The notes below the pieces were generated by a model. The model was not told where the DNA came from, did no database searches, and saw only the letters and a program-made list of their open reading frames with translations. This document shows, piece after piece, positions 1 through 64,000 of a stretch of 64,000 nucleotides of DNA. The stretch lies in sequence record MF498773.1; one strand, written 5' to 3'. Numbering within the stretch: position 1 is the stretch's first letter; every line of letters starts with the position of its first letter. A program made the position numbers and the translations under genes.

Positions 1-26
1 AATTGATTGTAGAGCTTCCTATGAGG

Positions 27-131
27 TAGTATCACCTGAAATCAAAATATAAAATCTCTATAAGTATTTATATAGAAGATCTATAATTAGAGAGCGAAGC
101 GAACCGCCGAAGGCGTACTCACTACGTTCGT
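27..131. repeat. Non-coding hairpin element, copy 1 (AT-rich stem-loop plus GC mini-hairpin module)
   Basis: tagtatcacctgaaatcaaa...tataagtatttatatagaagatctataattaga is nearly identical to 42190-42254; it is followed by GCGAAGC and CCGAAGG mini-hairpins. Confidence 0.85.
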
Positions 132-147
132 ATTTTAAGGAGTAAAA

Positions 148-528
148 ATGTTAAATTGGTTAAAGAAAACTGATACACTAGATCTGGTTGTAGAGATCTC
201 TTATTACGATTCCATGAATTGTCTGGTGTTAATTGATACCCCAGAGATTCCTGTTACATTCACAAAAGGTTGTGACGTTAGGGAAACAATAAATTCCACA
301 ATCATCACGTTTGCAAAAAACGATAATAAGATCCAAAGTGCATTTAAAGATATTCGTGTTCCTTCATTTGTTCGTAGTGGTTGGTTGGACAATTATAGAC
401 AAATCCATGATGGAAATTTCGAAAAAGTAAAATCAAATCGTAAATTTTGGAATCATACCATTATCGATGTATCCGGTGCAAAAACACGGTGGGGTAAAGA
501 TATTCAAAGGTCTATTAAGGGGAAATGA
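148..528 (+). CDS. Hypothetical protein (126 aa)
   Basis: AAGGAG RBS before ATG; stop overlaps the next start. Confidence 0.8.
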   Translation: MLNWLKKTDTLDLVVEISYYDSMNCLVLIDTPEIPVTFTKGCDVRETINSTIITFAKNDNKIQSAFKDIRVPSFVRSGWLDNYRQIHDGNFEKVKSNRKFWNHTIIDVSGAKTRWGKDIQRSIKGK

Positions 529-1004
529 TGGCTCGTGAGATTGAAAGGAAATGGGTGGTTGATAGACCTATGATCCCATGGTATGCGATTGATATGTTCG
601 AGGAAGAACTTGAACATCAAGAGCAATGGTATATTGACGGTGTTCGTTATCGTCATTGTGAGGACTACTATGGTAGTCATTGGTATATAAAAACTATCAA
701 AACCGGTTTCGGGCTAGATCGCGAAGAAATAGAAACTGATATGGGACATGATGAGTTTTGGGAAATCATCAATGGTCAAAATAGTAAACCAGTTCGGAAG
801 ACCAGATATAAGATCCCATGTGAAGATGTAACGATTGAGGTTGATCTGATGGAAGATTTCTCATGTGTGTATGCGGAAATCGAGTTTAATAGTGTGGAAG
901 AAGCATTAGCTTTTGATAAAATTCCATACTGGTTTAAGGAAGAGGTTACTAATGATACTAACCATTCCATGTATGCATATTTTATGAGGTATAACGATGA
1001 GTAG
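525..1004 (+). CDS. CYTH-domain triphosphatase / adenylate cyclase-like protein
   Basis: N-terminal EIERK (ExExK), then KTG-REEIE, KTRYKI, EVD, AEIEF and PYWF-EEVTND motifs typical of CYTH enzymes. Confidence 0.85.
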   Translation: MMAREIERKWVVDRPMIPWYAIDMFEEELEHQEQWYIDGVRYRHCEDYYGSHWYIKTIKTGFGLDREEIETDMGHDEFWEIINGQNSKPVRKTRYKIPCEDVTIEVDLMEDFSCVYAEIEFNSVEEALAFDKIPYWFKEEVTNDTNHSMYAYFMRYNDE

Positions 1005-1847
1005 TATGGAATTTGTGAAGTGTAAGATAATCACAACTGGGTTGGGAGTGGAGTCGTTTCTTGAAGCAAACATTCCTAATTGGAGGGATGAAAGCGTTGA
1101 CCCACGGGATGCATTTTATGAGCTGGTAACAGAAAAAGAATTCATGATCTTAAACGATACAGTGTATCGCGTTATTTCTTATAAAGAACTAGACCCATGT
1201 GGTTATACTGACGTTGAGTGTAATGTAGATGGAACCATTGATTGTATTTCCTTGTGGTATAACGGTGGTGGATGTCTTTCCGAAACTATTGAAGGTGCTA
1301 TGAAATGAAAGTAGAAAAAAGTATTTTACGAGAGATGTGTTGGGATGATTGTCCGGAAGGGTGGGAAGTTCTGGATAATGAAGTGACTGGTTCCGGACGC
1401 TGGTCTGAGTACCATACAATGGTGTTTCGTATGCTTGGCGACGACCGTTATTGGGCTGTTAATTATAGTGTTGGTCTTACAGAAATGCAGGATGAACGTC
1501 CATTCGAAAGTGAACCTGATATGGTTGAAGTATTCGAAGTAAAACCAGTAGAAAAAGTCATCATTGAATATGTGCGGGTGTAAAATGAAACGTGTTTCTC
1601 TTAAGGACCCATTAGGTCATGATTTCATTATGTCCGCATACCCTTGCATTGAAACAATGAACATGAACATTAATATTGTTCGTTGGTTTTTCAATAATAA
1701 AAATTCTAAATTTGTTGATAAAGATCCACACCAAACAAACCCACAAGGGTATATCTTTTACGAAGGTAACGATCAAGGTCCATTCCTATATCCTTTCTCT
1801 CTGTGTGTATATGATTGGGAACTAGAAAAATTCTTTGACGTTTTTTG

Positions 1848-1882
1848 TTGACAACGGATTGGGGCTTATGAGACACTAGCCC
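1848..1882 (+). promoter_or_regulatory. Sigma70-type early promoter overlapped by a stem-loop
   Basis: TTGACA-18nt-GACACT with TG upstream of the -10; ggggct/agcccc inverted repeat spans the -10. Confidence 0.65.
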
Positions 1883-3267
1883 CGTCAAAACAAAGGAGAC
1901 AAATATGAAAGATATTCTTGATTATCCAGTTGGAACTCCCGGTAGTGAAGTTGAAAAGCATATGTTGGTTGCTCATGAACGTCGTTGTATGGAAACCATC
2001 GAAATTTCTTTTGGTGATGAGTCGTCATTTTACGACTATATCAGTGGTAAGAAGCCAGAAGATTGGGCCGAAGATTTCCGCAATCGTTACGAAGAAGTAA
2101 CCGGTTTTTCTTTCCCTCGTAATATTAGGTTTGGAGAATAAGAATGAAGAATTATCCGCATTTCCGTGGTTCTGTTTTTGATGTGTTCTGTAAGAAAACC
2201 GCTATGTATCCACCATCAGAAATTTTCGCGGGGTTAGTAAATCCAACAGGCCAACAGAAAAAGGCCGAAGTTCGTATCGCGACTATTTGTGAAGAATTAT
2301 ATGCACTGGAAGTTGGTGTGCTTCGGGATCTTCGTACGGTTATGAACGAAGTTCTTGTAATGGAACAGTTCCACAAAAATATTAAGTCAATCGTCTTCGT
2401 TGAAAAAACCGCAGAACTCCAAGCACATGTAAAGTATGCAATGGAACGTCTGAGTGGTATGATGAAGAAAGACCCTATTCTGAAAGACTACTTCGATTGG
2501 GGGTTGACCAAAGAAGAAATCAATAGTACAATCTTCAACATGGTAAACGAAATTGTTGATGATATTGAAGCCAAGGATATTGCCAAAGCACAAACTCCGG
2601 TAATCGTGGCAGAATATAACCGCATTAAAGGGGTAAAGAAATGAGCGATATCATTTTTGAAGATTATCAATCCGGTGGGTGTTCCGTAGAAGAGATAAAA
2701 GTGAAAAATCTCCAACGTATTGAGATTAGTTATGACGGAGGTCGTTTATCTGTTTACATCGATGGAGTCAAAGCGTATGGTAACATGTGTAGTGGCGATG
2801 ATTTCCATCTAACAATTAATCCGAGGTATTGATATGCGTTATGAAGATCTAAATGAAATGTGTGGTGGTGCAGTTGCTTGTGTGGAAACATACACATTTG
2901 GCAAAAACTATGTTATCTGGGATGTTTGTGGATATGACAATGTGTATCACAAAGTTAAAGTACCACTCCAAAAGGTTACACGCGAACAGGCACTAGAACT
3001 GTTGGATTACTACGATCCAGAACGGATTGCTAACTATGAATTGGAAATGGAACTCCACCGATACCACATAGGAATCTTTATCGACCACGACAAATATTCT
3101 GCTTGTAACTCTAAGTTTTCAGAACACACTGACGATGTAGAAGACTGGTCTACGCTACCATCACCCGTAACTCTGATGAAGCGCATTCAATGTGAAGAGT
3201 TGAGGTCTGAGATTATTGATCTTGAACTCAAGATCGAAAAAATTCAGGCAAGTATGTAATAAACAAG

Positions 3268-3296
3268 TTGACATCAAAATGATGGTATGAGATAGT
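3268..3296 (+). promoter_or_regulatory. Sigma70-type early promoter with extended -10
   Basis: TTGACA-17nt-GATAGT with TGa directly upstream (TATGAGATAGT), intergenic. Confidence 0.7.
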
Positions 3297-6200
3297 ATCC
3301 ATACAACGAAATCAATCCTAATGAGGAATTTATTATGAATATTAAAATCACTAATTCTGGATTCTCTACTGTTGGTATGTTCGGTCAAAACCATCGTTTG
3401 ATTGAGATTGATGGAACACCTTTGTTTTATACTTGCACCGCATTCTCCCCGAATGACCATCGGATTTTTGTCCTAAAGTCGGATCGTCAACTGTGTCATT
3501 TTGTTCCTCGTGGTGTAGTCGTTGATGAAGAGTTTGTTTTTAATAACATCGATAAGTTGATGGAAGAATCGGAGTCACACAATAATGTGTATATTTATTG
3601 TGTGACAACCACCGGAATGATTGTTCGTCCTGTTAAAGAGTCTTTTTCGTGGGGAGCACCCAGTTACAAAGGTGGTTATTCTTCTGATGTATTTGATATG
3701 GAATCTGATTTGTTTTCTAACATTATGAAACATGTCATTGAAGATGATAATATCAATCACTTCTATTTTGTTGATGCGGTTACTGGTCAGGAGATCAATT
3801 AATGTTCAAATCACTATTTTGTAAACATGATATGAAGGTTATCTTTGAATATACTTCTGAAAGTCCAGCAGAACAAATTTCTAGATTGACCGAACTCTTG
3901 GAACGACCAAAAAATGTAGAATCCCTTCTAAAAATGACACAAAAAGAACAAATTGTTATTGTGTGTTGTAAAGAATGTGGTAAAATGAAGACTGTTAAGA
4001 CAAAATTTAATCAAGGATAATCCCATGTTTAAGAAAACTACCAAAACCGATAAATCTGTTGCTATCTCCAAACGTATTAGCCTCATCAAAACCCACGTCA
4101 CCAACACAATGGAACTGTTTGACTTCCTGAGTGGTGTTATCAATAAAAATATTCTGGTTGGTGGTAAATCCGTCCAGTCTATTCTGGGGCCGTTGTACTA
4201 CCCGTGTGCAAACAAAGCAGAACGAAACCAATATGTGTTTTCTCGTTTTGCCAATTGTACTTTAATTCGAGAAAAATATGGTGTGCGGATCACAACCAAG
4301 AACAAATATATCGCCAAAGATGTTGCAGATCTTCTTGGTCAGGTATTTAAAGTATCAACCATCAACGTTGGTGATTTAATTACCTTTGTTGTGAAGGTTG
4401 GCAAACCGTCAGGTAATGCGTCGTTCACCAAAAATGAACCGGCAATTCAAGAAGCAAAAGATAAACTGTTTGAGATCAGTTGTAAGCTTCGTGAACTTGA
4501 CGAAGAACAAAAAAATCTAGATATCCGGTTGAGAGAAGTTAGTGATCTGTCTCGCCGTAATCGGACTACGTATCACAGTTTTCAACAAGAAGCATACAAG
4601 ATCCGAACCGAAGCAAAAAATAAATATGATGTAACCATCTAAGGGATATATCATGAGTCTAAAAACTATAAACCAATCCCAGTTAGAAAGGGCTATCGAA
4701 AACTATACCAAAATCATGTCTATGGTGAAAGATGCCGTTGATATCCGGGTCAATCTCAGAATGAATGAAACTATGGTGGTTGGGTGGATTTTCAAGCGTC
4801 GTGTCAATACATGCCAATATTTTCAAGATAACAGCTTTGCTGGTGGATTCTATACCGAGAAATATATCCGTGCCGAGGTAACAAAAAATCTATTACGAAA
4901 AATTGGTATTCTTCATATCGAGAAAGTATCTCTGTATCAGAGTATGGTAGTTATCGATGGCGCAGATCCTTTCATCCAAGCCGATGAAGAAATGTGCAAC
5001 TTCATCGATTTGATGATAGTGAAAACGCCATTGGTTGTTGAAAAGATTATTGCAAACTACCACGATTTGTATAGGACTAGACACGAATGAAAAAATTCAC
5101 CATCCTGTTCTGGATTTACACATTCTTAGTTTTCGGGTATATTGTTGAAGGTCCGGAAATAAAATATGTTGATATTCCAGCTACATTAGAAGAGTGTTAT
5201 TACGAACCAGAGCACACACAAAAGGGTATGCTTGTATGCGACTTTGATATCAGTGGATTCAGTAATTACGAGTCTGATAAGCTTATTGCTGAGTATGGTA
5301 AGTACATTACCAAGGAATATCCAAGACAAGAGGTTCGTAAAAAAGTTGATATGAAGGGTCATCAGTTCTTGATCAACGTAGAGACTTTGGAGACCAAAAA
5401 GTTTTTGGAAAATCTTGGGATAGCTGTAATCTTATGGTGTCTTGGTATTCTAATAGTCGTTGTTCGATTTATAGGTAATATGATTTATGGAGATTGTTAT
5501 TATGAAACTAGTTTCTCATAATAAAGTATGCCCTACTTTCGGGGTTGATTTCCATGGGGTTAAGTTGACTTTACCCATGAAATACCTTTATGGTTTTCTG
5601 GCTATGAATTATGATGGAACCGTTGTGGCTTACATACATCCCCCGTTATTCAATAACGGGTATTGGTCTGATACATATCCACACCGTGATGATATTTATG
5701 TTGCAAAAGTAGAGACGGATATCCATCCAAGTAAAACACTGGTATGTATTAGTGACAACCGTGTTAAAAAATATATGGAATAGGAAAATGAAACTGATTG
5801 TTAAAGAAGCCCATAAAGAAGATGGGATGACTGTAGGGCCTTACCAATGGATTGAGAAAACTGATGGTACTCTTTACGCTTGGCGCTTCCATCGAGTGAT
5901 GTCCATCGAGCTGTATGATCGTATGGTCAATGAATTGCTTGATGGCAAACCGCCGGTTGGTGATTCTAAAGATCTGGCAGCCCGTAAGTATCTCAAGTTC
6001 GGTATTATTACCGACCCGTCCACTTTACCAAGCGAAAACAAGGACACACAATGATGTCAAAAGATGAAGCTATGGAAAAGGCATTTTATGAGTTGTTGGA
6101 GATGGATGATGAGTATTTTGAACTACGTCTAAAAGAAACCATCGCACAGGGTGGAGTCTTTCAGAAAATGGCAGAAGATGGGTTTGTTCCATCCTTAGTT

Positions 6201-6686
6201 TCTGAGAAGGATGATCCGCATGTCTTTTAAAGTGGCGAACCATTATGAATTAGAGGAAGGTCGAGAGTATTTATTTAAGGATTCTCGTGGGTGTTTCTTT
6301 CTTGGTATTTATTATGATTTTGATGTAAATGGGTTTTATACGGATTCTCATGATTTCATAGAGATGGGTCGAGTTTGCGTTGTGTGGGAACTACCAAATG
6401 AAAATAGTTGATACTATGCCCCAAAATGGTGCATTCGTTATGGTATTGGAATGGGATGACGAACTACACAGTGATAGTTTCAAATATATTGACAACGTTC
6501 TTCATGTATGGGATATTCCAGATATGGATACGTCACTTTCCGAATGGATTGAAGTAAACCTCAGTGATTATTATCATCGTTGTGTGTTTGAAGAATGTAA
6601 TGTAAAATATATTGTAAAGTGAAAAAGAAAATAGCCAATAGGATGTTCCGACTGGGCTTTACCTAAACTAAGTGAGGAAATGAAAG

Positions 6687-7421
6687 ATGTTTGATAAAAT
6701 TGTTAAATTTGTTAATGAACTGGCTGAAAGTGGTTTCGTAAACAAGATTGGAAAAGACGAATATAGTTTGGTGATGAATAACTTCTATAATAATCCGGCT
6801 TCTCCTTTGTATCTCGAACAGGTAAAAGAATACCCAGCAAAACTTCTCATGTTTCCAGTTGGTAAACAATATTCTAAAATCACCAGTTGTAAAGGTCGAT
6901 TGATTGAAGGTGGTAAAGAAAACAAGATCTGGGAATCTAGTTATCGCCACATGTTCAATCAGATTCTCAGTAAACATTATGGTGATGAAATTGTGTACGG
7001 TATGAAAATCAAGGATGTCATTGATACCCTTAATGAAGTACGCGAGCATATGCGGGGCGTATATGGGGTAGAAATCATTTCCCGTATTGTAGTGAATTCA
7101 TTCTTTACCGCAGTTTACAAAAATACAAATATTATTGATGGACGGTTCGACGGTTATGTTAAAGATATGTTTGATAGTACAATCACATCGATTGTAGAAG
7201 CTGGGGGATATCCAATCTTCTGTGAGTTGGATAAGTTCATCTACGTATCTCCAAACGTCGTTAAGTTCGAAAATAGCACCCATGACGACAGGCTGAAAAA
7301 TATTATGGTTATTGACGGTTATACTTACGTAGCTGATGTAGATCAAAAGAAGAGTAAACGAGTTCGTCCGGTGGATGTGGATAATCCCAAACATCTTCGT
7401 TACTTTAACAATTTGAAATAG
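6687..7421 (+). CDS. Hypothetical protein resembling a degenerate family-B DNA polymerase fingers/palm
   Basis: IKDVIDTLNEVREHMR...SRIVVNSFF resembles motif B; EAGGYPIFCELDKFIYV occupies the motif C (YGDTDS) position; catalytic residues are not conserved. Confidence 0.4.
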   Translation: MFDKIVKFVNELAESGFVNKIGKDEYSLVMNNFYNNPASPLYLEQVKEYPAKLLMFPVGKQYSKITSCKGRLIEGGKENKIWESSYRHMFNQILSKHYGDEIVYGMKIKDVIDTLNEVREHMRGVYGVEIISRIVVNSFFTAVYKNTNIIDGRFDGYVKDMFDSTITSIVEAGGYPIFCELDKFIYVSPNVVKFENSTHDDRLKNIMVIDGYTYVADVDQKKSKRVRPVDVDNPKHLRYFNNLK

Positions 7422-7466
7422 TTGACTTCATAATCCAAAGCCTGTATCTTAGCTGATATAGGCTTT
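7422..7466 (+). promoter_or_regulatory. Promoter/stem-loop cassette
   Basis: TTGACT followed by the inverted repeat aaagcctgtatc / gatataggcttt, then a T run. Confidence 0.6.
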
Positions 7467-7488
7467 TGTTGTTTCTGAGGAATAGATT

Positions 7489-9051
7489 ATGTGTGGTCAG
7501 TACCCTGTAGATGATTTCATTGGACAAACTTTTCCTACTCCGAAAGGTGGGGTGTTGACTGTTGTTGGTGACAATGGGTTGAAGGGTAGTAAAAAGATGT
7601 ACAAACTATCATGCTCAATATGCTCCCGCGATTTAGAATTGTTCCCCCATCTGTTTGAAAGTAGAAAAGGAAACCTAAACAAGAAACAAATACCGTGTGG
7701 ATGTTCTTCTAGAAAAAGATACACAGAAAAACAAAATATTATTTTGATCAACAGAATATTACCGACTGTTGGTTTGTATGGTCATAAATGTGAAGGTTCG
7801 ACTGGTGTTATTGTCGGTGGTAACGAAATATTTTCAATATATTGTCCAATACATTCCCATGATAAAGAATTATACCCCAATCCTTTTACAACAACAAAAG
7901 GCCATTTAATGTCTGGACGGATTCCATGTGGGTGTTCCAATAGGGCAAAAACTAAGACAGAAGAACAGGATATAGTATTAATAAATCGGATTTTAAAAAA
8001 GAATACAGCATTAAAAACTCACAAATGTTTAGGTTATGCAGATAACAAACTACATTTTAAGATATACTGTTCGGTTTGTAATAGTGACGAAGATTTATAC
8101 CCAGAGCCGTTTACAACAACAAAGTATCAATTAGAAATGGGTTATATCCCTTGTGGATGTGCAAAAAATCATAAGTATGAAAAATTCCAAATTTGTATTC
8201 TTGTGGAACGTCACTTAACAGAAAACGAAAAATATAAAGGTCATAGATTTGGGGGTATTCTCGACGGATATAAAAACATACAATCTAAAGTAAAATTGTG
8301 GTGTCCTCATCACGGATACTATAATATTAGGTTTTCTGACTTAATTCATGGTGGTAAGGGGTGCTCTAGTTGTGGAGTGGAATCAACCAAAGATAAACTG
8401 AAAGAACAAGACCCAGTTGGCAAGATTCTATCTGTTTTAAAAACTGAAAAATTTGAAGGTCATGAATTTGAGGGTCTACCAAATGGATATAAAAACGCAC
8501 AATCTAAAGTAAAATTGTGGTGTCCTCATCACGGATATTATCAGATTTCTTATAATGACCTTGTTCATGGTGATCGTGGTTGTCCTTCTTGTGCGGAATA
8601 TGGATATAGACCAGTGAAACCCGGATACCTTTACGTAACCAACTGGACAAACTACGATAAAGATACAAACGAGTTTTTCAAAATAGGTATCACAAACTTC
8701 TTAGATCAACGTATCAAACAACAAGCTCGTAAAACGTCGTACAAGCCTCACCAGCTAATTGTATTCAAGTTCGAGGACGGTTCTATCCCACAAGAACTGG
8801 AACGTCTCACAAAGCCATACAGACAGGATATGGAGCATCCTATCATCACACCCGACGAGTTTGCTGATGGTACGACAGAAATCCTTCAAAACTGGATTGA
8901 TATTATTAAAATTCTCCCAGAACTGATTGACACGATCAGGGAGAAAGGATACACTCCTGAAATAGAAGTTGGTAAACGACTTTACAACAAGTTGATTAAG
9001 CTTGACAAAGACCAAATGGCTAAGGTAATCTTAGATCATCTTTATAAATGA
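7489..9051 (+). CDS. Free-standing homing endonuclease-like protein (Zn-binding repeats plus C-terminal GIY-YIG/T5orf172-like nuclease)
   Basis: Three CxxC...IPCGC repeats, two KVKLWCPHHGYY...GCxxC repeats, and C-terminal YLYVT...FFKIGIT...RIKQ. Confidence 0.75.
   Translation: MCGQYPVDDFIGQTFPTPKGGVLTVVGDNGLKGSKKMYKLSCSICSRDLELFPHLFESRKGNLNKKQIPCGCSSRKRYTEKQNIILINRILPTVGLYGHKCEGSTGVIVGGNEIFSIYCPIHSHDKELYPNPFTTTKGHLMSGRIPCGCSNRAKTKTEEQDIVLINRILKKNTALKTHKCLGYADNKLHFKIYCSVCNSDEDLYPEPFTTTKYQLEMGYIPCGCAKNHKYEKFQICILVERHLTENEKYKGHRFGGILDGYKNIQSKVKLWCPHHGYYNIRFSDLIHGGKGCSSCGVESTKDKLKEQDPVGKILSVLKTEKFEGHEFEGLPNGYKNAQSKVKLWCPHHGYYQISYNDLVHGDRGCPSCAEYGYRPVKPGYLYVTNWTNYDKDTNEFFKIGITNFLDQRIKQQARKTSYKPHQLIVFKFEDGSIPQELERLTKPYRQDMEHPIITPDEFADGTTEILQNWIDIIKILPELIDTIREKGYTPEIEVGKRLYNKLIKLDKDQMAKVILDHLYK
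8266..8541 (+). repeat. Internal duplication (~57 bp) in the endonuclease gene
   Basis: ggatataaaaac..acaatctaaagtaaaattgtggtgtcctcatcacggata at 8266-8322 and 8485-8541. Confidence 0.9.
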
Positions 9052-9061
9052 GAATCAGAAA

Positions 9062-9619
9062 ATGAAATATGAACTTGGTAAGAAATATAAAATCGTGTAC
9101 ATTCATGCAGATGCATCAGATGAATTCGGCGTATCTACCGGTGATGTGATTGAATGTCATTACATCGACGATCAAAATGGTTATTTGTGGACTCGCGACG
9201 TTTATTGTTATGGTAAACAGGTAAATCCTTATTATGAACATGGTGCATGGTGTTTCGCTGCTCCATCAGATCCAGAAATTATTTTGGAAGAATATGAACC
9301 AGAACCAAGCTTGTCAACCATCTTCACTACCTCGGTTGAACTTGGTCGGGTTGATACTTCAAAAAAGCGATCTTATGATTACGTTCTCTCCAAATGTATG
9401 GAAGAACTCGGGGAACTGTCTTTGGAGGTGCAGATCGAAAACGGTTTGTCTTACAAGGAACCGGGTAAGGATGGTATTCGCGGTGAAGCTGTAGATCTGG
9501 CTATTGCTGCTATGGATATGTTCGCTCTTGCCTGTGGTGATATGAACAAGCAAGCTATCGAAAATCTTTTCCTTTCTACTATGGAAAAGAAAATTGTAAA
9601 ATGGAAAGAGAAGGCTTAA
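9062..9619 (+). CDS. MazG-like nucleotide pyrophosphohydrolase with an extra N-terminal domain
   Basis: KCMEELGELSLEV...GEAVDLAIAAMD matches the MazG EExxE...ExxD metal-binding pattern. Confidence 0.75.
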   Translation: MKYELGKKYKIVYIHADASDEFGVSTGDVIECHYIDDQNGYLWTRDVYCYGKQVNPYYEHGAWCFAAPSDPEIILEEYEPEPSLSTIFTTSVELGRVDTSKKRSYDYVLSKCMEELGELSLEVQIENGLSYKEPGKDGIRGEAVDLAIAAMDMFALACGDMNKQAIENLFLSTMEKKIVKWKEKA

Positions 9620-9620
9620 A

Positions 9621-10644
9621 ATGGCAAAGAAAGAGATCGTTGAAACTCGTTGTGGTATTGACTTTTACCTGAGTAAGTTTAACGAAAAGTGTTCCACCAG
9701 AAAAGAAATTATGACATGTGAACGAGATTGGATAGGTTGTTACTTTCCAAAGAAATACAAATATGTTGTTATGGATTCCGATGGATTGTTCTACGCATAT
9801 TCCAAAAAGCCGGTTCTTAAACAATACTCGTGTGGTCTTGGGTGGGGAGTAGACTCAGTACAAGGCACAGGTCATGATAATGTTGAGGTATGGTTTAATG
9901 ATAGCGATTTCGGTTGGAAACCATGGTACAGTGGATATTGTAAAATCGAAGGTTAAAAATGACACCAGTCAAGTATTGCGAAGAACACCGAGCTAGGTAT
10001 TACGAATATGGGTGTCCTCAATGTAACATACGCAACGAAAGAGAAAACCGGGTCATAAGAGAGATGTCCATCAAGAAAACAAAGAATGGACTAACATGGC
10101 CGTTGAGTAAATCGGAAAAGAAGGTTTAAAATGAATCAATATTTTGAAGTGGTAAGTAATGACCCGCTGTTTGTTCTGTTGAAAGAGTCTGACGAAGCAA
10201 ATAAAGCTTTTAAAGATAAAAGCTCAAATGAAAATTGGGAATTGTTAAATTTGGCATATAATGCAGTGGAAGAAATTCTCTATAATCGTTATCCAGATTG
10301 TTTTGGTTGGCGGGCTGTTTTATCTCCTTTTGACGAAGACCGTTTCTTGGTAAAAATTAAAGGGTAATTTCTAAAAAGGGCTTGTAATCGTTCAAGCCCT
10401 TTGATAAAATTGTATCAAAGTGAAATAAGGAAAAATTATGTTTATTTCCTCTATTGATGAAAATGAAAAGCTAGTAGTTCAATCCAAGTATGATTCGGGT
10501 GTCCATCTAGGTTTCACCGCAGGCGTCCAGAAAGATGGTGAATATACTCTGACTACTCTAGACAAAGAGCTTACCGCCCAACAGATCTCGTATCTTGAGA
10601 TGATGTTGATGATGGAAATCAAAAAGATGCTAGACCCACGCTAA
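9621..10644 (+). other. Small hypothetical ORFs (9621-9956, 10131-10367, 10438-10644 and a short Cys-containing ORF near 9959)
   Basis: RBS-led + strand ORFs. Confidence 0.7.
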
Positions 10645-10918
10645 GGAAAAATTATGAAAGTCCAGTTTAAATCAGAAGAAGCTATGACTGAGTTTAAAAC
10701 GTTAGATCGCAACAACGAAGAACTAGCAAATGCATATGGTATGAGTCCCATCCCTATTGGATTTGTAGATGAAGAATGGTGGGATATCTTTAATGAGGAA
10801 GATCTGCATTTTTACACCATTAACATTTCCGACGAATCCCATTTTTTCGAAATTTTGGAAAAATAATTCAAAAACGCTTGCTCTCGGGTAAGCGTTTTGT
10901 TATTCTATTCTTGTTGAA
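10642..10918 (+). repeat. Direct repeat A: RBS + RF-family gene + terminator/promoter hairpin
   Basis: Homologous to 11482-11758 (offset 840 bp); 10828-10908 is identical to 11668-11748. Confidence 0.95.
10654..10866 (+). CDS. RF-family paralog (MKVQFKSE...)
   Basis: Shared family pattern MK(I/V)xFKSE...N..(A)..(Y/M)GMxP...E..(F/Y)FE. Confidence 0.85.
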   Translation: MKVQFKSEEAMTEFKTLDRNNEELANAYGMSPIPIGFVDEEWWDIFNEEDLHFYTINISDESHFFEILEK

Positions 10919-10941
10919 GCAAAACAGATGAGGAAAATAAC

Positions 10942-11265
10942 ATGGCAGAATTTATCACAGAAACATCTAACAAGACTCACCACAAAGTGGTTCAACTTCG
11001 CAAGGCCATTCGCAAGGTTGATACCGCAAAGATTGCTATCTTTCGGAAAACAGATTTGACTGATGCATATCGTGAGTACAACTACGCAATGTATCGTGCA
11101 GTTGAGGAAACCGGGGATCACAAAATTTATATCGACTTCAAATACAACCAACCAAAAGAGAAAATAATTGATCTGGTCGAAAAAATTTGTTCCATAGAAG
11201 ACACCAAGGTAGAATGGAATGGTTCTATGGGTAGTGCGATTGTTGTTACTTTCAAAGTAGAATAA
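10942..11265 (+). CDS. Hypothetical protein (107 aa)
   Basis: GAGG RBS; lies downstream of the cassette promoter. Confidence 0.8.
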   Translation: MAEFITETSNKTHHKVVQLRKAIRKVDTAKIAIFRKTDLTDAYREYNYAMYRAVEETGDHKIYIDFKYNQPKEKIIDLVEKICSIEDTKVEWNGSMGSAIVVTFKVE

Positions 11266-11274
11266 GGAAAAATT

Positions 11275-11484
11275 ATGAAAGTCCGTTTTGTGTCAGAAAA
11301 AGCCATGAACGAATATGGTGAAAAAGACCGTCATAACAAGCTTGTGGTAGAACGTTTTGGTATGAGCCCATTTGAGGTAGATACAGATCCAGATTGTGCT
11401 TGGTGGGACTATCTAGATGAGAATGGGGATATTGAATTCGTCTTCCCACAATTCGAACATCATTACTTTTTAACCAACATTTAA
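11275..11484 (+). CDS. RF-family paralog (MKVRFVSE...)
   Basis: Same TAAGGAAAAATTATGAAAGTCC start as its neighbours; family pattern present. Confidence 0.85.
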   Translation: MKVRFVSEKAMNEYGEKDRHNKLVVERFGMSPFEVDTDPDCAWWDYLDENGDIEFVFPQFEHHYFLTNI

Positions 11485-11758
11485 GGAAAAATTATGAAAG
11501 TCCGTTTTAAATCAGAAGAAGCTATGAATGTGTATGCGACGATAGATCGCAACAACAAAGAACTCGTGGATGCGTATGGAATGAACCCCATCCCTGTTGG
11601 ATTTGTAGATGAAGAATGGTGGGATATTTTTAATGGGAAAGGGGTACTTTGCTACACCATCAACATCTCCGACGAATCCCATTTTTTCGAAATTTTGGAA
11701 AAATAATTCAAAAACGCTTGCTCTCGGGTAAGCGTTTTGTTATTCTATCCTTGTTGAA
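11482..11758 (+). repeat. Direct repeat B
   Basis: See repeat A at 10642-10918. Confidence 0.95.
11494..11706 (+). CDS. RF-family paralog (MKVRFKSE...)
   Basis: Highly similar to 10654-10866 (GFVDEEWWDIFN, YTINISDESHFFEILEK). Confidence 0.9.
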   Translation: MKVRFKSEEAMNVYATIDRNNKELVDAYGMNPIPVGFVDEEWWDIFNGKGVLCYTINISDESHFFEILEK

Positions 11759-11823
11759 ACGAGAGATGAAAGAAGGACAAACTGGTACTTTCCTTCTTTC
11801 CAAAACAAACCGAGGATAAATTT

Positions 11824-12039
11824 ATGGATATCGAAACCACTTACTATGCTTTCGTTGACAAAGGTTATGCAAACCCACAGTCAAATCTGTTTGACCCAGT
11901 TAGTAAGATCCCGAACGTTGTGTACACACCACATACTAAACTTGACGGAACCTATTGCAAGTTTGAGGATGGTTCTGGTATACTCTATGTATACCGTGGT
12001 GGGGCGGATTACGATTTTATCCCCAAAGTATCTATCTAA
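11824..12039 (+). CDS. Hypothetical protein, paralog of 21042-21284
   Basis: MDIxTxYYAFVDKGYANP...EDxSGILxVY...DFIP is shared. Confidence 0.85.
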   Translation: MDIETTYYAFVDKGYANPQSNLFDPVSKIPNVVYTPHTKLDGTYCKFEDGSGILYVYRGGADYDFIPKVSI

Positions 12040-12182
12040 GGAATGACATGACCAACTTTGAATTTGCTATGAAACGCGCTAAGTTCCAAATCACCAAGCA
12101 CAAAGAGACTTTGATCTGTGCTGGTATTGTTGGTGTTGTTCTTTTCGTTATCATCCCGATGTTGAACGGTTAAGGAGATATT

Positions 12183-12569
12183 ATGCTGAACCAACGTTAT
12201 ACTGTAAAAAAAGATTTTGAAGATTTCCACAAAGAATTTCCCGAACTTGTGTTGGGTTCTTCTTTCACGGTAACAGGGACAGACGGAACCGGTATCATAT
12301 CTATCACCATGGATAGTGGAACCGAATATCATATCGAACAATATCCTTGGTGCTGGTGCTTCTACACAGAAGATATGACACAAGAATATCTGACCCCAGT
12401 TGAAAACCTCTCAGACGAAGAAAAGAATGAGCTGATGGTTGCCAATTTGAAGAAGAAAGAAAAGGAGATGGAAGAAAAGAAAGCTTTGTTGTTGGCAAAT
12501 TGGGAGAAGAAAGAGAAGGAGTTGATCGAAGCTCTGGAAAACCATCGCAAAAATAAGCCGGGGGTTTGA
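12183..12569 (+). CDS. Hypothetical protein, paralog of 20196-20435, with a charged coiled-coil tail
   Basis: MLN...EFP.L..G..FTV...GI..I.MD.GT.Y.I...WCFYT is shared. Confidence 0.8.
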   Translation: MLNQRYTVKKDFEDFHKEFPELVLGSSFTVTGTDGTGIISITMDSGTEYHIEQYPWCWCFYTEDMTQEYLTPVENLSDEEKNELMVANLKKKEKEMEEKKALLLANWEKKEKELIEALENHRKNKPGV

Positions 12570-13839
12570 TATGATTTCTTTGGTAGCATTATCTTGTTAT
12601 GCTCCGATATACTTCATTGTTCAGCTAGGGGAAAAGATAAATCGTGATGTGATTCTATCTTGTATTCTCATGATCTTTACTATCGTTCTGGTATTCTGTA
12701 CCACCACGATTACCCTAAAATATGGAACAAACCCTGTGGTATTGTTTTGGATTTGTCAAACGAACATTCTTACTTGTCTGATGGCTAAAATAATTTCAAA
12801 AAGTCTTTGACTCTATAGCTAGTTCTGGTAATATACCTATGTACCCACTGATGAGGAAATTGAAATGAAAATTCTTTTTACCGACCACCAAGCCGAACTA
12901 ATCAACCGCATCAAGGCTTATCACGACAGTCGTATCGCTCTGACAATTTCCCCTGAGTCTCGCGCATTTCGCGATATGATGGAAGGACAAGAGTTGTGCA
13001 ATTCTCAATGTATTGCGCTCCGCAACTTCTTCGGTCGGGTTATCGATTATGATGCTTGTGGTAATGATATCGCTGCTGATGAAATGACCAAATACATGCA
13101 TGGGGTTATGCGTGACCACGTTCGCAACTGGCTGTTTGAGGAATAAGATATGAAAAAGATTATGGAAGCTCTGGGATATGTTTGGTTCGAAACCCGTGGT
13201 GATTTCGTTGCTACTATCGGACAGTGGAAAGAGAGTTACACCTATTACGAAGAAACCGATTTCCCTTGTTGGTTGAAACTGGTGGATTCTATTGAGAGTC
13301 CATACAACGCAAAAACGATTATGATTTACGACAGGGTTTCTGAATCTCTGGTGGGGGAAATAAAGTTTGAAAAATTGTGATTTGATTAAGATTCTCCAAG
13401 AACGAGATCCCAATGCAAAAGTAGAATTCGTTTTCTTCGGTAACCATTTTGACGTAGACGGATTGGTGCATTTCGACCCAACTGGTTATAACGCTATCGA
13501 GTTGTATGGTCAGCCACTCCATGAGATGGAAATTGTTGTTACTTTCAACCAAGGATAAAATATGTTCTATGCACTGAAAAACAAATATACTGGTAAAGTT
13601 GCTATGGTAGAGGTGTGTGGTGAAGCTGTTTATTTGGTAGATGATGAAGCAATTGGAGATCATGCAGTTGCTTTTGTCTACACCGAAACCACCTCACAGA
13701 AAATTCAAGATACGTTGGATGGTGTCAACGACAATCTGTTTGTCCAAATCGATCCAGAACAATACGATATCGTGGAATTTATTTTGAAATAAATGATAAA
13801 AAGGGCTTGCTTCGGTAGGCCCTTTTCGACTATTATATT

Positions 13840-13878
13840 CATATCGAAACGAGAGACGGAAAGGAAGAAATCATGAAA
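13840..13878 (+). repeat. 39-bp leader/RBS cassette, copy 1
   Basis: catatcgaaacgagagacggaaaggaagaaatcatgaaa is identical to 14944-14982. Confidence 0.95.
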
Positions 13879-14704
13879 GCATTCACCAAAGGTCAGGTTG
13901 TAATTCAGGTTGCAAGCGTAGACGGTAAAGGCACCTTCTCTTGGTCCCGTGCTGTTGTGAAATCCTGTGGTAAGAAGCAAATGACCCTATGTCATCCAGA
14001 GACTGGTGCAATGCTCGGTAACCACTTCCGTCCTGAGCACGGTGTTGATATCGCCAATGGTCGGAACTATGGTGTTGTTGCTGATATGACTGACGAACAG
14101 GCCGACAAATACACCCTGACAATTGCTCAACTCTACGTCACTCGTGAGCTGTTTGATCTGGAAGACCAGCTTGATGCTGCTAAAGCTCGCAAGGCACCGG
14201 TTGCTTTTGTTGAGTTGATGGAAAAGAATGTTGAAGAGTTCAAGAAAAACGTTGCTAAAGTTCAAAGGGGTTAATCATGAAAATCAAAGACGGTAACGAC
14301 ATCATCACTTTCACTGGGGAATATGGGGTTTATGAATCTGGTGAACCCTGTATGTCAAGTTTGTCTGATATGATAGTTCGTGTTAATTGTGGTTCCGCTG
14401 AAATTATTGGTTGACTCAGTGATCTGTTCTGGTAAGATATCTATAGAAACTAACCGAGGTAATTAACATGAATTTCTTCAATTATATTGTTGTGATGAAA
14501 ACGGTTAACGGTATGGAAAGATTTTTGGTCTCTGCTATGGATCCTTCTAAGGCTAAGAAAAAGGTTATGGATTACTTGGTTGACGAATGCATTCCGTTTA
14601 GTTGTTCCTATCCGAGGAATGAAACTATACGAGTTGCAGATTCCCAAGTGGAAGAAATGAAAAATCGCTCTGATATCAAAACCCTTTATGTTTAAGGATC
14701 TATT

Positions 14705-14923
14705 ATGAAAATCAAATTCAAATCAGAAGCACACATGAACGAGTTCGCAAATATCAACCTTGGTTGGTCTTCCCACAATAAAGATCTGGTTCTTCGTTAT
14801 GGTATGAACCCTTTCGAGGTTGAGGTTGATATTACCGAATCTTGGTGGGATACAGTTGATGGTGATTTCGCTATTCATAAAGCCGGTGAAGGAAAATATT
14901 TTGAAATAGTTGTTGCATCGTAG
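14705..14923 (+). CDS. RF-family paralog (MKIKFKSE...)
   Basis: Family pattern: N...YGMNPFEVEVD...WWD...EGKYFEI. Confidence 0.85.
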   Translation: MKIKFKSEAHMNEFANINLGWSSHNKDLVLRYGMNPFEVEVDITESWWDTVDGDFAIHKAGEGKYFEIVVAS

Positions 14924-14943
14924 TCTAGTTCTGGTATTATATC

Positions 14944-14982
14944 CATATCGAAACGAGAGACGGAAAGGAAGAAATCATGAAA
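14944..14982 (+). repeat. 39-bp leader/RBS cassette, copy 2
   Basis: Identical to 13840-13878 but precedes an apparently unrelated ORF. Confidence 0.95.
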
Positions 14983-17478
14983 CTCAGCAAAGCCCAAAAC
15001 GAAGTAGTTGCTATTTGTGTTGCGGAAGTTGAGCGTCTTTGGAACCAGTATCAAGTTGATTTGGTTCGTTGGGAAAACACTCCCAAGGGTAAGGCCAAAG
15101 AAGATATGACTTTCCGTCTGGGTGCTGTTAACCGTGCTACTGTTCGCGCTCTCATTAAGGCTGGTGTTCTGATTGTCGACCACAAGTTCAGTGTAAAAGA
15201 ACCAACTTTGAAGAAATATAACTATGGTCGCGACCGTGTTTATGGTGACAACTATTACGAAGAAAACATTTACCGTCTGAACAAAGAATTTATCAAATAA
15301 CGCTTTACGCTTGTTTTTGTTTTTGGTAATATGTCTGTACACCAACTGAGAAGGAAATGACTATGAACACCAAACTCCGCAATCGCCTGAATAACATGCT
15401 TGGTAATCAAACTCTGGTTTGTACTTCCACAATCGGAACCATTACCATGAAGGCCGCGCTTGATAATGGTGGTATGGACTTTGTTGTTGATGTGAGCATC
15501 ACCACCGAAAATGGTGTAGAGAATAAAGGCCGTATGTACACCAAACAGGCGCTGGAAACTTACGGTGATTCCATCTCTCATATCGTTGTTAAGAATTATT
15601 AAGGGGATATTATGAAAAGTTTTATTGTTTCCTTCAAAATCCAAAATGCATTTGGTGATAAAGTCCTTACTGAATACGTTTGGGCATACACCCCGAAATG
15701 TGCAGTCGAGAAGATCCAAGAAAAATATGTTGGCGTTTATCACGCTAAAGCAAAACTTGCTATCTAAGGGGATAGTATGAAAAATAAAATTCTTGTAGAA
15801 CTAGTTGCAAAACAAACCAGTGATCTGATAAAATCTAATGGTCATCGAATGGCACTAGTTGCTTTGGGTAAATGGATTGAAGCCACCCCATATATCACCG
15901 ACGAGGAACTTAATTTCCTCATGAATTTGGTTAAAGTATATCAGGAGCAATAATCATGGCTAAAGGTAAAGTAACTGCAAAATCTCTCCGCGCTGGTCAG
16001 ACTGTATATCGTGTATGTGGCCCTACTGGTTTCATCACCAAGCTTCTGATCACCTCTCGTCCGTTTGTGTACAAGAAAAAAGATTCTGTGCTGAATGGTA
16101 CTCTGTGGGTGAACTATCGTAAGTGGTTCAAAACCAATAGTTACAAATTCGGTGTGGTTCGAGAAGTGAGTAACTTCTTTAATGATGATTTCAGCCTTAC
16201 CGATGCTGGTATTGGTGGTAGTCATCCGGGTGGTACTAATCGCACCTTCTACACTTACAAGGCTGCCAAACGCTGGTCTGAGCACGTTAAATCGCTTCCT
16301 AAGAAACAGGAGTGCTGGGACGACGATCTGTGGAGCCCAACCGATTATGATGACTTTCTAAGGGGGATAGTATGAAGGCTTTGATTGATACAAAGAATGT
16401 CCAACTTAAGTTATATTGGATGTCACAGGATACGATTGATACTTATCCGAGCGAGAAGGCTCAAGTCATCGAATTTATTATGTCTCTGGATAGTGATCTA
16501 GTTCCCATGGTCGAACTTAGTATCGACGAATATAATTTTCTTTTGCAAGTTATGTAAAAACTACTTGTGACTGTAATTGATTTGTGGGATACTTTCCTTG
16601 TTGGGGAGTTTCCCACTTTCATTGGAGAATTGATTATGTATATTCGCTTCGATATTCAAGACCTGTTGGAACTTCTGGAAATGATTGGTGTAGATCACGT
16701 TACCAAGACCAATTATGATGAAGATATCGGTTTTACCCAAATTGATTACATCTTCGATATTGACGGCCACCGGGTTATCCTGACTGAACCAAGTTTCAAT
16801 GATTACGTTACCACCTGTGAGGTGAGTGATGTTGCTACCATGAAACATCTGGCAGAAGAAAACAATATCCCGTTTGAAATGAAAGACCACTACCTGTAAG
16901 GAGTTTATTATGATGGATTTTATTAATAGTCAATTTGGCTTCGTTCTCATCACCACCATGTTCCTGTGTGGTATCGTATTCAACGGTGTTGTAACCTATT
17001 ACGAATCTCGTCAAAACAGTAAGATGGAAAAATTCCTTTCTTACCTGATGCACTTGGTAGGGTGTGCATTGTCCATCAACGGGTATGTGGAACTTCTGAA
17101 AATTATGGATTTCAGTAAGATTATGGGTTGAAAATAAAATGATAAATGGCTTGCTTCCGTGAGCCATTTGTTTTACTATGTGTATATCGAAACGGGAGGT
17201 TCTTATGGTAAACGAAATGATGAATGCAATCGCTGTCAAGCTGGAAGAAGCAAAATCCAAAAAGCGTCAGGGTCTGGTTTATCGCAATGCATATGCGGTA
17301 CTGGAAAACGGCCCGGATAGCGTAGACTATGTTGTTTCGGTTCACGTAGAGTCTACTATCGAATATGATGGAAAAGCGCGTGATGAAGCCCAACGCCGAG
17401 CTGATGCAATGCAAACAGAGCTGGGTTATCTTGGTTACGGTTATACTGTTGTTCGTGTTGAAGTCTAAGGAGAATATT

Positions 17479-17775
17479 ATGGAAATCACCATCGCCCTGC
17501 GTGAAGCTTTCGAATCCGTTAAATGTTTGTCCAAGAAATTTGATGTTTCTGACTGGGATTATGTTGATAACATGAATACCCTCTCCAACATCTACATCGC
17601 TGTTCCTATGGGTGAGGATGAGGTTCGGGGTTATATCGATTCAGCCCTTCGTAATATCGATGATGCAAAAACTGTTTTTGACCGTGGTGATTCTTATGAG
17701 GATGATCTGATTGGTATTCACCTTGATATGGCTCTGGTAAATCTCCGGGCTGCAATTTTTTACGCTTCTAAGTAA
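17479..17775 (+). CDS. Hypothetical protein, distant paralog of 40035-40352
   Basis: Shared LRE...E.R.Y...A...I..D....NLRAA; start placed at the AAGGAG-led ATG 17479. Confidence 0.7.
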   Translation: MEITIALREAFESVKCLSKKFDVSDWDYVDNMNTLSNIYIAVPMGEDEVRGYIDSALRNIDDAKTVFDRGDSYEDDLIGIHLDMALVNLRAAIFYASK

Positions 17776-17784
17776 GGAATCAAT

Positions 17785-18264
17785 ATGAAACTGAAATTCA
17801 AATCCCCTATTATCCGCTCCAAATTCATGTCTCGTTTTGGATTGACTGAATGGGGTAAGAAAGTTATCGATGCCATTGAGAATGGTGCTAATTGGCAGAA
17901 GGAAACTAAGTATGATGGTTATTACACACGGGATTACTCGTTTGGTAAGGACTATCTGACCATCATAGAAAGTGCATCTTATTTTGAAGTTGTTCTGGAA
18001 GAAAACGCTTGGTTGATTGCTAATGAATATGGAGCTGTTACAACCACAGATGAGAAGGTTGCAGAACACTATTCTATCACCAATAAAACCCCTATGGTGG
18101 AAGTTCCATTTATTCGCGTTGATGGTGAGTTGTATGTGTCTATCAATGAGGTTAAGATGGATGAATCTGTACAAGCTCAAATCGATAAGCGAATCAAGAA
18201 ACAGGAAGTTGCCAATAAAGCTGGTTTGTCAGTACAAGAAATGGAAAATCTTTTTCGGAATTGA
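17785..18264 (+). CDS. RF-family-related protein with a C-terminal extension
   Basis: MKLKFKS...F...IIESASYFEVV. Confidence 0.65.
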   Translation: MKLKFKSPIIRSKFMSRFGLTEWGKKVIDAIENGANWQKETKYDGYYTRDYSFGKDYLTIIESASYFEVVLEENAWLIANEYGAVTTTDEKVAEHYSITNKTPMVEVPFIRVDGELYVSINEVKMDESVQAQIDKRIKKQEVANKAGLSVQEMENLFRN

Positions 18265-19738
18265 TTGACATCACCCACAAACAAAGAATATCATTTCCAT
18301 ATCGAATCGAGAGAGGTGTTATCATGAACTACGTCGTTTCCCTTGCCAAGAAAGTTATCAACGTTGCTGAGAACAATATCACTGATGAAGTGTATGATGC
18401 AGCTCAAACCGTTTGTGGTGTCGATTATGACTGGGCTTGCGAAATGATTTATCTCGGTGATGTGGAAGAGTGCATCGAGGTTATCCGGGCTTATATGGAG
18501 TTCCTGAATTGCTTCCCTGCTCAATACTGGATTAGCGATCTGAAAGATGAGATGGAAGAAATCAAAAATCTTTTGAAAAATTGATTGACTCCATAATCTG
18601 GTAATGTAATAATGTCCTTGTTGAAACGAACTCAAAAGGAAAAGATTATGAAACTCCAACGTGACGCAATTAACCTTGGTTCTGAATATCGTGGTAACTG
18701 GGCATTTTCCATTCACGATAAAGATGGGGATCGTATTGCTCGCGTTGAGGCTGTTATCGATGCTATGGAAATAGGGATTCGCGGTGACGGTCGTGTTCTC
18801 ACTTGGCGAGACCATTCCGATATGTGCCCACTCTATGACGAGGGTATTGGTTGTGGTTACATGATCCCCGTTGATATGGTAGACGAGTTCAAAGCAGCTT
18901 GGGCAATTGCAAAGAAAACAAAATAAATAGTTGACTCCGAAAGCGTGTTTTGAGATACTAATCCCGTAGACAGAAACCCTCTCTTGAAAAAGGAAATCAT
19001 CATGACTGCACAAATCTTCTTCGCCACTCGTTCCGCTGCTCGTGTTGCTGGTTTTGGTAAAATGACTGACAACGGTACTCAGGCCACCAATCGTTGGGCT
19101 CGTACTGTCGATGTGAACTCTACCGGGAACAAAACCCTGTCTGTCGGTCGTGGTGTTCGCAAGAACGGTTGCAAGGCCGTTACCATCATCACCAAGAAAG
19201 CAAAAACTCTGGTTCACTAAGGAGCTTATTATGTTCTCATTCTTCCGTAAAATCGACCCCAAAGCCGCTGCCATGGTACAGTATATGGATACCCATCCGA
19301 CTGGTGATATCTTTGGTGATACGCCACGGACTGTTTTCTTTGAAGGTTTTCATCTTGGTTTTAGTTGTGATGCCGAAGGAAAACCCCGCAGTATTTTCCT
19401 TAACAAATCCAATACCAATGGCGGGACTACATGTATTGAGATTTTCGATATCAATAACAACAAGAAAGAAATCAAAGCACTGGATAATGCGCGACACCGA
19501 GCCCTTAAACGTTATAATAACCATACACAAGAAAAGGCAAAAGCTAAACGACGGGAAGCTCTGGATAGTCTGGAAGTATGATGAATATCCTCATTTCCTT
19601 GGTTCTGGTATTGCTCGGCCTCTTTCTTATCCATGTTGCTGAATGGGCTGGTAAAAAAGATGCAAATGGTGGGATTGGTGGGTTGTTTACTCTGGTAATC
19701 TGTTTTATAATGTTTGTGTTGATTGTTAAGGAGCTAGT

Positions 19739-19981
19739 ATGAAAATTCGTTTCAAAGATACCGACGCCCAATATGAATTCTTGTGTATGTCTGATGCAAA
19801 TGCAGCTATTGCAGAATATATGGGAATGGATACCCATGACGCCATTTCGTATGAAGAGTGTGGTAAGACCATCATTGCTCTGGTAGACGTTAACGGCGAC
19901 CCAATCACTGTTGGTGAATTCGACCAGTGGGAAGCACAGGTACATCAAGGTGAACAACAGTTCTTTATCATTGAGGAATAA
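19739..19981 (+). CDS. RF-family paralog (MKIRFKD...)
   Basis: ANAAIAEYMGMDTH...EQQFFIIEE. Confidence 0.85.
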   Translation: MKIRFKDTDAQYEFLCMSDANAAIAEYMGMDTHDAISYEECGKTIIALVDVNGDPITVGEFDQWEAQVHQGEQQFFIIEE

Positions 19982-20195
19982 TTTAGTGTCAAAGACCAAT
20001 CACATTCCGAGCATAAAAAGCGTCTGGGACCAAGGCCGTCATCCAGCAAACTCACGAATCATTGGCCTTGAATCATTAGCACGAAGTGGTTCAACTAGTG
20101 AGGTAAGGCGCAAGGCTATTGTGGCACTAAAGAGAGATTTCGGAATTGAATTCAAGGGGTGAATACTGTTCGCCAACTATTAGAGGAATAAAGAT

Positions 20196-20435
20196 ATGCT
20201 GAACAAGAAATTCAAAATCATCGAAGAAGTAAGCCCTATCATGAAATCAGAGTTTCCGTTGATGGTAGTTGGTAACTATTTCACAGTAAAAGAAACCCTC
20301 AAGACGGGCTACACCGAAGGGATTACGGTGATTGAGATGGATGATGGTACTATCTACAATATCCAAGATAGCTCAATGTCTTGGTGCTTCTACACCATTG
20401 GTATGATCCCGTGGCGTCTGGTGGAGATTAAGTAA
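20196..20435 (+). CDS. Hypothetical protein, paralog of 12183-12569
   Basis: Shared N-terminal domain ending in WCFYT. Confidence 0.8.
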   Translation: MLNKKFKIIEEVSPIMKSEFPLMVVGNYFTVKETLKTGYTEGITVIEMDDGTIYNIQDSSMSWCFYTIGMIPWRLVEIK

Positions 20436-20684
20436 ATGAAGATTCGTTTTAAAGATGAAAAAGCCCGTCAGGAATTCTCTAATTGTCGTGCTAACGTTGC
20501 GATTGCATACTATATGGGAATGGATACCCACGAAGCATACAACCATTGTAGCGGGGATATTGGGCTGATAGACGATAATAATTGCGGTATCATTATTCCA
20601 GATCCATACATATCTGGATTTGATGGATGGAATGCGGTTATCCATAAGGGTGAGCGTCGTTACTTTGTTATTGAAGGGGAATAA
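20436..20684 (+). CDS. RF-family paralog
   Basis: MKIRFKDE...ANVAIAYYMGMDTH...GERRYFVIE. Confidence 0.85.
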   Translation: MKIRFKDEKARQEFSNCRANVAIAYYMGMDTHEAYNHCSGDIGLIDDNNCGIIIPDPYISGFDGWNAVIHKGERRYFVIEGE

Positions 20685-20687
20685 GAT

Positions 20688-20984
20688 ATGAAGATCCGTT
20701 TTAAATCAGAACAGCATCTACGCGATTTTAAAGCTGCATCGGTAGAAAATTTGGAAATCGCGGATTTTATGAGAATGCACCCAGTTGAAGTAGTTAAGAT
20801 CCATGGTCATTACTACATCGAAACAGACATTCTTGATTGTACTCTTATCCTCGAATCCGAACACGATTTCTTTGATTGGATTGAAGATGATCCCAAAACC
20901 CTTTTCGATATCATGTTAGAAAAGAAGGCTGAATACGACAAGGCTTTCAACGACTACATCCAATCGGTTAAAGAAAACAGTTGA
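20688..20984 (+). CDS. RF-family paralog with coiled-coil tail
   Basis: MKIRFKSE...NLEIADFM; tail EKKAEYDKAF. Confidence 0.85.
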   Translation: MKIRFKSEQHLRDFKAASVENLEIADFMRMHPVEVVKIHGHYYIETDILDCTLILESEHDFFDWIEDDPKTLFDIMLEKKAEYDKAFNDYIQSVKENS

Positions 20985-21041
20985 CCATCTATTAGGTTAT
21001 CTGTATATTGGTACTTGTCCCACTATCAAAAGGAAATTTAA

Positions 21042-21284
21042 ATGGATATTCGTACTATCTATTACGCATTCGTTGATAAAGGTTATGCCAATCCAACTCA
21101 TAACCTATTTGTTCCTGTTGAGAATCTTTCCTCTACCAATCACAAAGTAAAAATGTCAGTTGCTAATACCAACTCAAATCTGGCCTTTACTTACGAGGAC
21201 GATTCAGGTATTCTAAACGTATACATTGATGGGGAAGTAGATTTCATTCCCAACGGTAAAGCCCAAGATAATAAAGGAGAATAA
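21042..21284 (+). CDS. Hypothetical protein, paralog of 11824-12039
   Basis: YYAFVDKGYANP motif. Confidence 0.85.
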   Translation: MDIRTIYYAFVDKGYANPTHNLFVPVENLSSTNHKVKMSVANTNSNLAFTYEDDSGILNVYIDGEVDFIPNGKAQDNKGE

Positions 21285-21287
21285 ATC

Positions 21288-21659
21288 ATGACAGATATTA
21301 TGCGTATCCGTTTCCTCAGCGAAAAGGACAAAGAACATTTTGTATCCCGTAGTGTAAACGCAAACACCCACATCGCAAACCATATGGGTATGGATTGGAA
21401 TCGAGTTTCATTTGATGGTCGTCGCTGGTATCTGGTAGATGAGAACAACAATGAAGTGGTGGTTGATGACGGTGATGTTGACTCATTCATTCACCCATCT
21501 GAATACCAATTTTTCGAATGGGATATTCTCCCGGTAGAAAAGAAAAAACCTATCAAAGAACTCTGGGATATTGCACAACAGAAGAAAGCAGAGTATGATG
21601 ATGCTATGACTGAATACAACAAAGCAGTAATGGAGAAGCTTGATGAAAGTGCGATTTAA
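21288..21659 (+). CDS. RF-family paralog with coiled-coil tail
   Basis: RIRFLSE...ANTHIANHMGM; tail QKKAEYDDAM. Confidence 0.85.
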   Translation: MTDIMRIRFLSEKDKEHFVSRSVNANTHIANHMGMDWNRVSFDGRRWYLVDENNNEVVVDDGDVDSFIHPSEYQFFEWDILPVEKKKPIKELWDIAQQKKAEYDDAMTEYNKAVMEKLDESAI

Positions 21660-21900
21660 AAATATCGAATCCAAGTTCGCGTTTACCACTGGTGGACGAG
21701 CTAATATGTCTATCGCCGAATACATGGGTAATGAGTTCCATGAAGCTCAAACATGCTTTGATGGAAGCATCGAACTCGTGGATAGTAAAGGGAATAATAT
21801 TACTCTCAATACGTATGGTAAAGCTGTTCCAGATAATGGATGGAATGCTTGCTTCTTTGAAGATGAAACTCAATATTTGGAGATGCATTATGAAGATTAA
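21643..21900 (+). CDS. RF-family paralog
   Basis: MKVRFKN...ANMSIAEYMG...ETQYLE. Confidence 0.85.
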   Translation: MKVRFKNIESKFAFTTGGRANMSIAEYMGNEFHEAQTCFDGSIELVDSKGNNITLNTYGKAVPDNGWNACFFEDETQYLEMHYED

Positions 21901-22234
21901 GTTTAAAGACGAACAATCTCGACTCAATTTCCGACAGTGTGACAATCTTAATAAAGATATCGAATTTAAGATTGGTAATAAACCACATGAAGTAATCCAG
22001 AATGAACATGGTTGGTATCTCTCCAATGATGGATTAAAACTAATCATCAATGGGTTTTATGCTTTCATCAGTTCACGCGAAATGAAGTATTTTGATATTG
22101 TTGAAGATGATATCAATCCCATGGATACCATTGAAGCTCTATGGGAACTATGGGACGATGTACAAGAAAAGAAAGCTGCTTTTGAACGTAGCTTGGAACT
22201 TTACCACGCTGAATATAATCGAATGTTCCGCTGA
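21890..22234 (+). CDS. RF-family paralog with coiled-coil tail
   Basis: Internal ATG of track ORF 21692-22234 with a GGAG RBS: MKIKFKDE...EMKYFDI...EKKAAFERSL. Confidence 0.8.
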   Translation: MKIKFKDEQSRLNFRQCDNLNKDIEFKIGNKPHEVIQNEHGWYLSNDGLKLIINGFYAFISSREMKYFDIVEDDINPMDTIEALWELWDDVQEKKAAFERSLELYHAEYNRMFR

Positions 22235-22259
22235 ATCATCAAACGATCATGAGAGGGGT

Positions 22260-22288
22260 AAAATGCACTTTTTTGGTGCATTTTCTTT
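22260..22288 (+). terminator. Intrinsic terminator ending the paralog cluster
   Basis: aaaatgcac / gtgcatttt stem followed by a T-rich tract. Confidence 0.6.
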
Positions 22289-22339
22289 TATACACCATTT
22301 TAAAACATTTTCTCTCTATCCCTTGCTGTATAAGGGATT

Positions 22340-22402
22340 CTGTTAATATTCTTTCACATTTTTTCATAACTTTTCATATCTGTTAACATTCTTTCATATT
22401 TG
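22340..22402. repeat. Two 23-bp direct repeats in an AT-rich intergenic region
   Basis: ctgttaatattctttcacatttt (22340) and ctgttaacattctttcatatttt (22380). Confidence 0.8.
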
Positions 22403-23160
22403 GATAATGTTTGGTTCTTAAATTAAAAAGTTTGATTCTGGAACAAAAAAGTGTGGACACACATTAGGTGATGTAGTACCATGTTCTTACTGACTGATTG
22501 GAGATAGATATGAAAAACATTCGTGAAATTGCTGCTGAAATGAAAACTTTGTTGAACTCTCGTGGTTATGGCATTACTTCTGTGTTTGGTATGTACCTTG
22601 ATAACAATGCTATGATGGTTATCAAAGGCCGTGAGTTGGAAAAGGTAGCGCGTGACTTTGCGTTAGTTCGTGGTATTCATTCTGTGGTTATCTCAGAAGA
22701 ACTTTGCTATGATTCAGTTGACTTTGAAGATCCGACTAGTGAAGCTGAGTTGGTTCGTGTGTTGAAATGCTGTATTGACTATGTGGAGTGAGATGATATG
22801 GAATATATTGTGATTGGTGTTGTTGTTGCTCTGGTATGGTGTTTCTTGATGTTTTCTTATATCACCGAAAACAAGTTTAGGAACGAGAGGGATTCTATTC
22901 GTGATTGGTTGAAGTATCATGGATTTGGTGTTCATATTCATCGCAATGACTTTCTTCTTGATAGTTGTCAAATGGTTCGTCTTGGTGGTACAACTCGATG
23001 TGATAAATGTCTTTCTTGGGTTGTGTACTGGAAACTGTACAATATCCGTCGAAAGAAATTGAGTCGTGAAGATACTATTAAGAAACTGAATGCGTTGGTT
23101 AATGGTATGGTTGTTGAGCGTGTAGAGCGTGAGAGTAAGAAAGATTTTTGGAAGGATTAG

Positions 23161-23469
23161 ATGAAGAATCTCATTGCTTTATTGGCTGTGATTGGTTTGG
23201 TTGGTTGTGTTCCCAAAGTAGTTCATCAAGAAAGTTATCGAGATACTGTTGTTGTTACTGAGTTTGTGAAGAGGCATAAGCGACAGCGGATTAAGGTACG
23301 AACATCTGATGGTATTTTGATTAATCAATATGTTGCTAAACGATGTAGTGGGTGTTATGCTTACAAGGGTGATAAGTTCTCTGTAACTGTTACCAAGAAA
23401 ACTTGGAATGATGGTGATGTTACTTATAGTATCAACCGTTATGAGACTAAAGAATTTTTGAGGAAATGA
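23161..23469 (+). CDS. Lipoprotein, paralog 1
   Basis: Signal peptide with LVG-C lipobox; CSGC..GDKFSVTV. Confidence 0.75.
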   Translation: MKNLIALLAVIGLVGCVPKVVHQESYRDTVVVTEFVKRHKRQRIKVRTSDGILINQYVAKRCSGCYAYKGDKFSVTVTKKTWNDGDVTYSINRYETKEFLRK

Positions 23470-24059
23470 TTATGACTGCTGCTGAATTGGTAAAGGCCGT
23501 TCGTGAGAAAGAACAAGCTCGTGTAGAACTTCGTAAGGCTATTGTGCAAGGGATTTATGATGAGACGGTTGAATCCATGCTCGATCAAGATGAATTAGAA
23601 ACAGACCTCAGTATTTATAATATCGAGCGCATTTGTAATACTGAACTTGATGGGGTTATGTTCTATGATCTTATCCGTGATGACATTATCCCGTTGTTTG
23701 TTGAGAATGGTTTCTCTGCTGTTTGGAATGAGGATGAAGGCGATAACCGTATTTTGATTTGGGCACCTATTGGAGAATAATATGAAAGTTATTGACTATA
23801 TCAAAATGTATCCTAACGCTTATGCATGTGCTTGTGTTGAACGTTCGCATACTACTCCCAATTATGTTAACCATCTTAACCATCGTGCGCTGGCTACCTT
23901 CATCAAGGCTGAGTCGTGGGATAAGGTTGAGGAACTGATTAACAGCTCTGATTACTATAAGCCTCTTGAGGGTGTTGTTCTTGCTGCTGCTGATTATATG
24001 GATGATGACAATGATGATCGCTGGAAAGCTTATGATGCATATCAATCAGGGGAAATTGT

Positions 24060-24368
24060 ATGAGAGCATTAATTGTTGGTCTAACTTTGTTGTTGGTTGG
24101 GTGTGCACCGGTTGGGATTGTTAACACTTTTAGCGTTAAGGAATCAGTAACCGTTATCAAATGGGATCCTGTCAATCGGTTTATTAGTTTTGTTTCTGAT
24201 AGTGGATTGGTAGTGACTAACGTTTATATCTGGGGCGCATGTGAGGGGTGCTATTCTATCATTGGTGATAAGATGGATATTACTATCACCCAACAGGTGA
24301 AAAGCAACAATACAACCGAACTTGTTGTAGATTCAAACGAGGTTGGAAAACAGATGAGAAAGTTTTAA
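24060..24368 (+). CDS. Lipoprotein, paralog 2
   Basis: LVG-C lipobox; CEGC..GDKMDITI. Confidence 0.75.
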   Translation: MRALIVGLTLLLVGCAPVGIVNTFSVKESVTVIKWDPVNRFISFVSDSGLVVTNVYIWGACEGCYSIIGDKMDITITQQVKSNNTTELVVDSNEVGKQMRKF

Positions 24369-24673
24369 TGAAGAAAAAATATAGTCAGAAAGAGATAAAC
24401 GCGCTACTTAAACTTGCGAAGGGTATCAAAGCTGGCGACCAGATTGAAGCAACTGACAAGATGCTCTCTGACTTGGGTAAGATTTCTTTTCCATTGTTTC
24501 GTGAGCCTTGTACTGGCAAAATGTTTTTTGCTTGGAGAGGTTGTTCATATGTATTCAAAGACCGTATTAATGAGATGCTTGATTCGTTGAGGATGGAATA
24601 AAGTACTTGCATCGGTCTTTGGTTATGGTATTATATCTACATCGAAACGAGATACCTAACTGAGGAAGAGATT

Positions 24674-25021
24674 ATGAAACACGTACTGATTGCTCTGGTT
24701 GCTTTGTTCGTTCTGGTTGGTTGCAAGAAAGAAGTTAGCGAAGTTTCTTTCGTTGATACTGTGACTGTTACCAAGTTCGTTAAGAAGCATTCCGATAGCC
24801 AGCGTGTGAGCGTTACCACTTCCGAAGGTATCGAGATGAACAACCACGTTGTTTCTCAGAAGGGTACAAACTGCCTTGGTTGCTATGCTAAAGCTGGTGA
24901 TAAGCTGGAAGTCACTGTTAAGAAAACTACCTATGAGGATGGTTCTGTTCATTACTCTTTCAATAAATCTGAAATGAAAACCGCTCTGAAACTGAACCGT
25001 CGTAACAACTATGCCAACTAA
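24674..25021 (+). CDS. Lipoprotein, paralog 3
   Basis: LVG-C lipobox; CLGC..GDKLEVTV. Confidence 0.75.
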   Translation: MKHVLIALVALFVLVGCKKEVSEVSFVDTVTVTKFVKKHSDSQRVSVTTSEGIEMNNHVVSQKGTNCLGCYAKAGDKLEVTVKKTTYEDGSVHYSFNKSEMKTALKLNRRNNYAN

Positions 25022-25421
25022 GGGGGTAATGATGAAACTAATTGAACTGATTGAGATTGTTAGTAGTGGACAGTCTGAGGTTTTGGTTGACCAATCTGGC
25101 TTTCATAATGTCTTAACCAAGCTTGGTATTAATGATTGTGTGTTTGAGGACTTCATCGAAGCAGAAATTTGGGTAGAGAAAAACATTGTTCTTCATAAGG
25201 TGGATGGAGTTATCTATCTGTTCTATAAGGATTTGTATCTCGCTAAATGGAATTCCTATTGCAATCAATCTGGTTGTAATCTGTGTAACCGCGCTACACT
25301 TGAAAGTAAACAAAACCGTAACATTTCTAAGTTCATGTATGACCTGATGGAACTGTATATGGACAAAGATGTTTATAAACAAAATCCATTCAAAAACTTG
25401 GAAATGAATGACGAAATTTAG

Positions 25422-25450
25422 TTGACGGGGTATCCCATTTATGGGATACT
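25422..25450 (+). promoter_or_regulatory. Promoter/stem-loop cassette
   Basis: TTGACG, gtatccca/tgggatac inverted repeat, GATACT -10. Confidence 0.6.
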
Positions 25451-25489
25451 CTTTTTGTCGATTGGGACATAACTATTGAGGAAGAAATC

Positions 25490-26344
25490 ATGACTATGAA
25501 CAAATGGGAATCTCAAGGTGTTGGTAAGGCTCCGTTCCGTTGTGTTGGTATGTTCAAGATGCCTAACAAGGATACTGCAACTATGCAGGATTATGCGGCA
25601 CTCCCTCAAGGTTATGGTGCTGGCTCCTGTCATGTGTGTGGTACTGGTATCATTTACAACTACATGATCCACGATGCAGACGGCCAGAAATTCGTGGTTG
25701 GTTGTGAGTGTGTGAACTACACCAACGACACAACTCTGATTGATGCAGTCAAGGCCGAGCGTAAAGCTTTCAACAACGCACAGAAGGCCGCAGAAACTCG
25801 CAAACGCAACGAAGAGGAACGAGCGCGTAATGGTGGTCTAACTGATAAAGAAATGGCTCAGAAGGCCGTACAGGACGAATGGGACGCAAAGCGTAAAGTT
25901 TATCGTGAGACCAACAAAGAACTGTTCGATGCTGGGTTGGCTACTGGTTACGAATGGATTGAAGAGATCATCGAATCCTGTATCCATTACTGCTCTATGT
26001 CTGATGCACAAAAAACTGCAATTGAAAACGGTATTGCTGATTTCGAGTTCAAGAAAAATCAGTTGAATGAATTCTTCGGTGCTGTTGGTGATCGGGTGAA
26101 GAAAGTAGAACTCACCACCACCTTTGAGATGTGTGTTAAACAAGCTCAATATTACGGCGATTATGATGTTTACCTCGCTGTGTTGATTGACTCAGAAGGT
26201 CGAACTTACAAATACATGGGTTCATCTTTGAAGTCCATCCCAACTAAGGGAAATACCGCCGTAATGTCATTCTCTATCAAGGCTCATGAAGAATATAAAG
26301 GGGTCAACCAGACCGTAATCCAGCGTCCTAAAATGCACGATTGA
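25490..26344 (+). CDS. Zn-ribbon, coiled-coil and OB-fold-like protein
   Basis: CHVCG...VGCEC at the N-terminus; C-terminal FFGAVGDRV...YYG...DSEGRTYKYMGS pattern. Confidence 0.55.
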   Translation: MTMNKWESQGVGKAPFRCVGMFKMPNKDTATMQDYAALPQGYGAGSCHVCGTGIIYNYMIHDADGQKFVVGCECVNYTNDTTLIDAVKAERKAFNNAQKAAETRKRNEEERARNGGLTDKEMAQKAVQDEWDAKRKVYRETNKELFDAGLATGYEWIEEIIESCIHYCSMSDAQKTAIENGIADFEFKKNQLNEFFGAVGDRVKKVELTTTFEMCVKQAQYYGDYDVYLAVLIDSEGRTYKYMGSSLKSIPTKGNTAVMSFSIKAHEEYKGVNQTVIQRPKMHD

Positions 26345-26345
26345 G

Positions 26346-26382
26346 TTGACGACATAACGGGAGTGTGTGATAATACTCCCGT
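26346..26382 (+). promoter_or_regulatory. Early promoter (extended -10) inside a stem-loop
   Basis: TTGACG-17-GATAAT with TGt upstream; acgggagt/actcccgt inverted repeat. Confidence 0.75.
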
Positions 26383-29300
26383 AACTTAACAAAGGAAATA
26401 TTATGAAGACTATCAAAGAAGTTTACGAAGAATTTAAATCGAAAGACAATGCAAGTATCCATATTGATCTTCTGGAACAAATTCGCAACCAAACTGAATA
26501 CAATTTTTATCGTGGTGTCGATGGTGCCGCTGATTTCTTTGAAGATCAATCAGGGACTATGTTTATTGATGTAGATGGGAAAAATTGGTTTGTTTCTGCT
26601 CCACAAGTCAACATCCAACCCCGAATCTGGGCAACTAATCTCAAGGCTGATGAACCGTATGATATTGTTGCTCTTATCGATGGTGTTCTTTATGAAAGTC
26701 CAGAGACATATTCGCGAAAAGAGTTTGTTATCGCATCTGTCAATCGTCTTAGGGAAGAACTGACAAAAGAATTTGTCAAGGAGAACTGGAACAAAACAGG
26801 TTATAACAAACTGGCTTTCGATGTAGCAATTAAAGATTGGGATGATGATAATGCGAACTCTTAACATTTATGAAATCGGGGTAGACGAACCACCAATCCC
26901 CGGTTTAGAGATCTGTTATTTGGATCGTGGTTATTCGTTTGGCTTTGTGAACGACCATCTTAAAATGGGTGTTGTTGGTGTAGCCTGTAAGCCCGGTGAT
27001 GAAGACCGGGATGATTACTTTTATGGAGAAATCGATTGGGCCGACTGCGATGACCAATTCTTTAACGAAGAAGGATATCCCCATACCCCATATCTCTATA
27101 TTGATGATATGGAGAACCAACTTGAGGAAGGTGACAAGTGGGCTTACTTCCACGAATATAATGATGCGTTTGGAGTGACTGATATTTTTCCTTTCCAAGA
27201 GGGTGAATCTTTGGAGACCGCAATCAAGCATAGCATCGTAGAGGAACTAAGTAGGGAACAGACTGTTATCAAGAAAGGATCTATTAGTAACGATGGATAT
27301 CCACGACCAGACTGCGATTTGTATTACACAGACATTAAAGTTTGGTACAATGGGAAACGATATCTGTTGAAATTTAGCTCAACAAAACCAGATGTTCCGT
27401 GTGGTCGTTTGTTTAGTTATGAATCTATTGATGAGGTATAAAAATGAGTAGTGGAAAAGCAGTATTACGCAACGCAGCTAAACAAGCACGATGGGAACGG
27501 AATACTAGTCGTCTCATCAAAAAATACCTTCTCCGTGGTTATGATGGGGAATATAATTGTTCATCTGCAAAATCAAGATTTGATTTGTTTGTCAATTATT
27601 GTGGTATATATTCACTCTATCGTTACGAGCCTGCATCTGGTATTGGTACAAAAATAGAAAATCTTTGTAAAAAGAAAGGGATAGATACAAAACTTTTTAG
27701 TTTTTCAAAATGTTTGATAAATGGCCCGTTTCTATCCATCTATGGTCACAGTAAAGAATTTTTAAAATTCCTAGATCTGATTGATATTAGGTACATGTAT
27801 GAAACATTTGGTAAACAACCGCATATTAGTATTATTTTGAATCAGGATATTGGGGATAAGGTTAAAAAACCGAAGTCCAAGAAGCCCGTTAATGTTTCAA
27901 CCGAAACCATCACACTACAAAATAAATCCGAGTTTGAATACATCAAGGATACAATCGATAATATCATCAAAGAGAAAGCGATTGCAGAAAACAAAGTAAT
28001 TTTCCTTAACTCTCAACTCGAAGAGGCAAAGGGTATGATGCGTCGATTGGTCAAGGATTACATCTGATGTGTTCGAAAGAAGAACTTAGATTTTTCTTAA
28101 TGTCAAACTATCGACATTCAAGGTTCAAAGATAGAAATACTGGATTTTGGATTGACTATCAGGATATTATCACAGATAATCACAACGAGGCTATGTTAAA
28201 GTATGGGAGGTCGATGATCTCCCAACATGATAGTATCAATGGGCAGATTTTGGTGTTTGACAAAGACCTAAACAAAAAGTATATTGATTATGTCGAGACA
28301 CCGAAACAGTCTCAAACCCTTACACACTTATTTTGAGGTTAAAAATGAAACTTGTTCAAGTTGATGGTATTCCGAAAAAAGGTTACTTTGTTGTTACTGG
28401 TATCAGTAATTTTCAAGAAACTCCGTTCCCGTTTGGTGAATCTTTTTATGCAGACGGGAACGGTCGTATTTTTGAATATGAAAATGAATATGACACATGG
28501 GAACATGATATTACCGATTCTCTTTATTTCAAGGACTGGGCTGATGTAAAATATTTTGTAATCGAGGAATAATTATGGATTTCATTATTCGTTATTGTCA
28601 TATGTTCGCCTCTTTCCTGTTCGCCTTTCTGAACAATATTTATTATTGGGTTCCTGCTTATGGTATCGAATGGTTCCTGATCATCGTTGTGATCACTATC
28701 ATTGGTGTTGGTATTGGGAAAAAATACGAACAAAAGAAACAACAAGATGAGCAATTCGATTTCGGAACTCCATCAAAATAAGGGTTTGATATGTATATTC
28801 AACATAATCTAAAAGTGGATGAACTGGTTAGGATAATTGATGAGATCTCCCCTGACCTAGCGCGTCGAGTTGATGATATGATTGAATCAGAAATTGAAGC
28901 GGCTATGGATTCTTGGGGTGATCAGGAAGAGTTTGAGAAGGGGTGTCATAAGGAATCTGTTCGTGCTGCAATCCACTTCTCCAAGTACCCAGAATGGTTA
29001 AAAGACAATGATGCATCAAAAGAAACGTATTACGTGAACTACGTATATCGTCCTTTTCATATGGATAACCACAACGTGTCTATAACGCGATTTAACAACG
29101 ACACATGGTCAATTGATATCAGTATGGGTACGGTTGGTCAAGATGGTTGGAAAGGATTTCTGAGGGGTTCTGTTGAGGATGTACAGCGCGAAGTAGTTGA
29201 CACGGTTCTTGATTTACTTCAAGATGGTTTGTATCTAAAAATTAATGATTGAGGGACTTTATGATCGTATTTATTGGTTTTGATGATGATATGAATGTGG

Positions 29301-30334
29301 TTGAAATTACAGAATGTACCCCTACTCGTATTGAAGTTATGGACATGATGGTAAAATCTCACCATACCGTTTGTGTGGTTGTTGATGTGAAAGAAGAACA
29401 GATCGACACTTGGATTGATAGTGATTGTTCAACCCTTAACGACGACCTAGCAGACCTAGATATGTGCGGTATGGTAATAGCAAAAATTGACAATCGGAAA
29501 TTTTAAAATGAAAAAATTAGAACTCCCAATCGGGACTATTATCCCCCGTGGTTACATTGTAGGGATCACTAGTTGGGAAAACGACGGTGATTATTACCAT
29601 ACCATTTACCATACTGGTCTGACTCGCGATGATGTCGATTTCTTCCGTGTTATTGCTCCGTTTTTTAACAGCGCAAATGATTGGAAAGAGCCGGGTTATG
29701 GTAATGATCCTTACACAGATGCATTAGTTTTTGAGTTGTTTGATAAACTCGAAGAAAATCCGCATATGGCTAACCAGTTCAAGCGCTTTCTTGATATCGA
29801 TTGCAATGTGATTGATGAAGAAGAGGGTGTTCCTAATTGGGTAACTATCCTAGAAACTATCAAGAAAAATATCACTCATGAAGCAACCTATTATGACGGT
29901 GATTTTATTCGTGTTGTAGAAAGTATTGATGTTTGGTTCATTCATGATGAATTTGAGATCAAAGAAATTCCAGCTAATTTTGTAGAGAGTATAAAATGAA
30001 AATGTTTTCAACTGTAACAAGTCTACTAACTGTACGAAACATCAAATTCTTTGAGTTCTACATCAAAGATATTTGTAGTGGTGAACTGAGTTGGTTTACT
30101 TATGATGGTTTTGTGTATTTATTCAAAAAAGATACAAACGAATTCATTGATGGCGAAATCGATTATGAAGACCCAGAAAACTCACAAAATGTTGTAGATT
30201 CTTTTATCAACAGTCATTGTGACCTACCTCATCGATTCTCTCTTGTAGACCAGATCGACCAGCTTCAAGAGGAACTGAAAGACCGGTTGTATCAAGATTT
30301 TCGTTTTAATCGCGACATGACAGATAAAAAGTAG

Positions 30335-30368
30335 TTGACGTAGATTGGGGGGTATGAGATTATACCCC
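30335..30368 (+). promoter_or_regulatory. Promoter/stem-loop cassette
   Basis: TTGACG...TATGAGATTAT; gggggtat/ataccccc inverted repeat. Confidence 0.65.
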
Positions 30369-33300
30369 CGTACCAACAAAGGAGAGAAAAGATGATTAAC
30401 GCAGAATTCAAAAAAGCAGTTGCTGAGTTTTTCAACACCCATATCGAAGATCAGAAACTGACCTTCGGATCCTTTGATGCCAAAGTTTTGTGGTGTGGTA
30501 AGCAGATCAATGATAAAACTCCTGTTGGTCGTGCGGCCATTATGTTTGCAATGTCTAAAGTAAAGGTGTAATCATGAAATTTAAAGAGAATCAAGAGATT
30601 GTATGTGTTAACAACCTTGAAATGGAAGGTGTTTTAGTTGTAGGTCAAACATATGTTGTTGACAAATACACAAGTCTTATGACTGGTGACATTGTTCAAC
30701 TATCTGGGATTAAAATTCAATTATCCCCTTCTCGTTTTCTTCCAATTGGTCATAAAAACGAGTTGGAGATAATGAGTCTATATTATAAAGTTCGTGAACT
30801 TGATAGCGAAATTGAAGAATGTTTTAATATTGAAGCATTGACCGGGGTTGACCATTATTGGGAGCGGGAAAAACTCAGGGGACAGATTGATGATATCGAA
30901 CAAGACATCGAAAAATTGAGGGAAGACGTATGATTTTCTGGAAAAAGAATACTTGGGGTAAGTTGGCTATTGGCGATTCATTTAATGATGGTAACCTCAA
31001 GTCGAAAATCGTTGATATAAACCATATGTATGGTCAGATCAAACTAGATAACGGTGTAGAGATCAAATTTGATTCTGTGCATAGTTACTATTACAAAACA
31101 CAAACATCTCACTGTAACACAACTCAGTGGCACTACGCCTTTATTGACGGCTGTTTGTATACGTTTGGTGAACGTGAAGAACTTAAGGTTGGTGACGTTG
31201 TACGAGCTTCTTATTATGACGACGCAGACCGTCTTAAACATGTGTGTTTTGTGGTAAAAGATTTCTTTAAGTCCGACTCTATTATCGTTGAAATTGAAGG
31301 TAATGAAGAGATCTTGACGGTCGGTTATGGTCATTTGATTACACTTTACAACGACGACCTACCTTCTTATTTTTGTAACGACCTTGAGGTTGGTGTTGGT
31401 GGTCTGGTTGAGAGGATCCGAGATGAACGACGGGCTTGTTAAACTTGAGGTTGAAGGTAAAGAGGAATGGGTTGACTCATTCCTCAACCTGAATAAAATT
31501 CCTTATGTATCAATTGGTTCGGCTAGAATATTTAAGATGAACAAAGAAAGTGCTTGCTATATGACGAAATGTAGTTCATCATACATTACCGATGACGATA
31601 TTGAACTTTACAAAAGAGAATATGGGGTGTAAAGTGCATTATACATTGTGGTTTGACTACTGGAATAATTCAGCTTCTGTGTTTGAAACTCATCTCGAAC
31701 TATCAGGAATAAAATACGAATGGGAAGAACGAGAGGGGGATGAATCCACCATGGGGCTGGATGGTCTCGTTTATGGGTTTTTCAGTGAAGAAGACCTAGA
31801 AAAAGCAAGTAATATTTATTTGGATATGTGAGATTTTATGACATTTCTTAATGTTTTTGTTCTTGAAACCGTGATTGGTGTTGTAGTAATATTTGGTCTG
31901 TTGGTCTGGCTTGAAGTTCGTAAGGAAAAATAATAATTTATTGTTGCTTTTTGAAAATAGATAGATTACATTATCCATATCGAAACCAGAGGAAGAAACC
32001 ATGACTGCTAACGAATATGAAGTAAACAAGGCCACCCGTATCGCAGAAATGCAAAAGAATGCGGATTATATCCTTTCTAAGGTAGATCCTGTTCTTCTCC
32101 CATACATTCAGGCATATCCTAACTGGTGTATTGGACAAGCTGATACTACCGTTGCATTCATTGCAACCGGTAAAGAGGTTGAATCTGGGGTAGAATACTT
32201 CAATGGGCGAATCATTCAATTCATCATGCATGAAAATGAAACCAAGTTTAAAGTCCTTTTGAGTAGTGTTGGTAAGCCGGTGCTTCGTAAGAAGAAAACC
32301 CAAATCGAAGCATGTGATGCGGTAATCAAGTTCTTTAATGAAAACGTCGAAAACTTTATGGCTGTTGTAGCCAAATTTAACTGAGGAAATTATTATGTTC
32401 GAATCTATCAATACTTGGTTGTTTACTTTGTCTGCTTGGGAATGTTTTTCTCTGGTACTTATGGTTATTGGTACATACTTCCATTGGAATGCACCATTTC
32501 TTCGTATTGCGGTAATCAATAACAAGTTGTTTGGTGATGGCAAACTGACTGTTAGTCAACACCCAATTGGTACTATCACTGAGATCCTTTGGTATTACGG
32601 TATCTATTACTTTGTTACTCGGTGAGGACTGGTTATGAATATAAAGCTCAATGATTTTGTCAAGAAAATGACGTTTGGTTATTATACAGTTTATATGAAA
32701 GGTGATGTACAACTTTTAGTTCGTGTTTCCGGGGGTCGCCAGATCACACCTAATCCATTCGGAAACCACCCAGTTTATATGTCAAGCGTGGAGTTTCAAG
32801 AAAAACACGGCGATGATATCGTGCATGTAGAACATGGAATCAACACCCCGCGCGGTCATGATGTAAACCGGGTGATAACAGACCGACTACAAGTAGGGTC
32901 TACTGGTAAAATCACCGAATATGGATATGATGACACATACGATTTCTTTGTGTCTGAAATGAATATCCACGGCGAAGATGTGTTAGTAATGACATACTAC
33001 ACCAGCAAGGATAATATCAAGTCTTGCTCAGTTGAAACGGTAAATGACATCATATTGTCATATCACGAGGTGCAAATATGAAAGACGTAATCGAAAAAAT
33101 AGATATTGGAACTGAATTTTGGGATGGTCGTTTTGGTCCATTTAAATGCACAAAGAAACCAGAATTTACCAAAGTCAATGCAAATAGAGACGATGGGTAT
33201 ATCTGGAAAGCATCAGATAAATTTGGTTTAGAGCATGAATTTTTGTGGATTGAGAAATATTCTCATTATGGTCCAAAGATTTATCTATATCAGGCTTATA

Positions 33301-34070
33301 TGAATTAGGATAGTTTCTAAAAATAGTAGTTGCATCTTTAGCCCGTTCGTGTAGAATGGGCTTTGTTGATTCGGAGGAAACGATATGAACCATTACGTTG
33401 AACTGAACATGAAGAAGTTAGAATCACTTGGTAAACAGGCCGCATACTGTCGAAATATGTTGTCAAAAGACATTGACGATAACACCAAAAAAGAATATGC
33501 TGGTCTTCTCGCTGATTACGAGCAAGAGATCAAAGAAATCCAAGCTCGTTTAGAAGAAATGATTAACGACCCGTGGTTCAACTAAGAGGTAAAATATCAT
33601 GAAAAATTTCGAACTTCTTCCTACTGGTGCATATGCCGTTGAACTTCGTTGGTTATCTGGTCACAGTGAAGAAATGGCAGAACGTTTCTTTAAGCGGCAT
33701 GATATCAATTACCAAAAGGTATCTATTGGTTGGGGTAACTCCTTCGTCATCACAGACGGCCAGTATAAAGGGTTCTATGATGTTCACGCAGACCCAGCAA
33801 ACCGAACCATTCTCATCCTTCAAGATCTCGGATAATTAGGAGATACAAACATGACTTACGAACAATCCCATAAAATCATTGATCAGATCAAAGTTTTGGA
33901 AGATATTATCAAAAACGGTATTTCGGTAACAACTTCTGGGGGAACAGACAACCATTGGATCTATAGCAATACTATCCGAGAAGAAGCTAATAAGGCTGCC
34001 AAGGCTCAAGCTCGTATCGAACTTGACCAATACAAAGAACAACTGAAACAATTTTTGAACGGGAAATAAG

Positions 34071-34556
34071 ATGAAAAAGAAATATAAGTTTAAAAGTCAA
34101 GCCACTTGGGATTTGTTTGTCATCAACAATAACGATAATTTGTACAATAGTATCATTTCCGTATGTGAATACCCCAAATGGTTTACTATTGAAGAGGATG
34201 AACTCTTTCGACCGGTTGTCATTAGTGAAGATCGAAAAACCGTGAATTATCATCCGGGGTACAAAATGCCATTTACCAAAACTGAGATGGAATCTTTTCT
34301 TGATTCAGAAGAAATTACTTTGAGCGGACAACCGGAATTTACAAAGACTATGATGATGGAATGGGCTATGAACGACCCAGAAGTATCTGATTATGTCAAG
34401 GATAAATTCGTTCAGAGTCATATTAAAAGTAAAGAAAGTATGTTGACAAAAGAACTACAACAGCTTAAGATTCGAGAACGTGATATTTACAAAGAACTTG
34501 AGTCGGTAGGCTCGAATATCACCCCATCAAATTTTATTATTGACATTGAGGAATAA
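34071..34556 (+). CDS. Hypothetical protein, possibly a distant RF-family member
   Basis: YKFKSQ...F...N...FTKTEMESFL; coiled-coil tail. Confidence 0.5.
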   Translation: MKKKYKFKSQATWDLFVINNNDNLYNSIISVCEYPKWFTIEEDELFRPVVISEDRKTVNYHPGYKMPFTKTEMESFLDSEEITLSGQPEFTKTMMMEWAMNDPEVSDYVKDKFVQSHIKSKESMLTKELQQLKIRERDIYKELESVGSNITPSNFIIDIEE

Positions 34557-35346
34557 AATATGCGCAATTTTAACAGCAATCAGCCTTGGTTTTTCCGCCA
34601 CTTCAACAAGATCTTTACCGTGTTCTTTATCGGTGTTCTCTTGATGATTGCAGCACAAGTCGCTCTTGTTGGTTATGCTGCCGTTAACGTACAGGAACAG
34701 GGCCTTAAAGGCGTTGCTGAGTCTATCTGGTGTGGTAGCAACCAAAACACCGAAGAATGCAAGGAATCGATTCGCGGGGCGTTTATCGATATGCTGAAAG
34801 AGGGTAAGTGATGGAGATTAATCTGAGTAGTTTTTCACCTTATACACCAAAAACCCCCGGAACCTACTTGTGGAATAGCGGAACAGATAAGAAACCCGAT
34901 GTTCGTTCCATTCATGTGGTGATATTCCCAAAGAAAACTCAGTATGGTATTGATTGGGATTCTTATCTTGGTGTTCCGTCTATGGGTGGACGACACGTCG
35001 GTCATCTCAAAGGTTCTTTCCTTAAATTGGAGTTTGTGTAATGCAATACATTTTGACAGAAGAAGAGTATAAAGAACTGAAAGCCGTTCAAAAACGTAAT
35101 GTAATGGACAATAAGGAGAAGCTTCAAAAACTTTGCACCAAGATTGCTAACACAATGCCTGTGTTTTACTGGAACCGGAAAGAAGCAGAAATCTGGGGCT
35201 GTATCCATAACGAAGCAATCGATAATGAGGTCTGGGAAGAAGTGACCGAACCCGGTGTAGAAGTCAAGTACACAACCGGATACTGTGATGAATGTCCGGT
35301 ACAAGACATCTGCCCTACCGAATACAAGCGATGGAGTAAATGACCG

Positions 35347-36063
35347 ATGGCTAAGATCAGCAAACAGGCGTTGAAACTCCATAACAAGGCTATGGATCTT
35401 GTTCACTCTGATAAAGTCCTCTCATGGGATGAACGTTGTTTTATCCTTGAGAATTACCAAGAGGGAGCAACCCAGATGAATGGCCTTGCTGGTGCATTCT
35501 TCACCCCAGTTATGTTAGCTCGTGATGCCATGATCGAAGTTAACCAAGACCGTTCTGTATTGGATCTATGTGCTGGTATTGGTGGTCTGTCTTTCTGGTT
35601 GTATGACAACGATGTCACTTGTGTTGAGTTGAACCACGAATATTTTGAGGTTGGTAAACGAGTCGTACCCCATGCAAACTGGATCCGTGGTGATGCACTG
35701 GAATACTGCGATAACACTATTGACCGGTTTGATTTTTGTATTAGCAATCCACCTTTTGGAAACATCAATACATCTGGTTATAAAGGTCGGTATACTGGCG
35801 CAGAATTCGAATATAAGGTAATAGAGGCCGCTAGTAAGGTATCTGAATTCGGGGTCTTTATTATCCCTCAAATGAGTGCTGGATTTAAATACAGTGGTGT
35901 ACGTTCATTTTGTGACAAAGACCAATCTAATAAGTATTTGAAGTTCACCGAACAAACCGGTATCCGTCTTGAACCGGGGTGTGGTGTAGACACTTCGATT
36001 TATCTTTCTGAGTGGCATGGTGTAAGTCCCATGGTCGAAATAGCAACAGCGGAGTTTTATTGA
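35347..36063 (+). CDS. SAM-dependent amino (N6-A/N4-C) methyltransferase
   Basis: Motif I VLDLCAGIGGL, VE-LN, and motif IV ISNPPF. Confidence 0.8.
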   Translation: MAKISKQALKLHNKAMDLVHSDKVLSWDERCFILENYQEGATQMNGLAGAFFTPVMLARDAMIEVNQDRSVLDLCAGIGGLSFWLYDNDVTCVELNHEYFEVGKRVVPHANWIRGDALEYCDNTIDRFDFCISNPPFGNINTSGYKGRYTGAEFEYKVIEAASKVSEFGVFIIPQMSAGFKYSGVRSFCDKDQSNKYLKFTEQTGIRLEPGCGVDTSIYLSEWHGVSPMVEIATAEFY

Positions 36064-38336
36064 TGAAACATACGTACCAAGTAGTAACAACAAAAACAAT
36101 TGATATTACAGTTTCTCAATTTGTCAAGAAATATCTTAAAGAAATTCGTGTATGGGAAGATGAATATGATTTCTTTGTTGATGACCCAACGAGTCGCGGT
36201 GATGGGTTCTTAATACGCAAATTCTCTCTCCCAAAAAGTCTTTTCTCTATGGATATCAGACACTTTAGTTGGGAAAAGGATAAGAACAAAGCTATGGTTT
36301 CTCATATCATTGATATTCTTGAAAAGAATTATAAGGGGTAAAAGATGAGTCAGATGAAAGAATATGAGGTAAGAAAAGAGATTAGTGGATACGTTCGCGG
36401 ACACAAAACTGCTTATGTATATGCAAACTCAGAAGAGGAAGCAATCGACATTGCGAAGAAAACTGATTGTTGGGGCGAATTGGATATCATCCGAGACGAC
36501 ACCGAAACACAAGATATTTGGTGTCTGTAGGTATATAAGTAGTTGACAAAAGGTGTATTGGATGAGACCATATCAATACACCGACAAAGGAGAAAGTATG
36601 GTTTATATCACTTCGTATTATAGTAATGTACTTGGGAAAACCACGATCAGCCTTTCTGGGAAAAAGGTTCGTGGGAAAACTCATAGTGTTAAAGATGATC
36701 TCAAGGAGATCCGGAAGGAGATTAACCGTCTTGTTCCAGTCGAGGATCGAATGGTTAAAGGGGTTGATACCTTGACAATCACGTACTTCCCACATATGGA
36801 TGTCGAAAGTTATATGGTTTCCCCAAGTATTCAATTTTAAGGTGATTTATGATTGATTTTGATAATGTAAGTGAATTCTACGGTGAAAGTTGGCATGTTG
36901 ATTCATACAAGTATGTTAAATGTGAACACGCATTGGCTAACCTTAAAGGATTGTTTCCTAACATCAAGTGGGTTTATGTTCTGAAACAGATCCCGTTTGA
37001 TGGTCAAGAGGCTTATAATCCACCAACAGTAGATGGTGATTGTTTGGATATTTGTGCTTGTGATTACGTGATTGTCACAGAAGAAGGGAAAATCATCTCG
37101 TTGGGTACTAGTGAATGGGGTCATCTCGAAGAGATGAACACAGACAAGTTTGAGGTGATAAATGAGTAAGAAAGAAAAAGTAGAAAAACATGCACATCTA
37201 GTTGATAAATGGGTTTTAACCGAATCCATTAATGTTGGTGGTGTTGTTGCGTCAAAACCTCGCCTTGTAACCAAAGTTTCCGGGGATCGAGTTTATATTT
37301 CACGACGAATCCCAGCAGGTTTGAATCGACAATCTACTGAATTAGAGGAAGATTCTTTTGTGAGTTCCAAGAAAGTTCTGTATGTGTTTGATTCGGAAGA
37401 GGTTGCGTTTGAGGCAGCCAATCAATGTTATACTTTGTGGAGTTCTTGGTTTTTTAATCAGAAACAAGATATGATTAATGAAAGTCAGAGGATCCTAAAG
37501 GAACTCAGTAATGGATAAGGTTTATACTTATAAATTTTATGAACACCCGATAACACAGCTATATCGGATCCGAATTTATGACGGACATCCAAAAGGCGGT
37601 TGGTATCGTCAACTTACCTCTATTGAGGGGTTTGTCGGTCGTATCCTAAACAGATGGTATGATAAACATATGGGTGTTATTGACAAGGGCGTATTTGGTC
37701 GATATGATCCATGTGATTCCGGTAATAATGAACGGATGAATAAAGCCATAGGTGAAACAGACTACTACAAAAATCAAGAAATTTATTTTGATAGTGTATG
37801 GGACTTCTATGAACATATAGGTTATAATCGTAGTGATAAAAAGGTGAGTACATTAGATAATCTCATCATCAACTGGAAAATTGAAAAGGATTAAAAATGA
37901 ATATTAACAAATCAAGCTGGCACTATCGTCTGAACAACAAAATGTTTGATACAATCCCAACTAGTTTGTGTCCATATTTTTGGAAAACTGTTTGGGCATT
38001 GGTTCTGATATCCGGTATGTCAACCCTGTTTATTTTTGCCCTAACTGGGATTGGACTGTCGATTCTAAAAGCATTTGGTATCACCAGTGGTCTCGTTTTG
38101 ATAACTTCTCCTTTGATTGGTTTTGTATTTGCTGTGATTGCGATTGTGATTATAGTTGGGTTTTTCTTCCTTTGTGACCATATGAAGAGTTCTATGCGCC
38201 GAAAGAAATGGCAGCGAGACGCTAAGAGACTTGAAGAAAAAGCCAATGGGGAATACAAAGAATCGTTGATTACATCTTTCCTGAAAGCGAAGAAAGAAAA
38301 ATTCTGCCCTTCCCTGAAATTTGTTGATTAAACATG

Positions 38337-38370
38337 TTGACAAGAGGATATCAATAAAGGTATCCTCTTT
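38337..38370 (+). promoter_or_regulatory. Promoter/terminator stem-loop cassette
   Basis: TTGACA; aagaggata/tatcctctt inverted repeat followed by a T run. Confidence 0.6.
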
Positions 38371-40034
38371 TTGTTGAAACAAAACACAATTAAGGAATTT
38401 TTATTATGAGCGTATCTACTTCTATTTTTGTTGACATCAGCAATCACAACATGAACATCACCGACATAGGCCACGTTGTTCATCGTCTCATTCAGAAAAT
38501 CAACATAGCGAACACAGTTGGTAACGTTGGTGGATTTGCAACAATTCACTCTTACGATTTCCAAAGCTTTGTAATCGTATTTAACACGGAAAGCGGAAAG
38601 CGAAGTGTGTTTATGTGTACAGTTTCTCAAAAAGAGGAAATTGATGGTTTGGTTTATGATGGCGATAAAGTTTATATATCCCTTGGTCACAACCAAGAAG
38701 GTATTCGTATCATGAAGATGGTTGCGGAAAGCCTTGTTCAAGAATTTGATGACCTTCCGGTATTCTTCCGCGAATCCAACTCTTTCTATCATGAAAATAA
38801 CGAATGGGTACAAGTAAAATGAAAAATTTCGATAAATGGCCCAATGCTAAAGTAGTGATGGAACACATGGACACCCTTATGTGGTTGATGGGGTATCGCC
38901 CAAACAACGGGAAAGGTTGGACTGGCTACTACTACGATGGGATTATTAAACAACAGAAGGTTATGATTAACCTGTCTTGGCAGGAAGCTCGTACCTTGTG
39001 TGTTAATGTATTTGATACCGTATCGATGCCGTTATACCGAGTTATAAACGGGGTTCGAATTTCCGCCGATTCCATGATGGATCTTGACAACTATATTCGA
39101 AATCACGTTAAAGAAGTTGATGTGATTCGCCAACTGGTGTACCATAAGAAAGAACGTAAAATCTCTCTCGTTGGTTACAACGAGTTCAAAATCGAGGGTT
39201 AATGATGAAGATTGGTTACTGTCACTACAGCACGTTCATGAGTCAATGGACGGTTTGGATCGGCGAAAGTGGTGAATTTAAAGACGCAATTAGGTACAAT
39301 CCTGATGATTGTGTTGTCGACCACAAAGCAGGTACAATCGAGATAAACAACGATGGTGTTATCTCGAATTGGGAATTCAACCCAAACTCTCCTATTGGAG
39401 ATACCGTTTATAAAGCATTTGTTCGTGAAGAAAAAGAATATATTGTAGGTCGCGAATATACCAAGGTATGGATTACCTCAGAAATGAGTATCACTATCCC
39501 AACCGAATTTCTGAAACGAACTAAATTCCGTTCTCAGGAATGGTTCATCAAGGAATACAAACGGTATATCGGTAGCAAATACCCCAGTGATATCAAGACA
39601 ATTACCAGTAGTGTCATTGATATGATGATTCGCCATCACCTGTATCGTCATCGTGGTTTGGAGGATTGTCAGACCATCCCAGCAGTATACAAAACAGTTG
39701 ATATACTAAAAGAAGCATTAGGTTCCATCAATTTCACTATGGAAGATGTATTTGTATGAAACAATATTCGTGGAATCAAGGGGTTACATTCATCCCACTG
39801 GAATTTGACGATCAAGCATATCTGATTGACAATTTCCAGCTAATGATTGATATGTTGACAGAACATCTGGAAAAGAATCCGGACCCTGTTCATCGTCACT
39901 GGTTAGATTGCTTAGAAGCACGATATAAAAATATTTGCAAACAATCACAATTAGAGCGTTGACATCCAGTCGTATTCTGATAATATAGGTCTTGTCGAAA
40001 CGGGGAGTGGTTCCCCGTCTAATGGAGAATTACT

Positions 40035-40352
40035 ATGACTCATATCACTATGCAAACCCTTCGTGAATCCATTATGGATATTCAGTCCGAACTGGTAATG
40101 GTAAATGCCAAGGTTGTTACTGGTATTAGCTCCAACTTCACTTTTTCCCAAACCGCCAACGACATGAAAGAATTGATGAACAACTTGGGGCCTTGTGAAT
40201 CACGCAACTACGTAGAGAAGGCCACAATCGAGTTCAAGAACTGCCACGATGTATGTGCGGCTCATGACGGAGAGATTACCGAAGATTTCAGTATCTATAT
40301 GGATCTGGTTGTTGCCAATCTTCGGGCTGCTTACATCAACCTTGGAAAATAA
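40035..40352 (+). CDS. Hypothetical protein, distant paralog of 17479-17775
   Basis: C-terminal DLVVANLRAA versus DMALVNLRAA. Confidence 0.7.
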   Translation: MTHITMQTLRESIMDIQSELVMVNAKVVTGISSNFTFSQTANDMKELMNNLGPCESRNYVEKATIEFKNCHDVCAAHDGEITEDFSIYMDLVVANLRAAYINLGK

Positions 40353-41712
40353 TTTAAAAAAGTTGTTGATCGGTATTCCGGCCTATGAGATACTAACTGT
40401 GTCGGGAAATGGTTCCCAAAGGAGATTAAGATGGATAACGTATTGGTTGCTCTGCATGGTGTTAAAGGTTTCAAGCATATCGATCTGACCCAATTCGAGG
40501 ACAAGATCGTTGTTGTTCTGAAATCTGGTGTCGAAATGGTATATGAAAGCTATTACGACGAAGATTTTGAAGGTGATGTTCATTGCTACTATGACAAATC
40601 GTCTGGTGGTGGCGTTGAATCCTTTGATTTCCAAGATGTTCTTGATTACGAGGTCTGATATGAAAAAGAAAATCATTAATGATATCAATAACGCAATCAG
40701 TATTTTCGAAAACGAATCTCTATTCAAAAGTACCAATGACTGTATTAGTGTGGCGATGTTCTCTCTGAATGGTGGTCCTTATTTCGAACACCACACATTC
40801 TCTTTTCAGGCTTTGGTGCGGGCAAGTGAAGTTTTCAATAAGTATCAGATCGCAACTGAAAACGAATTTTTTAATGTTAAAGATGTGGATGTGCGACAAG
40901 CATACTTTGATGTAATCGTTTCTGAACTAAAATTGGCTAAAACTTTTGTAGAAAAGTACTTGATCGAATAACACTGTTATGAGATACTATCCCTGTTGAG
41001 ACGAGACACCAATTAGGAGAATGACTATGTTGAACAAAATCGAAACTATGGTTGCTGAAATGAATGCCTTTTCAGAAGATAACTGGTTCAATCGCGTCCT
41101 TCCTGAAATGCGGGCTCGCTACAGCGAAGAACATGTAGAATCTTTTATCTCTGCAAATCTCAACCGCCGTTCTTACTCATATCAAACAGGCCGAAAATTC
41201 GCTCGTATCATGATGCACGATTACGGACGAGAGGAAACTACCGGTTCGATGGTTTGGTTTGTAAACATGGAAACCGGTGATATTCACAAAGGAAATGGAT
41301 GGAAAGGTGCTTCTAAGTATGTCCGTGGACACATCGACAACTGGAAGGCTGCAATGTCCTTTGGTTCTTCTTCTGGTGTATACGGTTTTATTTCTATCCG
41401 ATAAACCGTTGACATAAACAAAAGGCCAGTTTAAAATTCAACTATAAAACAAAGAGGGATTTACCATGATTATTCGTCTGAACATGCATGAGTTTTATGA
41501 ACTTTATCCGCGCTATCAAGAGTGGGTTTGTATCGAAGACCCTTCCCAATATGCGATTGAAGCTGTTTATAATCGTATGATGCATCAGAAATCTCTGAAC
41601 GTGATGGAAGCTCAAGAAGTTATGGCGTTTATTGCTTGGGTTGAAAACAACTCTTGCAAAGAAGATCTGGAAACCCTCAAATCAACTATCCAATATATGA
41701 AAGGTGTATTAA

Positions 41713-42192
41713 ATGCTGCTTGAAAAAATTAAGAAAGACCAAATCTCATTCCGTAAATCAGAAGATCGATCTACCCATTGCGGGAAAGTTCGTATCAACG
41801 CGCTAACAACCCTAATTGGTGAAGCAAGTCCTTCCGGTAATCAGGTAGTAACTGACGAACAAGTCCAATCGGTTATTCGTAAATTCGTTAAAAACATTGA
41901 CGAAGCAGTTACCGAGATCCGCAAACGGGTTGTATCCGTATCAAACGATATGACCAATCAAGAAGTGATGGATATTCTTAAAACTGATATCAAATTCACA
42001 GACTTAATGATCGAACGTGAATTGCTGAGTTCCTATCTTCCGAAGGTGTTTGACGAAGAACATATCAAAGAGGTACTTGGTCAGCTCGTCGGTGGTTCTA
42101 ACATCGGTCAAGTCATGGGAGCTTGTAAGAAGGCTGCTGCTGACAAAGGTCTTTTGTTTGATGGTGCCCTTGTCAAAAAGGTACTAGGTTAG
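41713..42192 (+). CDS. GatB/YqeY-domain protein
   Basis: LLEKIKKDQ...LTTLIGE...TDEQVQSVIRKFVK...E.ELLSSYLPK...IGQVMG...DGALV. Confidence 0.8.
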   Translation: MLLEKIKKDQISFRKSEDRSTHCGKVRINALTTLIGEASPSGNQVVTDEQVQSVIRKFVKNIDEAVTEIRKRVVSVSNDMTNQEVMDILKTDIKFTDLMIERELLSSYLPKVFDEEHIKEVLGQLVGGSNIGQVMGACKKAAADKGLLFDGALVKKVLG

Positions 42193-42295
42193 TATCATCT
42201 GAAATCAAATTATAGATCTCCTATAAGTATTTATATAGAAGATCTATAATTAGAACGAGTGAAACGAGTACGGCGTAGCCGGTTCGCTAAAGCTC
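42190..42295. repeat. Non-coding hairpin element, copy 2
   Basis: Perfect attatagatct/agatctataat arms; the GC module is the reverse complement of that in copy 1. Confidence 0.85.
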
Positions 42296-42305
42296 ACCAA
42301 TATTC

Positions 42306-42367
42306 CTAGAATCAATTCCTTGTTATCTCGTACAATGTTATGTATTCTTTGTAGGAATTGATTCTAG
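42306..42367. repeat. 15-bp perfect inverted repeat
   Basis: ctagaatcaattcct ... aggaattgattctag. Confidence 0.9.
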
Positions 42368-42830
42368 ACACCATACACGAGGTTTAATCATGGTTTCTAT
42401 AGAGAGTTTCGTAAACATTAAGAAAAGTGAAGGCTATAAGGAAGTAATGCCGTTTGTGTCTGGTTATACAAGCCTTCAATTAAAGGTTAAAGACTGGGTA
42501 TATTCCTTTCATGTGAATCACGATACCAAAGACGTTGAATATCGTGTTGTTACCCCATATGAAACCAAAGGGTTCATCATTTATAATTTGGATCATGTAC
42601 TGGTTCGAGACGGAAAATTTTTTCGGGTGGGTGAATGAGATGAGATATCAACCATACGATGAGGATGAAGGCCCTAGGCTGATGGATACTCACGACCGTT
42701 ATGGCAATAAAAGAGATATACCAGAAGAAATGTATCACCCGGAATCAATGATGATCACTCCCACCGGTTGGTTTATTAAAATATTGGGTCTTGGTATTGT
42801 CTTGTTTTTAATTTTTAATATGGTGAAATA

Positions 42831-43235
42831 ATGAAAAAGAATTTAACTACAAAGGAGCTTGTCAAGTCTGGGGCGGTTGTTGTTGGTAACTTTGATGGTA
42901 TCAACCTTAACGAAACTGGTGATGTAACGAAAGAGGGGTTTTACTTCATTTCTGCCCCAGCTAGTTCTGTTGTTTATATGACTCATGTTGGAAACCAACA
43001 GCGAAAACGTGGTTTTGGTGAAACCATGATCCGACTTCGAAAACCACGTACCGGACAGGCTAAAGATGTTCATGATTATCTGATGACAGGAAAGACCGTA
43101 AAACTATATTTCCTTAAATATAGCCAAGCCCGACACCTCCTTGGGATTGAAGAATACGGACAGATGAATAATGGTCATGAGTTGACTGGCAAGATCCGAA
43201 ACAAATTTATCATCCATGGTCGAATGGTAAGTTAG
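42831..43235 (+). CDS. ndd: Nucleoid disruption protein Ndd
   Basis: T..EL..SGA.VVG...KEGFYF...VGNQQRKRGF matches T4 Ndd as I recall it (GATVIG, KPGFYF, VGNQRSKQGF); lies upstream of gene 52 as in T4. Confidence 0.8.
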   Translation: MKKNLTTKELVKSGAVVVGNFDGINLNETGDVTKEGFYFISAPASSVVYMTHVGNQQRKRGFGETMIRLRKPRTGQAKDVHDYLMTGKTVKLYFLKYSQARHLLGIEEYGQMNNGHELTGKIRNKFIIHGRMVS

Positions 43236-43318
43236 AACAAAGCCCGTCTTTTGATGGGCTTTACAGTTTATATTCATATGTGGTATGATACATAAAATAA
43301 ATTAAAATAAGGAATGAT

Positions 43319-44665
43319 ATGAAATTCGTAGATCGTACTATTTCAAGTTATATTCATAACGAAGCAAAAGAATATACATTTTACACCATCGTAAACCGTG
43401 CATTGCCTTCTATGGTGGATGGGTTCAAACCATCTCAGCGTTTTGTTTTGTACTCCACAATCAAAAACGCAAGTAAGGACTTCAAGAAATCCGCATTTCT
43501 TTGTGGTGTTATCTCCGACTATGGATATCCCCATGGAGAAGCAAGCGGGTATGATGTTCTTGCGGGCATGGCAACTGAATACGCAAACAACTTCCCAGTT
43601 ATCAAGGGTCGCGGTAACTTTGGTTCACGACAGAATCCAGCCGCAGCAGAACCACGTTATATCTTCGGTAAGTTGGATGATAATTTTGACCTACTTTTTA
43701 AAGATTTGGATCTAGTTTTACCAAGTGAGATAGATTCTTATTCTATTCCAAAATTTTATCTTCCCGTTATTCCGTTTGTTCTGATCAATGGGGTTCATGG
43801 TGTTGCAACTGGTTACGCGACTCATATCCTACCACATGACATTCACAGCGTTATTGATGAATGTATTTCTTATGTTAAGACTGGTAAATGTAAAGATCCA
43901 GAAATCAAGTTCCCTTCTTTTATTGGGAACGTTAATACATCAGGTGAACAATGGACAAACGAAGGGGTTTATGAACTTCAAGGTAAAACCAAGCTTTTGA
44001 TCACAGAAATCCCAGTTAGCTTCAATCGAATAAAATATGTGGCGATTTTGAATAATCTCATTGAAAAAGATCAGATTGTTAGTTATGATGAGATTGAAGG
44101 TGACGGTGATTTTACATTCCGAGTCACTTTGAAACGTGATTTTGATACTTCTCATGAAAATATCATGAAACAGTTCTCTCTATCTGAGAATATCTATCAG
44201 AATATCAACGTAATCGGTCCAAACTCCAACATGGTTACGGGGGATATGGACCTGAGAAAATACGACAATACTAGTCAACTTGTGTGTGAATTTGTTGATT
44301 ATCGCATGACAGTTGTTGACCGTCGCATTGAAAATATGATTGAAAATCTGACTATTCTTATCCCGGAATTGAAAGCGAAGGCGGAATTTATTCGTCTGGC
44401 TCGTGATGGGAAAATCGGTTATAACCAACCGAAGAAATCTATGATCCAACAAGTTAAAACTCTTCTGGATCCAGAGCTTTCGGTTTATGCTGATAAGGTG
44501 GTTGGTCTTCCAATCTTTAACATGACAGAAGATGAAGTAGAAAAGCTGGTTAAAGAATATGAGCAAGCAGAAAAAGACCTAGCTTATTGGAAAAGTACAA
44601 ACTCAAAAAAAGAATATTTGAAAGATTTAACAACTTTGAAAAATAAATTGAAGGATAGTAAATAA
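43319..44665 (+). CDS. 52: DNA topoisomerase II medium subunit (GyrA/ParC-like, T4 gp52)
   Basis: RALPSMVDGFKPSQRF, YPHGE, GNFGSR, AAAEPRY (catalytic Tyr), LING..G.ATGYATHILPH; 448 aa. Confidence 0.95.
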   Translation: MKFVDRTISSYIHNEAKEYTFYTIVNRALPSMVDGFKPSQRFVLYSTIKNASKDFKKSAFLCGVISDYGYPHGEASGYDVLAGMATEYANNFPVIKGRGNFGSRQNPAAAEPRYIFGKLDDNFDLLFKDLDLVLPSEIDSYSIPKFYLPVIPFVLINGVHGVATGYATHILPHDIHSVIDECISYVKTGKCKDPEIKFPSFIGNVNTSGEQWTNEGVYELQGKTKLLITEIPVSFNRIKYVAILNNLIEKDQIVSYDEIEGDGDFTFRVTLKRDFDTSHENIMKQFSLSENIYQNINVIGPNSNMVTGDMDLRKYDNTSQLVCEFVDYRMTVVDRRIENMIENLTILIPELKAKAEFIRLARDGKIGYNQPKKSMIQQVKTLLDPELSVYADKVVGLPIFNMTEDEVEKLVKEYEQAEKDLAYWKSTNSKKEYLKDLTTLKNKLKDSK

Positions 44666-44666
44666 A

Positions 44667-45095
44667 ATGTCTATAGAAATAAACATTATGAGACAGGCAG
44701 AAACAGAAACAAACGGGATGTTACCTGCGTTTATCCCATCTTGTATGGGGGCATTGGTAGCAAGTGTACTTGTTGGTTGTGGGTTTGTGCCGGATGTCAA
44801 TCTATACATACTGTTATGTGCCATATTTTATGTTCTCCTTGATATTGTGTTCATGGTAGTTGTATGGATTAAGCGCCCCAATTATGGCAAAGAGTTTAAA
44901 CATCCATTATCTATGTGTATGCTATACTCATTTTGCGGTAATAACGTTGGGAAATACCTTCATATTTATAAAAATACATCAAACTTTAATCTACGAATTA
45001 CTATTGCAGGAATAGTAATATACTTTTGTGATTTTGTATTTTATCTTGGTTTATTTGGTGTTCCTGTAATGGTATCATCTTGGTTGTTCCTCTAA
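44667..45095 (+). CDS. Predicted membrane protein
   Basis: Several hydrophobic segments. Confidence 0.65.
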   Translation: MSIEINIMRQAETETNGMLPAFIPSCMGALVASVLVGCGFVPDVNLYILLCAIFYVLLDIVFMVVVWIKRPNYGKEFKHPLSMCMLYSFCGNNVGKYLHIYKNTSNFNLRITIAGIVIYFCDFVFYLGLFGVPVMVSSWLFL

Positions 45096-45118
45096 ATATA
45101 GTTTTGTAAAAAAGGAAA

Positions 45119-45574
45119 ATGAAAATGTCTATTGAAACTCGTGTGACAAAAGTAAAACAACGTATTCATGAAGAAACCCAACGGGTTAAGTCGAATGCAA
45201 TTGTTACTTGGGGTCTGTTCTTTATGGCAGCAGCCCTTGCATCAATCCCTGCATCCACTATGTATGGTCCTATTATCGTTGGCGCTATCGTCATGGTGAT
45301 GTTCCAATATCTTACCATGATATCTTATGCCAAAGAGAGGGTAGGTTATCTTGGTAAAGCATATGCTAACCCAATGACATTAATCTACATCGAGAGCGGT
45401 ATTGATGGGGTTAAAGATCTGGAAGAGTCAATTCGGAAGTGGGAAGCAATGACCGACAATGAGCGTGAATCTGCTAACAAACGAATCAATGTAATCACTG
45501 TTGTGGTTCTTTTGGCTCTTATTTCTGCTGTTTCTGGATTCTTCTGTGGCCTTTTCTGGATTCTTCCAGTATAA
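45119..45574 (+). CDS. Predicted membrane protein
   Basis: About 3 hydrophobic segments. Confidence 0.65.
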   Translation: MKMSIETRVTKVKQRIHEETQRVKSNAIVTWGLFFMAAALASIPASTMYGPIIVGAIVMVMFQYLTMISYAKERVGYLGKAYANPMTLIYIESGIDGVKDLEESIRKWEAMTDNERESANKRINVITVVVLLALISAVSGFFCGLFWILPV

Positions 45575-45658
45575 ACCACTTGCAAACATGTATTGGTTAT
45601 GAGACTATAACCGCATCAAGGGGGTTCGCCCCCTCTTTCATAACATAAGGAATAGAAA

Positions 45659-45769
45659 ATGAATCCAGTAGCTAAACATAATTTCAATCGTCCTTCTGTT
45701 ATGAAGGACAAGAAAGAGAATTCCAAGAAAATTCGTGGTAAAAAGCATAAGAAATCAGAGGGTTGGTGA
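45659..45769 (+). CDS. Small basic protein (36 aa; below the ORF-track cutoff)
   Basis: AAGGA RBS; MNPVAKHNFNRPSVMKDKKENSKKIRGKKHKKSEGW; downstream of promoter 45580-45612. Confidence 0.6.
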   Translation: MNPVAKHNFNRPSVMKDKKENSKKIRGKKHKKSEGW

Positions 45770-46007
45770 TTATGATTGATATGACATTATTTGGCGGTGG
45801 GGTAGTGTCTGGTCTTACAAAAGATGGAAAACCTACCCATATCAACCTGAAAGACCATTCAATGGAAACGGTCAAACTATCTATCCAAAAAGATGCGTTT
45901 GGGTATGAAGTAAGTATTATTATTTTTCCGTGTGGTAGTACTGCAAGATTTATTGGTGATGTTCGAAATCGAACTGATGTGATCCTAAGAGACAAAGATT
46001 ATAAAAT

Positions 46008-46280
46008 ATGAAAATTACAAAAGTTGAATTGATGAAAGATATTGTAGCTACCGCATCTATCTTGGCAAAATATGGCTGTGATGATATTCTAGATACTCAA
46101 TCTGGGTTTGTAGATTTTCTAAATGAACTAGGGTTTACTACCGTGCGAGGTAAACCATTAACGATTTTTAATTTCAGAGTTATGGTTAGTAGTCTAACCC
46201 CATATCAGAAAAAAGAGATTATAAAAGAATTTGATGCTGGTAGAATTGACCATTTGATTAACTGTATGGTTGACGAATAA
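46008..46280 (+). CDS. asiA: Anti-sigma70 factor AsiA
   Basis: DIVATASILAKY..DDI......FVDFLNELG......L....FR.MVS.LT...KK.II.EF aligns over the full 90 aa with T4 AsiA. Confidence 0.9.
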   Translation: MKITKVELMKDIVATASILAKYGCDDILDTQSGFVDFLNELGFTTVRGKPLTIFNFRVMVSSLTPYQKKEIIKEFDAGRIDHLINCMVDE

Positions 46281-46307
46281 AAAAGGGATCCCGTGAGGAT
46301 CCCTTTT
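46281..46307. terminator. Bidirectional intrinsic terminator
   Basis: aaaagggatcc-cgtga-ggatccctttt. Confidence 0.8.
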
Positions 46308-46341
46308 GTTTTATGTAAACTGATAATATATATCATCAGTT

Positions 46342-46434
46342 CTAGTTAAATGGTAATTTTGTTTTATCGATTTCAACTAGGTTAACCCCGTAGAAATCAC
46401 AACGACCATCATGACCAAATAACGGATCTGCCAT
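46342..46434 (-). CDS. Possible 30-aa minus-strand ORF
   Basis: GAGG RBS; MADPLFGHDGRCDFYGVNLVEIDKTKLPFN; points into the terminator. Confidence 0.35.
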   Translation of the reverse strand: MADPLFGHDGRCDFYGVNLVEIDKTKLPFN

Positions 46435-46916
46435 TTTATTTTTCCTCATGATATTGACTTTATAAAACCAAATGGTTACCATCGCTTATACTGCTCATTT
46501 ATATTTATGGTACTAAAATGTATACACCACCTTTTAAGAGTTTTAACATTCCTGTTATAATTGATAATTTGGTTCTCGACCTCCCAGTAAACGAACACAA
46601 ATATGACAAATTTGCTGTAACTGTAAACAATGATGGTCTGGTTGAACTTTGGCCCGAATCTTGCGTTTGTGTTGGTATTGTTTACAGTAAACAGTGTGGT
46701 TTCTATGTATGTGATGATTACAAAGGGTTTTGTTACGACAGTGAGATCCCAGTGGGTCGCATTGACCATGAAGACTCCAGTTCACTGGGATATCTAAATT
46801 GCATTTGGTTGTTTGAACGTCCAGATGATGGGGTAATAAATTTTATTTCTAAAAACATATTGACACCAGCCGACGAAAGTGTAGAATAAGGGTTGTAACG
46901 TTGATGGAGAGAAGAT

Positions 46917-47255
46917 ATGACAACTATTCACTGCAAACCAGATTATGTTGAGTTCTATCATGGTTCCTGTACTCTTGGTTTAAAAGGTAATATGTTGCTT
47001 CCTCCTGAAATGACCGATACAATTTCAGAGAAAGGTCGTAAGAAAAACTTAGACCGTGTGTTCTTCACTAAAGACCGTGGACTGGCAAAAGTATATGCAC
47101 GACGGGCGGCTCGGTCGATTGGTGGAGAACCAACTTTGTTTCGTGTTGTGGCCCCGGTTGACACTGTATTTATGAGTGAAACCCCCGGTGCTACCGTTTA
47201 TCATGCCGCTTGGGCTTTTGTTGAACAAATCCCGTTCGGTAAACTGAGTGACTAA
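46917..47255 (+). CDS. Putative ADP-ribosyltransferase (Arr/Tpt1-like, H-type)
   Basis: FYHGS...LLPP...RVFFT.D...A..YA..A......LFRV pattern. Confidence 0.55.
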   Translation: MTTIHCKPDYVEFYHGSCTLGLKGNMLLPPEMTDTISEKGRKKNLDRVFFTKDRGLAKVYARRAARSIGGEPTLFRVVAPVDTVFMSETPGATVYHAAWAFVEQIPFGKLSD

Positions 47256-47267
47256 GAGGAAATTATT

Positions 47268-49910
47268 ATGAAATTTGGACTTGATGAAGCTAACCTTGTT
47301 GTGAATCACCTGTTGCTTGACCAATCCGATGAAATTTTGGAAAAGATCCGGGACACTCGAAAGGGTGATATCAAGGATGAACCTTTCAAACTGACTGTCT
47401 TGATCAACGGCATCGAGATCGAACATGTTGAATCTTACGAAAACTTCATGAAATACCAGTATGAAGTTATGGAAAATCGGGTTAAAAAACAATACAACGT
47501 TGAGGCGTTTGATCAACGGGTACGAGAAGCAGCGGAACAACTTATCAAATCCAAGTTTGGTGATTTGATGAACAAAATGTATGATTTTGAAAATTCAGTT
47601 GATTTTTGCAACGACGTAATTCAAAAAGAATGGGGTATGTAATGAAAAAACTTTATGTAGAAAAACGAGTCACGAAAGACGTTGAAGGGGTTGTGATTGA
47701 AGAGGGTAGCGGATTCAACTATAAATCAAAGCGTTTGGTCGTCTCCGTTATTAACAAAAATAATGGTGTTGTATCGCAACTTATTGCGTGTATTACAGGA
47801 TTAACTATTATTTTAGACCAGTTTAATCTTAGTGGTGGTGTCCGTGTTACTGAGTATCATTCCGGTGGCACTGTTACTTATGTAACTGATGTATCTGAGT
47901 TTGGAATGACTCTGAACGGCAATCTGTTTACAATCAAAAAAGAGAAAGTATCAGAATTTCGGGAACTGGAAGTTGGTGATATGCTCACTATTGGTCTTCG
48001 TCGAAACAAAAATCCAAAAGATATTTCTGTTTCGTTTATTGGTCAAGATGGTTCCGCGTTCGCAACTGATTACAAGGGTAAATCATACTTCATCAACCGA
48101 AACGACCGAGACCAACTAAAGTCACTGAAATTGAAACTAATGTAAAAAGTGTTTGACATGACAAATCATAATCTGGTATTCTCTATCTCGTAAACAACAA
48201 CGAGGAAATGACTATGAAAGAAGGTAGCAACGTACAGATCAACACTAATGTGATGAATGACGATGACCAGCGTCACTTGATTGGTGTCGTTGGTGTCGTA
48301 TCATACTACAATCCGGAGGTTTGGGTTGAGGTTACTTGGCCCAATGGTACTGTCAGTGCATACGAAGAGAATGAACTGATCTGTCTCGACAAAGAAGAGA
48401 AGAAACCATTACCAGAAGTAGTACAACCGGAATCTGGATATGATGTTTCTTTTGTTGAAAAAGTAATCGAGAAAATCAATGATTATCATCGGGACTACCT
48501 TGAGCGTCATCCCAACGATTGGGACTGTTGTGGATTTTCCTCTGTGTATGTTGAATTTGGAAGAAAGAAAAAAGTAAAAGACCTTGTTTTGGGTCTTGGG
48601 TTTGACATTGCGTATAAATCAGGTAAAGAATCATTCTTGGAACCAAAATTTAGAATCCCGTATTGTGGTCATCAGTCGTTGACCTACAAAGAGGAAATCA
48701 TGCAGATTATTTGTGACGAAATTAATAATGTGGTTGGTGAAAAAGTTGCATACCGCAGCTCTTACATGGACTAATAAAAGGAAAAATAATGAAAGCATTT
48801 GTTTATAAATTCAAAAATCTGAAAGACCGGAAAGAATTTATCGGTCTCGCCAAAATTAATGATTGGATTGTTTCTAATTATCTGGTTGATTATCGTCTGA
48901 CAGTTAACCAAGATAGCTTGCACAGACTTAACAGTGATGGTTATATTAGCCGTTTTATTGTTAATGGTGTATTGAAGGTGGACGAATTCAACACTATTGA
49001 TAGTGACGAATTTTATAAATATTTCGTACTCGATAAAGAGATTGAAATTGAAGATCTTCCGAAACCTCGTCAGATTAGTGATGAAGAACTAATGGGAGCG
49101 GTGACTAAGGAAATCCTCGCCAATAATAGTATTCAAATTCCGTCTAAATTGAGTGAGGTCAAACCAGCATCTTTTGGGGATGTAACTAAACCCTTGAAGA
49201 AAAAAGACGAAGGTCTTAACATAACAGGTAACCTAAAAATTGGAAATTGTCAGTTAGCACCACTAGATCAAGCAATTTTCAATCTAGTTAACACACAAGG
49301 TAAACTTTCTCAAGATATGGAAATCAAAATTTCCATTAAAAATGGTAAGGTGACATTCAGTGTATCCAAATGATCAATATCCACGTATGAACTTTGATAC
49401 CATTTACCGTTTTCGGTCTACCGAAGCGGCTCAAGAATATCGTACTAGTTGCGAACGTAATTTTTATAATTATGAAATTCTTAAGAATGGATTCATCGTG
49501 TTTCATATCGACGACGATGAAAATGTAATTGCGGTTTGTGATATTGAAGATAAGGAAAAGAAAAATCCAATCTATATCAATGACGGAACCGTTTTTATTA
49601 ACCAAAAAGAGAGTTTTCTTTTTATTCCGTGTCGGTGTTAAATATGACAGTTAAAGAATTGAAGGATAAAGCCCGGTCTTTCGGGCTTGCTGCTGAAATT
49701 ATTTTGAACAATGCAAAATATCGCGGATTCAACGATTGGATGTATGATTTCGTAACCCTTGACGAATCTCGTGGGATTACAGAAACAAACGTAGTTAAAT
49801 TTTATTTTGTTAGCGGTGTTCATACCATTTCCCACCCAGTCAATATGGTTGTCTTGGGTCATTCACCAGAAAAAGTTATTGGTGAATTTCATAAGGAGGT
49901 TATCGAATGA
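47268..49910 (+). other. Six hypothetical ORFs; 48789 and 49360 have RF-family-like N-termini
   Basis: YKFKN..DRKEF and YRFRSTEAAQEY. Confidence 0.65.
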
Positions 49911-50566
49911 CCATAAAATGGAGGGATTACGAATTATCTTTATGTGAAAGAAAAGAAATAAAGGAATTCGTAGAAGCTCATCATTACTCTCATAATATCA
50001 ATGGTCTAAAAACATCATATTGTTTTCGGATTGATGATAAAAATGGGAAATTGGTTGGGGCTGTTATATTTGGACAACTTAGTACAACTGCATGGAAAAA
50101 GTTTTCTGATAAAGAGGATGATGTATTAGAATTACGGAGACTAGTGCTGTTGGACGAGCTACCTCATAATTCCGAATCGTGGGTCATTGGTTCTTGTCTG
50201 AGAATATTGAAAAAATTAAAAACTCATAAAGTTGTAATTAGTTATGCAGATCCGTTTCATGACCATGTTGGTATTATATATCAAGCAACAAACTGGATAT
50301 ATGTGGGTGAAACGCCTAAAGATAAACTACTAAAAACACCAGATGGTAAGTTGTATCACAGTAGGGCATTGAGAACAAAATATAAAGGTATGTTGAAACC
50401 TTTTGCACAAAGACTACAATATATGAAAAATAATGGTCTTCTAGAAGAAGTAGTAGTACCGGGAAAACATAGTTATGTTTATCCGTTAGTTCATATTAAA
50501 AAACTTGATAAAGTTAACCAGATGGAACAAAAACAATATCCAAAGCAAAGAGATATAGAAAAATGA
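49907..50566 (+). CDS. mom: Mom-like DNA adenine modification protein (GNAT fold)
   Basis: HYSH, LVGAVIFG, LELRRL...N.ESW.I, VISYAD...H.G.IYQATNW.Y.G. Confidence 0.75.
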   Translation: MTIKWRDYELSLCERKEIKEFVEAHHYSHNINGLKTSYCFRIDDKNGKLVGAVIFGQLSTTAWKKFSDKEDDVLELRRLVLLDELPHNSESWVIGSCLRILKKLKTHKVVISYADPFHDHVGIIYQATNWIYVGETPKDKLLKTPDGKLYHSRALRTKYKGMLKPFAQRLQYMKNNGLLEEVVVPGKHSYVYPLVHIKKLDKVNQMEQKQYPKQRDIEK

Positions 50567-51057
50567 AAATTCGTTATGTTAAAGGCGATATGATCGCCAT
50601 GATGAAAGACCCAGAAGTATTGAAGATTCCAACTTTGTTCGTTCATGGGTGTAATTGTCATACCGCAATGGGCTCTGGTATTGCTGCTGGTATTGCCATG
50701 AACTTCCCAGATGCGCCTATTGTAGACGCACATTTCCAACGGCTGTTTAAGACAAACGGTCAAGTGGATATTGGAATGTTGGGTCAATATAGCTGGACTC
50801 CCTTAGATTATGACTCTCGATTGATTAACCTATACACACAATATTTCCCCGGTCGAGATCTTCGTTTGGATGCATTAGAGAATGGTTTCGTCCACTTAGC
50901 GGAAGATTTTGGATATGAAGGGTATCGACTTATATTCCCAAAGATTGGGGCTGGTGTTGCCGGTGGAGATTGGGATGTTATCTCACAAGTAATTGAAAAT
51001 TGTTTTGACGAAGACGATTTCGAAGAATTGATTTGTGTCGAATGGGATAAAAAGTAA
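50563..51057 (+). CDS. Macrodomain (ADP-ribose-binding/hydrolase) protein
   Basis: VKGD, VHGCNC...MGSGIA, INLYTQ, FPKIGAGVAGGDW. Confidence 0.85.
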   Translation: MKIRYVKGDMIAMMKDPEVLKIPTLFVHGCNCHTAMGSGIAAGIAMNFPDAPIVDAHFQRLFKTNGQVDIGMLGQYSWTPLDYDSRLINLYTQYFPGRDLRLDALENGFVHLAEDFGYEGYRLIFPKIGAGVAGGDWDVISQVIENCFDEDDFEELICVEWDKK

Positions 51058-51070
51058 TCATTATCTCCCA

Positions 51071-51104
51071 AAGGCTCCATCCTAAATAAGGTTGGAGCCT
51101 TTTT
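51071..51104 (+). terminator. Terminator with a CTAAATA late-promoter motif in its loop
   Basis: aaggctcca/tggagcctt stem plus T run; CTAAATA at 51082-51088. Confidence 0.75.
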
Positions 51105-51121
51105 ATTTGGAGAGATTAACA

Positions 51122-51499
51122 ATGGTAAGATACAAGGCAATTATATTTGGGATTCTTCTTATTTTGGCTGGTGGGTCTGTTTGGTATATGTTCAACAAGA
51201 TCGAATCACAGGCAATAACAATCGGAGAGATGACCCAACAACTAGAAATAACAACTTCCAAATTATCCGCCATAGAATTGAGTATAAGCGATTTCAAACA
51301 ACAGTCTAATGAGTATAGCCAAACAGAAGAGAAATCGAACAGAGAGCTTTCTAAGCGCATTGATACGCTTGAATCTAATGCTAGTCGTGGTAAGGATGCA
51401 ATAAACAAGAAACCCAAGCTGGTAGAGAAGATAATCCAGAAAGATTACGAAGAGTTTGGTAACCGAATGGATTGTCTCACTCTGGGGGAATGTAAATGA
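51122..51499 (+). CDS. Inner-membrane spanin (Rz-like)
   Basis: N-terminal TM, long coiled coil, AINKKPKLVEKII tail; overlaps the downstream lipoprotein by 4 nt. Confidence 0.8.
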   Translation: MVRYKAIIFGILLILAGGSVWYMFNKIESQAITIGEMTQQLEITTSKLSAIELSISDFKQQSNEYSQTEEKSNRELSKRIDTLESNASRGKDAINKKPKLVEKIIQKDYEEFGNRMDCLTLGECK

Positions 51500-51792
51500 A
51501 AAAAATTCTAATTATGATGTGTATAGTGGTTTTGGCTGCCTGTTCAACTCCACCGAAACCAGATCCGGTATTAGTGTTCCATCCAAATAGACCGACACCT
51601 GTAAAAACATATATTCCTAAATGGACTGTAATCAAGGAAGGTGAAACTACTTACGTAGGAATGACATATGAGGATAGTTTAAGATATAGAGCTTGGTTGG
51701 AAAAGATAGGTGTTTATATAGATTCTCAAAATAGAATGTTATGTTCTTATAGAAAGGATCTGAAAGAGCCACAATGTCAAAAAGTCCCCTAA
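51496..51792 (+). CDS. Outer-membrane spanin (Rz1-like lipoprotein)
   Basis: LAA-C lipobox, Pro-rich start, YVGMTYEDS...YI..Q...LC.Y. Confidence 0.8.
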   Translation: MKKILIMMCIVVLAACSTPPKPDPVLVFHPNRPTPVKTYIPKWTVIKEGETTYVGMTYEDSLRYRAWLEKIGVYIDSQNRMLCSYRKDLKEPQCQKVP

Positions 51793-51811
51793 TAAGGGAC
51801 TTTTTTGTTAC

Positions 51812-51818
51812 CTAAATA
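51812..51818 (+). promoter_or_regulatory. Putative late promoter CTAAATA
   Basis: Directly after terminator 51781-51806 and about 40 bp before the tail fibre gene. Confidence 0.6.
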
Positions 51819-51856
51819 AAAGAGTAGAAACAATTTCAAAATAGAGGAATTTAAAA

Positions 51857-54800
51857 ATGGCAGACCTTAAGAGTTCGTCTACCGCTGGGGGTGGATTAGT
51901 TTGGACACAGACTAACCTACCATTTTCCCCACAAGACGTTAAGCTGTTTTATAATGGTAATGAGGTTATTGATAGTGTTAGTAATCAATCTATTGGTGGG
52001 GCTAAAACCTTTACCGGAACATTGACATATAAAACTCCTGTCAATTCTAATGAAGTTGCCATTAAAGGTTATGTTGATAACCTTGATAGTACATCAGTGA
52101 AATCTGTAACAGGGACTCTCCCAATCGTCGTTACAACTGGTGTAAGTCCACGAGTTTCAATTAATAACGCAACACAAACCGCCCATGGGGCAATGAGTAA
52201 AGAAGACAAAACAAAACTTGACGGTTTGCCTGTTCGAGCGGTTAATAGAGATGGTGATACCATGACTGGAAACCTAATGGTTAATGGTCAGGTTGAAGCA
52301 AATAGAATCAAGTCCAACGGTCAAGTTGAAGTTTATGATTCTACTACCAATACATATGCACAACGTCTAGTTGCATCTGGTTCCTTACTTTATTTCCAAG
52401 GTGGTAAAGTAGATAGAGACGTTACGGATCAAAGAATTGCTTTTAGTGGTTGGTATGGCACACCTCTCACTCAAGTAAGATTTAATATGGCTACTGGGGT
52501 TAATCCTCAAGTGTCCTATGGAAATACAAACTATGATATTTTCCATAAAGGTAATTTGCCCAGTGCGGAAGAAGTAAAGGCAATGGCGGTATATGATCGT
52601 CCACCAGAAGATGATTGCGATAAAGCAATTATGCCCGGTAACTATGGTGTTTTCGCCAACACAAAAAATACTCCTAACGACGGCGGAACTGGTCCTAGTG
52701 GGTCAACCCTTCTTGTTACTCGTTGGGGTAATGGGGCAAATGCACAAATATTCTTTTCTTATACACAAGATCGTGTATGGGTTCGTCGTCAATATATCGG
52801 TGTTTGGCAGCCATGGGCTGAAATGTATACCTCTCTGAACAAACAGCCGGTGGGTGGTATGGGTCTTGGTGTTGGTGATAGCCCCAACGCAATCACTGTA
52901 ACTGGTGGTGTTCGTGACTTTAATCTAATTAAGACTAATGGGGTGTTTACCGTTGATGGTAACTGGTCTAATGGAACAGATAATACCACAACCGCAACCA
53001 CTCATACTGGTATTGTAGAAGTTAAACAACGTTCTTTTGACAACCTAACAATTCAGAAATTCAGTAACTGGGTAACAGTCGGTGGATTCGTAGAACCAAG
53101 AGAGTTTACAAGGGTATGGATCAACGCAGTTGAAGGTTGGCAACCATGGATACCAACTGGTTTGTGGGAACAGGTAAACACATACAGAACTGGTATTCTG
53201 AGACACAACAACTCTACTAATGACGATAGTGTTTATCCTTACGTGTCTTACACCAAGGAAAAGTATCGTGATGGGGTTTCGGTTGGTATTCCATATACTA
53301 TTGGAGAAATTAGCTTTAGAGCTGGTTCTACAAATAGATATGATCCTCATACTGGCGACCAATTATCTAGAATTGTAGGTCAAGCCACCAACACATCCAC
53401 CCCCGGTGAATATGAAGGTACTTTGTTCTTAGCTTCTAGGTATCGCAGAGGGTCTGATGGTTCGACTGCTGATACTAGTACACTAAGAATAAGTAGAGAT
53501 GTTGGTGCTGAATTCACCCATGCTGGTAAGAAAGTACAAATCGAAAATGGTAATGTAAATGCAGAGAAGTTTATTGCAACTACATCTGGTTATGCACTTC
53601 AATATTCCGGTAATGCAAGCCAAGGAATCTACTTAGATAATAGAACAATTATTGGGGGTGGTTCATCTGGTGTTGTGGTTCGTCCAAATGGTTCGGGAAC
53701 GGTAACTGGGGAAACTGTCTTTAATCCAAGTGGTACTATTTCAAATAACCAAGTACCAACCTTAGCAATGCATTTAACAAACAAGGCATATGTTGATGGT
53801 GTTGCTCTTGGTGGATTTAGTTCTATTATCACACTGAGAGATACAGATAACCTCAACGATATTAAAACCGCTGGTATATATAGCCAAGTTGCTAACGCTA
53901 AAGCATTAACTAGTTTGAACTATCCAGTTGAAAAAGCCGGAAACTTGATTGTTACTACTTCTGCTGGTGTAATTCAAAAATATTGGGTATATAACTCATC
54001 CGAGGTTTGGTCTCGTGCTCAATATAATACGGGTGCATGGAAACCATGGTATCGTGATTATAACGAAGAGTTTAAACCTACTTCCGCAGACGTTGGAGCT
54101 TTGTCTTTAACTGGTGGTACTGTAACTGGCGACGTTAGATTTAACTCTGGTAACACAACAAGACTGTCGCTTGGTAGTGGGTCTGATTACTACATAGAAC
54201 GTTCTCCATCTGGTTTGTTCTTGTCTTCTGGTACTATTAATCCAAAGGTTAGAGTTAATAACACAGATTATGATATCTATCATGTTGGGAACAAACCGTC
54301 AGCCGCTGATGTTGGTACATTAACAACTGCACAGATAAACACAGAGCTTAACAAAAAGCTTAATCTGTCTGGCGGTATCATGACTGGTGCAATTCGTTGG
54401 GATGCAACAGATGAATATATCAACGCCGCGAGCAACAATATATATCTGGCTGCTAAGACTGGTACTGTATATCTTGAAAGCAAAAATAACCCAATGGTAA
54501 GGATTGGAAGTAACGATTACACCATATATCACACTGGTAATAAACCTGCTGCTGGTGATTTTAATGCATACACAAAAACCGAAACAGATAATTTACTTAA
54601 TACTAAATTAAATCTGTCTGGTGGTACTCTAACTGGAGCGGTAACTACTGCAACCATAAAGAATGCTGTTATGATTAATAATGGTGCATCGATTAGTTTT
54701 CAAGATGGTTCTAATGCTAGATTTCATATATTAGCAGAAGGAAACACATTTAAACTAAAACATGGTAACTCAGGTGAAAACCAGATAATACAAGTTAGCA

Positions 54801-55795
54801 CATCAGTAACAGAATTACAAAACCAACTGAGTGCAAGAACTACAATGTCTGTAAGTGGTGCAGATGGTACTAGGGTTTTTGGGCTTGGAGCACAAGAATC
54901 TTCTGGTATAAACCCATACATATATGTAAGAAGGTCTGGAGACACTGCAAACATACGTGTAATGACGTTTAATGATGGTGAGATTATTGCTAACCAAGAC
55001 AGAATTGCTGCTACATCTTTCCGGGTTATCAATAATGCTGGTCTGATATTCACCCCGTTCGAAAACAAACAAGGTTTGTCTTGGGGGATGGGTATGGATC
55101 TATCTAATGGTAACCTTGGTATCCATCGTTATCAAGATGGTGTATGGAATCTCCAACCATTTATGATTAGTTCTAATGGTGTGGTTAATATGAGTACTGG
55201 ATTCAACTCAACTAATGGAACAATGTCTGGTTCTCTAAGTGTCAATGGAAACATTGAGGTTGGTGGATCTTTAGGTATTAATAGTGGTTATGCCTCTATC
55301 ATTAGCAATAGTAATAACAGACTGGAATTTCATCGTCCCGGATATTGGGCAACAATGATTTACATGAACACAGACGGTCAACTTCGATTTACATCAAGTA
55401 ATGGTGCCGGTGGTGAAACTGTACTCAGAATGTCTATTGATAACAATGGTAATACCGGAATAGTAGGTTCTGTTAACGCTAATGGTGGTGTTCACGACGT
55501 AGGTCAACGAGTTTATTCACCAAGTAACCCAATTCCAGACAGCGTTATCATGCGTAGCGTTACTAATACTGGAACCGGTGGTATTGGTTCATTTGCAATG
55601 GTTCTTTGTCTAGCCAAAAATATTGGACAAAAGGGACCGGGAGATATTCTTGATGGCAGTCAACTAGGATGGTCAAATGCCGAAGGTACAACCACAACTA
55701 CAATTGGATATGGGAAATGGAGATTGTGTGGTTACGTGAAGGGTACTGATGGTTGGGGTTCTTGGAACGTCACATTGGCTCAACGTATTTCTTAA
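51857..55795 (+). CDS. Long tail fibre protein with a gp36-like N-terminus (1312 aa)
   Basis: MADLKSSSTAGG..VW.Q.NLP resembles T4 gp36; knob-like repeats (DxNxIK..G.Y...WxPW), YH.GNKP.A.DVG repeats, Gly/Thr-rich. Confidence 0.85.
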   Translation: MADLKSSSTAGGGLVWTQTNLPFSPQDVKLFYNGNEVIDSVSNQSIGGAKTFTGTLTYKTPVNSNEVAIKGYVDNLDSTSVKSVTGTLPIVVTTGVSPRVSINNATQTAHGAMSKEDKTKLDGLPVRAVNRDGDTMTGNLMVNGQVEANRIKSNGQVEVYDSTTNTYAQRLVASGSLLYFQGGKVDRDVTDQRIAFSGWYGTPLTQVRFNMATGVNPQVSYGNTNYDIFHKGNLPSAEEVKAMAVYDRPPEDDCDKAIMPGNYGVFANTKNTPNDGGTGPSGSTLLVTRWGNGANAQIFFSYTQDRVWVRRQYIGVWQPWAEMYTSLNKQPVGGMGLGVGDSPNAITVTGGVRDFNLIKTNGVFTVDGNWSNGTDNTTTATTHTGIVEVKQRSFDNLTIQKFSNWVTVGGFVEPREFTRVWINAVEGWQPWIPTGLWEQVNTYRTGILRHNNSTNDDSVYPYVSYTKEKYRDGVSVGIPYTIGEISFRAGSTNRYDPHTGDQLSRIVGQATNTSTPGEYEGTLFLASRYRRGSDGSTADTSTLRISRDVGAEFTHAGKKVQIENGNVNAEKFIATTSGYALQYSGNASQGIYLDNRTIIGGGSSGVVVRPNGSGTVTGETVFNPSGTISNNQVPTLAMHLTNKAYVDGVALGGFSSIITLRDTDNLNDIKTAGIYSQVANAKALTSLNYPVEKAGNLIVTTSAGVIQKYWVYNSSEVWSRAQYNTGAWKPWYRDYNEEFKPTSADVGALSLTGGTVTGDVRFNSGNTTRLSLGSGSDYYIERSPSGLFLSSGTINPKVRVNNTDYDIYHVGNKPSAADVGTLTTAQINTELNKKLNLSGGIMTGAIRWDATDEYINAASNNIYLAAKTGTVYLESKNNPMVRIGSNDYTIYHTGNKPAAGDFNAYTKTETDNLLNTKLNLSGGTLTGAVTTATIKNAVMINNGASISFQDGSNARFHILAEGNTFKLKHGNSGENQIIQVSTSVTELQNQLSARTTMSVSGADGTRVFGLGAQESSGINPYIYVRRSGDTANIRVMTFNDGEIIANQDRIAATSFRVINNAGLIFTPFENKQGLSWGMGMDLSNGNLGIHRYQDGVWNLQPFMISSNGVVNMSTGFNSTNGTMSGSLSVNGNIEVGGSLGINSGYASIISNSNNRLEFHRPGYWATMIYMNTDGQLRFTSSNGAGGETVLRMSIDNNGNTGIVGSVNANGGVHDVGQRVYSPSNPIPDSVIMRSVTNTGTGGIGSFAMVLCLAKNIGQKGPGDILDGSQLGWSNAEGTTTTTIGYGKWRLCGYVKGTDGWGSWNVTLAQRIS

Positions 55796-55798
55796 TTT

Positions 55799-55826
55799 AA
55801 AAGGGTTCAATAGAACCCTTTATTTT
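55799..55826 (+). terminator. Intrinsic terminator
   Basis: aaagggttc-aata-gaacccttt plus T tract. Confidence 0.6.
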
Positions 55827-55839
55827 CAGAGAGGTTTAT

Positions 55840-56340
55840 ATGTTAGAAAAAATGCTTAAATTTGATGAGGGTTCTAAACTTTCCGTTTATTGGGACACCG
55901 AAGGATATCCGACAATTGGTATTGGTCATTTGATAAAAAGACTTCGTACCAAAGACATGGGAGAAATTAACCGCGAGTTAAGTTCCCATGTAGGAAGGGT
56001 TATTACCGACGGTAAGATTACTCAATCAGAAGAAAGTCAACTTTTTGCTAAAGATCTTGAAGTAGTTAGAAATTCTATGAAAGGGTATGTCGATTTATGG
56101 TCTACATATGTTGGATTAGATGAAGTCAGAAAAACCGCATTGGAAAATATGGTTTTTCAGATGGGGGCAAAAGGTGTAAATGGATTCCCGTCAATGCTTC
56201 GCGCTATGCGCTCCAAGAACTGGGTAGAAGCAAAGAAGCACGGTCTTGCTAGTGCTTGGTCGAGACAGACACCAAATCGTGCCAAGAGAGTTACAGACGT
56301 TATTGAGACTGGTACTTATAAAGGTTATCCATTCGCATAA
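55840..56340 (+). CDS. e: T4-type lysozyme (likely endolysin)
   Basis: DEG...VYWDTEGYPTIGIGHL carries the Glu/Asp/Thr triad; ALENMVFQMG; QTPNRAKRV. Confidence 0.9.
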   Translation: MLEKMLKFDEGSKLSVYWDTEGYPTIGIGHLIKRLRTKDMGEINRELSSHVGRVITDGKITQSEESQLFAKDLEVVRNSMKGYVDLWSTYVGLDEVRKTALENMVFQMGAKGVNGFPSMLRAMRSKNWVEAKKHGLASAWSRQTPNRAKRVTDVIETGTYKGYPFA

Positions 56341-56342
56341 AC

Positions 56343-56373
56343 AAAAAGGGATCCCAAATAGGGATCCCTTTTT
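56343..56373. terminator. Bidirectional terminator at the strand-switch junction
   Basis: aaaaagggatccc / gggatcccttttt between convergent genes. Confidence 0.85.
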
Positions 56374-56948
56374 CATTTTCCACTCATACCAGCAACCCAG
56401 TGTTTACGACAAACAGAAATATATCTATCGTTTCCACCAATACAAACTTGATCACCAATAACTTTTTTGCCGTTCTCATCAACACGAAGGTTCATCGTTG
56501 CTTTAGAACCACACCAACAAATTGTTTTATGTTCCACAATTTGTTCAGCCATAACCACAAGTTGACGGCTTGCATCAAACATCTCTCCATTGGAGTCAGA
56601 CATAAGACCATAACACATAACAGGAACATCGTAATTATCAACAATAAAAGCCAGTTGTTTTACTTGTTCGACCGTCATAAATTGGGCTTCATCGATAAGA
56701 ATACAATCTATTTTCTTTCCGATCTTATAACTCAAATAAAGATCAGTTAAATTCTCCTTATTAGAAAACATAATTGATGGACGAGAAACACCCAATCGTG
56801 AAGAAACCATTTCTCCATCACGAGTATCAATGCACGGTTTTAAAACTAAAACTCCCATCCCTCTTTCTTCATAATTATAAGCAACTTGCAATAAATGAGA
56901 ACTCTTTCCCGCATTCATTGCGGAATGATGGAAATGCAAACTAGACAT
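56373..56948 (-). CDS. tk: Thymidine kinase
   Basis: SAMNAGKS, ILIDEAQF, VMCYGL.SD, ICWCG, RYISVCRKH. Confidence 0.95.
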   Translation of the reverse strand: MSSLHFHHSAMNAGKSSHLLQVAYNYEERGMGVLVLKPCIDTRDGEMVSSRLGVSRPSIMFSNKENLTDLYLSYKIGKKIDCILIDEAQFMTVEQVKQLAFIVDNYDVPVMCYGLMSDSNGEMFDASRQLVVMAEQIVEHKTICWCGSKATMNLRVDENGKKVIGDQVCIGGNDRYISVCRKHWVAGMSGK

Positions 56949-56956
56949 ATCATACC

Positions 56957-57373
56957 TCAGATAAAATCAGAAAACTTTTTACGACTCTCTTTGAGCCCTT
57001 TATAAAATGTTAATGGAAACTTATGAGCCGCAATCAATAGATCCACAATATCACAACGAACCCGATATATTTCAATCAGGTTATCACCATCATTGGCTAA
57101 CAATGCACTATACCGATGGTGTCCGTCTAGAATGTAGTTATCATCAGAAACAACAATAGGTTTTGATAACACACTATATGGTGCACTTCTCATCTTTTCC
57201 ACTTTTTCTTCATTATACTCTGATTGAGTCGGAAGTAAAGTCTTTACTTTAACCCTTTCCTTAATAAACCCAACCCCGTTTGTTGTACACCAATCCAAAA
57301 ATCCGGGGACGTTCTCGGCTGCAATTTGAGGCATATTTTGTCTATCTATACCTTTACTGTTTTCATATTTCAT
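56957..57373 (-). CDS. ParB/sulfiredoxin-like domain protein
   Basis: LLPTQ...KV...PIVVSDDNYILDGHHR. Confidence 0.75.
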   Translation of the reverse strand: MKYENSKGIDRQNMPQIAAENVPGFLDWCTTNGVGFIKERVKVKTLLPTQSEYNEEKVEKMRSAPYSVLSKPIVVSDDNYILDGHHRYSALLANDGDNLIEIYRVRCDIVDLLIAAHKFPLTFYKGLKESRKKFSDFI

Positions 57374-57395
57374 TTCAATTCTCCTTAATATAACA

Positions 57396-57402
57396 TATTT
57401 AG
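57396..57402 (-). promoter_or_regulatory. Putative late promoter CTAAATA
   Basis: Intergenic, just upstream of 56957-57373 and after terminator 57416-57440. Confidence 0.55.
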
Positions 57403-57438
57403 AGATTAGGAAATGAAAAAAGAGCCCGAAGGCTCTTT

Positions 57439-58206
57439 TTATTTTAAGTCACTTACCTTTAGAATCCGACCATTTCTGGATTCTTGAAGTTCAACTTCTC
57501 CATATTCATCAAACGCTTTAACTATGGTTTCTATTTCGTCTTTATATTTCAGAGAACTATAGTCTGTAAACCAAGATGGATTTTTCTTTATTTCGTCAAT
57601 AACCCAGTACCCAATCCAAGTAAAGCTAGTTCCTCTATACTCAAGAGGGATAACTTTCCATAAAGACTCAAGAACCTTCGTAATAACGGTTAGGTCAACC
57701 ATTCTAGTCGAAATCATTTGCCCAGAAGTAGTTTTATCCATAAGAGTCGTTTCGACCAGATAATTACCAGAGTCCGCAACAACGACGTTGCTTTTTGTTA
57801 ATACCGCAGAAGTTGCACCGGATACGTTAATGGGTCCTTTCTTCCATTGATATTTGATCGTAAAATCAGACTTGTTATCACCAGCAGTATCCGGGGTAAA
57901 TTTAACGACTGCTGTCATAGTAGACGAAAAACTATCACCTTCCTCAAGGGTAATGGTCTGTAGTGGTTGTGGTGTAAGGTTCAATTCAGCCATACCGATT
58001 TCAAAAACAGTGTCTGTGTCGGTAGTATCTACCGTTGCAGTTACTGTATAAGTGGCAACATCAGAAGCACCGAAAGAACTAAGAATAAGGTCTTTTTCTG
58101 TTTTACCGGAAATGACGGTAGATCCCTTTTTCCACACATAGGTTGCACCTTCTGTGGTAATTTCTGAACTCAAGGTGACAGACGAACCTTTAGAATAAAA
58201 TTTCAT
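57439..58206 (-). CDS. hoc: Hoc head outer capsid protein (Ig-like domains)
   Basis: Two Ig-like repeats (YxWKKG...I.G.T); C-terminal PL..R...F.W.GYWVIDEI...EV.LQESRNG as in T4 Hoc. Confidence 0.85.
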   Translation of the reverse strand: MKFYSKGSSVTLSSEITTEGATYVWKKGSTVISGKTEKDLILSSFGASDVATYTVTATVDTTDTDTVFEIGMAELNLTPQPLQTITLEEGDSFSSTMTAVVKFTPDTAGDNKSDFTIKYQWKKGPINVSGATSAVLTKSNVVVADSGNYLVETTLMDKTTSGQMISTRMVDLTVITKVLESLWKVIPLEYRGTSFTWIGYWVIDEIKKNPSWFTDYSSLKYKDEIETIVKAFDEYGEVELQESRNGRILKVSDLK

Positions 58207-58247
58207 TTATAATACCTCAAAACGATAAAGGGGCATTATGCCCCTTT

Positions 58248-58254
58248 TATTTAG
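58248..58254 (-). promoter_or_regulatory. Putative late promoter CTAAATA (hoc)
   Basis: Adjacent to the hairpin at 58227-58248. Confidence 0.55.
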
Positions 58255-58259
58255 TACCT

Positions 58260-59111
58260 TTATTTCTTCATTACCATAGCCCATGTTTCTGGGTTTGGAA
58301 TATAATCAGAAATCTTATTCACAATCTGTTTATCAAGTTCAGTTGCTTTCATCGGCGCTTTACCCTGTTGTTTAACTCTTATGTAGTTTGCTTCTTTAAC
58401 ATAAGAACCACCTTTGCCAGATTTAGCAATAGAAGAGTCAACACCAATTTTATTGAATGCAATATACCAATCACCGTCGGCATAACTCCGGGCACCTTCA
58501 CCCATAGCCATTAGATTTTTGAAGGTCATACTTGCACCCTCATGGGTTGCAACAAGAATTTCAACCGGTACAGTACGGGAACGTTCAGCGTTTTGTTTCA
58601 TAGCAACGTTGATATCATTCATAACCCACACGATATGAACGTTTTCCTTGTTATAACCTAGTTCACGAACCTGTTTTGCAATTTGAGCCATCTTACCCAT
58701 ATCTTTAAGGGTAACGTCAAAGATCAAATTAGGTTTACGATCCTCTGGTGCAGCCAATACACCATTAAAAACACGTTTATCCATGTTCTTGGTTGTCTTG
58801 TATACATCAGATAGAAGGCTATGCAGAGTAGAAACGTTTTCTGGCTTCTTCAAGTCAAACTTGGATATATCGTGTCCGGTTTCTGCTTTAATGCGCCCAG
58901 CGAGCTTTGTGGAAGCCATAGCAAGCTCTTTTACACGGTCTACGTCTAGGGTAATACCTTCCAGACCAACTAGTTTAGAAGTAACAAATCCCTTTCCTGA
59001 ACCGGCTCCACCAGCCAAGATCAAGACGTTGTTAAACTTAGGATATGCCTTCTTTCCGAATACCATCAATTTTTCTTCCAATTGAACGAATTCACTAAAT
59101 TTCATTTTCAT
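58260..59111 (-). CDS. P-loop kinase (zeta-toxin/AAA_33-like) with a capsid-targeting-like N-terminus
   Basis: LILAGGAGSGKG, LDVD, NLIFDVT, VHIVWV...QN.ER.RTVP; starts MKMKFSEFVQLEE. Confidence 0.7.
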   Translation of the reverse strand: MKMKFSEFVQLEEKLMVFGKKAYPKFNNVLILAGGAGSGKGFVTSKLVGLEGITLDVDRVKELAMASTKLAGRIKAETGHDISKFDLKKPENVSTLHSLLSDVYKTTKNMDKRVFNGVLAAPEDRKPNLIFDVTLKDMGKMAQIAKQVRELGYNKENVHIVWVMNDINVAMKQNAERSRTVPVEILVATHEGASMTFKNLMAMGEGARSYADGDWYIAFNKIGVDSSIAKSGKGGSYVKEANYIRVKQQGKAPMKATELDKQIVNKISDYIPNPETWAMVMKK

Positions 59112-59141
59112 TTTAATTTTCCTATAGGTTGATTACCTTGG

Positions 59142-59148
59142 TATTTAG
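59142..59148 (-). promoter_or_regulatory. Putative late promoter CTAAATA
   Basis: About 30 bp upstream of the kinase gene. Confidence 0.55.
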
Positions 59149-59438
59149 GCATCTACCCAATAAGAAAACTCTTCAATCGTCTTGAATACCATCATCCGTT
59201 TGTCTTTGAATCTAGTAACAACAATACCGGATTCCATAACACCAACAATATATTCACATACCATTTCACATGGTTCATCAAAAAAGCAAACTTTAGTGTA
59301 GAAAGTTTTGATCTTGGTATAGTTACCCATATCAACAACCTCTACCTTTTCGTAAGCTTCTTCGCAGATTTCAATAACACGTTTTACATCGTACATCTTT
59401 TTATTCCTTTTTATTCTTATAGTTTCTTCACTATACAC
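59145..59438 (-). CDS. Hypothetical protein
   Basis: ORF within the minus-strand block. Confidence 0.65.
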   Translation of the reverse strand: MYSEETIRIKRNKKMYDVKRVIEICEEAYEKVEVVDMGNYTKIKTFYTKVCFFDEPCEMVCEYIVGVMESGIVVTRFKDKRMMVFKTIEEFSYWVDA

Positions 59439-59474
59439 AAACGAAAATCCCCCGTCAATAGACAGGGGATGTTT

Positions 59475-59876
59475 TTATTTGAAACGTTTTACCTTGTAGA
59501 TCACCAACTTAATGAATTCCAACGAATCCTCAAGTGCGTTTAGGGTTCCTTTGAACTCTGGTTTTCCATCAAGTAACTCAGCCAACTCAGAGCCGTTGTC
59601 GTAAAGTCCCTGTAACACACCCAGAGCGTCATCTGACGCAACTTCAAAGTGGTTGTATACCAACTCGATGTCGTTAGCCAAGGCGCTCTCTGCAACCGAA
59701 TCTAGGTAGTCATCTGGGAATTCCTTATAGAACTCATCAAGTGCCATATGGAGCGCATAATTGTTGGTTGTAAGATGGAGATAGTGGATCTTTGCAACCG
59801 TCTTTAATCCAAGAGTCACAAATCTAGATACTCTATCTGAGATTCGTTTCATATCATATTTATAAGCTATTTTCAT
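59475..59876 (-). CDS. Ferritin/Dps-like helical protein
   Basis: HYLHLTT..YALHMALDEFY...D..AES. Confidence 0.55.
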   Translation of the reverse strand: MKIAYKYDMKRISDRVSRFVTLGLKTVAKIHYLHLTTNNYALHMALDEFYKEFPDDYLDSVAESALANDIELVYNHFEVASDDALGVLQGLYDNGSELAELLDGKPEFKGTLNALEDSLEFIKLVIYKVKRFK

Positions 59877-60427
59877 TGCATTCCCAATTTAACGATTAAT
59901 GATTCCATCCTGAATGCGGCATAACTAATTAGACCGTATGTGGTATTTATTTGTTTACCACCATCCAAGTGATATGAACAACTACTACGATTAGTGAATT
60001 GTCTCTGACCATTGGTACATGTGAAATAAGGTTCATCAATAATGATCATACTATATTTTTCAATCCTACTTCCATGAATAACATGATTGTATGTACCACG
60101 AGAATAAAACCTATTAACAAAGTCGCTAATTGACAACACTTGGTCTTTTAAATGTGGTGCCACCGACAATATAGATCTGATAGTAGGATGGTTGTGAACA
60201 ACATACAAAGCGTCTTTATGTTCTTCTAACAACATAATAGCAGCAGATGTTTTTCCTGTTTGTCTTCCCATATCCAAGCATATAGTCCCCAACTCTTGTT
60301 GGAATGCATCAGGAGAATTCATCAATCGACTCCTGTCTAGATATTCGGAACTTTTAAATAATTTTAATTTTTTGTTTACCATACTAACATATTCGTCTCT
60401 AAAGAAACTGTTTGGCGATATCATCAT
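59873..60427 (-). CDS. Small P-loop NTPase
   Basis: Walker A GRQTGKT and Walker B IIIDE. Confidence 0.65.
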   Translation of the reverse strand: MMISPNSFFRDEYVSMVNKKLKLFKSSEYLDRSRLMNSPDAFQQELGTICLDMGRQTGKTSAAIMLLEEHKDALYVVHNHPTIRSILSVAPHLKDQVLSISDFVNRFYSRGTYNHVIHGSRIEKYSMIIIDEPYFTCTNGQRQFTNRSSCSYHLDGGKQINTTYGLISYAAFRMESLIVKLGMQ

Positions 60428-60455
60428 ATCTGTTTTACCTTCTTATTAGTTTATT

Positions 60456-60665
60456 TTAATAAGCCATCGCGAACATACGACGCTGTTTTGCTCGAAGGTC
60501 TTCACCTTCTTTCTCTTTCAACAGTTCATCCGGCTTTGCATCCAGACTAACCTGTTTGGCTTCTACGTTTTCCCACAGTTTGGAGTTATACCATTTTTCA
60601 TTACCACCATTGGCACCACCACGACCCTCACGGGCATGACTTTTCTCATGAATATTCTTAGCCAT
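60456..60665 (-). CDS. Small hypothetical protein
   Basis: GGAG RBS; CTAAATA at 60695-60701 upstream. Confidence 0.7.
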   Translation of the reverse strand: MAKNIHEKSHAREGRGGANGGNEKWYNSKLWENVEAKQVSLDAKPDELLKEKEGEDLRAKQRRMFAMAY

Positions 60666-60704
60666 TTAAAACTCTCCTATAGTTGATATGAACATATTTA
60701 GGGA

Positions 60705-60890
60705 TTAAAGACTACGAATAATCGACATAGCAATCAAAACGGGCCAAATTGCTGATACAGAAAGATAATCCATAACTTCTTTAAAAGTAGGGGTCCTATC
60801 CTCTTCTCGGTCTTGATGATCGGTAATCCCAAATGCGGTAATGAATACCAGAACACCAATCAAATACACAATAAAAATTCCAGTCAACAT
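60705..60890 (-). CDS. Small membrane protein
   Basis: Two hydrophobic segments; GGAG RBS. Confidence 0.7.
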   Translation of the reverse strand: MLTGIFIVYLIGVLVFITAFGITDHQDREEDRTPTFKEVMDYLSVSAIWPVLIAMSIIRSL

Positions 60891-60917
60891 ATCAAATTCT
60901 CCGTTAATAAAAAGAAA

Positions 60918-61143
60918 AACGGGGACTATATCAAGCCAGTCAAAGCAAGATAAAGTCCCCGTTGCCGAACGTTGTCTTTGGTGTCAGACAACAACCTTGT
61001 GATAGTGGTAGGTCACACCACCCTCTTTAAAACGGGGACCATAATCGAGGCAATATGGTCTCTTTTCGTCTAGTGACAATACAGGGTATCACCTTTACCC
61101 TTGACTCGTATTGTTTGACGCCGCTGCGCCACTCTTGGGGCGC
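60918..61143 (-). ncRNA. Candidate structured ncRNA or leader
   Basis: About six hairpins in an intergenic segment, e.g. aacggggact/agtccccgtt, gttgtct/agacaac, gaccata/tatggtc, agggta/taccct. Strand inferred from context. Confidence 0.55.
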
Positions 61144-61158
61144 GTACACTTTAAAATC

Positions 61159-61410
61159 TTAACTATATTGATAACCGGCGTTAGCCTTTTTCATTTCGTA
61201 ATCATCATCAACAAAAACATCGTGATTACCATGCATTATATCATGTTTCAATTTACGATCTCGCTGACGACTCAATGTATTATAACGATCTTTGACACCA
61301 GATTCTGGGTAACTAGGATATTTATCTCCCAGATCCCGATTCACTTTAAGTTCATCACCATACCAACTGTCCAGATGTTTTTCATTTTTACGACGAAATG
61401 TCTTACCCAT
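61159..61410 (-). CDS. Small basic hypothetical protein
   Basis: MGKTFRRK...; AAGGA RBS. Confidence 0.7.
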   Translation of the reverse strand: MGKTFRRKNEKHLDSWYGDELKVNRDLGDKYPSYPESGVKDRYNTLSRQRDRKLKHDIMHGNHDVFVDDDYEMKKANAGYQYS

Positions 61411-61420
61411 ATATCATTCC

Positions 61421-61765
61421 TTACAGGCTTTCTATGTATTTAATCACACGGTTTAGTATTTCATTTGAATCATTTATCTCAATATCATCAAATGCATACT
61501 TTATCTTTTTTATTACAGTTTCTTTCTTCCATCCGATCTTGAAAGCATCATTAACGAAAGAAACCCAATCAATAATATAACCGGAATTATAAAATTTCTC
61601 TATCAGAATATCCAACGGAATACCATTTGTTTCAAACTGATAAAATATATTACATAAAACCGGAATACCACTATTGGTATAACCATTTACAAAAACACTA
61701 TTTTTACCTTTACGTCCTAACGGCTTGCGTTTAGCGGTGACATATACAACCTCTCTTTTTAAGTT
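61421..61765 (-). pseudogene. AlaRS-like helical-motif protein with an out-of-frame start
   Basis: The frame is open from 61765 to 61421 (IFYQFETNGIPLDIL...IIDWVSF), but the SD-led ATG at 61743 is in another frame. Confidence 0.5.
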
Positions 61766-61836
61766 TTAGCTTCATGTGCGGCTGCAAAGCAGGTCGAACC
61801 ACCAAGGCACATACTTGTTAATGTGGTTCCGTAAAT

Positions 61837-61890
61837 TGGCAGGGCGTTGAGGATTTGGAATCCGGCATAATACCACTATACTAACACCCT
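61837..61890 (-). pseudogene. tRNA-Trp(CCA) pseudogene lacking the variable loop and T arm
   Basis: AGGGTGT/ACGCCCT acceptor stem, G discriminator and CCA; GGA-TTCCAAA-TCC anticodon arm; only 54 nt. Confidence 0.75.
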
Positions 61891-61900
61891 AGAATCGATC

Positions 61901-62280
61901 TGGTCGCACCATCACCAGACTTAATAGCATTGGCTACCCGAGCCCACACATGTAAACCTCAAACACCCCAATGGGTTAAGCCTACAAGAAGGTCTTGCTC
62001 GTTACTTTTACGCTTAGGCCCTTACGGGAATCTAAGCCTTTAGATTTAACGTCATAACGGACGCGCTTATGTGATGGCTTGAATCAGTGGTCATTCACAA
62101 GCAGACTCCCTATGTAACCTTTTACCCGTCACGGACTAGAACCTTATTACAGGGAAGGAACCTACATCACCATTTGAATAATGGGAGAGGTCGGGGTTCG
62201 GTTTTTATTTTCTAGCTTTCACTAGATTTTTACAAATACCGGTGGGCTACTTAAAGCGTCGATTCTCATAGACCGGACTA
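61901..62280 (-). ncRNA. Candidate large structured RNA (~300-380 nt) ending in CCA
   Basis: Multiple stems, a ccc-GTAA-ggg tetraloop, and 3' ...GCGACCA. Confidence 0.55.
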
Positions 62281-62299
62281 TTGACAAGAATCCAAAATT

Positions 62300-62375
62300 T
62301 GGTGCCGAATGTCCGACTCGAACGGACCACCCCAGCGTTACAAAGGCTGTGCTCTACCAGATGAGCTAATTCGGC
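62300..62375 (-). tRNA. tRNA-Thr(TGT)
   Basis: Cloverleaf GCCGAAT...TT TGT AA...GTTCGAG...ACCA; C-C mismatch at the base of the anticodon stem. Confidence 0.9.
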
Positions 62376-62654
62376 TGACGGAATATAATCAGGATCGTTA
62401 GACTGTGATTATATCCTAATGTGGTTGACATGCTATCATATCGAGGAAGGACGTTCAACCGATTTTGTCCATCTGTTCGTTGTTTGGTAAAGGACAGTTA
62501 CCTCAAGTTCAACCCTGCTTGTCAAGGGGTAGTTACCATATCGTCTTTGTACTACCAATCCCGCCTGAAACCTAAAGGCACGTTTCAGGATATCCAGATT
62601 CTCTATGGCTGGCTTATTCCGGGGCATACGTCGTTACCCGTTCTTTGTGCTAAG
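62376..62654 (-). ncRNA. Candidate structured RNA (~280 nt) between tRNA-Pro and tRNA-Thr
   Basis: Stems cctgaaac/gtttcagg, ggtagt/actacc, tgtcc/ggaca, ggttga/tcaacc, atataatca/tgattatat. Confidence 0.55.
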
Positions 62655-62730
62655 TGGTCGGTGATACAGGACTCGAACCTGTGACCCTCTGGTCCCAAAC
62701 CAGACGCGCTACCAACTGCGCTAATCACCG
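62655..62730 (-). tRNA. tRNA-Pro(TGG)
   Basis: CGGTGAT...TCTGG-TTTGGGA-CCAGA...GGTTCGAG...ACCA. Confidence 0.95.
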
Positions 62731-62884
62731 AAAAGTTCCAAATCAACTGTATTTTACATACCAGATGACCACATCCCTATAATGGTTGATTTGGATTACC
62801 CCGTGCTTATCCGTAACGATTTAAAACCGCAAGGGGGCATCGTCTCCGAGGATTTTATCAGAACGTCTTCTAACTTCTTCTATT
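62731..62884 (-). ncRNA. Candidate structured RNA (~150 nt)
   Basis: ccaaatcaac/gttgatttgg 10-bp stem; acgat/atcgt stem. Confidence 0.4.
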
Positions 62885-62975
62885 TGGTGGATGTTGTTGG
62901 ATTCGAACCAACTTGTTTACCCAGAGGGAACGGATTTACAGTCCGCCGCTACACCGCCATCGTAGCCGAACATCC
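62885..62975 (-). tRNA. tRNA-Tyr(GTA)
   Basis: GCGGA-CTGTAAA-TCCGT, long variable arm, GGTTCGAATCC, ACCA. Confidence 0.95.
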
Positions 62976-62981
62976 AGAATT

Positions 62982-63058
62982 TGGCTGGCGAGGTGGGATT
63001 CGAACCCACGACATACGGATTAACAGTCCGCCACTCTAACCTACTGAGTTACACGCCA
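62982..63058 (-). tRNA. tRNA-Asn(GTT)
   Basis: GCGGA-CTGTTAA-TCCGT, GGTTCGAATCC, GCCA. Confidence 0.95.
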
Positions 63059-63059
63059 T

Positions 63060-63137
63060 TGGAAGCGGGGGGTGGATTTGAACCACCGATTTCCAGATAA
63101 TGAGTCTGGTGAGAACTCCTGACTTCTCCACCCCGCT
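63060..63137 (-). tRNA. tRNA with CAT anticodon, fMet-like but atypical
   Basis: AGCGGGG acceptor, CCAGA-CTCATTA-TCTGG, GGTTCAAATCC, TCCA. Confidence 0.85.
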
Positions 63138-63142
63138 ATGAA

Positions 63143-63149
63143 TATTTAG
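63143..63149 (-). promoter_or_regulatory. Putative late promoter CTAAATA inside the tRNA cluster
   Basis: Immediately upstream of the CAT tRNA at 63137. Confidence 0.5.
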
Positions 63150-63302
63150 GGTGGTCTTTCACCCTTCATGAATCTTGGTCATTATAACCCGGCTACATAC
63201 GCGCATCAACATCCCTTTTGATATTTTTAGAAGCGATGGGACTCTGTATCGCTTCATTATTATCGTAAGGTCAACGACCATTAAATTAGTGAGAGCTTAC
63301 GA

Positions 63303-63497
63303 CTATAGAATATATGCATTAACTATGGATTTTTCAATCTGTCTTACTGACGTAAGTTTATTCTTACCTTTAAACTTAAAGGCAGGTTCTCCATTTGGAG
63401 CAAACCCAAAGACTACTAAACTATGGCGTCCATTCTTCCAGTGGATTATACCATCACCAACTGACCAATTTTCAATTATGGATTTTATACCAGACAT
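63303..63497 (-). CDS. Small hypothetical protein within the tRNA cluster
   Basis: GAGAG RBS; AT-rich spacer with protein-like composition. Confidence 0.6.
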   Translation of the reverse strand: MSGIKSIIENWSVGDGIIHWKNGRHSLVVFGFAPNGEPAFKFKGKNKLTSVRQIEKSIVNAYIL

Positions 63498-63519
63498 AAT
63501 ATAGCTCTCATCAAAAATT

Positions 63520-63596
63520 TGGTGGCCCCTACTGGACTCGAACCAGTGACCAACCGATTATGAGTCGGCTGCTCTAACCTACTGAGCTAAGGGGCC
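63520..63596 (-). tRNA. tRNA-Ile2(CAT, lysidine type)
   Basis: GGCCCCTTAGCTCAG...CGACTCATAATCG...AGGGGCCACCA, the ileX-type body. Confidence 0.9.
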
Positions 63597-63600
63597 AAAT

Positions 63601-63668
63601 GATATGTTCTTTAGTCGAGCCGACTTATCCGTATTCTTTCAACGGTGAGCTGATAGCTGTAACACATC
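63601..63668 (-). ncRNA. tRNA-like cloverleaf with no canonical loops
   Basis: GATGTGTT/AACATATC closing stem with three hairpins: AGCT/AGCT, CCGT/ACGG, AGTCG/CGACT. Confidence 0.5.
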
Positions 63669-63680
63669 AATTTTAAATCT

Positions 63681-63756
63681 TGGAGCGGGTAGCCGGTAAC
63701 GATCCGGTCTACTCAAACTTGGAAGGCTTGCATGTATCCATAAACACCTTACCCGC
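63681..63756 (-). tRNA. tRNA-Gly(TCC)
   Basis: GCGGGTA...CAAGC-CTTCCAA-GTTTG...TCCA; atypical T loop (ATCGTTA). Confidence 0.9.
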
Positions 63757-63757
63757 T

Positions 63758-63841
63758 TGGTCGGGATGGACGGACTCGAACCGTCACGCCTATGGCGCTA
63801 GAACCTAAATCTAGTGTGTCTGCCAATTTCACCACATCCCG
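63758..63841 (-). tRNA. tRNA-Leu(TAG)
   Basis: CTAGA-TTTAGGT-TCTAG, variable arm, GGTTCGAGTCC, ACCA. Confidence 0.95.
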
Positions 63842-63918
63842 TGGTGCGCCGTACTGGATTCGAACCAGTGACCCACGCTTTAGAAGAACGTTGCTCTATC
63901 CAACTGAGCTAACAGCGC
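63842..63918 (-). tRNA. tRNA-Arg(TCT)
   Basis: argU-like GCGCTGTTAGCTCAGTTGGATAGAGCAACG..CTTCTAA...ACCA. Confidence 0.95.
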
Positions 63919-64000
63919 AATTTATATAAACATCATATCACAGTTAGAAAGGATGTTTAACTTTTATTTGAAGTATTTTTCGAAGTAAGCGACTGGATGT

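What the first reader, a model, noticed from the sequence alone, without database searches (positions are those of the whole stretch)
27..42367. Repeated origin-like hairpin element whose GC module is inverted between copies
Seen: an AT-rich stem-loop (attatagatct-ctata-agtattta-tatag-agatctataat) occurs at about 27-90 and 42190-42254. In copy 1 it is followed by gagc-GAA-gcgaaccgcc-GAA-ggcgtactc. In copy 2 the same skeleton is reverse-complemented (gagtacggc-GTA-gccggttcgc-TAAA-gctc), with different loops and a compensatory cc/gg to gc/gc stem change. A 15-bp inverted repeat follows copy 2 (42306-42367), and an arm-like aattgatt(g)taga precedes copy 1 at bases 1-13, so the module order differs. 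Known: GCGAAGC-type GNA mini-hairpins are unusually stable in ssDNA. Inference: a modular, structure-selected cis element such as a replication origin, primase/helicase loading site or recombination hotspot.
Basis: partly seen in the sequence, partly recalled or inferred. Interest (0 to 1): 0.7.

Follow-up and report, generated by a model that had tools for sequence, protein, structure and literature searches.

The report
Six dispersed origin-like elements in phage
The two look-alike hairpin regions are two of six conserved, evenly spaced non-coding elements in a T4-like Aeromonas phage, each pairing the most easily melted DNA in the genome with a small GC hairpin unit that can sit in either orientation; they are most likely replication-start or special promoter sites, but no experiment yet shows which.

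Summary
The window is Aeromonas phage AS-szw (T4-like, Ceceduovirus), bases 1-64000. The 65-nt AT-rich core occurs six times in the 230-kb genome, two of them in the window. The same six gene neighbourhoods carry it in three lineages from two genera (phage 65, ZPAH1), and a prophage of Aeromonas rivipollensis has it too.

Each element has three parts:
- an imperfect palindromic box;
- an AT-rich quasi-palindrome ending in an invariant TAnnnT hexamer (usually TATAAT, no -35);
- a ~40-nt GC module.

The module has a "cap" hairpin (GTGA-GC-GNA-GC-GAAC, with invariant tandem G.A pairs and compensated flanking pairs) and a 3-6-bp GC hairpin with 11 different complementary stems. It is reverse-complemented at some loci, exactly so in ZPAH1.

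The six cores are among the eight least stable 50-bp duplexes of the genome and are more evenly spaced than chance (P about 0.001-0.006). The cap 15-mer also recurs, clustered and non-coding, in more than 100 unrelated viral contigs.

Best reading (about 0.4): promoter-primed replication initiation sites like T4 oriF/oriG. Main rival (about 0.3): a -35-less promoter plus leader cassette. No transcript or replication data were obtainable. I found no description of it in Rfam or the searchable literature.

The parts
1..21 (.). Right arm of a 20-nt inverted repeat upstream of copy 1. The left arm is the last 21 bases of the phage record, and the ~37-nt loop seen in relatives is missing from this record.
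   Evidence: The loop is present in CC2, AS-zj and ZPAH1. In phage 65 the inner loop CCTATAACTTTGTATAGG is conserved while the outer arms differ but remain complementary to each other.
27..91 (+). Core, copy 1 (c1): palindromic box 29-46 (GTATCAnnTGAAATCAAA), AT-rich quasi-palindrome 47-87 (inner arms 58-62 / 71-75), and the -10-like TATAAT at 82-87 followed by TAGA.
   Evidence: nhmmer E = 7e-16. Its least stable 50-bp window ranks 6th of 229,907.
90..130 (+). GC module, forward orientation: cap hairpin 90-104 (first pair weakened), central hairpin CGCC-GAA-GGCG 105-115, tail TACTCACTACGTTCG 116-130.
148..528 (+). First gene downstream of c1 (126 aa, no Pfam family). Its ribosome-binding site follows the module directly.
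41713..42192 (+). YqeY-like gene. Its stop codon TAG is the first three bases of core copy 2.
   Evidence: PF09424, E = 1.7e-5, below the curated cut-off.
42190..42254 (+). Core, copy 2 (c2): box 42192-42209, near-perfect AT palindrome 42208-42250, TATAAT 42245-42250.
   Evidence: E = 1.2e-15; z = -5.3. Its least stable window ranks 44th of 229,907.
42253..42297 (-). GC module in reverse-complement orientation. On the minus strand it reads GTGAGC-TTTA-GCGAAC, CGGC-TAC-GCCG, TACTCGTTTCACTCGTTC. The cap loop is a tetraloop here.
   Evidence: The same inversion occurs at this locus in CC2 and ZPAH1. Phage 65 has the forward orientation here.
42306..42367 (.). Inverted repeat (arms 42306-42320 and 42353-42367, CTAGAATCAATTCCT, 32-nt loop) between the module and the next gene. 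It is the same kind of AATCAATT-armed repeat as the one upstream of c1.
   Evidence: Counterparts exist in CC2, ZPAH1 and phage 65.
42390..42638 (+). First gene downstream of c2 (82 aa, no Pfam family).

Best explanation
The two copies belong to a family of six position-conserved cis elements of about 110 bp in Emmerichvirinae phages. I think they act mainly at the DNA level as replication-initiation sites of the promoter-primed kind known from T4 oriF/oriG.

Proposed mechanism:
1. The AT-rich quasi-palindrome is the local unwinding element. It carries a -35-less promoter (an invariant TAnnnT hexamer) that is helped by a factor bound to the upstream palindromic box.
2. Transcription enters the GC module.
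3. The GC-rich RNA-DNA hybrid, together with very stable hairpins on the displaced strand (the tandem-G.A/GNA-triloop cap and the GC hairpin), keeps the site open.
4. The phage helicase-primase can then load.

Shown: the anatomy, copy number, synteny, structural covariation, extreme duplex instability, even spacing and orientation freedom of the module.
Inferred: promoter activity, R-loop or hairpin formation, and any role in replication.
For: - Exactly six copies in AS-szw, and seven copies at the same six gene neighbourhoods in phage 65. ZPAH1 has the same six loci. Each copy keeps its orientation relative to its neighbours across genera.
- The cores are 6 of the 8 least stable 50-bp duplex windows of the 230-kb genome (z = 3.5-4.0). 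In phage 65 they are 6 of the top 10.
- Spacing is more even than random: gap CV 0.21, P = 0.0013; minimum gap 24.5 kb, P = 0.006.
- The hexamer is always TAnnnT in 30 copies (TATAAT 26, TACAGT 2, TATAGT 1, TATACT 1). It has no -35 partner. That matches the design of T4 origin promoters: a sigma-70-type -10 plus an activator site, within a ~100-bp minimal origin (PMC3016281).
- The module is orientation-free: an exact reverse complement at ZPAH1 c4, and inversions at c2 in two lineages. Two-ended or convergent or divergent arrangements occur (ZPAH1 c5, the phage 65 c3 pair, the prophage). This points to a strand-symmetric DNA role.
- Hairpins are kept by compensation: the tandem G.A pairs are invariant in 13 unique modules, three compensated changes occur in the cap, and the central hairpin has 11 different Watson-Crick stems.
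- c4 and c5 have their own canonical promoter between the element and the next gene, and c3 and c6 point away from the nearest genes. The element is therefore not simply those genes' promoter.
- c3, c4 and c5 lie near switches of transcription strand, in neighbourhoods like those of T4 oriE (baseplate hub), oriF (gp24-uvsY block) and oriG (genes 34-35).
Against: - There is no replication, R-loop, transcript-start or binding data of any kind. The RNA libraries examined were shallow, fragmentary and uninformative.
- T4 origins share no common sequence, whereas these six are homologous. There is no precedent for that in this group.
- The AT-rich part lies upstream of and over the hexamer, not downstream as the T4 unwinding element does. 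The downstream part is GC-rich.
- Nearest-neighbour folding does not rate the GC module above shuffles (z = -0.7 to -1.0). Its structure rests on covariation from only 3-4 lineages whose copies evolve in concert.
- Four of six copies are co-directional with a downstream gene, and three follow a terminator or hairpin. A plain promoter cassette explains that equally well.
- Even spacing and position near T4-like origin neighbourhoods are weak statistics. The six loci are one evolutionary sample, and being within 8 kb of an element has about 40% chance per locus.
Confidence: 0.4

Rival explanations
1. A transcription cassette only. The core is a strong promoter without a -35 element, dependent on an activator or on supercoiling. 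The phages encode AsiA, which blocks -35 recognition. The GC module is the 5' leader of the transcript, whose terminal hairpins stabilise or mark the RNA. This would be a relative of the PeSL/PmSL cassettes of T4-type phages.
For: - The TAnnnT hexamer is invariant, with substitutions only at positions 3-5, followed by a conserved TTAGA(A).
- The module starts 0-13 nt after that, so it would sit at the 5' end of the RNA.
- Intrinsic terminators or hairpins lie just upstream of c1, c4 and c5.
- The ribosome-binding site and start codon follow the module directly at c1.
- asiA is annotated in phage 65 and ZPAH1, and there are no MotA-box promoters.
- In the prophage, three further TATTAGAAT-plus-cap units point the other way, toward the late operon.
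Against: - No -35 element; the core is not called by the sigma-70 scan.
- c3 and c6 point antisense into the ends of neighbouring genes in all three lineages.
- c4 and c5 have a separate canonical promoter for the downstream gene.
- Inverting the module changes the RNA to its complement, and the G.A cap would be lost.
- Only six copies, against dozens for known promoter classes.
- This reading does not explain the even spacing.
Confidence: 0.3
2. Recombination or break sites. The AT palindrome or the small hairpins extrude and are cut or nicked by a structure- or site-specific nuclease. One candidate is the conserved SegE-like GIY-YIG enzyme encoded next to c5. The breaks would seed recombination-dependent replication and gene conversion, and the homologous copies would act as shuffling points.
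For: - Copies within one genome evolve in concert. All phage 65 copies share one palindrome type. Four ZPAH1 copies share one module, one of them as an exact reverse complement.
- The AP1 record has junctions inside elements: a hybrid with the c3 left flank and the c5 right flank, and a c4 copy with a new left flank starting inside the box.
- A SegE-like GIY-YIG gene sits next to c5 in AS-szw, phage 65, ZPAH1, avDM6 and AP1. The element-bearing prophage also has one.
Against: - AP1 may simply be misassembled at the repeats.
- Seg-type genes are common in such phages, so co-occurrence may be chance.
- The six loci are stable across genera, which argues against frequent rearrangement.
- No cleavage data exist.
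Confidence: 0.12
3. Six copies of a small RNA gene. The core is the promoter and the ~45-nt GC module is the functional RNA.
For: - At c3 the module is followed within ~30 nt by a bidirectional terminator hairpin, which would give an RNA of about 80 nt.
- The module sequence is more conserved than its flanks.
Against: - No Rfam family matches.
- There is no consistent terminator at the other copies.
- The module is inverted at several loci, is replaced by unrelated hairpins at phage 65 c3, and lacks the cap at phage 65 c1.
- No RNA evidence.
Confidence: 0.07
4. Chance similarity or an assembly artefact.
For: The AS-szw record ends inside the inverted repeat next to c1. AP1 looks scrambled at the elements.
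Against: The 30-mer is expected 0 times. The element is found in 21 independent phage records, in IMG/VR contigs, in metagenomes and in a bacterial chromosome.
Confidence: 0.01

Closest known systems
T4 replication origins oriF (uvsY) and oriG (gene 34): promoter plus unwinding element, primed by an R-loop (PMC3016281)
   Same: - A unit of about 100 bp.
- A sigma-70-type -10 without a usable -35, relying on another factor.
- An A+T-rich, easily unwound stretch.
- Several sites spread over the genome, some near switches of transcription strand and in comparable gene neighbourhoods.
   Different: - T4 origins share no sequence motif; these six are homologous.
- No MotA box here.
- The AT-rich part lies upstream of and over the hexamer rather than downstream.
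- A GC hairpin module is not part of T4 origins.
- Function is untested here.
PeSL / PmSL cassettes of T4-type phages (PMC2839356, PMC4122927)
   Same: Dispersed, conserved intergenic cassettes of T4-type phages that combine a stem-loop with a promoter and can mediate exchange between copies. Three copies follow a terminator or hairpin.
   Different: PeSLs have a stem-loop upstream of a full -35/N17/-10 promoter, then a ribosome-binding site and start codon, in tens of copies concentrated in variable regions. Here there is no -35, the hairpin module lies downstream and can be inverted, there are only six copies at fixed loci, and two point away from the nearest genes. The window has separate PeSL-like families (D4/D5/D8).
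d(GCGAAGC)-type GNA mini-hairpins and hairpin signals on single-stranded DNA: G4/phiX174-type priming signals, RSF1010 ssiA/ssiB, N4 virion-polymerase hairpin promoters (from my own knowledge, not tested here)
   Same: - A two-pair GC stem closed by a GNA triloop.
- Tandem sheared G.A pairs in a Py-GA-Pu context.
- Occurrence on either strand beside an AT-rich region.
   Different: No single-stranded replication stage, no N4-type polymerase and no RepB'-type primase are known in these phages. Recognition by any primase or helicase is untested.
REP/BIME elements of bacterial chromosomes, including the IHF-containing RIP type (PMC2817692)
   Same: GC-rich imperfect palindromes with GNA-like loops, found in alternating orientations around an AT-rich segment that carries a WATCAA-like motif (prophage arrangement).
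   Different: REPs occur in more than 100 copies per bacterial genome, have a conserved GTAG foot and go with RAYT transposases. None of that applies here.

Membership tests
T4 oriF/oriG-type origin | A ~100-bp fragment drives autonomous plasmid replication in infected cells | not testable with these tools
   Needs an infection experiment. The feature is as defined in PMC3016281.
T4 oriF/oriG-type origin | Middle-mode promoter: MotA box (TGCTT) near -30 plus a sigma-70-type -10 | tested here: not met
   The -10-like hexamer is present in all 30 copies. There is no TGCTT box in the element, and only 1-5 chance matches to the MotA-box-plus-(-10) pattern in the whole genome.
T4 oriF/oriG-type origin | A+T-rich unwinding element downstream of the promoter | tested here: not met
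   An extreme unwinding-prone stretch exists (ranks 4-61 of 229,907 windows). It lies upstream of and over the hexamer, and the downstream part is the GC module.
T4 oriF/oriG-type origin | Persistent R-loop formed by the origin transcript | not testable with these tools
   No suitable data. The RNA libraries were uninformative.
PeSL cassette | Stem-loop (terminator) immediately upstream of the promoter | tested here: inconclusive
   Present at c4 and c5 (intrinsic terminators) and at c1 (inverted repeat without a T-run). Absent at c2, c3 and c6.
PeSL cassette | Sigma-70-like promoter with -35, 17-nt spacer and -10 | tested here: not met
   The consensus scan does not call the core. The positions 17 nt upstream of the hexamer read CTATAA/TATAAG.
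PeSL cassette | Ribosome-binding site and start codon of a downstream gene at the 3' end; many copies in variable regions | tested here: not met
   True for c1, and for c2 after an extra repeat. c3 and c6 are antisense, and c4 and c5 have an intervening promoter. There are six copies at fixed loci in three lineages.
Known RNA family (Rfam 15) | Match to a curated covariance model | tested here: not met
   Only tRNAs reach the gathering score in the window. Nothing credible was found at E up to 5 on five element loci, and nothing at cap sites in 16 other contigs.
REP/BIME | High copy number in a bacterial chromosome, a GTAG foot, an associated RAYT gene | tested here: not met
   Six copies per phage genome and no GTAG foot. 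The only bacterial hit among 58 pattern matches is a prophage.
Single-strand hairpin signals (N4 promoter, G4/phiX-type priming site) | Recognition of the extruded or single-stranded hairpin by a dedicated polymerase, primase or PriA | not testable with these tools
   Only the hairpin geometry (GNA triloop, short GC stem) could be checked, and it is met.

The most novel reading that the evidence does not exclude
Emmerichvirinae phages use six homologous, evenly spaced replication origins. This would be unlike T4, whose origins share no motif. Each would be built from the genome's most meltable DNA plus an orientation-free hairpin module that works on single-stranded DNA. Its 15-nt cap (GTGA-GC-GNA-GC-GAAC, a G.A-zipped GNA mini-hairpin) would be a general structural signal that many unrelated viruses have adopted in their non-coding control regions.
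Probability: 0.25. Interest if true: 0.85.

Novelty: new variant of a known kind. Interest (0 to 1): 0.62.

Why it matters
Where and how T4-type phages other than T4 start replication is largely unknown, and even T4's origins share no recognisable signature. A family of six homologous, conserved ~110-bp elements would give origin mapping, plasmid replication assays and protein pull-downs a precise target in phages now being developed against fish-pathogenic Aeromonas.

The 15-nt cap is a separate lead. It recurs in non-coding DNA of more than 100 unrelated viral contigs and is missed by standard folding energies. That points to a small, physically special hairpin with a general role, in DNA or RNA, that can be tested by melting and footprinting experiments.

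If the elements turn out to be only promoters, they still define a new -35-less promoter class in AsiA-encoding phages that lack MotA-box promoters.

Tried and rejected
- **T4-type late promoter on the opposite strand (TATAAATA in the loop): rejected.** Late genes here use CCTAAATA, and phage 65 and c6 lack the motif.
- **MotA-type middle promoter: rejected**.
- **Canonical sigma-70 promoter:** not called by the scan.
- **Known RNA family:** none.
- **RNA evidence:** two run searches and one read-laying run gave only shallow, fragmentary contigs, with no starts or ends.
- **More divergent copies:** the metagenome scan gave 87 pattern hits, of which 2 were true and both phage-65-like. The genome scan gave 58 pattern hits, of which 1 was true, a prophage.
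- **Pairing of the cap arms with the CTCAC and GTTCG words of the tail (pseudoknot or long hairpin):** not supported. Changes there are uncompensated in phage 65.
- **Nearest-neighbour folding of the module and cap:** uninformative.
- **Gene families next to cap sites in other viruses:** none dominates.
- **Shared proteins between the prophage and the T4-like phages:** only a lysozyme and a SegE-like domain.
- **Literature:** no paper on these phages mentions the repeats. Sequence-word searches returned only primer noise and REP tables.
- **A mistake of mine:** I first thought phage G2's record also began at the c1 repeat. That was a misreading of a minus-strand match.


Full report
**Identity of the window.** Bases 1-6000 match Aeromonas phage AS-szw (MF498773.1) at 100% over record positions 1-6000. 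The window is therefore the first 64 kb of this 229,957-bp T4-like genome (Straboviridae, Emmerichvirinae, Ceceduovirus). I fetched the rest of the record. I also fetched phage 65 in full and about 108 kb of ZPAH1.

**Check of the observation.**
- The 65-nt repeat (27-91 and 42190-42254) is 58/65 identical. A 30-nt part is identical in both copies, against 0 matches expected by chance.
- Copy 1 is followed by a GC-rich module at 90-130. Copy 2 is followed at 42253-42297 by the reverse complement of that whole module, with a compensated stem.
- The 15-nt inverted repeat after copy 2 is exact.
- Bases 1-21 are half of an inverted repeat whose other half ends the GenBank record. Relatives have a ~37-40-nt loop between the arms, so the record ends sit inside this repeat and the loop is missing from it.

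**Extent of the family.**
- BLAST and a profile search find exactly six copies in AS-szw. In genome coordinates: c1 27-91 (+), c2 42190-42254 (+), c3 72552-72616 (+), c4 115727-115791 (-), c5 140262-140326 (+), c6 181672-181736 (-).
- The element is found in 21 phage records, all from Aeromonas, with 3-10 places each.
- Phage 65 (another genus) has seven copies at the same six neighbourhoods:
  - after gene 35;
  - between inh and gene 24;
  - between genes 54 and 26, where it is a convergent pair;
  - after a YqeY-like gene near ndd and gene 52;
  - in a variable early region;
  - near alc and vs.1.
- ZPAH1 has the same six loci.
- Orientation relative to neighbours is conserved. c3 and c6 are antisense to the flanking genes in all three lineages.
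- Outside these phages, true copies were found only in two phage-65-like metagenome contigs and in one unrelated phage contig. That contig is identical to a prophage region of Aeromonas rivipollensis DSM 24593. It encodes a different terminase type, an HNH protein, a lysozyme and a Rha/antirepressor protein.

**Anatomy.** An element consists of:
- (i) a box, GT(T/A)TCAnnTGnAATCAAA, an imperfect palindrome;
- (ii) an AT-rich quasi-palindrome;
- (iii) a hexamer that is TATAAT in 26 of 30 copies and otherwise TACAGT, TATAGT or TATACT, so always TAnnnT, followed by TTAGA(A);
- (iv) the ~40-nt GC module, 0-13 nt further on.

The palindrome arms differ between Ceceduovirus and phage 65 (GATCT/AGATC against AAGTT/AACTT). 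Both versions are self-complementary. ZPAH1 and most AS-szw copies are imperfect, so selection on the long stem is only partly supported.

The module has three parts.
- Its first 15 nt fold as a cap: G-C, T-A, tandem G.A/A.G, G-C, C-G, then a GNA triloop. In 13 unique modules the tandem G.A pairs never vary. The first pair changes G-C to A-T once. The inner pair changes C-G to T-A in the phage 65 lineage. Phage 65 c2 adds a pair.
- The next hairpin has 11 different fully Watson-Crick stems of 3-6 bp.
- The tail, (A)CTCAC(TA)CGTTCG, is conserved in sequence. Its variants are not compensated, so I found no support for pairing it with the cap arms.

Standard folding energies do not single out the module (z about -1). 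They do single out the c2 palindrome (z = -5.3).

**Modularity.**
- The module is inverted at c2 in AS-szw, CC2 and ZPAH1 but is forward in phage 65.
- At ZPAH1 c4 it is the exact 40-nt reverse complement of the module found forward at c1, c3 and c5.
- ZPAH1 c5 has a core with a box at both ends.
- The phage 65 c3 pair shares two unrelated GC hairpins.
- The prophage has the core flanked by inverted modules, plus two more cap units, inside a 1.4-kb non-coding region with other repeats.
- Copies within a genome resemble each other more than they resemble their positional counterparts in other genomes. That is concerted evolution.

**Physical and positional properties.**
- By nearest-neighbour duplex energies, the six cores are 6 of the 8 least stable 50-bp windows of the AS-szw genome (ranks 4-61 of 229,907). 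In phage 65 they are 6 of the top 10.
- The gaps between copies (24.5-48.3 kb) are more even than for random points (CV 0.21, P = 0.0013; minimum gap, P = 0.006). The three lineages share the loci, so this is one sample.
- c3, c4 and c5 lie within about 0-3.5 kb of switches of coding strand.

**What the element is not.**
- It is not a late promoter; late genes use CCTAAATA.
- It is not a MotA-type promoter.
- It is not a canonical sigma-70 promoter.
- It is not a known RNA family.
- It is not a PeSL as defined in PMC4122927. The window has separate families of canonical early promoter and leader cassettes (D4, D5, D8).
- c4 and c5 carry an ordinary GTTTACA-N17-TAnnAT promoter between the element and the next gene.
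- c5 is followed by an unannotated, conserved 39-codon ORF.

**An unexpected wider motif.** A composition-matched control, the reversed sequence, gave 114 contigs, so the raw count is near chance. The placement is not.

| | Cap 15-mer | Reversed control |
|---|---|---|
| Hits inside long open frames | 38% | 77% |
| Hits with a second GAGCGNAGCG within 200 nt | 20% | 2.6% |
| Loci with several hits | 8 | 0 |

- In about 15% of non-coding hits the flanks extend the cap into a longer stem of variable sequence.
- Orientation shows no bias relative to flanking genes: 14 hits have both flanking genes on the same strand as the cap and 13 have both on the opposite strand.
- The neighbouring genes belong to many virus types with no dominant family.
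- No Rfam family covers these sites.
- I read this as a small hairpin with special physical properties that has been recruited repeatedly. From my own knowledge, d(GCGAAGC) and Py-GA-Pu tandem G.A motifs are unusually stable in DNA. I did not test this.

**Interpretation.** Several results speak for a DNA-level cis element rather than a gene-specific regulator: extreme meltability, even spacing, six syntenic loci, a -10-type hexamer without a -35, the orientation-free hairpin module, and the two-ended variants. The best-documented analogue is the T4 oriF/oriG design, a ~100-bp unit of an activator-dependent promoter plus an unwinding element that forms a priming R-loop (PMC3016281). I rank a promoter-primed initiation site first, at about 0.4.

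The element fails two defining details of that family (MotA box, downstream AT-rich element). I therefore claim only that it may work like such an origin, not that it is a member.

A pure promoter-plus-leader cassette (about 0.3) explains the hexamer, the upstream terminators and the c1/c2 layouts. It does not explain the antisense copies, the module inversions or the spacing.

A recombination or nuclease-target role (about 0.12) is suggested by concerted evolution, by junctions inside elements in the AP1 record, and by a conserved SegE-like GIY-YIG gene beside c5, which the prophage also has.

These readings are not exclusive. T4 origins are promoters, and homologous repeats recombine.

**Limits.**
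- No functional data could be obtained. The laid libraries are only guessed to be RNA, and they were shallow.
- Covariation comes from three or four lineages with concerted evolution.
- The ZPAH1 genome was only partly scanned.
- The AP1 rearrangements may be assembly errors.

Noticed in passing
window 1-21 with MF498773.1 229937-229957 (L001:39937-39957): The AS-szw GenBank record starts and ends inside a 20-nt-armed inverted repeat. The ~37-nt loop present in CC2, AS-zj and ZPAH1 is absent from the record, probably an assembly break at a hairpin. The inner loop CCTATAACTTTGTATAGG is conserved in phage 65, while the outer arms differ but remain complementary to each other.
   Followed up: partly
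MF498773.1 140562-141464 (L003:30562-31464, minus strand): The 'hypothetical protein' next to c5 has a SegE-type GIY-YIG endonuclease domain (PF19835, E = 3e-30). It is kept at the same place in phage 65 (65p046), ZPAH1, avDM6 and AP1, which is unusual for a homing endonuclease. The element-bearing prophage also encodes a SegE-like ORF (L018:4564-5025).
   Followed up: partly
MF498773.1 140446-140565 (outside the window): An unannotated 39-codon ORF (MNSKTFSVTIPLIPFPF...) with its own GTTTACA-N17-TACTAT promoter lies downstream of c5. It is conserved in avDM6, and a short ORF is annotated in the corresponding position in phage 65 (65p047).
   Followed up: partly
L120 (Aeromonas phage AP1, MT713136.1 114107-154225): Gene order in this record is scrambled relative to its relatives (nrdA next to a baseplate hub gene, the capsid gene next to rIIB). 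At least two junctions lie inside copies of the element. This is either real recombination between copies or misassembly at the repeats.
   Followed up: partly
IMG/VR loci L184-L299: The 15-mer GTGAGCG(A/T)AGCGAAC recurs in non-coding, often repeat-rich regions of more than 100 unrelated viral contigs (GC 18-70%), sometimes as the tip of longer hairpins with variable stems. It is not in Rfam.
   Followed up: partly
L018:7083-8550 and L159 (Aeromonas rivipollensis DSM 24593 chromosome): This is a 1.4-kb non-coding region of a prophage between divergent operons. It contains the core, four cap modules in both orientations, three AATGACACTAT repeats and two 32-nt repeats with a CGAATATTATTCG-like palindrome. 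It looks like a control or origin region.
   Followed up: partly
window 10642-25504: There are families of canonical early promoter and leader cassettes, for example AAAATAATTTCAAAAAGTCTTTGACT...TAATAT, then ATATCGAAACGAGAGAC and AGGAAGAAATCATG (3-6 copies). There are also tandem paralogous small genes (10642-11758, 8222-8593, 7629-8132). These, not the finding, are the PeSL-like elements of this genome.
   Followed up: no
window 62303-63918, minus strand: A cluster of seven tRNA genes.
   Followed up: no
MF498773.1 upstream of late genes (e.g. 111564, 107592, 99581): The late promoter motif of this phage is (C)CTAAATA rather than T4's TATAAATA.
   Followed up: partly
MF498773.1 about 161303 and 222852: These are the only two other sites as easily melted as the six cores. 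They have no similarity to the element.
   Followed up: no
L273:5274-6207: An unrelated viral contig picked up by the cap scan carries a GOLLD RNA and a tmRNA-like gene.
   Followed up: no

Follow-up and report, generated by a model that had tools for sequence, protein, structure and literature searches.

The gene at positions 6687-7421 raises the question of what a protein of 244 residues with the motif order of a family-B DNA polymerase (PolB) may be: an enzyme, a relic or a protein that has been put to another use. The window, i.e., the whole stretch of 64 kb (64,000 nucleotides of sequence record MF498773) analyzed here, corresponds to the first 64 kb of Aeromonas phage AS-szw, a T4-like myovirus assigned to Straboviridae, Emmerichvirinae and Ceceduovirus. 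An earlier note, made from the letters of this DNA, had interpreted the gene product as an apparently inactive PolB derivative.

A gene under purifying selection in several groups of T4-like phages

The coding sequence (CDS, 6687..7421, plus strand) starts with ATG and specifies a miniature PolB-like protein of 244 aa (P0001) that belongs to phrog_7204. The match to this profile (E = 1.1e-91) aligns residues 12-244 with positions 1-247 of a profile that is 252 positions long, and the family is annotated in PHROGs as being of unknown function. The gene belongs to a long series of small genes of early type on the plus strand, and no RNA sequencing run containing the locus was found. Direct reading of the sequence revealed a Shine-Dalgarno-like GAGGA (6674..6678, plus strand) 8 nt before the ATG, and a hairpin scan combined with sequence inspection identified an intrinsic-terminator-like hairpin right after the stop codon (7437..7476, plus strand), consisting of a 12-bp stem and a 6-nt loop that are followed by a T-rich run. 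Elsewhere in the window, the GC skew turns from positive to negative near 56 kb, a change that fits a coding-strand switch where the early-gene array ends.

Positions 5500-9100 are 100% identical to AS-szw at the same coordinates, and the next matches were vB_AdhaM_G2, AS-zj, AS-sw, P19 and CC2; phages of this group are T4-like myoviruses of about 230 kb. The gene is intact in at least eight phages (AS-szw, AS-zj, AS-sw, P19, Asswx_1, CC2, phage 65 and Biquartavirus phages), and comparisons with relatives yielded dN/dS values of 0.10-0.27 (Nei-Gojobori; comparisons with unsaturated dS). Because of its integrity in these phages and these dN/dS values, it is a real and functional gene under purifying selection and not a relic. 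A decaying fragment of a polymerase gene was considered separately and rejected on account of the gene's own ribosome-binding site and terminator, its intactness across genera and a dN/dS of about 0.2. In Assk (locus 1501-2233) and avDM6 (1501-2230), the gene is annotated as two overlapping ORFs with a frameshift. For Assk, whose record is flagged UNVERIFIED, a sequencing error is as likely as true inactivation. Given the apparently broken copies in these two records, the gene may be dispensable.

When P0001 was compared by tblastn with 50,697 phage records, matches were obtained in Aeromonas T4-like phages only (39 records), with identity dropping to about 25% in 44RR, 31 and the avDM phages. 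Word-index protein searches yielded three close homologues, one metagenomic member and no others. A HMMER search of 1.84 billion representatives returned six clusters including the divergent members P0005-P0008, a count that reflects a narrow profile built from only three 70%-identical sequences and not the range of the family. With the metagenomic member (P0007) as query, tblastn also matched phage 25, Aes012 and phiAS4 (Tulanevirus) and gave weak matches in the RB43-like phages Lw1, Miller, CfP1 and phi5. Proteins from Lw1, Miller and phi5 were recovered at E values of about 1e-20 with an HMM of 14 Aeromonas sequences, and a profile derived from an eight-sequence alignment (A3) matched Lw1 at 7e-18 and Klebsiella phage PMBT1 at 4.5e-13; the same profile gave no match in T4, KVP40 or RB69. 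The family, previously unnamed and referred to here as pseudo-PolB, occurs in several groups of T4-like phages and spans at least six genera, i.e., Ceceduovirus, Ishigurovirus, Biquartavirus, Tulanevirus, Pseudotevenvirus and Slopekvirus, between which its members are 20-25% identical. The family alignment comprises 17 sequences, which come from phages of Aeromonas and from Pseudotevenvirus and Slopekvirus.

With regard to the phages' own gp43, AS-zj, which is near-identical to AS-szw, contains a complete version elsewhere in its genome that is split into 43A (about 510 aa, with motif A) and 43B (391 aa, with motifs B and C). In AS-zj locus 34479-37760, 43A occupies positions 38-1453 and 43B positions 1450-2625; stop and start codons overlap as ATGA, and the break, which has no spacer, separates helix N from helix P of the fingers. 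As a complete split gp43 is present elsewhere, pseudo-PolB is an extra protein and not the replicase. Split gp43 was found in every Aeromonas phage checked; for phages 25 and 44RR, it has been published with an intercistronic spacer (Petrov, Ratnayaka and Karam, 2010, summarized in PMC2988022). Lw1, Miller and phi5 contain an unsplit gp43 frame of 908 aa together with a member of the family, so pseudo-PolB is not tied to the split; the idea that it forms part of a split-gp43 system was rejected on the same grounds.

In Biquartavirus, Tulanevirus, Pseudotevenvirus and Slopekvirus, the gene is found in the same block between hoc and srd, with rnlB or gene 24 located beyond srd, depending on the lineage. 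Nucleotide-metabolism genes frequently lie nearby, including those for two 5'-3' deoxyribonucleotidases, a zeta-like kinase and an HD phosphohydrolase, and a thymidine kinase gene is present on a metagenomic contig; this association is suggestive only. In the window, a MazG-like protein of 185 aa is encoded two genes downstream of pseudo-PolB (9062-9619, plus strand). Its C-terminal 100 residues match phrog_1247 (E = 1.6e-16), and a Pfam search with this protein returned no match. The gene at 7489-9051 (plus strand) specifies a protein of 520 aa in which four CapR-homology repeats and a DUF723 segment are combined with a T5orf172 (GIY-YIG-like) endonuclease domain at the C-terminus (phrog_681). 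Length and content at this position vary among near-identical phages (214-520 aa), as is typical of a free-standing homing-endonuclease-like insert. Upstream, the gene at 5087-5521 (plus strand) encodes a protein of 144 aa that has hydrophobic stretches close to its two ends and weakly matches the THUMP domain PF02926 (E = 1.8e-4, narrowly missing the cut-off).

In ten relatives from at least four genera, pseudo-PolB is directly followed by a gene for a phrog_2110 protein of 105-112 aa. The corresponding gene of the window (46917-47252, plus strand, 112 aa) is located 40 kb from pseudo-PolB. Its product is 95% identical to the homologues from 44RR and phage 65 and far more conserved than its surroundings, and it shares 65-68% identity with the homologues from Lw1, PMBT1 and RB69; between Aeromonas and enterobacterial phages in general, identity of this protein amounts to 61-68%. 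Pfam and PDB sequence searches were blank for this protein, and an ESM-atlas feature search led to clusters resembling rifampin-ADP-ribosyltransferase (Arr; 17 of 30 matches, score 0.96). On metagenomic contig DRR173099_48384 (121-6778), a fragment from an uncultured T4-like phage on which the thymidine kinase gene is located, the Arr-like gene adjoins that for P0007, a protein of 290 aa and the most divergent pseudo-PolB of the Aeromonas type; paralogous genes for proteins of 106-109 aa flank this pair and also the Arr-like gene of the window (46527-46886). A strict functional pair of pseudo-PolB and the Arr-like gene was rejected, because RB69 has the latter and lacks the former and because the two genes lie apart in AS-szw as well as in phage 65. 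Functional pairing as such is possible.

Predicted fold and motif map

The AlphaFold2 model of P0001, calculated with alignment A3, reached a pLDDT of 75.3 and a pTM of 0.71, and that of P0006, which is about 25% identical to P0001, a pLDDT of 81.3 and a pTM of 0.78; both stem from shallow, overlapping alignments of 7-8 sequences and are not independent of each other. When the two models were compared with the PDB using Foldseek, the top 50 matches were family-B polymerases in all cases, with best E values of 1.1e-3 (P0001) and 6.9e-4 (P0006), which are borderline, and query-normalized TM-scores of about 0.45. Residues 10-228 of the P0001 model aligned with residues 326-609 of Thermococcus (Tgo) PolB, and further alignments covered residues 348-632 of Pol II and 762-1076 of Pol alpha. 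The predicted fold of P0001 was thereby shown to match the palm and fingers topology of PolBs, in agreement with the earlier proposal of a family-B derivative, for which structure prediction followed by Foldseek had been suggested as a check. The same proposal had stated that exonuclease and thumb domains are missing, and the aligned ranges bear this out: both, and also the N-terminal PolB domain, are absent from the 244-aa protein. Separately built BFVD models of homologues resembled the P0001 model with TM-scores of 0.82 (phage 65.2), 0.69 (phiAS4) and 0.61 (PMBT1). Below these homologues, the BFVD list consists mostly of phage and herpesvirus PolBs and UL8 proteins, with a few small unnamed phage proteins.

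All four strings from which a polB-like motif order had originally been read are present, in the order given, in the 244-aa ORF (IKDVIDTLNEVREHMR, residues 107-122; SRIVVNSFF, 132-140; EAGGYPIFCELDKFIYV, 171-187; FE...YV, 194-215), and they coincide with the two finger helices, the motif C beta-hairpin and the next palm strands of the model. Residues 1-60 (6687..6866, plus strand) are predicted to form the helices H2-14, H17-20 and H25-34 and a low-confidence loop, and correspond to the pre-palm helical segment of PolBs, the alignments beginning at model residue 10 (Tgo 326, Pol II 348 and Pol alpha 762). Strands were modeled at residues 63-65, 72-74 and 80-85, the last of them belonging to the motif A-like strand and helix (residues 80-94, 6924..6968, plus strand; KIWESSYRHMFNQIL; E80-85 and H89-98 in the model). 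The predicted fingers (residues 108-146, 7008..7124, plus strand) are an antiparallel two-helix hairpin composed of H108-121 and H128-146. The putative second half of the palm (residues 153-216, 7143..7334, plus strand) consists of a helix (153-171), a motif C-like hairpin (175-188, E175-180/E183-188) with the tip E180-L181-D182 as equivalent of D-T-D, and strands 198-216, in which F-E...G-Y-x-Y is equivalent to the L-E-x-E...K-K-R-Y region.

The subfamilies differ in length by 20-25 residues, and this difference is confined to the tip of the finger hairpin, which is longer in the P0006 model (H102-130, H137-160); in either model, the residue pair of helix N is about as far from the tip of the antiparallel hairpin as that of motif B. 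At the C-terminus, a basic tail (residues 219-244, 7341..7418, plus strand) is predicted to be disordered in P0001 (pLDDT below 50), and the equivalent segment of P0006 is a confident helix (245-259). The tail of P0001 ends with …L-R-Y-F-N-N-L-K and that of most relatives with …[KRQ]-[RQ]-F-[LIM]-K, a conserved short motif. It may serve as a docking peptide or may be a vestige of the first thumb helix.

On the sequence level, hhalign comparison of the 17-member family with an alignment of T4-like gp43 proteins resulted in P values of 0.0055 (103 columns) and, with the C-terminal half only, 0.0019, which, as single comparisons with an hhalign probability of 7-15%, lend modest support. Motifs B and C of the family were each placed on their gp43 counterparts, and the N-terminal half aligned in the register of motif A (P = 0.09). 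These results agree with the structural ones. An ESM-atlas feature search with P0001 ranked a PF00136 cluster second (score 0.91), which we treat as a lead only. Significance at database scale was reached by no sequence method (Pfam, NCBIfam, PADLOC and profile search of the PDB): Pfam gave no match to P0001 at E<=10 and no match to PF00136 at E<=10 for the six members tested, NCBIfam and PADLOC returned nothing meaningful for pseudo-PolB, and the profile search of PDB sequences found no PolB. Comparison with a single gp43B sequence by hhalign or BLASTP was not significant either. For P0001 alone, the resemblance of motifs is too weak to beat chance, and it becomes convincing only in combination with the family alignment and the predicted structure. 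Taking these together, we consider it highly probable that P0001 is derived from PolB and that its likeness to PolB reflects homology and not convergence. It appears highly unlikely that P0001 is instead an RRM-like alpha/beta domain of other origin, into which a helical hairpin was inserted and whose matches to PolBs, by AlphaFold and the aligners, and likeness of motifs would be fortuitous. Recent duplication of the phage's own gp43 was rejected as the source of the gene, as there is no detectable sequence similarity and the predicted structure resembles RB69 gp43 no more than archaeal PolB.

Active-site residues and candidate modes of action

Residue equivalences to RB69 gp43 are based on motif register, secondary structure and hhalign and not on superposed coordinates. 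In the column of the motif A aspartate (D411 in RB69 gp43), serine is found in 13 members, cysteine in three and glycine in one, and an acidic residue in none; P0001 has S85. This is the decisive loss, and it was absent from the earlier reading. With replacement of the aspartate in 17 of 17 members, the apparent inactivity suggested there gains a firmer footing, and P0001 very likely lacks canonical polymerase activity, as judged from its sequence. The column of the motif A steric-gate tyrosine contains Tyr (nine members) or Phe (eight members, F90 in P0001). The complete strand-helix element reads K-I-W-E-S-S-Y-R-H-M-F-N-Q-I-L in P0001, S-F-R-F-L-Y-P-N-C-I-I in RB43-like members and S-S-Y-S-L-M-Y-P-M-I-L in other relatives, as compared to D-L-T-S-L-Y-P-S-I-I in gp43, and the core L-Y-P/M-Y-P/M-F-N is still recognizable across the family.

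In the R-x3-K pair of helix N, R119 is invariant (17/17) and position 123 is occupied by Lys (12 members) or Arg (five members, R123 in P0001). The matching residues of RB69 gp43, R482 and K486, are the only conserved ones of helix N, and both contact the triphosphate (PMC3564110). Motif B of P0001, R-I-V-V-N-S-F-F-T including S138, compares with K-x3-N-S-x-Y-G: position 133 (K560 in RB69) is Lys in 14 and Arg in three members, P0001 being among the latter, N137 (N564) is present in 13 of 17, and position 140 (Y567; F140 in P0001) is aromatic throughout (17/17), followed by Gly in seven. At the tip of the motif C hairpin, the first position is variable (Ser in eight, Glu in four, Asn in four and Gln in one), while the second aspartate, D182 (D623 in RB69), is invariant, as are Y186, G174 and H199 (all 17/17); Y214 in the K-K-R-Y region is present in 13 of 17. 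hhalign places x-V-D-x-F-I-Y on D-T-D-S-I-Y (P = 0.002-0.006), and distant members exhibit the near-canonical motifs K-x3-N-C-x-Y-G and V-D-S-F-I-Y. Conservation is highest at the nucleotide-contacting residues, in a family whose members otherwise share only 20-25% identity. The former description of the catalytic Lys, Tyr-Gly and DTD as degenerate is therefore correct only in part: the first Asp of DTD is usually replaced, but the Lys is conservatively exchanged for Arg in P0001 and mostly retained in the family, and the second Asp is never lost.

Based on these data, the protein is probably a PolB-derived pseudo-polymerase, a palm-fingers module that would act by binding and not by catalysis. 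According to this proposal, the N-terminal, 3'-5' exonuclease and thumb domains would have been removed from a PolB ancestor, leaving a miniaturized module with pre-palm helices, a complete palm and short two-helix fingers, and the canonical two-metal reaction would have been lost with the exchange of the metal-binding Asp of motif A for Ser, Cys or Gly throughout the family. The pocket thought to be retained would comprise Arg and Lys of helix N and Lys and Asn of motif B, which form the triphosphate grip in RB69 gp43, as well as the aromatic residue of motif B, the sugar-stacking aromatic residue of motif A and the second Asp of motif C. The likeliest ligand would be a (d)NTP-metal complex or a primer terminus, and the conserved C-terminal tail would be available for docking onto a partner. 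Binding of a nucleotide or primer end as the working principle is proposed tentatively. Canonical polymerization is very unlikely, because one catalytic carboxylate is missing everywhere and there is no thumb that could clamp primer-template.

A somewhat unlikely alternative is that of a pure protein scaffold like herpesvirus UL8, the PolB shape of which would provide a docking surface for proteins of the replisome or of recombination (gp43A/B, clamp, gp32, helicase-primase), a role as replisome partner having already been suggested in the earlier note; it is equally doubtful that the conserved basic residues contact DNA or protein instead of a nucleotide, as this view would further imply. The four positions that contact the triphosphate and the motif C Asp have changed little or not at all across lineages that share only 20-25% identity, which points to a preserved pocket, and the catalytic and nucleotide-binding motifs are eroded in UL8 and F12 (PMC4304020). 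A preserved binding pocket is favored over a purely structural relic because it is the nucleotide-contacting residues that have been conserved best, in contrast to the situation in UL8 and F12. The same residues leave room for chemistry: the retained Lys/Arg, Asn and motif C Asp could indicate residual or non-canonical catalysis. Such residual or unusual catalysis is conceivable, because archaeal PolB2 was predicted to be inactive and proved active (PMC8764526). P0001 would then still be an enzyme, i.e., a non-canonical nucleotidyltransferase or a minimal polymerase that employs D182 together with another carboxylate or a bound metal, its substrate perhaps being a nucleotide, a primer end or a protein. 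Conservation of D182, of the general-acid Lys/Arg position, of the Asn and of both aromatic residues would fit, as would the E-L-D hairpin in the clade of P0001, which offers two carboxylates. Against this, there is no consistent acidic residue at or flanking the motif A position (E83 occurs in just 10 of 17), 13 of the 17 members have S, N or Q at the first hairpin position of motif C, a thumb for holding primer-template is lacking, and in RB69 gp43, D411 and D623 jointly bind the two metals (PMC3564110). We thus regard an enzyme of this kind as quite improbable.

An anti-defense decoy, in which a mimic of the gp43 palm and fingers soaks up a host sensor of the phage polymerase, was the second role suggested in the earlier note and has only a slight chance of being correct. 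It would be in line with the location in hyperplastic early/accessory regions rich in small genes for host takeover, with the adjoining blocks of Srd ("decoy of host sigma70") in relatives and with fast evolution, as seen in the low identity between genera. A further reading is likewise unlikely: a stand-alone "nucleotide pocket" of PolB palm and fingers, retained in several genera of T4-like phages, would be a non-polymerizing (d)NTP-binding or non-canonical nucleotidyl-transfer protein, perhaps working with the Arr-like protein. If true, it would represent a new type of phage module for nucleotide sensing, nucleotide sequestration or nucleic acid modification that is built from a polymerase active site.

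Comparison with known polymerases

A PolB active-site module of about 240 aa appears to persist as an independent, selected gene in at least six genera of T4-like phages. As the nucleotide-binding residues are kept and one catalytic carboxylate has been dropped, pseudo-PolB may provide a compact natural system for studying what the pocket does without polymerizing. phrog_7204 gains a name and a testable hypothesis, and it includes genes of a phage that grows on E. coli BL21 (Lw1) and is easily manipulated. The family furthermore adds another example of enzyme relics in phage "dark matter" that are invisible on the sequence level and can be recovered by structure prediction.

Family-B polymerases as covered by PF00136 (T4/RB69 gp43, archaeal PolB, E. 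coli Pol II and Pol alpha) are proteins of 570-1100 or more aa, whereas pseudo-PolB proteins consist of 240-300 aa. The topology of palm and fingers is shared, and so are helix N R-x3-K and motif B K-x3-N-S-x-Y-G. In contrast, N-terminal, exonuclease and thumb domains are lacking in pseudo-PolB, the motif A Asp is always and the first motif C Asp usually replaced, and PF00136 does not detect the family.

PolB copies that lost catalytic residues are already established in herpesviruses, poxviruses, polinton-like elements, archaea and Pol epsilon. The herpesvirus helicase-primase subunit UL8 has been described as an inactivated B-family polymerase (Kazlauskas and Venclovas, 2014, as presented in PMC4889955 and PMC4304020), and further cases are chordopoxvirus F12, the C-terminal half of Pol epsilon, archaeal PolB2 and the S1H-pDNAP fusions of polinton-like viruses (PMC4304020, PMC2669801, PMC2527604, PMC5499653). 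Full-text literature searches did not find a stand-alone palm-fingers PolB relic reported for phages; we found neither a tailed-phage case of an inactivated PolB nor one that consists of palm and fingers only, a form that is apparently new. UL8, F12 and the C-terminal half of Pol epsilon share with pseudo-PolB the homology to PolB, the replacement of one or more catalytic carboxylates and the presence beside an active polymerase. The multi-domain architecture of the inactivated PolBs is not found in pseudo-PolB, which has pre-palm, palm and fingers only. UL8, from a eukaryotic virus, is a full multi-domain PolB of about 750 aa with eroded nucleotide-binding motifs, whereas the phage protein is a bare palm-fingers unit in which these motifs are kept. 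F12, the Pol epsilon half, PolB2 and S1H-pDNAP follow the same theme, a PolB copy that loses catalytic residues and is exapted, but they are full-length or nearly so, none being a stand-alone palm-fingers protein of 244 aa and none stemming from a tailed phage.

Another comparison is provided by the split gp43A and gp43B, which, like pseudo-PolB, represent PolB in pieces in the same phages and indicate that PolB fragments can exist as separate proteins in this lineage. All catalytic motifs are retained in gp43A and gp43B, which jointly constitute the active replicase, whereas pseudo-PolB would be a third, highly diverged and complete palm-fingers unit.

Follow-up and report, generated by a model that had tools for sequence, protein, structure and literature searches.

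Aeromonas phage AS-szw carries a probable lineage-specific expansion of the GoF N-terminal-domain family

The GoF protein of phage T4 (ComC-alpha), an early protein of 141 aa, is the founder of the GoF/MotB.1/Frd.2 'LSm-like fold' family described in 2025, in which MotB.1 and Frd.2 have a predicted N-terminal fold in common with GoF, and Hfq and other Sm-LSm proteins are listed as structural neighbours of the GoF N-terminal domain (PMC12152347). GoF, at ~20,000 copies per cell, dimerises and is non-essential, deletion of goF being neutral under laboratory conditions; the wild-type protein has no clear effect on RNA, and the gain-of-function mutant D25Y stabilises mRNA independently of Hfq (PMC12152347). 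The family is already characterised in part. In the hyperplastic regions of T4-like phages, gene shuffling is mediated by PeSL cassettes (promoter-early stem-loops) (PMC2839356, PMC4122927).

The window analysed here, 64,000 nucleotides in length, corresponds to bases 1-64000 of the T4-like Aeromonas phage AS-szw, and the small genes considered match its GenBank CDSs exactly, all of them labelled 'hypothetical protein' (Table 1). The original prediction had proposed at least 11 paralogs of a family that it did not recognise. Ten of the eleven genes that it listed are, by profile and BLAST comparison, genuine members of one family: these core members match PHROG 2980 ("goF mRNA metabolism modulator"), PHROG 3089 or both at E 1e-20 to 1e-30, cross-matches connect the two PHROGs, and their three subfamilies A, B and C are linked by pairwise BLAST in a 559-ORF database (E 1e-4 to 1e-8). 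A family profile built here gives the ten 71-129 bits, and the divergent gene at 48789 and T4 GoF (21 bits) also score above the best of 2795 shuffled ORFs (10 bits). Orthologs in sister phages already bear the name "goF" in RefSeq. On this comparative evidence, the window's small genes have very probably arisen by lineage-specific expansion of an already known T4-like phage family, that of the GoF N-terminal domain, and what is new is its expanded membership in an Aeromonas phage.

The link to T4 GoF is remote and visible to profiles only (E about 1e-5), a single-sequence search being not significant. By hhalign, the family profile covers residues 12-90 of GoF (E 2.3e-5, 71 columns, probability 76%) with the F-K, N..A..GM.P and E..FF motifs in common, and residues 11-91 match PHROG 2980 over the full profile (E 5.5e-6), so that the N-terminal domain of GoF appears homologous to the whole window domain. 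Both occur in T4-like phages, both are acidic and show a domain-plus-variable-C-terminus architecture, and one AS-szw member adjoins the topoisomerase II large-subunit gene, as does T4 goF. In contrast, identity is low (18% over 71 columns), the best PHROG of GoF itself is 622, not 2980, and most window members are bare domains (69-85 aa) that lack the GoF C-terminal domain. T4 has one GoF and two distant relatives, whereas in AS-szw the window alone holds at least 11 copies and the whole genome at least 14, three additional members lying elsewhere. No sequence-profile link was found between MotB.1 or Frd.2 and the window family.

Table 1. Features of the AS-szw window, with the principal match or measurement for each.
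Feature	Position	Strand	Evidence
GoF-like paralog, subfamily A, 70 aa, domain only	10654..10866	+	PHROG 2980 E 3e-24; GenBank CDS ATI17251
GoF-like paralog, subfamily A, 69 aa	11275..11484	+	PHROG 2980 E 2.5e-22; BLAST to 14705 E 2e-12
GoF-like paralog, subfamily A, 70 aa; recent tandem copy of 10654	11494..11706	+	repeat D1
GoF-like paralog, subfamily A, 72 aa; singleton between clusters	14705..14923	+	PHROG 2980 E 2e-25
GoF-like paralog, subfamily B, 80 aa	19739..19981	+	PHROG 3089 E 2e-29; PHROG 2980 E 3e-7
GoF-like paralog, subfamily B, 82 aa	20436..20684	+	PHROG 3089 E 1e-29; PHROG 2980 E 2e-8
GoF-like paralog, subfamily C, 98 aa, domain + helical tail (~20892-20981)	20688..20984	+	PHROG 2980 E 2e-20, residues 1-67
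GoF-like paralog, subfamily C, 123 aa, domain + helical tail (~21552-21656)	21288..21659	+	PHROG 2980 E 1e-22, residues 5-80
GoF-like paralog, subfamily B, 85 aa	21643..21900	+	PHROG 3089 E 2e-29
GoF-like paralog, subfamily C, 114 aa, domain + one long helix (residues 77-113, ~22118-22228)	21890..22234	+	PHROG 2980 E 5e-22
Divergent member, 194 aa	48789..49373	+	second-iteration family HMM 21.7 bits, E 6e-6; best shuffled ORF 10 bits
Candidate, 93 aa	49360..49641	+	family HMM 10.9-11.2 bits, E 0.011-0.014
Candidate, 161 aa	34071..34556	+	PHROG 8464 E 4e-5, residues 2-102
Gene without established membership, 159 aa	17785..18264	+	PHROG 26499 only
PinA-family gene ('WCFYT'), 128 aa	12183..12569	+	Pfam PF10465 41.4 bits (cut-off 27), residues 2-118; PHROG 2167 E 1e-10
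PinA N-terminal-domain gene ('WCFYT'), 79 aa	20196..20435	+	Pfam PF10465 39.8 bits, residues 1-70
'YYAFVDKGYANP' gene, copy 1, 71 aa	11824..12039	+	PHROG 14361 E 8e-40
'YYAFVDKGYANP' gene, copy 2, 80 aa	21042..21284	+	PHROG 14361 E 3e-38
277-nt direct repeat, copy 1 (gene 10654 + downstream hairpin)	10642..10918	+	repeat family D1
277-nt direct repeat, copy 2 (gene 11494 + downstream hairpin)	11482..11758	+	repeat D1, 88% DNA identity to copy 1
Hairpin, promoter-like hexamers overlapping and following (10382-10410)	10375..10402	+	dG -15.7, z -6.3
Intergenic hairpin 3' of 10654	10871..10898	+	12-bp stem; dG -14.5 kcal/mol, z -5.6
Intergenic hairpin 3' of 11494	11711..11738	+	identical to 10871-10898
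Terminator-like hairpin closing cluster 2	22254..22289	+	dG -13.8, z -5.0

Three weaker candidates had been named outside the clusters. The gene at 48789 is confirmed as a true family member at the level of the profile alignment, which covers the full domain (residues 7-89, ~48807-49055) ahead of an unrelated extension of ~100 aa. The gene at 49360 is a borderline candidate, with weak matches to PHROG 8944 'goF' (E 0.003) and to PHROG 622, the PHROG of T4 GoF itself (E 0.01). For 34071 the evidence is suggestive: neither the family HMM nor hhalign gives a direct match, and the putative link runs through PHROG 8464 only, which is GoF-like because an AS-szw gene at 81.1 kb matches both PHROG 8464 and PHROG 2980. 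The eleventh listed gene, at 17785, has no BLAST or PHROG link to the family and is not confirmed as a member; hhalign covers its residues 1-18 only (probability 15%), its AF2 model is of low confidence (pLDDT 62), and what it has in common with the family is confined to the ribosome-binding/start region and the first ~18 residues. A 30-nt pattern of this start region has 5 matches against 0 expected.

What the members have in common is very probably an acidic alpha/beta domain of ~70 residues, predicted to run from a strand through two helices and a variable beta-hairpin region to a final conserved strand. Foldseek with the 21890 model (pLDDT 92.8) returns 302 matches at E <= 10, 15 of them at E <= 0.001, among T4-like phage proteins, including a GoF-named VR7 protein. 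The frame is conserved across the family and the central hairpin segment varies from 17 to 51 residues, which supports the proposed single scaffold with variable surfaces. The core members, all ten of them, have an acidic pI (4.1-5.3), as does T4 GoF (4.6). Acidity is also frequent in the neighbouring genes, 40% of which have pI < 5. On the alignment, the T4 suppressor sites D25 and G84 both map to conserved-frame positions next to the invariant N and E columns (PMC12152347).

A search of the PDB for the fold gave no significant match, and the LSm/SH3 classification was not reproduced. If the domains were true LSm/Hfq-like RNA chaperones, they would form rings that bind RNA directly and protect or match phage transcripts, in keeping with the prolonged mRNA half-life caused by GoF(D25Y) (PMC12152347) and with faint SH3-like matches in the PDB (E 2.5-4.2). 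We regard this as improbable, given the net charge of the domains (-4 to -13), the lack of any significant fold or sequence match between Hfq or Sm-LSm proteins and the window proteins, and a different order of secondary-structure elements, in which two helices are inserted after strand 1, unlike the Sm layout (AF2). Wild-type GoF and MotB.1 have little effect on an RNA reporter, and neither dimers nor hexamers were predicted with confidence by AlphaFold3 (PMC12152347).

Members of subfamilies A and B consist of the domain by itself, and those of subfamily C add a homologous C-terminal helix. In other phages the domain occurs as a fusion with a PinA N-domain, as tandem repeats or ahead of longer C-terminal parts, the last being the arrangement of T4 GoF. 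The tails of 20688, 21288 and 21890 are homologous (40-47% identity; 47% between 20688 and 21288), each predicted as one long helix of 30-40 residues (AF2, pLDDT 94-98); across orthologs of 21288, identity is 94% in the tail and 70-80% in the domain. The proposal of an interchangeable tail holds for these three genes and for a metagenomic relative, where a family member has a swapped tail, but does not extend to 12183, the tail of which shows no similarity to them by BLAST.

Tandem duplication contributed to the expansion, as had been predicted: within the direct repeat of 277 nt, the products of 10654 and 11494 are 76% identical (pairwise BLAST; dN 0.12, dS 0.40). Exchange of parts between genes also contributed, as protein comparison of natural relatives shows. 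Besides the swapped tail, phage 65.2 encodes a PinA-N::GoF-like fusion (PHROG 32533) that holds the counterparts of 20196 and 20436 in one polypeptide, and tandem GoF-like-domain proteins occur in other phages; domain shuffling, too, had been anticipated. The two clusters had further been read as sisters arising from a segmental duplication, which our comparison does not uphold: they have gene content in common, but the order is not colinear, no long DNA repeat was found between them and identity between their accessory genes is just 41-49%. If a duplication links them at all, it is ancient, and a recent one is not supported.

The syntenic region holds 10-11 copies in AS-sw, 8 in CC2, 5 each in 65.2 and ZPAH1 and 4 in the metagenomic relative. 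The singleton at 14705 is present in all four relatives in which this region was examined (AS-sw, CC2, ZPAH1 and avDM6 (34% identity)), and its orthologs occur in 17 phage records at 64-94% identity. Family dN/dS is 0.18-0.19, against 0.14-0.21 for the neighbours, and a value of ~0.19 indicates purifying selection at the level of whole genes, with no gene-wide diversifying selection. Decay, in which the ORFs would be non-functional duplicates carried in a recombination hot spot, might be read from the rapid gain and loss among relatives, the AS-sw ortholog of 21890, in which a single break leaves two ORFs, and the laboratory dispensability of T4 goF (PMC12152347). It is nevertheless scarcely credible in view of dN/dS values that all fall within 0.03-0.49, the conservation of intact reading frames in two genera, strong ribosome-binding sites, the high-confidence predicted fold (AF2) and the abundance of T4 GoF (PMC12152347). 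By these sequence criteria, with dN/dS comparable to that of neighbours, the family genes are real genes.

An anti-defence arsenal, in which each paralog would neutralise a separate immune system of the host and an arms race would have driven the expansion, is a second way to read this pattern. It fits proteins that are small, acidic and probably early, encoded in a hyperplastic region beside genes of the PinA family, which counters a host protease; likewise a hairpin that varies on a fixed frame, and a copy number and content that vary between phages 88-95% identical. We nonetheless consider it unlikely, for dN/dS does not exceed that of neighbours, PADLOC finds no homology to known defence-related profiles, no literature link was found, and T4 GoF, the one relative that has been studied, affects RNA stability in its mutant phenotype and is not known to have a phenotype in defence (PMC12152347).

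Each cluster contains one 'YYAFVDKGYANP' gene and one 'WCFYT' gene, as originally noted, the pairs being 49% (11824 and 21042, E 4e-16) and 41% (12183 and 20196, E 2e-11) identical. The 11824 copy is missing from AS-sw cluster 1, and 21042 has orthologs in AS-sw, CC2, 65.2 and ZPAH1. PinA is the T4 inhibitor of the host Lon protease, and by profile assignment the 'WCFYT' genes belong to the PinA family, as accessories to the clusters outside the GoF-like family. Both score above the Pfam cut-off, with alignments to PinA residues 5-85. The 12183 match is near full-length, but its K/E-rich tail differs from that of PinA and contains a 54-nt tandem repeat (12417-12524, repeat D7); 20196 has the N-terminal half only, and its family matches T4 PinA by hhalign (93.7%, E 2e-7). 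The start codon of 20436 directly follows the stop codon of 20196 (gap 0 nt), an arrangement found in AS-szw, AS-sw and CC2. This adjacency, the fusion in 65.2, the PinA-family gene in both clusters and the recurrence of the same three gene families in two phage genera could mean that GoF-like domains join PinA-family proteins in controlling Lon of the host, or some other AAA+ protease, perhaps in the role of adaptor or decoy substrate. Such a role seems improbable: most family members do not adjoin a PinA-like gene, T4 goF and pin lie ~40 kb apart, and the fusion may merely reflect frequent recombination among small neighbouring genes.

All ten core genes start at most 9 nt after the preceding gene or overlap it, and 21643 overlaps both adjoining genes (-17 and -11 nt). 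The longer spacers resemble PeSL cassettes, in that a stable hairpin there precedes promoter-like hexamers, a ribosome-binding site and then a start codon; the hairpin at 10375 lies in such a layout upstream of the 10438/10654 unit, one hairpin falls inside the duplicated unit, and two have the A-run/G3...C3/T-run form reported for phage nt-1 (PMC4122927). Unlike PeSL arrays, however, the window has only about five hairpins, promoter-like sites in the region are not above chance (45 vs 38.7 +/- 5.7), and spacers of 0-9 nt, not cassettes, precede the family genes. The core genes are probably downstream cistrons of short early transcripts, and recombination may act where short sequences are shared, at the conserved ribosome-binding/start region and in the hairpin-plus-promoter cassettes of the hyperplastic region.

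Host takeover is a general expectation for T4 early genes. With moderate confidence, we take an expansion of the GoF domain into early binding modules as the best explanation overall. The function itself we propose tentatively: early in infection, the members may act as abundant, small, stoichiometric binding modules, a possibility consistent with the acidity of the core members, the abundance and dimers of T4 GoF and the placement of D25 and G84 in the conserved frame. The hypervariable hairpin on its conserved frame would contact a host or phage macromolecule, more likely a protein than RNA directly, in mRNA fate or protein turnover, and the helical tail would add dimerisation or a second contact.

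The small-protein family in the 10-22 kb region of the window, which the original prediction had not recognised, is already known as the GoF N-terminal-domain family (PMC12152347), and what we find here is a lineage-specific expansion of that family and no new kind of system. Over its whole length the window matches bases 1-64000 of MF498773.1 with 100% identity, a record that holds the genome of Aeromonas phage AS-szw, a 230-kb T4-like phage of Aeromonas salmonicida (Straboviridae, Emmerichvirinae, Ceceduovirus). Between 10 and 22 kb the window carries a series of small plus-strand genes of unknown function; among the genes recognisable outside this series are those for an HNH-type endonuclease, a MazG-like protein, a DNA methyltransferase, a topoisomerase II subunit and a tail fibre. 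The coordinates predicted for every named gene coincide exactly with those of GenBank CDSs, each annotated as a hypothetical protein; genes are referred to below by their start positions.

In the related phages AS-sw and CC2, seven and five orthologs, respectively, bear the RefSeq label 'goF mRNA metabolism modulator'. To check this label beyond name transfer, the T4 GoF sequence was taken via the accession cited in PMC12152347. Residues 11-91 of T4 GoF match positions 3-71 of the 72 in PHROG 2980 (E 5.5e-6), and an hhalign comparison pairs the window family with T4 GoF residues 12-90 over 71 columns (E 2.3e-5, probability 76%), an alignment in which the three motifs originally listed for the family are also present in T4 GoF. 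T4 GoF scores 21 bits under our own family profile; as a single phmmer query against the 559 window ORFs it gives no significant match, and the four best-ranked ORFs belong to the family. Judged from these sequence comparisons, the kinship with T4 GoF is a remote one. T4 MotB.1 and Frd.2, which PMC12152347 proposes as further T4 members, cannot be tied to the window family by profile: hhalign gives them probabilities of 0.4% and 1.2%, respectively, and MotB.1 scores 0.6 bits under the family HMM. The Pfam and NCBIfam libraries yield no family match for the GoF-like genes.

Ten of the eleven paralogs originally claimed are upheld by PHROG, BLAST and our own profile, and 17785 is not. Seven of the ten core genes match PHROG 2980 with E values of 1e-20 to 2e-25 (10654, 11275, 14705, 20688, 21288, 21890 and, as a near-duplicate of 10654, 11494). 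The other three, 19739, 20436 and 21643, match PHROG 3089 (E about 1e-29) and also PHROG 2980 (E 3e-7, 2e-8 and 5e-3, respectively), and overall the core genes match PHROG profiles at E 1e-20 to 1e-30. PHROG 2980 ('goF') and PHROG 3089 ('unknown') are a single family. Pairwise BLAST among the 559 window ORFs divides the ten into subfamilies A, B and C, with links between subfamilies reaching E 1e-4 to 1e-8. Under an HMM made from 66 sequences of the family, the core ten reach 71-129 bits, against 10 bits for the best of 2795 shuffled control ORFs.

Coordinates of features in and beyond the window (positions in AS-szw unless another record is named)
Position	Strand	Feature	Observation
7489-9051		HNH-type endonuclease gene	520 aa; shortly before the small-gene region
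9062-9619		gene with MazG-like pyrophosphatase C-terminal half	just upstream of the small-gene region
10654, 11275, 11494, 14705	+	GoF-like genes	subfamily A
19739, 20436, 21643	+	GoF-like genes	subfamily B
20688, 21288, 21890	+	GoF-like genes	subfamily C, tailed
11824, 21042	+	YYAFVDKGYANP gene pair	49% identical; PHROG 14361 (function unknown)
12183-12569	+	PinA-family gene	nearly full PinA profile matched
12417-12524		tandem repeat of two 54-nt units	78% identity; codes for the K/E-rich tail in PinA-like 12183
20196-20435	+	PinA-family gene	N-terminal half of the profile only
13831-13878, 14935-14982		48-nt promoter-proximal leader (-10-like box, leader, ribosome-binding site, ATG)	98% identical
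11741-11788		weaker copy of the 48-nt leader	
13873, 14977		genes after the 48-nt leader	appear unrelated
17773-17802		30-nt stop/ribosome-binding/start pattern	common to 17785 and four family members
~56 kb		flip of GC skew and gene orientation	
62300-63918	-	nine tRNA genes	Thr, Pro, Tyr, Asn, Met x2, Gly, Leu, Arg
172219-172506 (L008:8219-8506, AS-szw outside the window)		divergent GoF-like gene	very acidic (net -18); between the topoisomerase II large-subunit gene and rIIA
L003:6797-7276 (phage 65.2)		one 159-aa ORF, PHROG 32533	PinA N-domain (1-87) and GoF-like domain (91-159)

The excluded gene, 17785, has no PHROG or BLAST link to the family, and hhalign covers its first 18 residues only; its AF2 model, at pLDDT 62, is too poor to decide on fold. 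The first ~18 codons of 17785 and of four family genes are alike, and the remainder of its protein is unrelated. A search with the 30-nt start pattern returned five hits where none were expected and, because 17785 has this pattern in common with members, its 5' end may derive from the family, unlike its body. Such a chimeric 5' end may have been left by recombination. Three weaker candidates fared differently. Gene 48789 is a genuine member, with a full-domain alignment over residues 7-89 (21 bits) and a further extension of ~100 residues beyond the GoF-like domain; 49360 is borderline by both the family HMM and PHROG; and 34071, for which the database search found just two close homologs, is tied to the family solely via PHROG 8464. 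Single-sequence hhalign aligned 13-27 N-terminal residues of these three and no more. Beyond the window, a scan of AS-szw turned up three further members that are divergent and significant, at ~81.1, 172.2 and 205.2 kb, and one borderline hit, so that the window counts 11 or more members and the whole genome 14 or more. In T4, goF occupies a similar place relative to gene 39, and the member at 172.2 kb could therefore be its positional counterpart.

Modelled confidently by AF2 (pLDDT 92.8), the 21890 product runs from a first strand through two helices and several short strands to a final helix-strand, followed by one long tail helix. A Foldseek search of BFVD with this model yields 15 hits with E <= 0.001, every one a phage protein, and places the fold in many proteins from T4-like phages of Aeromonas, Escherichia, Yersinia, Pectobacterium, Erwinia, Proteus and Klebsiella. 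A protein of phage VR7 named GoF superposes on the model with a probability of 1.00, a TM score of 0.50 and an rmsd of 3.1 over 81 columns (E 0.011). Against the PDB, with the tail helix included in the query, nothing is significant (best E 2.0); faint matches to SH3 and DtxR-SH3-like domains have TM scores of 0.2-0.35, again for the query with its long tail helix, and a profile search of PDB sequences with the family found nothing. That the domain is a true LSm-type RNA chaperone seems to us improbable.

By sequence the family is small and phage-restricted. An exhaustive HMMER search returned 46 clusters among 1.84 billion representatives, and a word-indexed search of proteins that started from the family alignment reached no further than Aeromonas phages. 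At least two of the 46 clusters, P0049 and P0057, are spurious as homologs, being repetitive matches to the tail, and the long hit P0061 matches mainly via tail-like repeats.

In the alignment of 66 sequences, conservation is concentrated in the first strand and at positions 14, 21, 29, 64, 68 and 70 (21890 numbering), while the middle segment has a length of anywhere from 17 to 51 residues and takes most of the insertions. Read together with PMC12152347, the alignment puts the T4 suppressor sites D25 and G84 adjacent to invariant N and E columns of this frame. Like T4 GoF, each of the ten core proteins is acidic. Computing dN/dS, as had been suggested, does not reveal gene-wide positive selection: family orthologs give 0.19 against AS-sw and 0.18 against CC2, and neighbouring genes 0.14 and 0.21. 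Ratios at this level mark ordinary purifying selection on the family genes, with dN and dS each about twice the neighbours' values.

The two 'WCFYT' genes that accompany the family, 12183 and 20196, are 41% identical. They score 41.4 and 39.8 bits, respectively, against Pfam PF10465 (PinA), for which the cut-off is 27; hhalign aligns the 20196 family to T4 PinA (93.7%, E 1.8e-7), and T4 PinA reciprocally matches PHROG 10788 of the 'WCFYT' genes (E 3e-6). By these profile matches both genes belong to the PinA family. PinA is the T4 inhibitor of the host Lon protease; the 'WCFYT' genes are annotated as hypothetical in all Ceceduovirus records. The YYAFVDKGYANP genes, too, form a real pair, as predicted, and GoF-like, PinA-family and PHROG 14361 genes also occur together in a second genus, in phages 65.2 and ZPAH1. 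A Lon-directed role of the GoF-like proteins, exercised jointly with the PinA-family proteins, would fit this company and is nonetheless improbable in our estimate. There are hints that PinA-N and the GoF/Frd.2 group may be very distant relatives; the PinA N-domain of 20196 weakly matches Pfam FRD2 at E 0.014 and T4 Frd.2 (frd.2, L014:647-1030) with an hhalign probability of 10% over 56 columns.

The original observation holds in large part, and its modular view of the family is borne out. The tails of 20688, 21288 and 21890 are homologous to one another (40-47% identity), and the similar tail ascribed to 12183 has no BLAST similarity to them. Among 21288 orthologs the tail is 94% identical as against 70-80% for the domain, and in a metagenomic relative the gene at the 21288 position combines a 21890-type domain (43-46% identity) with a 21288-type tail (91-97%), a natural tail swap. 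The window carries the unfused form of the 65.2 fusion protein as genes 20196 and 20436, and in AS-szw, AS-sw and CC2 the two genes abut without a spacer. This 159-aa protein, a Foldseek match considered as an ortholog of 17785, is instead the PinA-N::GoF-like fusion. Proteins with two or three GoF-like domains occur in other phages; P0054 (274 aa), from the coliphage vB_EcoM_011D4 of Escherichia, has two in tandem, and the metagenomic P0009 (203 aa) has an extra 90-residue N-terminal domain before a 21288-type protein.

A 277-nt direct repeat, 88% identical, holds 10654 and 11494, including an identical downstream hairpin. Segmental duplication of the two clusters had been proposed; since their gene orders differ and they have no DNA repeat longer than 32 nt in common, a recent event of this kind is not supported. 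Relatives carry from 4 to 11 members in the syntenic region, AS-sw being without 11494 and 11824 and CC2 without any cluster-1 member (cluster 1, ~10.6-12.6 kb). The AS-sw ortholog of 21890 is split by one break into two ORFs, of which RefSeq annotates only the first, as goF. All ten core members start at most 9 nt past the previous gene or overlap it, compared with 18 of 33 other genes of the region. Five stable hairpins (z -4 to -6.3) lie in the longer spacers, some of them beside promoter-like hexamers; a promoter scan of the region gave a site count not above chance, and a stem-loop motif search only 3 hits. The arrangement of hairpin and hexamer resembles that of PeSL cassettes, proposed drivers of shuffling in hyperplastic regions of T4-like phages (PMC2839356, PMC4122927). 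The segment absent from AS-sw (11494 and 11824) has identical hairpins on its flanks, and we infer recombination at hairpin sites. Both the identity of the family and its mode of evolution are well supported.

T4 GoF is an early protein known from goF mutants that were isolated decades ago on rho-mutant hosts. The wild-type protein is abundant, dimeric and dispensable, and mRNA is stabilised only by a gain-of-function mutant, D25Y (PMC12152347). From these traits, the acidity of the proteins, the fixed frame with its variable hairpin and the free combination of modules, we tentatively suggest that GoF-like proteins could be early stoichiometric binding modules whose targets would be factors, of host or phage, in the turnover of mRNA or protein; this is the reading we favour, and still short of an even chance. 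Small genes strung along the plus strand, ribosome-binding sites and the promoter-like cassettes are indirect signs that the family may be expressed early and abundantly. An anti-defence role of the paralogs is unlikely, and nothing points specifically to counter-defence; nine core members (without 11494) and 17785 have no PADLOC match at E <= 0.01, a weak test because PADLOC models defence, not counter-defence, proteins. A bolder reading is similarly unlikely: the GoF-like domain would be a scaffold, a fixed frame with a hypervariable, indel-rich hairpin, joined with a helical tail, a PinA N-domain or tandem copies, and the 14 or more copies in Ceceduovirus would be a repertoire of inhibitors, each for another host factor (for example RNases, proteases or immunity proteins). 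If this were true, the wild-type function of GoF would at last be assigned.

The PinA assignment of the 'WCFYT' genes betters the annotation of ~20 Aeromonas phage genomes considered for aquaculture. For the GoF family, these Aeromonas phages are a natural comparison set, in which the domain occurs in minimal form and in many diverged copies, alongside natural swaps of domains, fusions and genes that one genome has and a near-identical one lacks, and in which the diverged copies reveal which positions of the GoF domain belong to the fixed frame and which to the variable surface.

Follow-up and report, generated by a model that had tools for sequence, protein, structure and literature searches.

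The tRNA arrays of phages are now viewed as counter-defence and translation-tuning loci. To our knowledge, the non-tRNA content of these arrays has been ignored so far, and we know of no function assigned, over decades, to RNAs C and D of phage T4, a puzzle now 50 years old. These two RNAs, annotated in NC_000866 as species 1 RNA (rnaC) and species 2 RNA (rnaD), are made late from the tRNA region and are detectable on Northern blots, with no known function (PMC9697503, PMC3014915). They are small RNAs encoded on the tRNA strand at the distal end of the tRNA operon, and they start right after a tRNA CCA, that of tRNA-Arg in the case of rnaD. An Rfam scan of the T4 rnaC/rnaD region returned tRNAs alone, and there is therefore no Rfam model for either RNA. 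Among other non-coding RNAs, GOLLD (RF01998) and ROOL (RF03087) have a defined structure but no known function and are frequently carried by phages, next to tRNA genes, and YrlA (RF02553) is a stable structured RNA tied to tRNA biology in bacteria and phages.

We analysed the spacers of the tRNA array of the T4-like Aeromonas phage AS-szw, the nearest relatives of which belong to Ceceduovirus (Straboviridae, Emmerichvirinae). The window corresponds, with 100% identity, to the first 64 kb of this genome (MF498773.1). Like T4 RNAs C and D, the elements described below are small and are encoded on the tRNA strand in the distal part of the tRNA operon. GOLLD and ROOL differ from them in forming single units of 500-800 nt rather than independent modules of 60-190 nt; YrlA has a tRNA-like domain, whereas the weak YrlA and tRNA signals of this region fall on true tRNAs and not on the spacers.

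Results

The tRNA array and its spacers

ARAGORN identified nine tRNA genes in the window, between positions 62300 and 63918, all on the minus strand; the spacers should therefore be read on this strand. The spacers considered here (hereafter S1, 61891-62299; S2, 62376-62654; and S3, 62731-62884) are delimited by tRNA-Tyr (62885-62975), tRNA-Pro (UGG; 62655-62730; 70.1 bits with the Rfam tRNA model), tRNA-Thr (UGU; 62300-62375; 55.7 bits) and, at the distal end of the array, a tRNA-Trp (CCA) remnant on the same strand (61837-61890). This remnant, defined by alignment to the intact tRNA-Trp of phages AP1, P19 and CC2, is missing 21 nt and lacks the 3' half of the anticodon stem, the variable loop and most of the T arm; it was not called by ARAGORN and reached only 22.4 bits with the Rfam tRNA model (61840-61890).

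Rfam scans of the whole window at gathering thresholds, and of positions 61700-64000 at E<=10, detected tRNAs alone, the one extra signal being the 22-bit tRNA match at 61840-61890. The spacers had no match to GOLLD, ROOL, tmRNA, RNase P or introns of groups I and II at E<=10, and ARAGORN called no tmRNA in the window, in agreement with an earlier reading of this DNA (hereafter referred to as the sequence-only reading), which had noted the absence of tmRNA and RNase P hallmarks. That reading had also seen no credible genes in the spacers, and the ORFs present there are indeed short, with no match to Pfam or PHROG and no conservation. The longest is a 56-codon open frame that crosses S2 and overlaps family X (see below); stop codons disrupt it in AP1, CC2 and P19 and in all distant homologs of X. 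A promoter and terminator scan yielded nothing above shuffles. The spacers had further been described as richer in G+C than the genome; this is the case for S1 and S2 (0.44, versus 0.385 for the window, at about the 95th percentile of 400-nt windows), but not for S3, which is average (0.396). An excess of stems over chance is not apparent from folding energy alone, as the single-sequence z-scores of the three spacers (-1.65, -0.29 and -1.64) were not better than those of shuffles, but it is shown by covariation and by the conservation of the elements in different phage families.

In the order of transcription, the region comprises tRNA-Tyr, an RNA D-like module, a hairpin block, tRNA-Pro, an RNA of family X, two hairpins, tRNA-Thr, module A, an RNA of family Y with its 3' extension, module C and the tRNA-Trp remnant. 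The modules start directly at a tRNA 3' CCA or a few bases away from it and stop a few bases short of the following tRNA, with A/U-rich linkers, predicted to be single-stranded, between them. All the stems listed in the sequence-only reading were recovered on the minus strand within the defined modules: gcttag..GTAA..ctaagc in module C, gcttgtgaat/attcaagc inside the 3' extension of Y, cctgaaac/gtttcagg as helix P3 of X, ggttga/tcaacc in the two-hairpin block (62376-62463) and ccaaatcaac/gttgatttgg in the long hairpin (62731-62793), with tctag-tgaaag-ctaga placed between A and Y.

Family X

The RNA of family X (62464-62654, minus strand; about 190 nt) begins immediately 3' of the tRNA-Pro CCA and consists of seven hairpins and three pseudoknots. 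The corresponding CM (R1) has seven nested helices and was seeded with nine sequences, none of them from Aeromonas phages. The copy in the window matched this model over its full length (model positions 1-192) with 72.7 bits and an E value of 7e-19, and its sequence pairs in agreement with all the helices; no second copy was detected with R1 in the window, and none in the T4 tRNA region. The pseudoknots join a 5' segment (CCAC/GCAC/CUAC) to the P3 loop, the P5' loop to a CUNG located downstream, and the 3' tail to the P6 loop (GUCC/ACCC/GCCC/UUCC/AUCC). In the CM-derived alignment, to which the three pseudoknots were added, 96.3% of cells pair, versus 26-40% in controls with slid partners, which mitigate the bias towards structure inherent in model-fitted alignments such as those used for X and Y. 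Compensatory changes were found at 35 of the 50 pairs, all 10 helices being supported, and the covariation score was 0.453, versus 0.04-0.07 when partners were slid. G-U pairs are frequent in these helices, and only the minus strand therefore fits.

Homologs of X were found in jumbo phages (E. coli vB_Ec-M-J, 121Q and PBECO4; Klebsiella RaK2 and K64-1), in T4-like phages (Proteus, Morganella and Shigella Bragavirus) and in a T5-like Proteus phage (Novosibvirus), with 81-91% identity among Bragavirus, Novosibvirus, Asteriusvirus and Alcyoneusvirus. Diverged copies were present on IMG/VR and metagenome contigs (L078, L100 and L103). In Proteus PM2, Shigella SdyM_006 and Proteus phage 2, X occupies the entire gap from one tRNA to the next, starting 0-3 nt past the first and ending 6-11 nt before the second, and one copy on L103 begins at the base after the CCA of tRNA-Arg. 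The copies in jumbo phages have no tRNA directly upstream. A search of 185,579 species genomes of bacteria and archaea yielded no copy of X, nor did E. coli genomes contain one; three of the homologs were also without a match in Rfam.

A minimal RNase P RNA was considered, as the GAGG..AGUCC and AACCGG segments of X resemble CR-I and CR-V, and was rejected because GUCC covaries with GGAC, not with the CCGG segment, and because no RNase P model matches. Anticodon-loop mimicry was likewise discarded: neither the CUGUCCU loop nor the CUGUAAU loop is free, the former being locked in a pseudoknot of X and the latter having no closing 5-bp stem.

Family Y

The core of the family Y RNA (62102-62211, minus strand; 118.3 bits with the CM R2) contains a closing helix (P1), a variable hairpin (P2), a pseudoknot (AACC/GGUU), the hairpin CCU-GUAAUA-AGG and the triloop hairpin GUC-CGU-GAC, followed by GGGUAAAAGGUUACAUA; the consensus reads ..GAUGKAGSUUCYUUYCCUGUAAYAAGGUUYYAG-hairpin-GGGUAAAAGGUUACAUA... 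The copy in the window matches R2 over its full length, with CCUGUAAYAAGGUU, the triloop hairpin and GUAAAAGGUUACAU. It formed part of the R2 seed; scores range from 86 to 124 bits across the members of the family, and independent members still reach 86-110 bits. The core has stops in all three forward frames, on direct reading.

Members of family Y were identified in the Aeromonas T5-like phages AhSzw-1, Akh-2 and AhP_Mru1, in Ahp1_CNU, in Citrobacter Ci1, in Cronobacter S13 and LPCS28, and on the IMG/VR contigs L022 and L051, with 82-90% identity between the Aeromonas T4-like and T5-like phages. A Y-like element (25.8 bits with R2, E value of 0.007) lies directly upstream of the X copy on L078. 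In the Y alignment, 84.7% of cells pair, versus 28-47% in slid controls, with a covariation score of 0.188 versus 0.03-0.06. A table of strand variants compiled by hand gave four for the pseudoknot, seven for the closing helix P1 and six for the triloop hairpin; in the pseudoknot, a 5' AAASC pairs with GSUU in the combinations AACC/GGUU, AAGC/GCUU, AGGC/GCCU and ACUC/GAGU. The helices of Y are short (3-6 bp) and were picked in part by eye, and Y is therefore less secure than X.

The core is followed by a 3' extension (62041-62101, minus strand) with two hairpins, GCUUGUGAAU..AUUCAAGC and GCGUC..GACGU, which is kept in relatives from Ceceduovirus and Ishigurovirus. At the same site, the T5-like, Citrobacter and Cronobacter copies have different hairpins. 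No tRNA lies near Y on L022 and L051, so tRNA-linked processing cannot be universal for this family. On L022, Y lies upstream of a 320-aa ORF that, by reading, is putatively homing-endonuclease-like. A likeness by eye between Y and T4 RNA D (GAUGGUUCC..CUG.GUAAGG) was not retained, R2 detecting nothing in T4 at E<=5.

Two new families exchanged between phages

The proposal of the sequence-only reading that the spacers hold structured non-coding RNAs is borne out on the tRNA strand: the collected homologs of X and Y covary well above the slid controls. Comparative sequence analysis thus establishes X and Y as two RNA families with a conserved, covarying predicted secondary structure that includes pseudoknots, and the same comparisons show that both have been exchanged horizontally between the tRNA arrays of large virulent phages that infect Gammaproteobacteria and are unrelated to one another. 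Strict motif scans of IMG/VR and metagenomes recovered mostly known phages, plus the contigs L022, L051, L078, L100 and L103. Neither family has a real counterpart in bacterial genomes, where the matches to Y consisted of chance coding-sequence matches and one mis-binned phage contig. Within the small RNAs encoded in the tRNA operons of phages, X and Y form new families: both are absent from Rfam 15, scans of X and Y homologs having matched tRNAs alone, with the comparison excluding the 10,006 viral candidate RNAs of PMC10690425, and they are annotated as RNA in none of the GenBank records examined, in which these stretches are either unannotated or called hypothetical proteins.

Decay of the array offers a different account of the spacers, as functionless remnants of tRNAs, homing endonuclease genes or small ORFs, with stems that arose by chance. 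Such decay is real in this array and its relatives, given the loss of 21 nt from tRNA-Trp, the pseudo-tRNAs annotated in relatives and the homing endonuclease genes present within related arrays, and the folding z-scores are weak. Against decay stand the compensatory changes found in each of the 10 helices of X, and also in Y, and the conservation of elements across phage families at 81-91% identity. Moreover, the spacers have no tRNA-like CM signal at E<=10, no ORF conservation and no protein-family match. Decay is refuted for X and Y and is possible just for short linker stretches; as an account of the spacers as a whole, it is hardly credible.

Modules A and C and the hairpin blocks

Module A (62226-62299, minus strand; about 75 nt) follows tRNA-Asp in phage 65 and lies after Y on the T5-like contig L109. 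It consists of a hairpin, GGAUUCU..AGAAUC, and a long-range CCGG/CCGG helix, with a conserved CGACGCUUUAAGUAGCCC. On direct reading, both helices carry compensatory changes on L109, from CCGG/CCGG to CGCC/GGCG and from GGAUUCU/AGAAUC to GGAUUUC/GAAAUC.

Module C (61891-62040, minus strand; about 150 nt; 43 pairs by RNAalifold) was seen in Aeromonas Emmerichvirinae only. Its first hairpin is GNRA-capped, GGCUUAG..CCC-GUAA-GGG..CUAAGC, and is accompanied by a long multi-stem domain; the apex of this hairpin is swapped in CC2 and phage 65, with pairing retained. Compensatory changes occur at 4 of the 43 pairs, and the remaining stem substitutions are nearly all pair-preserving. The GCGACCA motif, taken in the sequence-only reading for a tRNA-like 3' end, lies within the covarying 3' hairpin GUCUGGU..ACCAGAU, and it is not a CCA end, because it reads ACCG in three relatives (Assk, CC2 and P19).

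Between X and tRNA-Thr, a block of two hairpins (62376-62463, minus strand; 26 pairs by RNAalifold), GGUUGA..UCAACC and GGAUAUAAUCA..UGAUUAUAUUCC, was found in Aeromonas relatives only, with compensatory changes at 3 of the 26 pairs (for example, the replacement of G-C by A-U in the basal part of the first hairpin). Directly upstream of tRNA-Pro, a long hairpin (62731-62793, minus strand; RNAalifold) has an 11-bp stem (UCCAAAUCAAC/GUUGAUUUGGA) that encloses two small hairpins. It is nearly invariant in five relatives, the few substitutions preserving pairing without compensatory change, and it is absent from ZPAH1, in which the RNA D-like module abuts tRNA-Pro. Modules A and C and both hairpin blocks are structured, on the basis of few, close relatives, with covariation that is limited in A, C and 62376-62463 and absent from 62731-62793.

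A probable relative of T4 RNA D

The 5' part of S3 (62794-62884, minus strand) begins directly after the CCA of tRNA-Tyr (base 62884), and thus lies, like RNA D, immediately 3' of a tRNA and on the tRNA strand. It contains, in order, an A-rich leader (AAUAGAAGAAG), the hairpin UUAGAA-GACG-UUCUGA, UAAAAUCCUCGGA and a closing helix, CCUCG/CGGGG. The RNA D family shares with this module an A-rich leader and a 5' hairpin followed by UAAnUCSUCGGA, an arrangement that could be aligned in T4, JS98, UPEC07, Klebsiella, ZPAH1 and AS-szw, with compensatory changes in the hairpin stem. The closing helix differs from that of T4 (CGUCG/CGGCG) by one pair, G-C to C-G, and ZPAH1 has the same form as the window. 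The module is about 30 nt shorter than RNA D and does not have its conserved 3' segment, ACAGCWGAAACGGCGCAC, which is also absent from the Klebsiella copy.

A CM of the rnaD family, built from T4 rnaD, JS98, HY03, UPEC07 and Klebsiella UTI-K1, matched this part of S3 with 18.3 bits, at roughly calibrated E values of 0.02 over 163 kb and of 2.8e-4 over 2.3 kb; one of its seed sequences, that of Klebsiella, has a 35-nt stretch nearly identical to the window. This 35-nt stretch has 94% identity to Klebsiella Jiaodavirus, where it lies right after tRNA-Asn in a spacer that is a clear relative of T4 rnaD (76.7 bits). With this model, the corresponding sites in AP1, Assk, CC2 and P19 were matched too, as was that of ZPAH1 (22.4 bits). 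In the ZPAH1 copy, the core is different, but the closing helix is retained, as is the 5' hairpin, which shows compensatory changes; variation within the T4 rnaD family follows the same pattern. From these sequence similarities, 62794-62884 is probably a weak, shortened and remote relative of T4 RNA D, and the analogy with RNAs C and D drawn in the sequence-only reading is an apt one.

No homology to T4 RNA C or RNA D was detectable for X, Y, A and C. The CMs R1 and R2 had no match in the T4 region, and blastn returned the T-arm matches of true tRNAs alone. The tRNA-like T arm of RNA C (CCGGGUUCGAAUCCCGG) and its acceptor-like stem were found in no spacer with the Rfam tRNA model at E<=10.

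A mosaic of separate modules

Spacer pieces recur in unrelated phages (blastn against phage genomes), in or beside tRNA arrays and on the tRNA strand. Local blastn divided S1 into A, B and C (S1 positions 1-71, 84-259 and 260-409, respectively), and in phage 65, in which A follows tRNA-Asp, B (Y) is absent. The arrangement of the modules also differs between phages, X standing alone between two tRNAs in Proteus phages and A following Y on L109. On these grounds, we consider the spacers to be a mosaic of seven or more distinct RNA modules, each of which folds on its own, with a probability of about three in four.

The sequence-only reading had raised the possibility that the spacers and tRNAs form a single ornate RNA with embedded tRNAs, that is, one very large unit of the GOLLD or ROOL type. 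Stems are dense over the whole 1-kb stretch, and GOLLD and ROOL are known to neighbour tRNAs in phages (bioRxiv 10.1101/2024.12.08.627333). Neither family had a CM match here, even at E<=10, the global fold of S1 was not better than shuffles, and no long-range helix joining the spacers was seen. Above all, the modules are found solitary, reordered and beside other tRNAs in other phages, which excludes a single ornate RNA; given this modularity, the interpretation is largely refuted and has become very improbable.

Discussion

Under the mosaic interpretation, the modules would be co-transcribed with the tRNAs, from the minus strand, and would be cut from a polycistronic precursor by the tRNA maturation enzymes of the host, with RNase P cleaving at the 5' ends of downstream tRNAs and RNase E plus 3' trimming acting elsewhere. 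Once released, the modules would be expected to persist as separate stable species, in the manner of T4 RNAs C and D, the role of which is still unknown (PMC3014915, PMC9697503, PMC12685909). Liberation by tRNA processing had been proposed in the sequence-only reading: the abutment of modules and tRNA ends stands, and suggests that such processing should release them, while we infer release and stability themselves from the position of the modules and from what is established on tRNA maturation in E. coli and T4.

The modules could act purely in cis, as folding insulators, processing guides or devices tuning tRNA yield, with no role once released. Their tight abutment to tRNA ends and constant location on the tRNA strand agree with such a role, as does the position of the hairpin blocks 62376-62463 and 62731-62793 just upstream of tRNAs. 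Against it, 1-10 nt are enough at most tRNA junctions of the same arrays; the 190-nt fold of X, with its three pseudoknots, is constant whether its flanks are tRNA-Gly/tRNA-Asp, tRNA-Leu/tRNA-Leu, tRNA-Pro, tRNA-Arg or, in jumbo phages, no tRNA, and Y is present on L022 and L051 away from any tRNA. We therefore regard an exclusively cis role as unlikely.

We tentatively suggest that these compact, pseudoknotted folds act in trans, through the binding of a small ligand or of a protein from the host or the phage, and serve a host-tied accessory function, such as counter-defence or the control of RNA processing or translation, rather than being mere cis spacers. Such a role is favoured over a purely cis one because the elements are patchily present among close relatives, because their sharing follows host group and not phage ancestry, and because the folds are compact and pseudoknotted.

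The modules might instead be guide, template or scaffold RNAs of a protein machine encoded by the phage or the host, or self-cleaving ribozymes freeing the 3' end of a tRNA: the pseudoknotted fold of X has the size of a ribozyme or an RNP RNA, its 5' end coincides with a tRNA 3' CCA in five contexts, and phage arrays of non-coding RNAs that template cDNA have newly been described (bioRxiv 10.64898/2026.09.22.753630). There is, however, no match to the Rfam ribozyme classes and no constantly adjacent partner gene, the neighbours varying in every phage, and X is not preceded by a tRNA in jumbo phages, so that a role of either type seems rather improbable.

Two new RNA families with clear structures, X and Y, are thus defined. 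X, with its 190 nt and three covarying pseudoknots, lies in the complexity range of riboswitches and ribozymes, and some of its carriers have culturable laboratory hosts (E. coli 121Q and PBECO4; Proteus PM2), providing both a comparative and a genetic handle. Returning to the accessory role in trans suggested above, it is conceivable, if still speculative, that X, and perhaps Y, represent a new class of active phage RNA that has spread because it pays off on particular hosts. Such RNAs could be decoys or inhibitors of a host defence or RNA-processing protein, or they could be ligand-binding or catalytic. If this were true, the same logic would explain T4 RNAs C and D.

A probable structured RNA downstream of the tRNA array

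An intergenic region of 268 nt on the minus strand (window 60891–61158), separated from the downstream end of the tRNA array by about 0.7 kb, is likely to constitute another unannotated structured RNA. It is 100% identical across 13 Ceceduovirus genomes and displays about 75% identity in Ishigurovirus. RNAalifold predicted 75 base pairs, with compensatory changes in 27 of them, and the region ends with a GC-rich hairpin and a U run, resembling a terminator. No match to this region was found in Rfam.

Composition of the tRNA array and its annotation

At the distal end of the array, the tRNA-Trp(CCA) gene (window 61837–61890, minus strand) lacks 21 nt present in phages AP1, P19 and CC2. The missing segment lies between two AAUCC repeats, and its loss removes most of the T arm; the AS-szw copy is either a pseudogene or the product of an assembly error. 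This remnant is followed on the minus strand by a stem-loop, GAACCAC..GUGCCUUGGUGGUUC (window 61770–61834), resembling the sequence found after both T4 rnaC and JS98 rnaD (..UGCCUUGGCAGGUGGAAC..), and which may be a conserved end-of-operon signal.

Within the array, a 64-codon ORF on the minus strand (window 63303–63497) appears to be a genuine small gene lying amid the tRNAs; it is conserved in AP1, phage 65 (65p133) and Aswh_1, where it is also annotated. Some other protein annotations are probably spurious: in the GenBank records, the “hypothetical proteins” 65p135 and 65p134 of phage 65 (L002 3018–3343) and assk_341 of phage Assk (L003 2730–3047) are placed across X, the RNA D-like module or tRNAs, and “hypothetical proteins” also cover X in E. 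coli jumbo-phage records.

Variation and distribution of the RNA modules

Spacer S1 holds about 87 additional bases at its B/C junction in phages Assk (L003 1855–1942) and CC2 (L017 2814–2901). In these phages there are two matches to S1 positions 259–306, where module C begins, which indicates a partial tandem duplication. Just downstream of the X copy of phage vB_Ec-M-J, a 54-nt stretch (L007 1594–1647) has 81.5% identity to podophages that infect E. coli and measure about 76 kb (vB-EcoP-XT32 and others), a resemblance that may point to a further non-coding module held in common.

A 4.9-kb contig labeled as a Phocaeicola MAG (JBOFFJ010000068.1; L109) contains 23 tRNA genes together with Y and module A. 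It is nearly identical to Aeromonas T5-like phages, and the most probable reading is that a phage contig was mis-binned. At L109 334–408, ARAGORN also called an amber-reading tRNA with a CUA anticodon.

Finally, in an IMG/VR contig of 119,931 bp (L078), a diverged Y-like element (8–113) immediately precedes a copy of X that is likewise diverged (120–322), with tRNA genes following. X and Y are thus found together in a second phage lineage, unrelated to the first.
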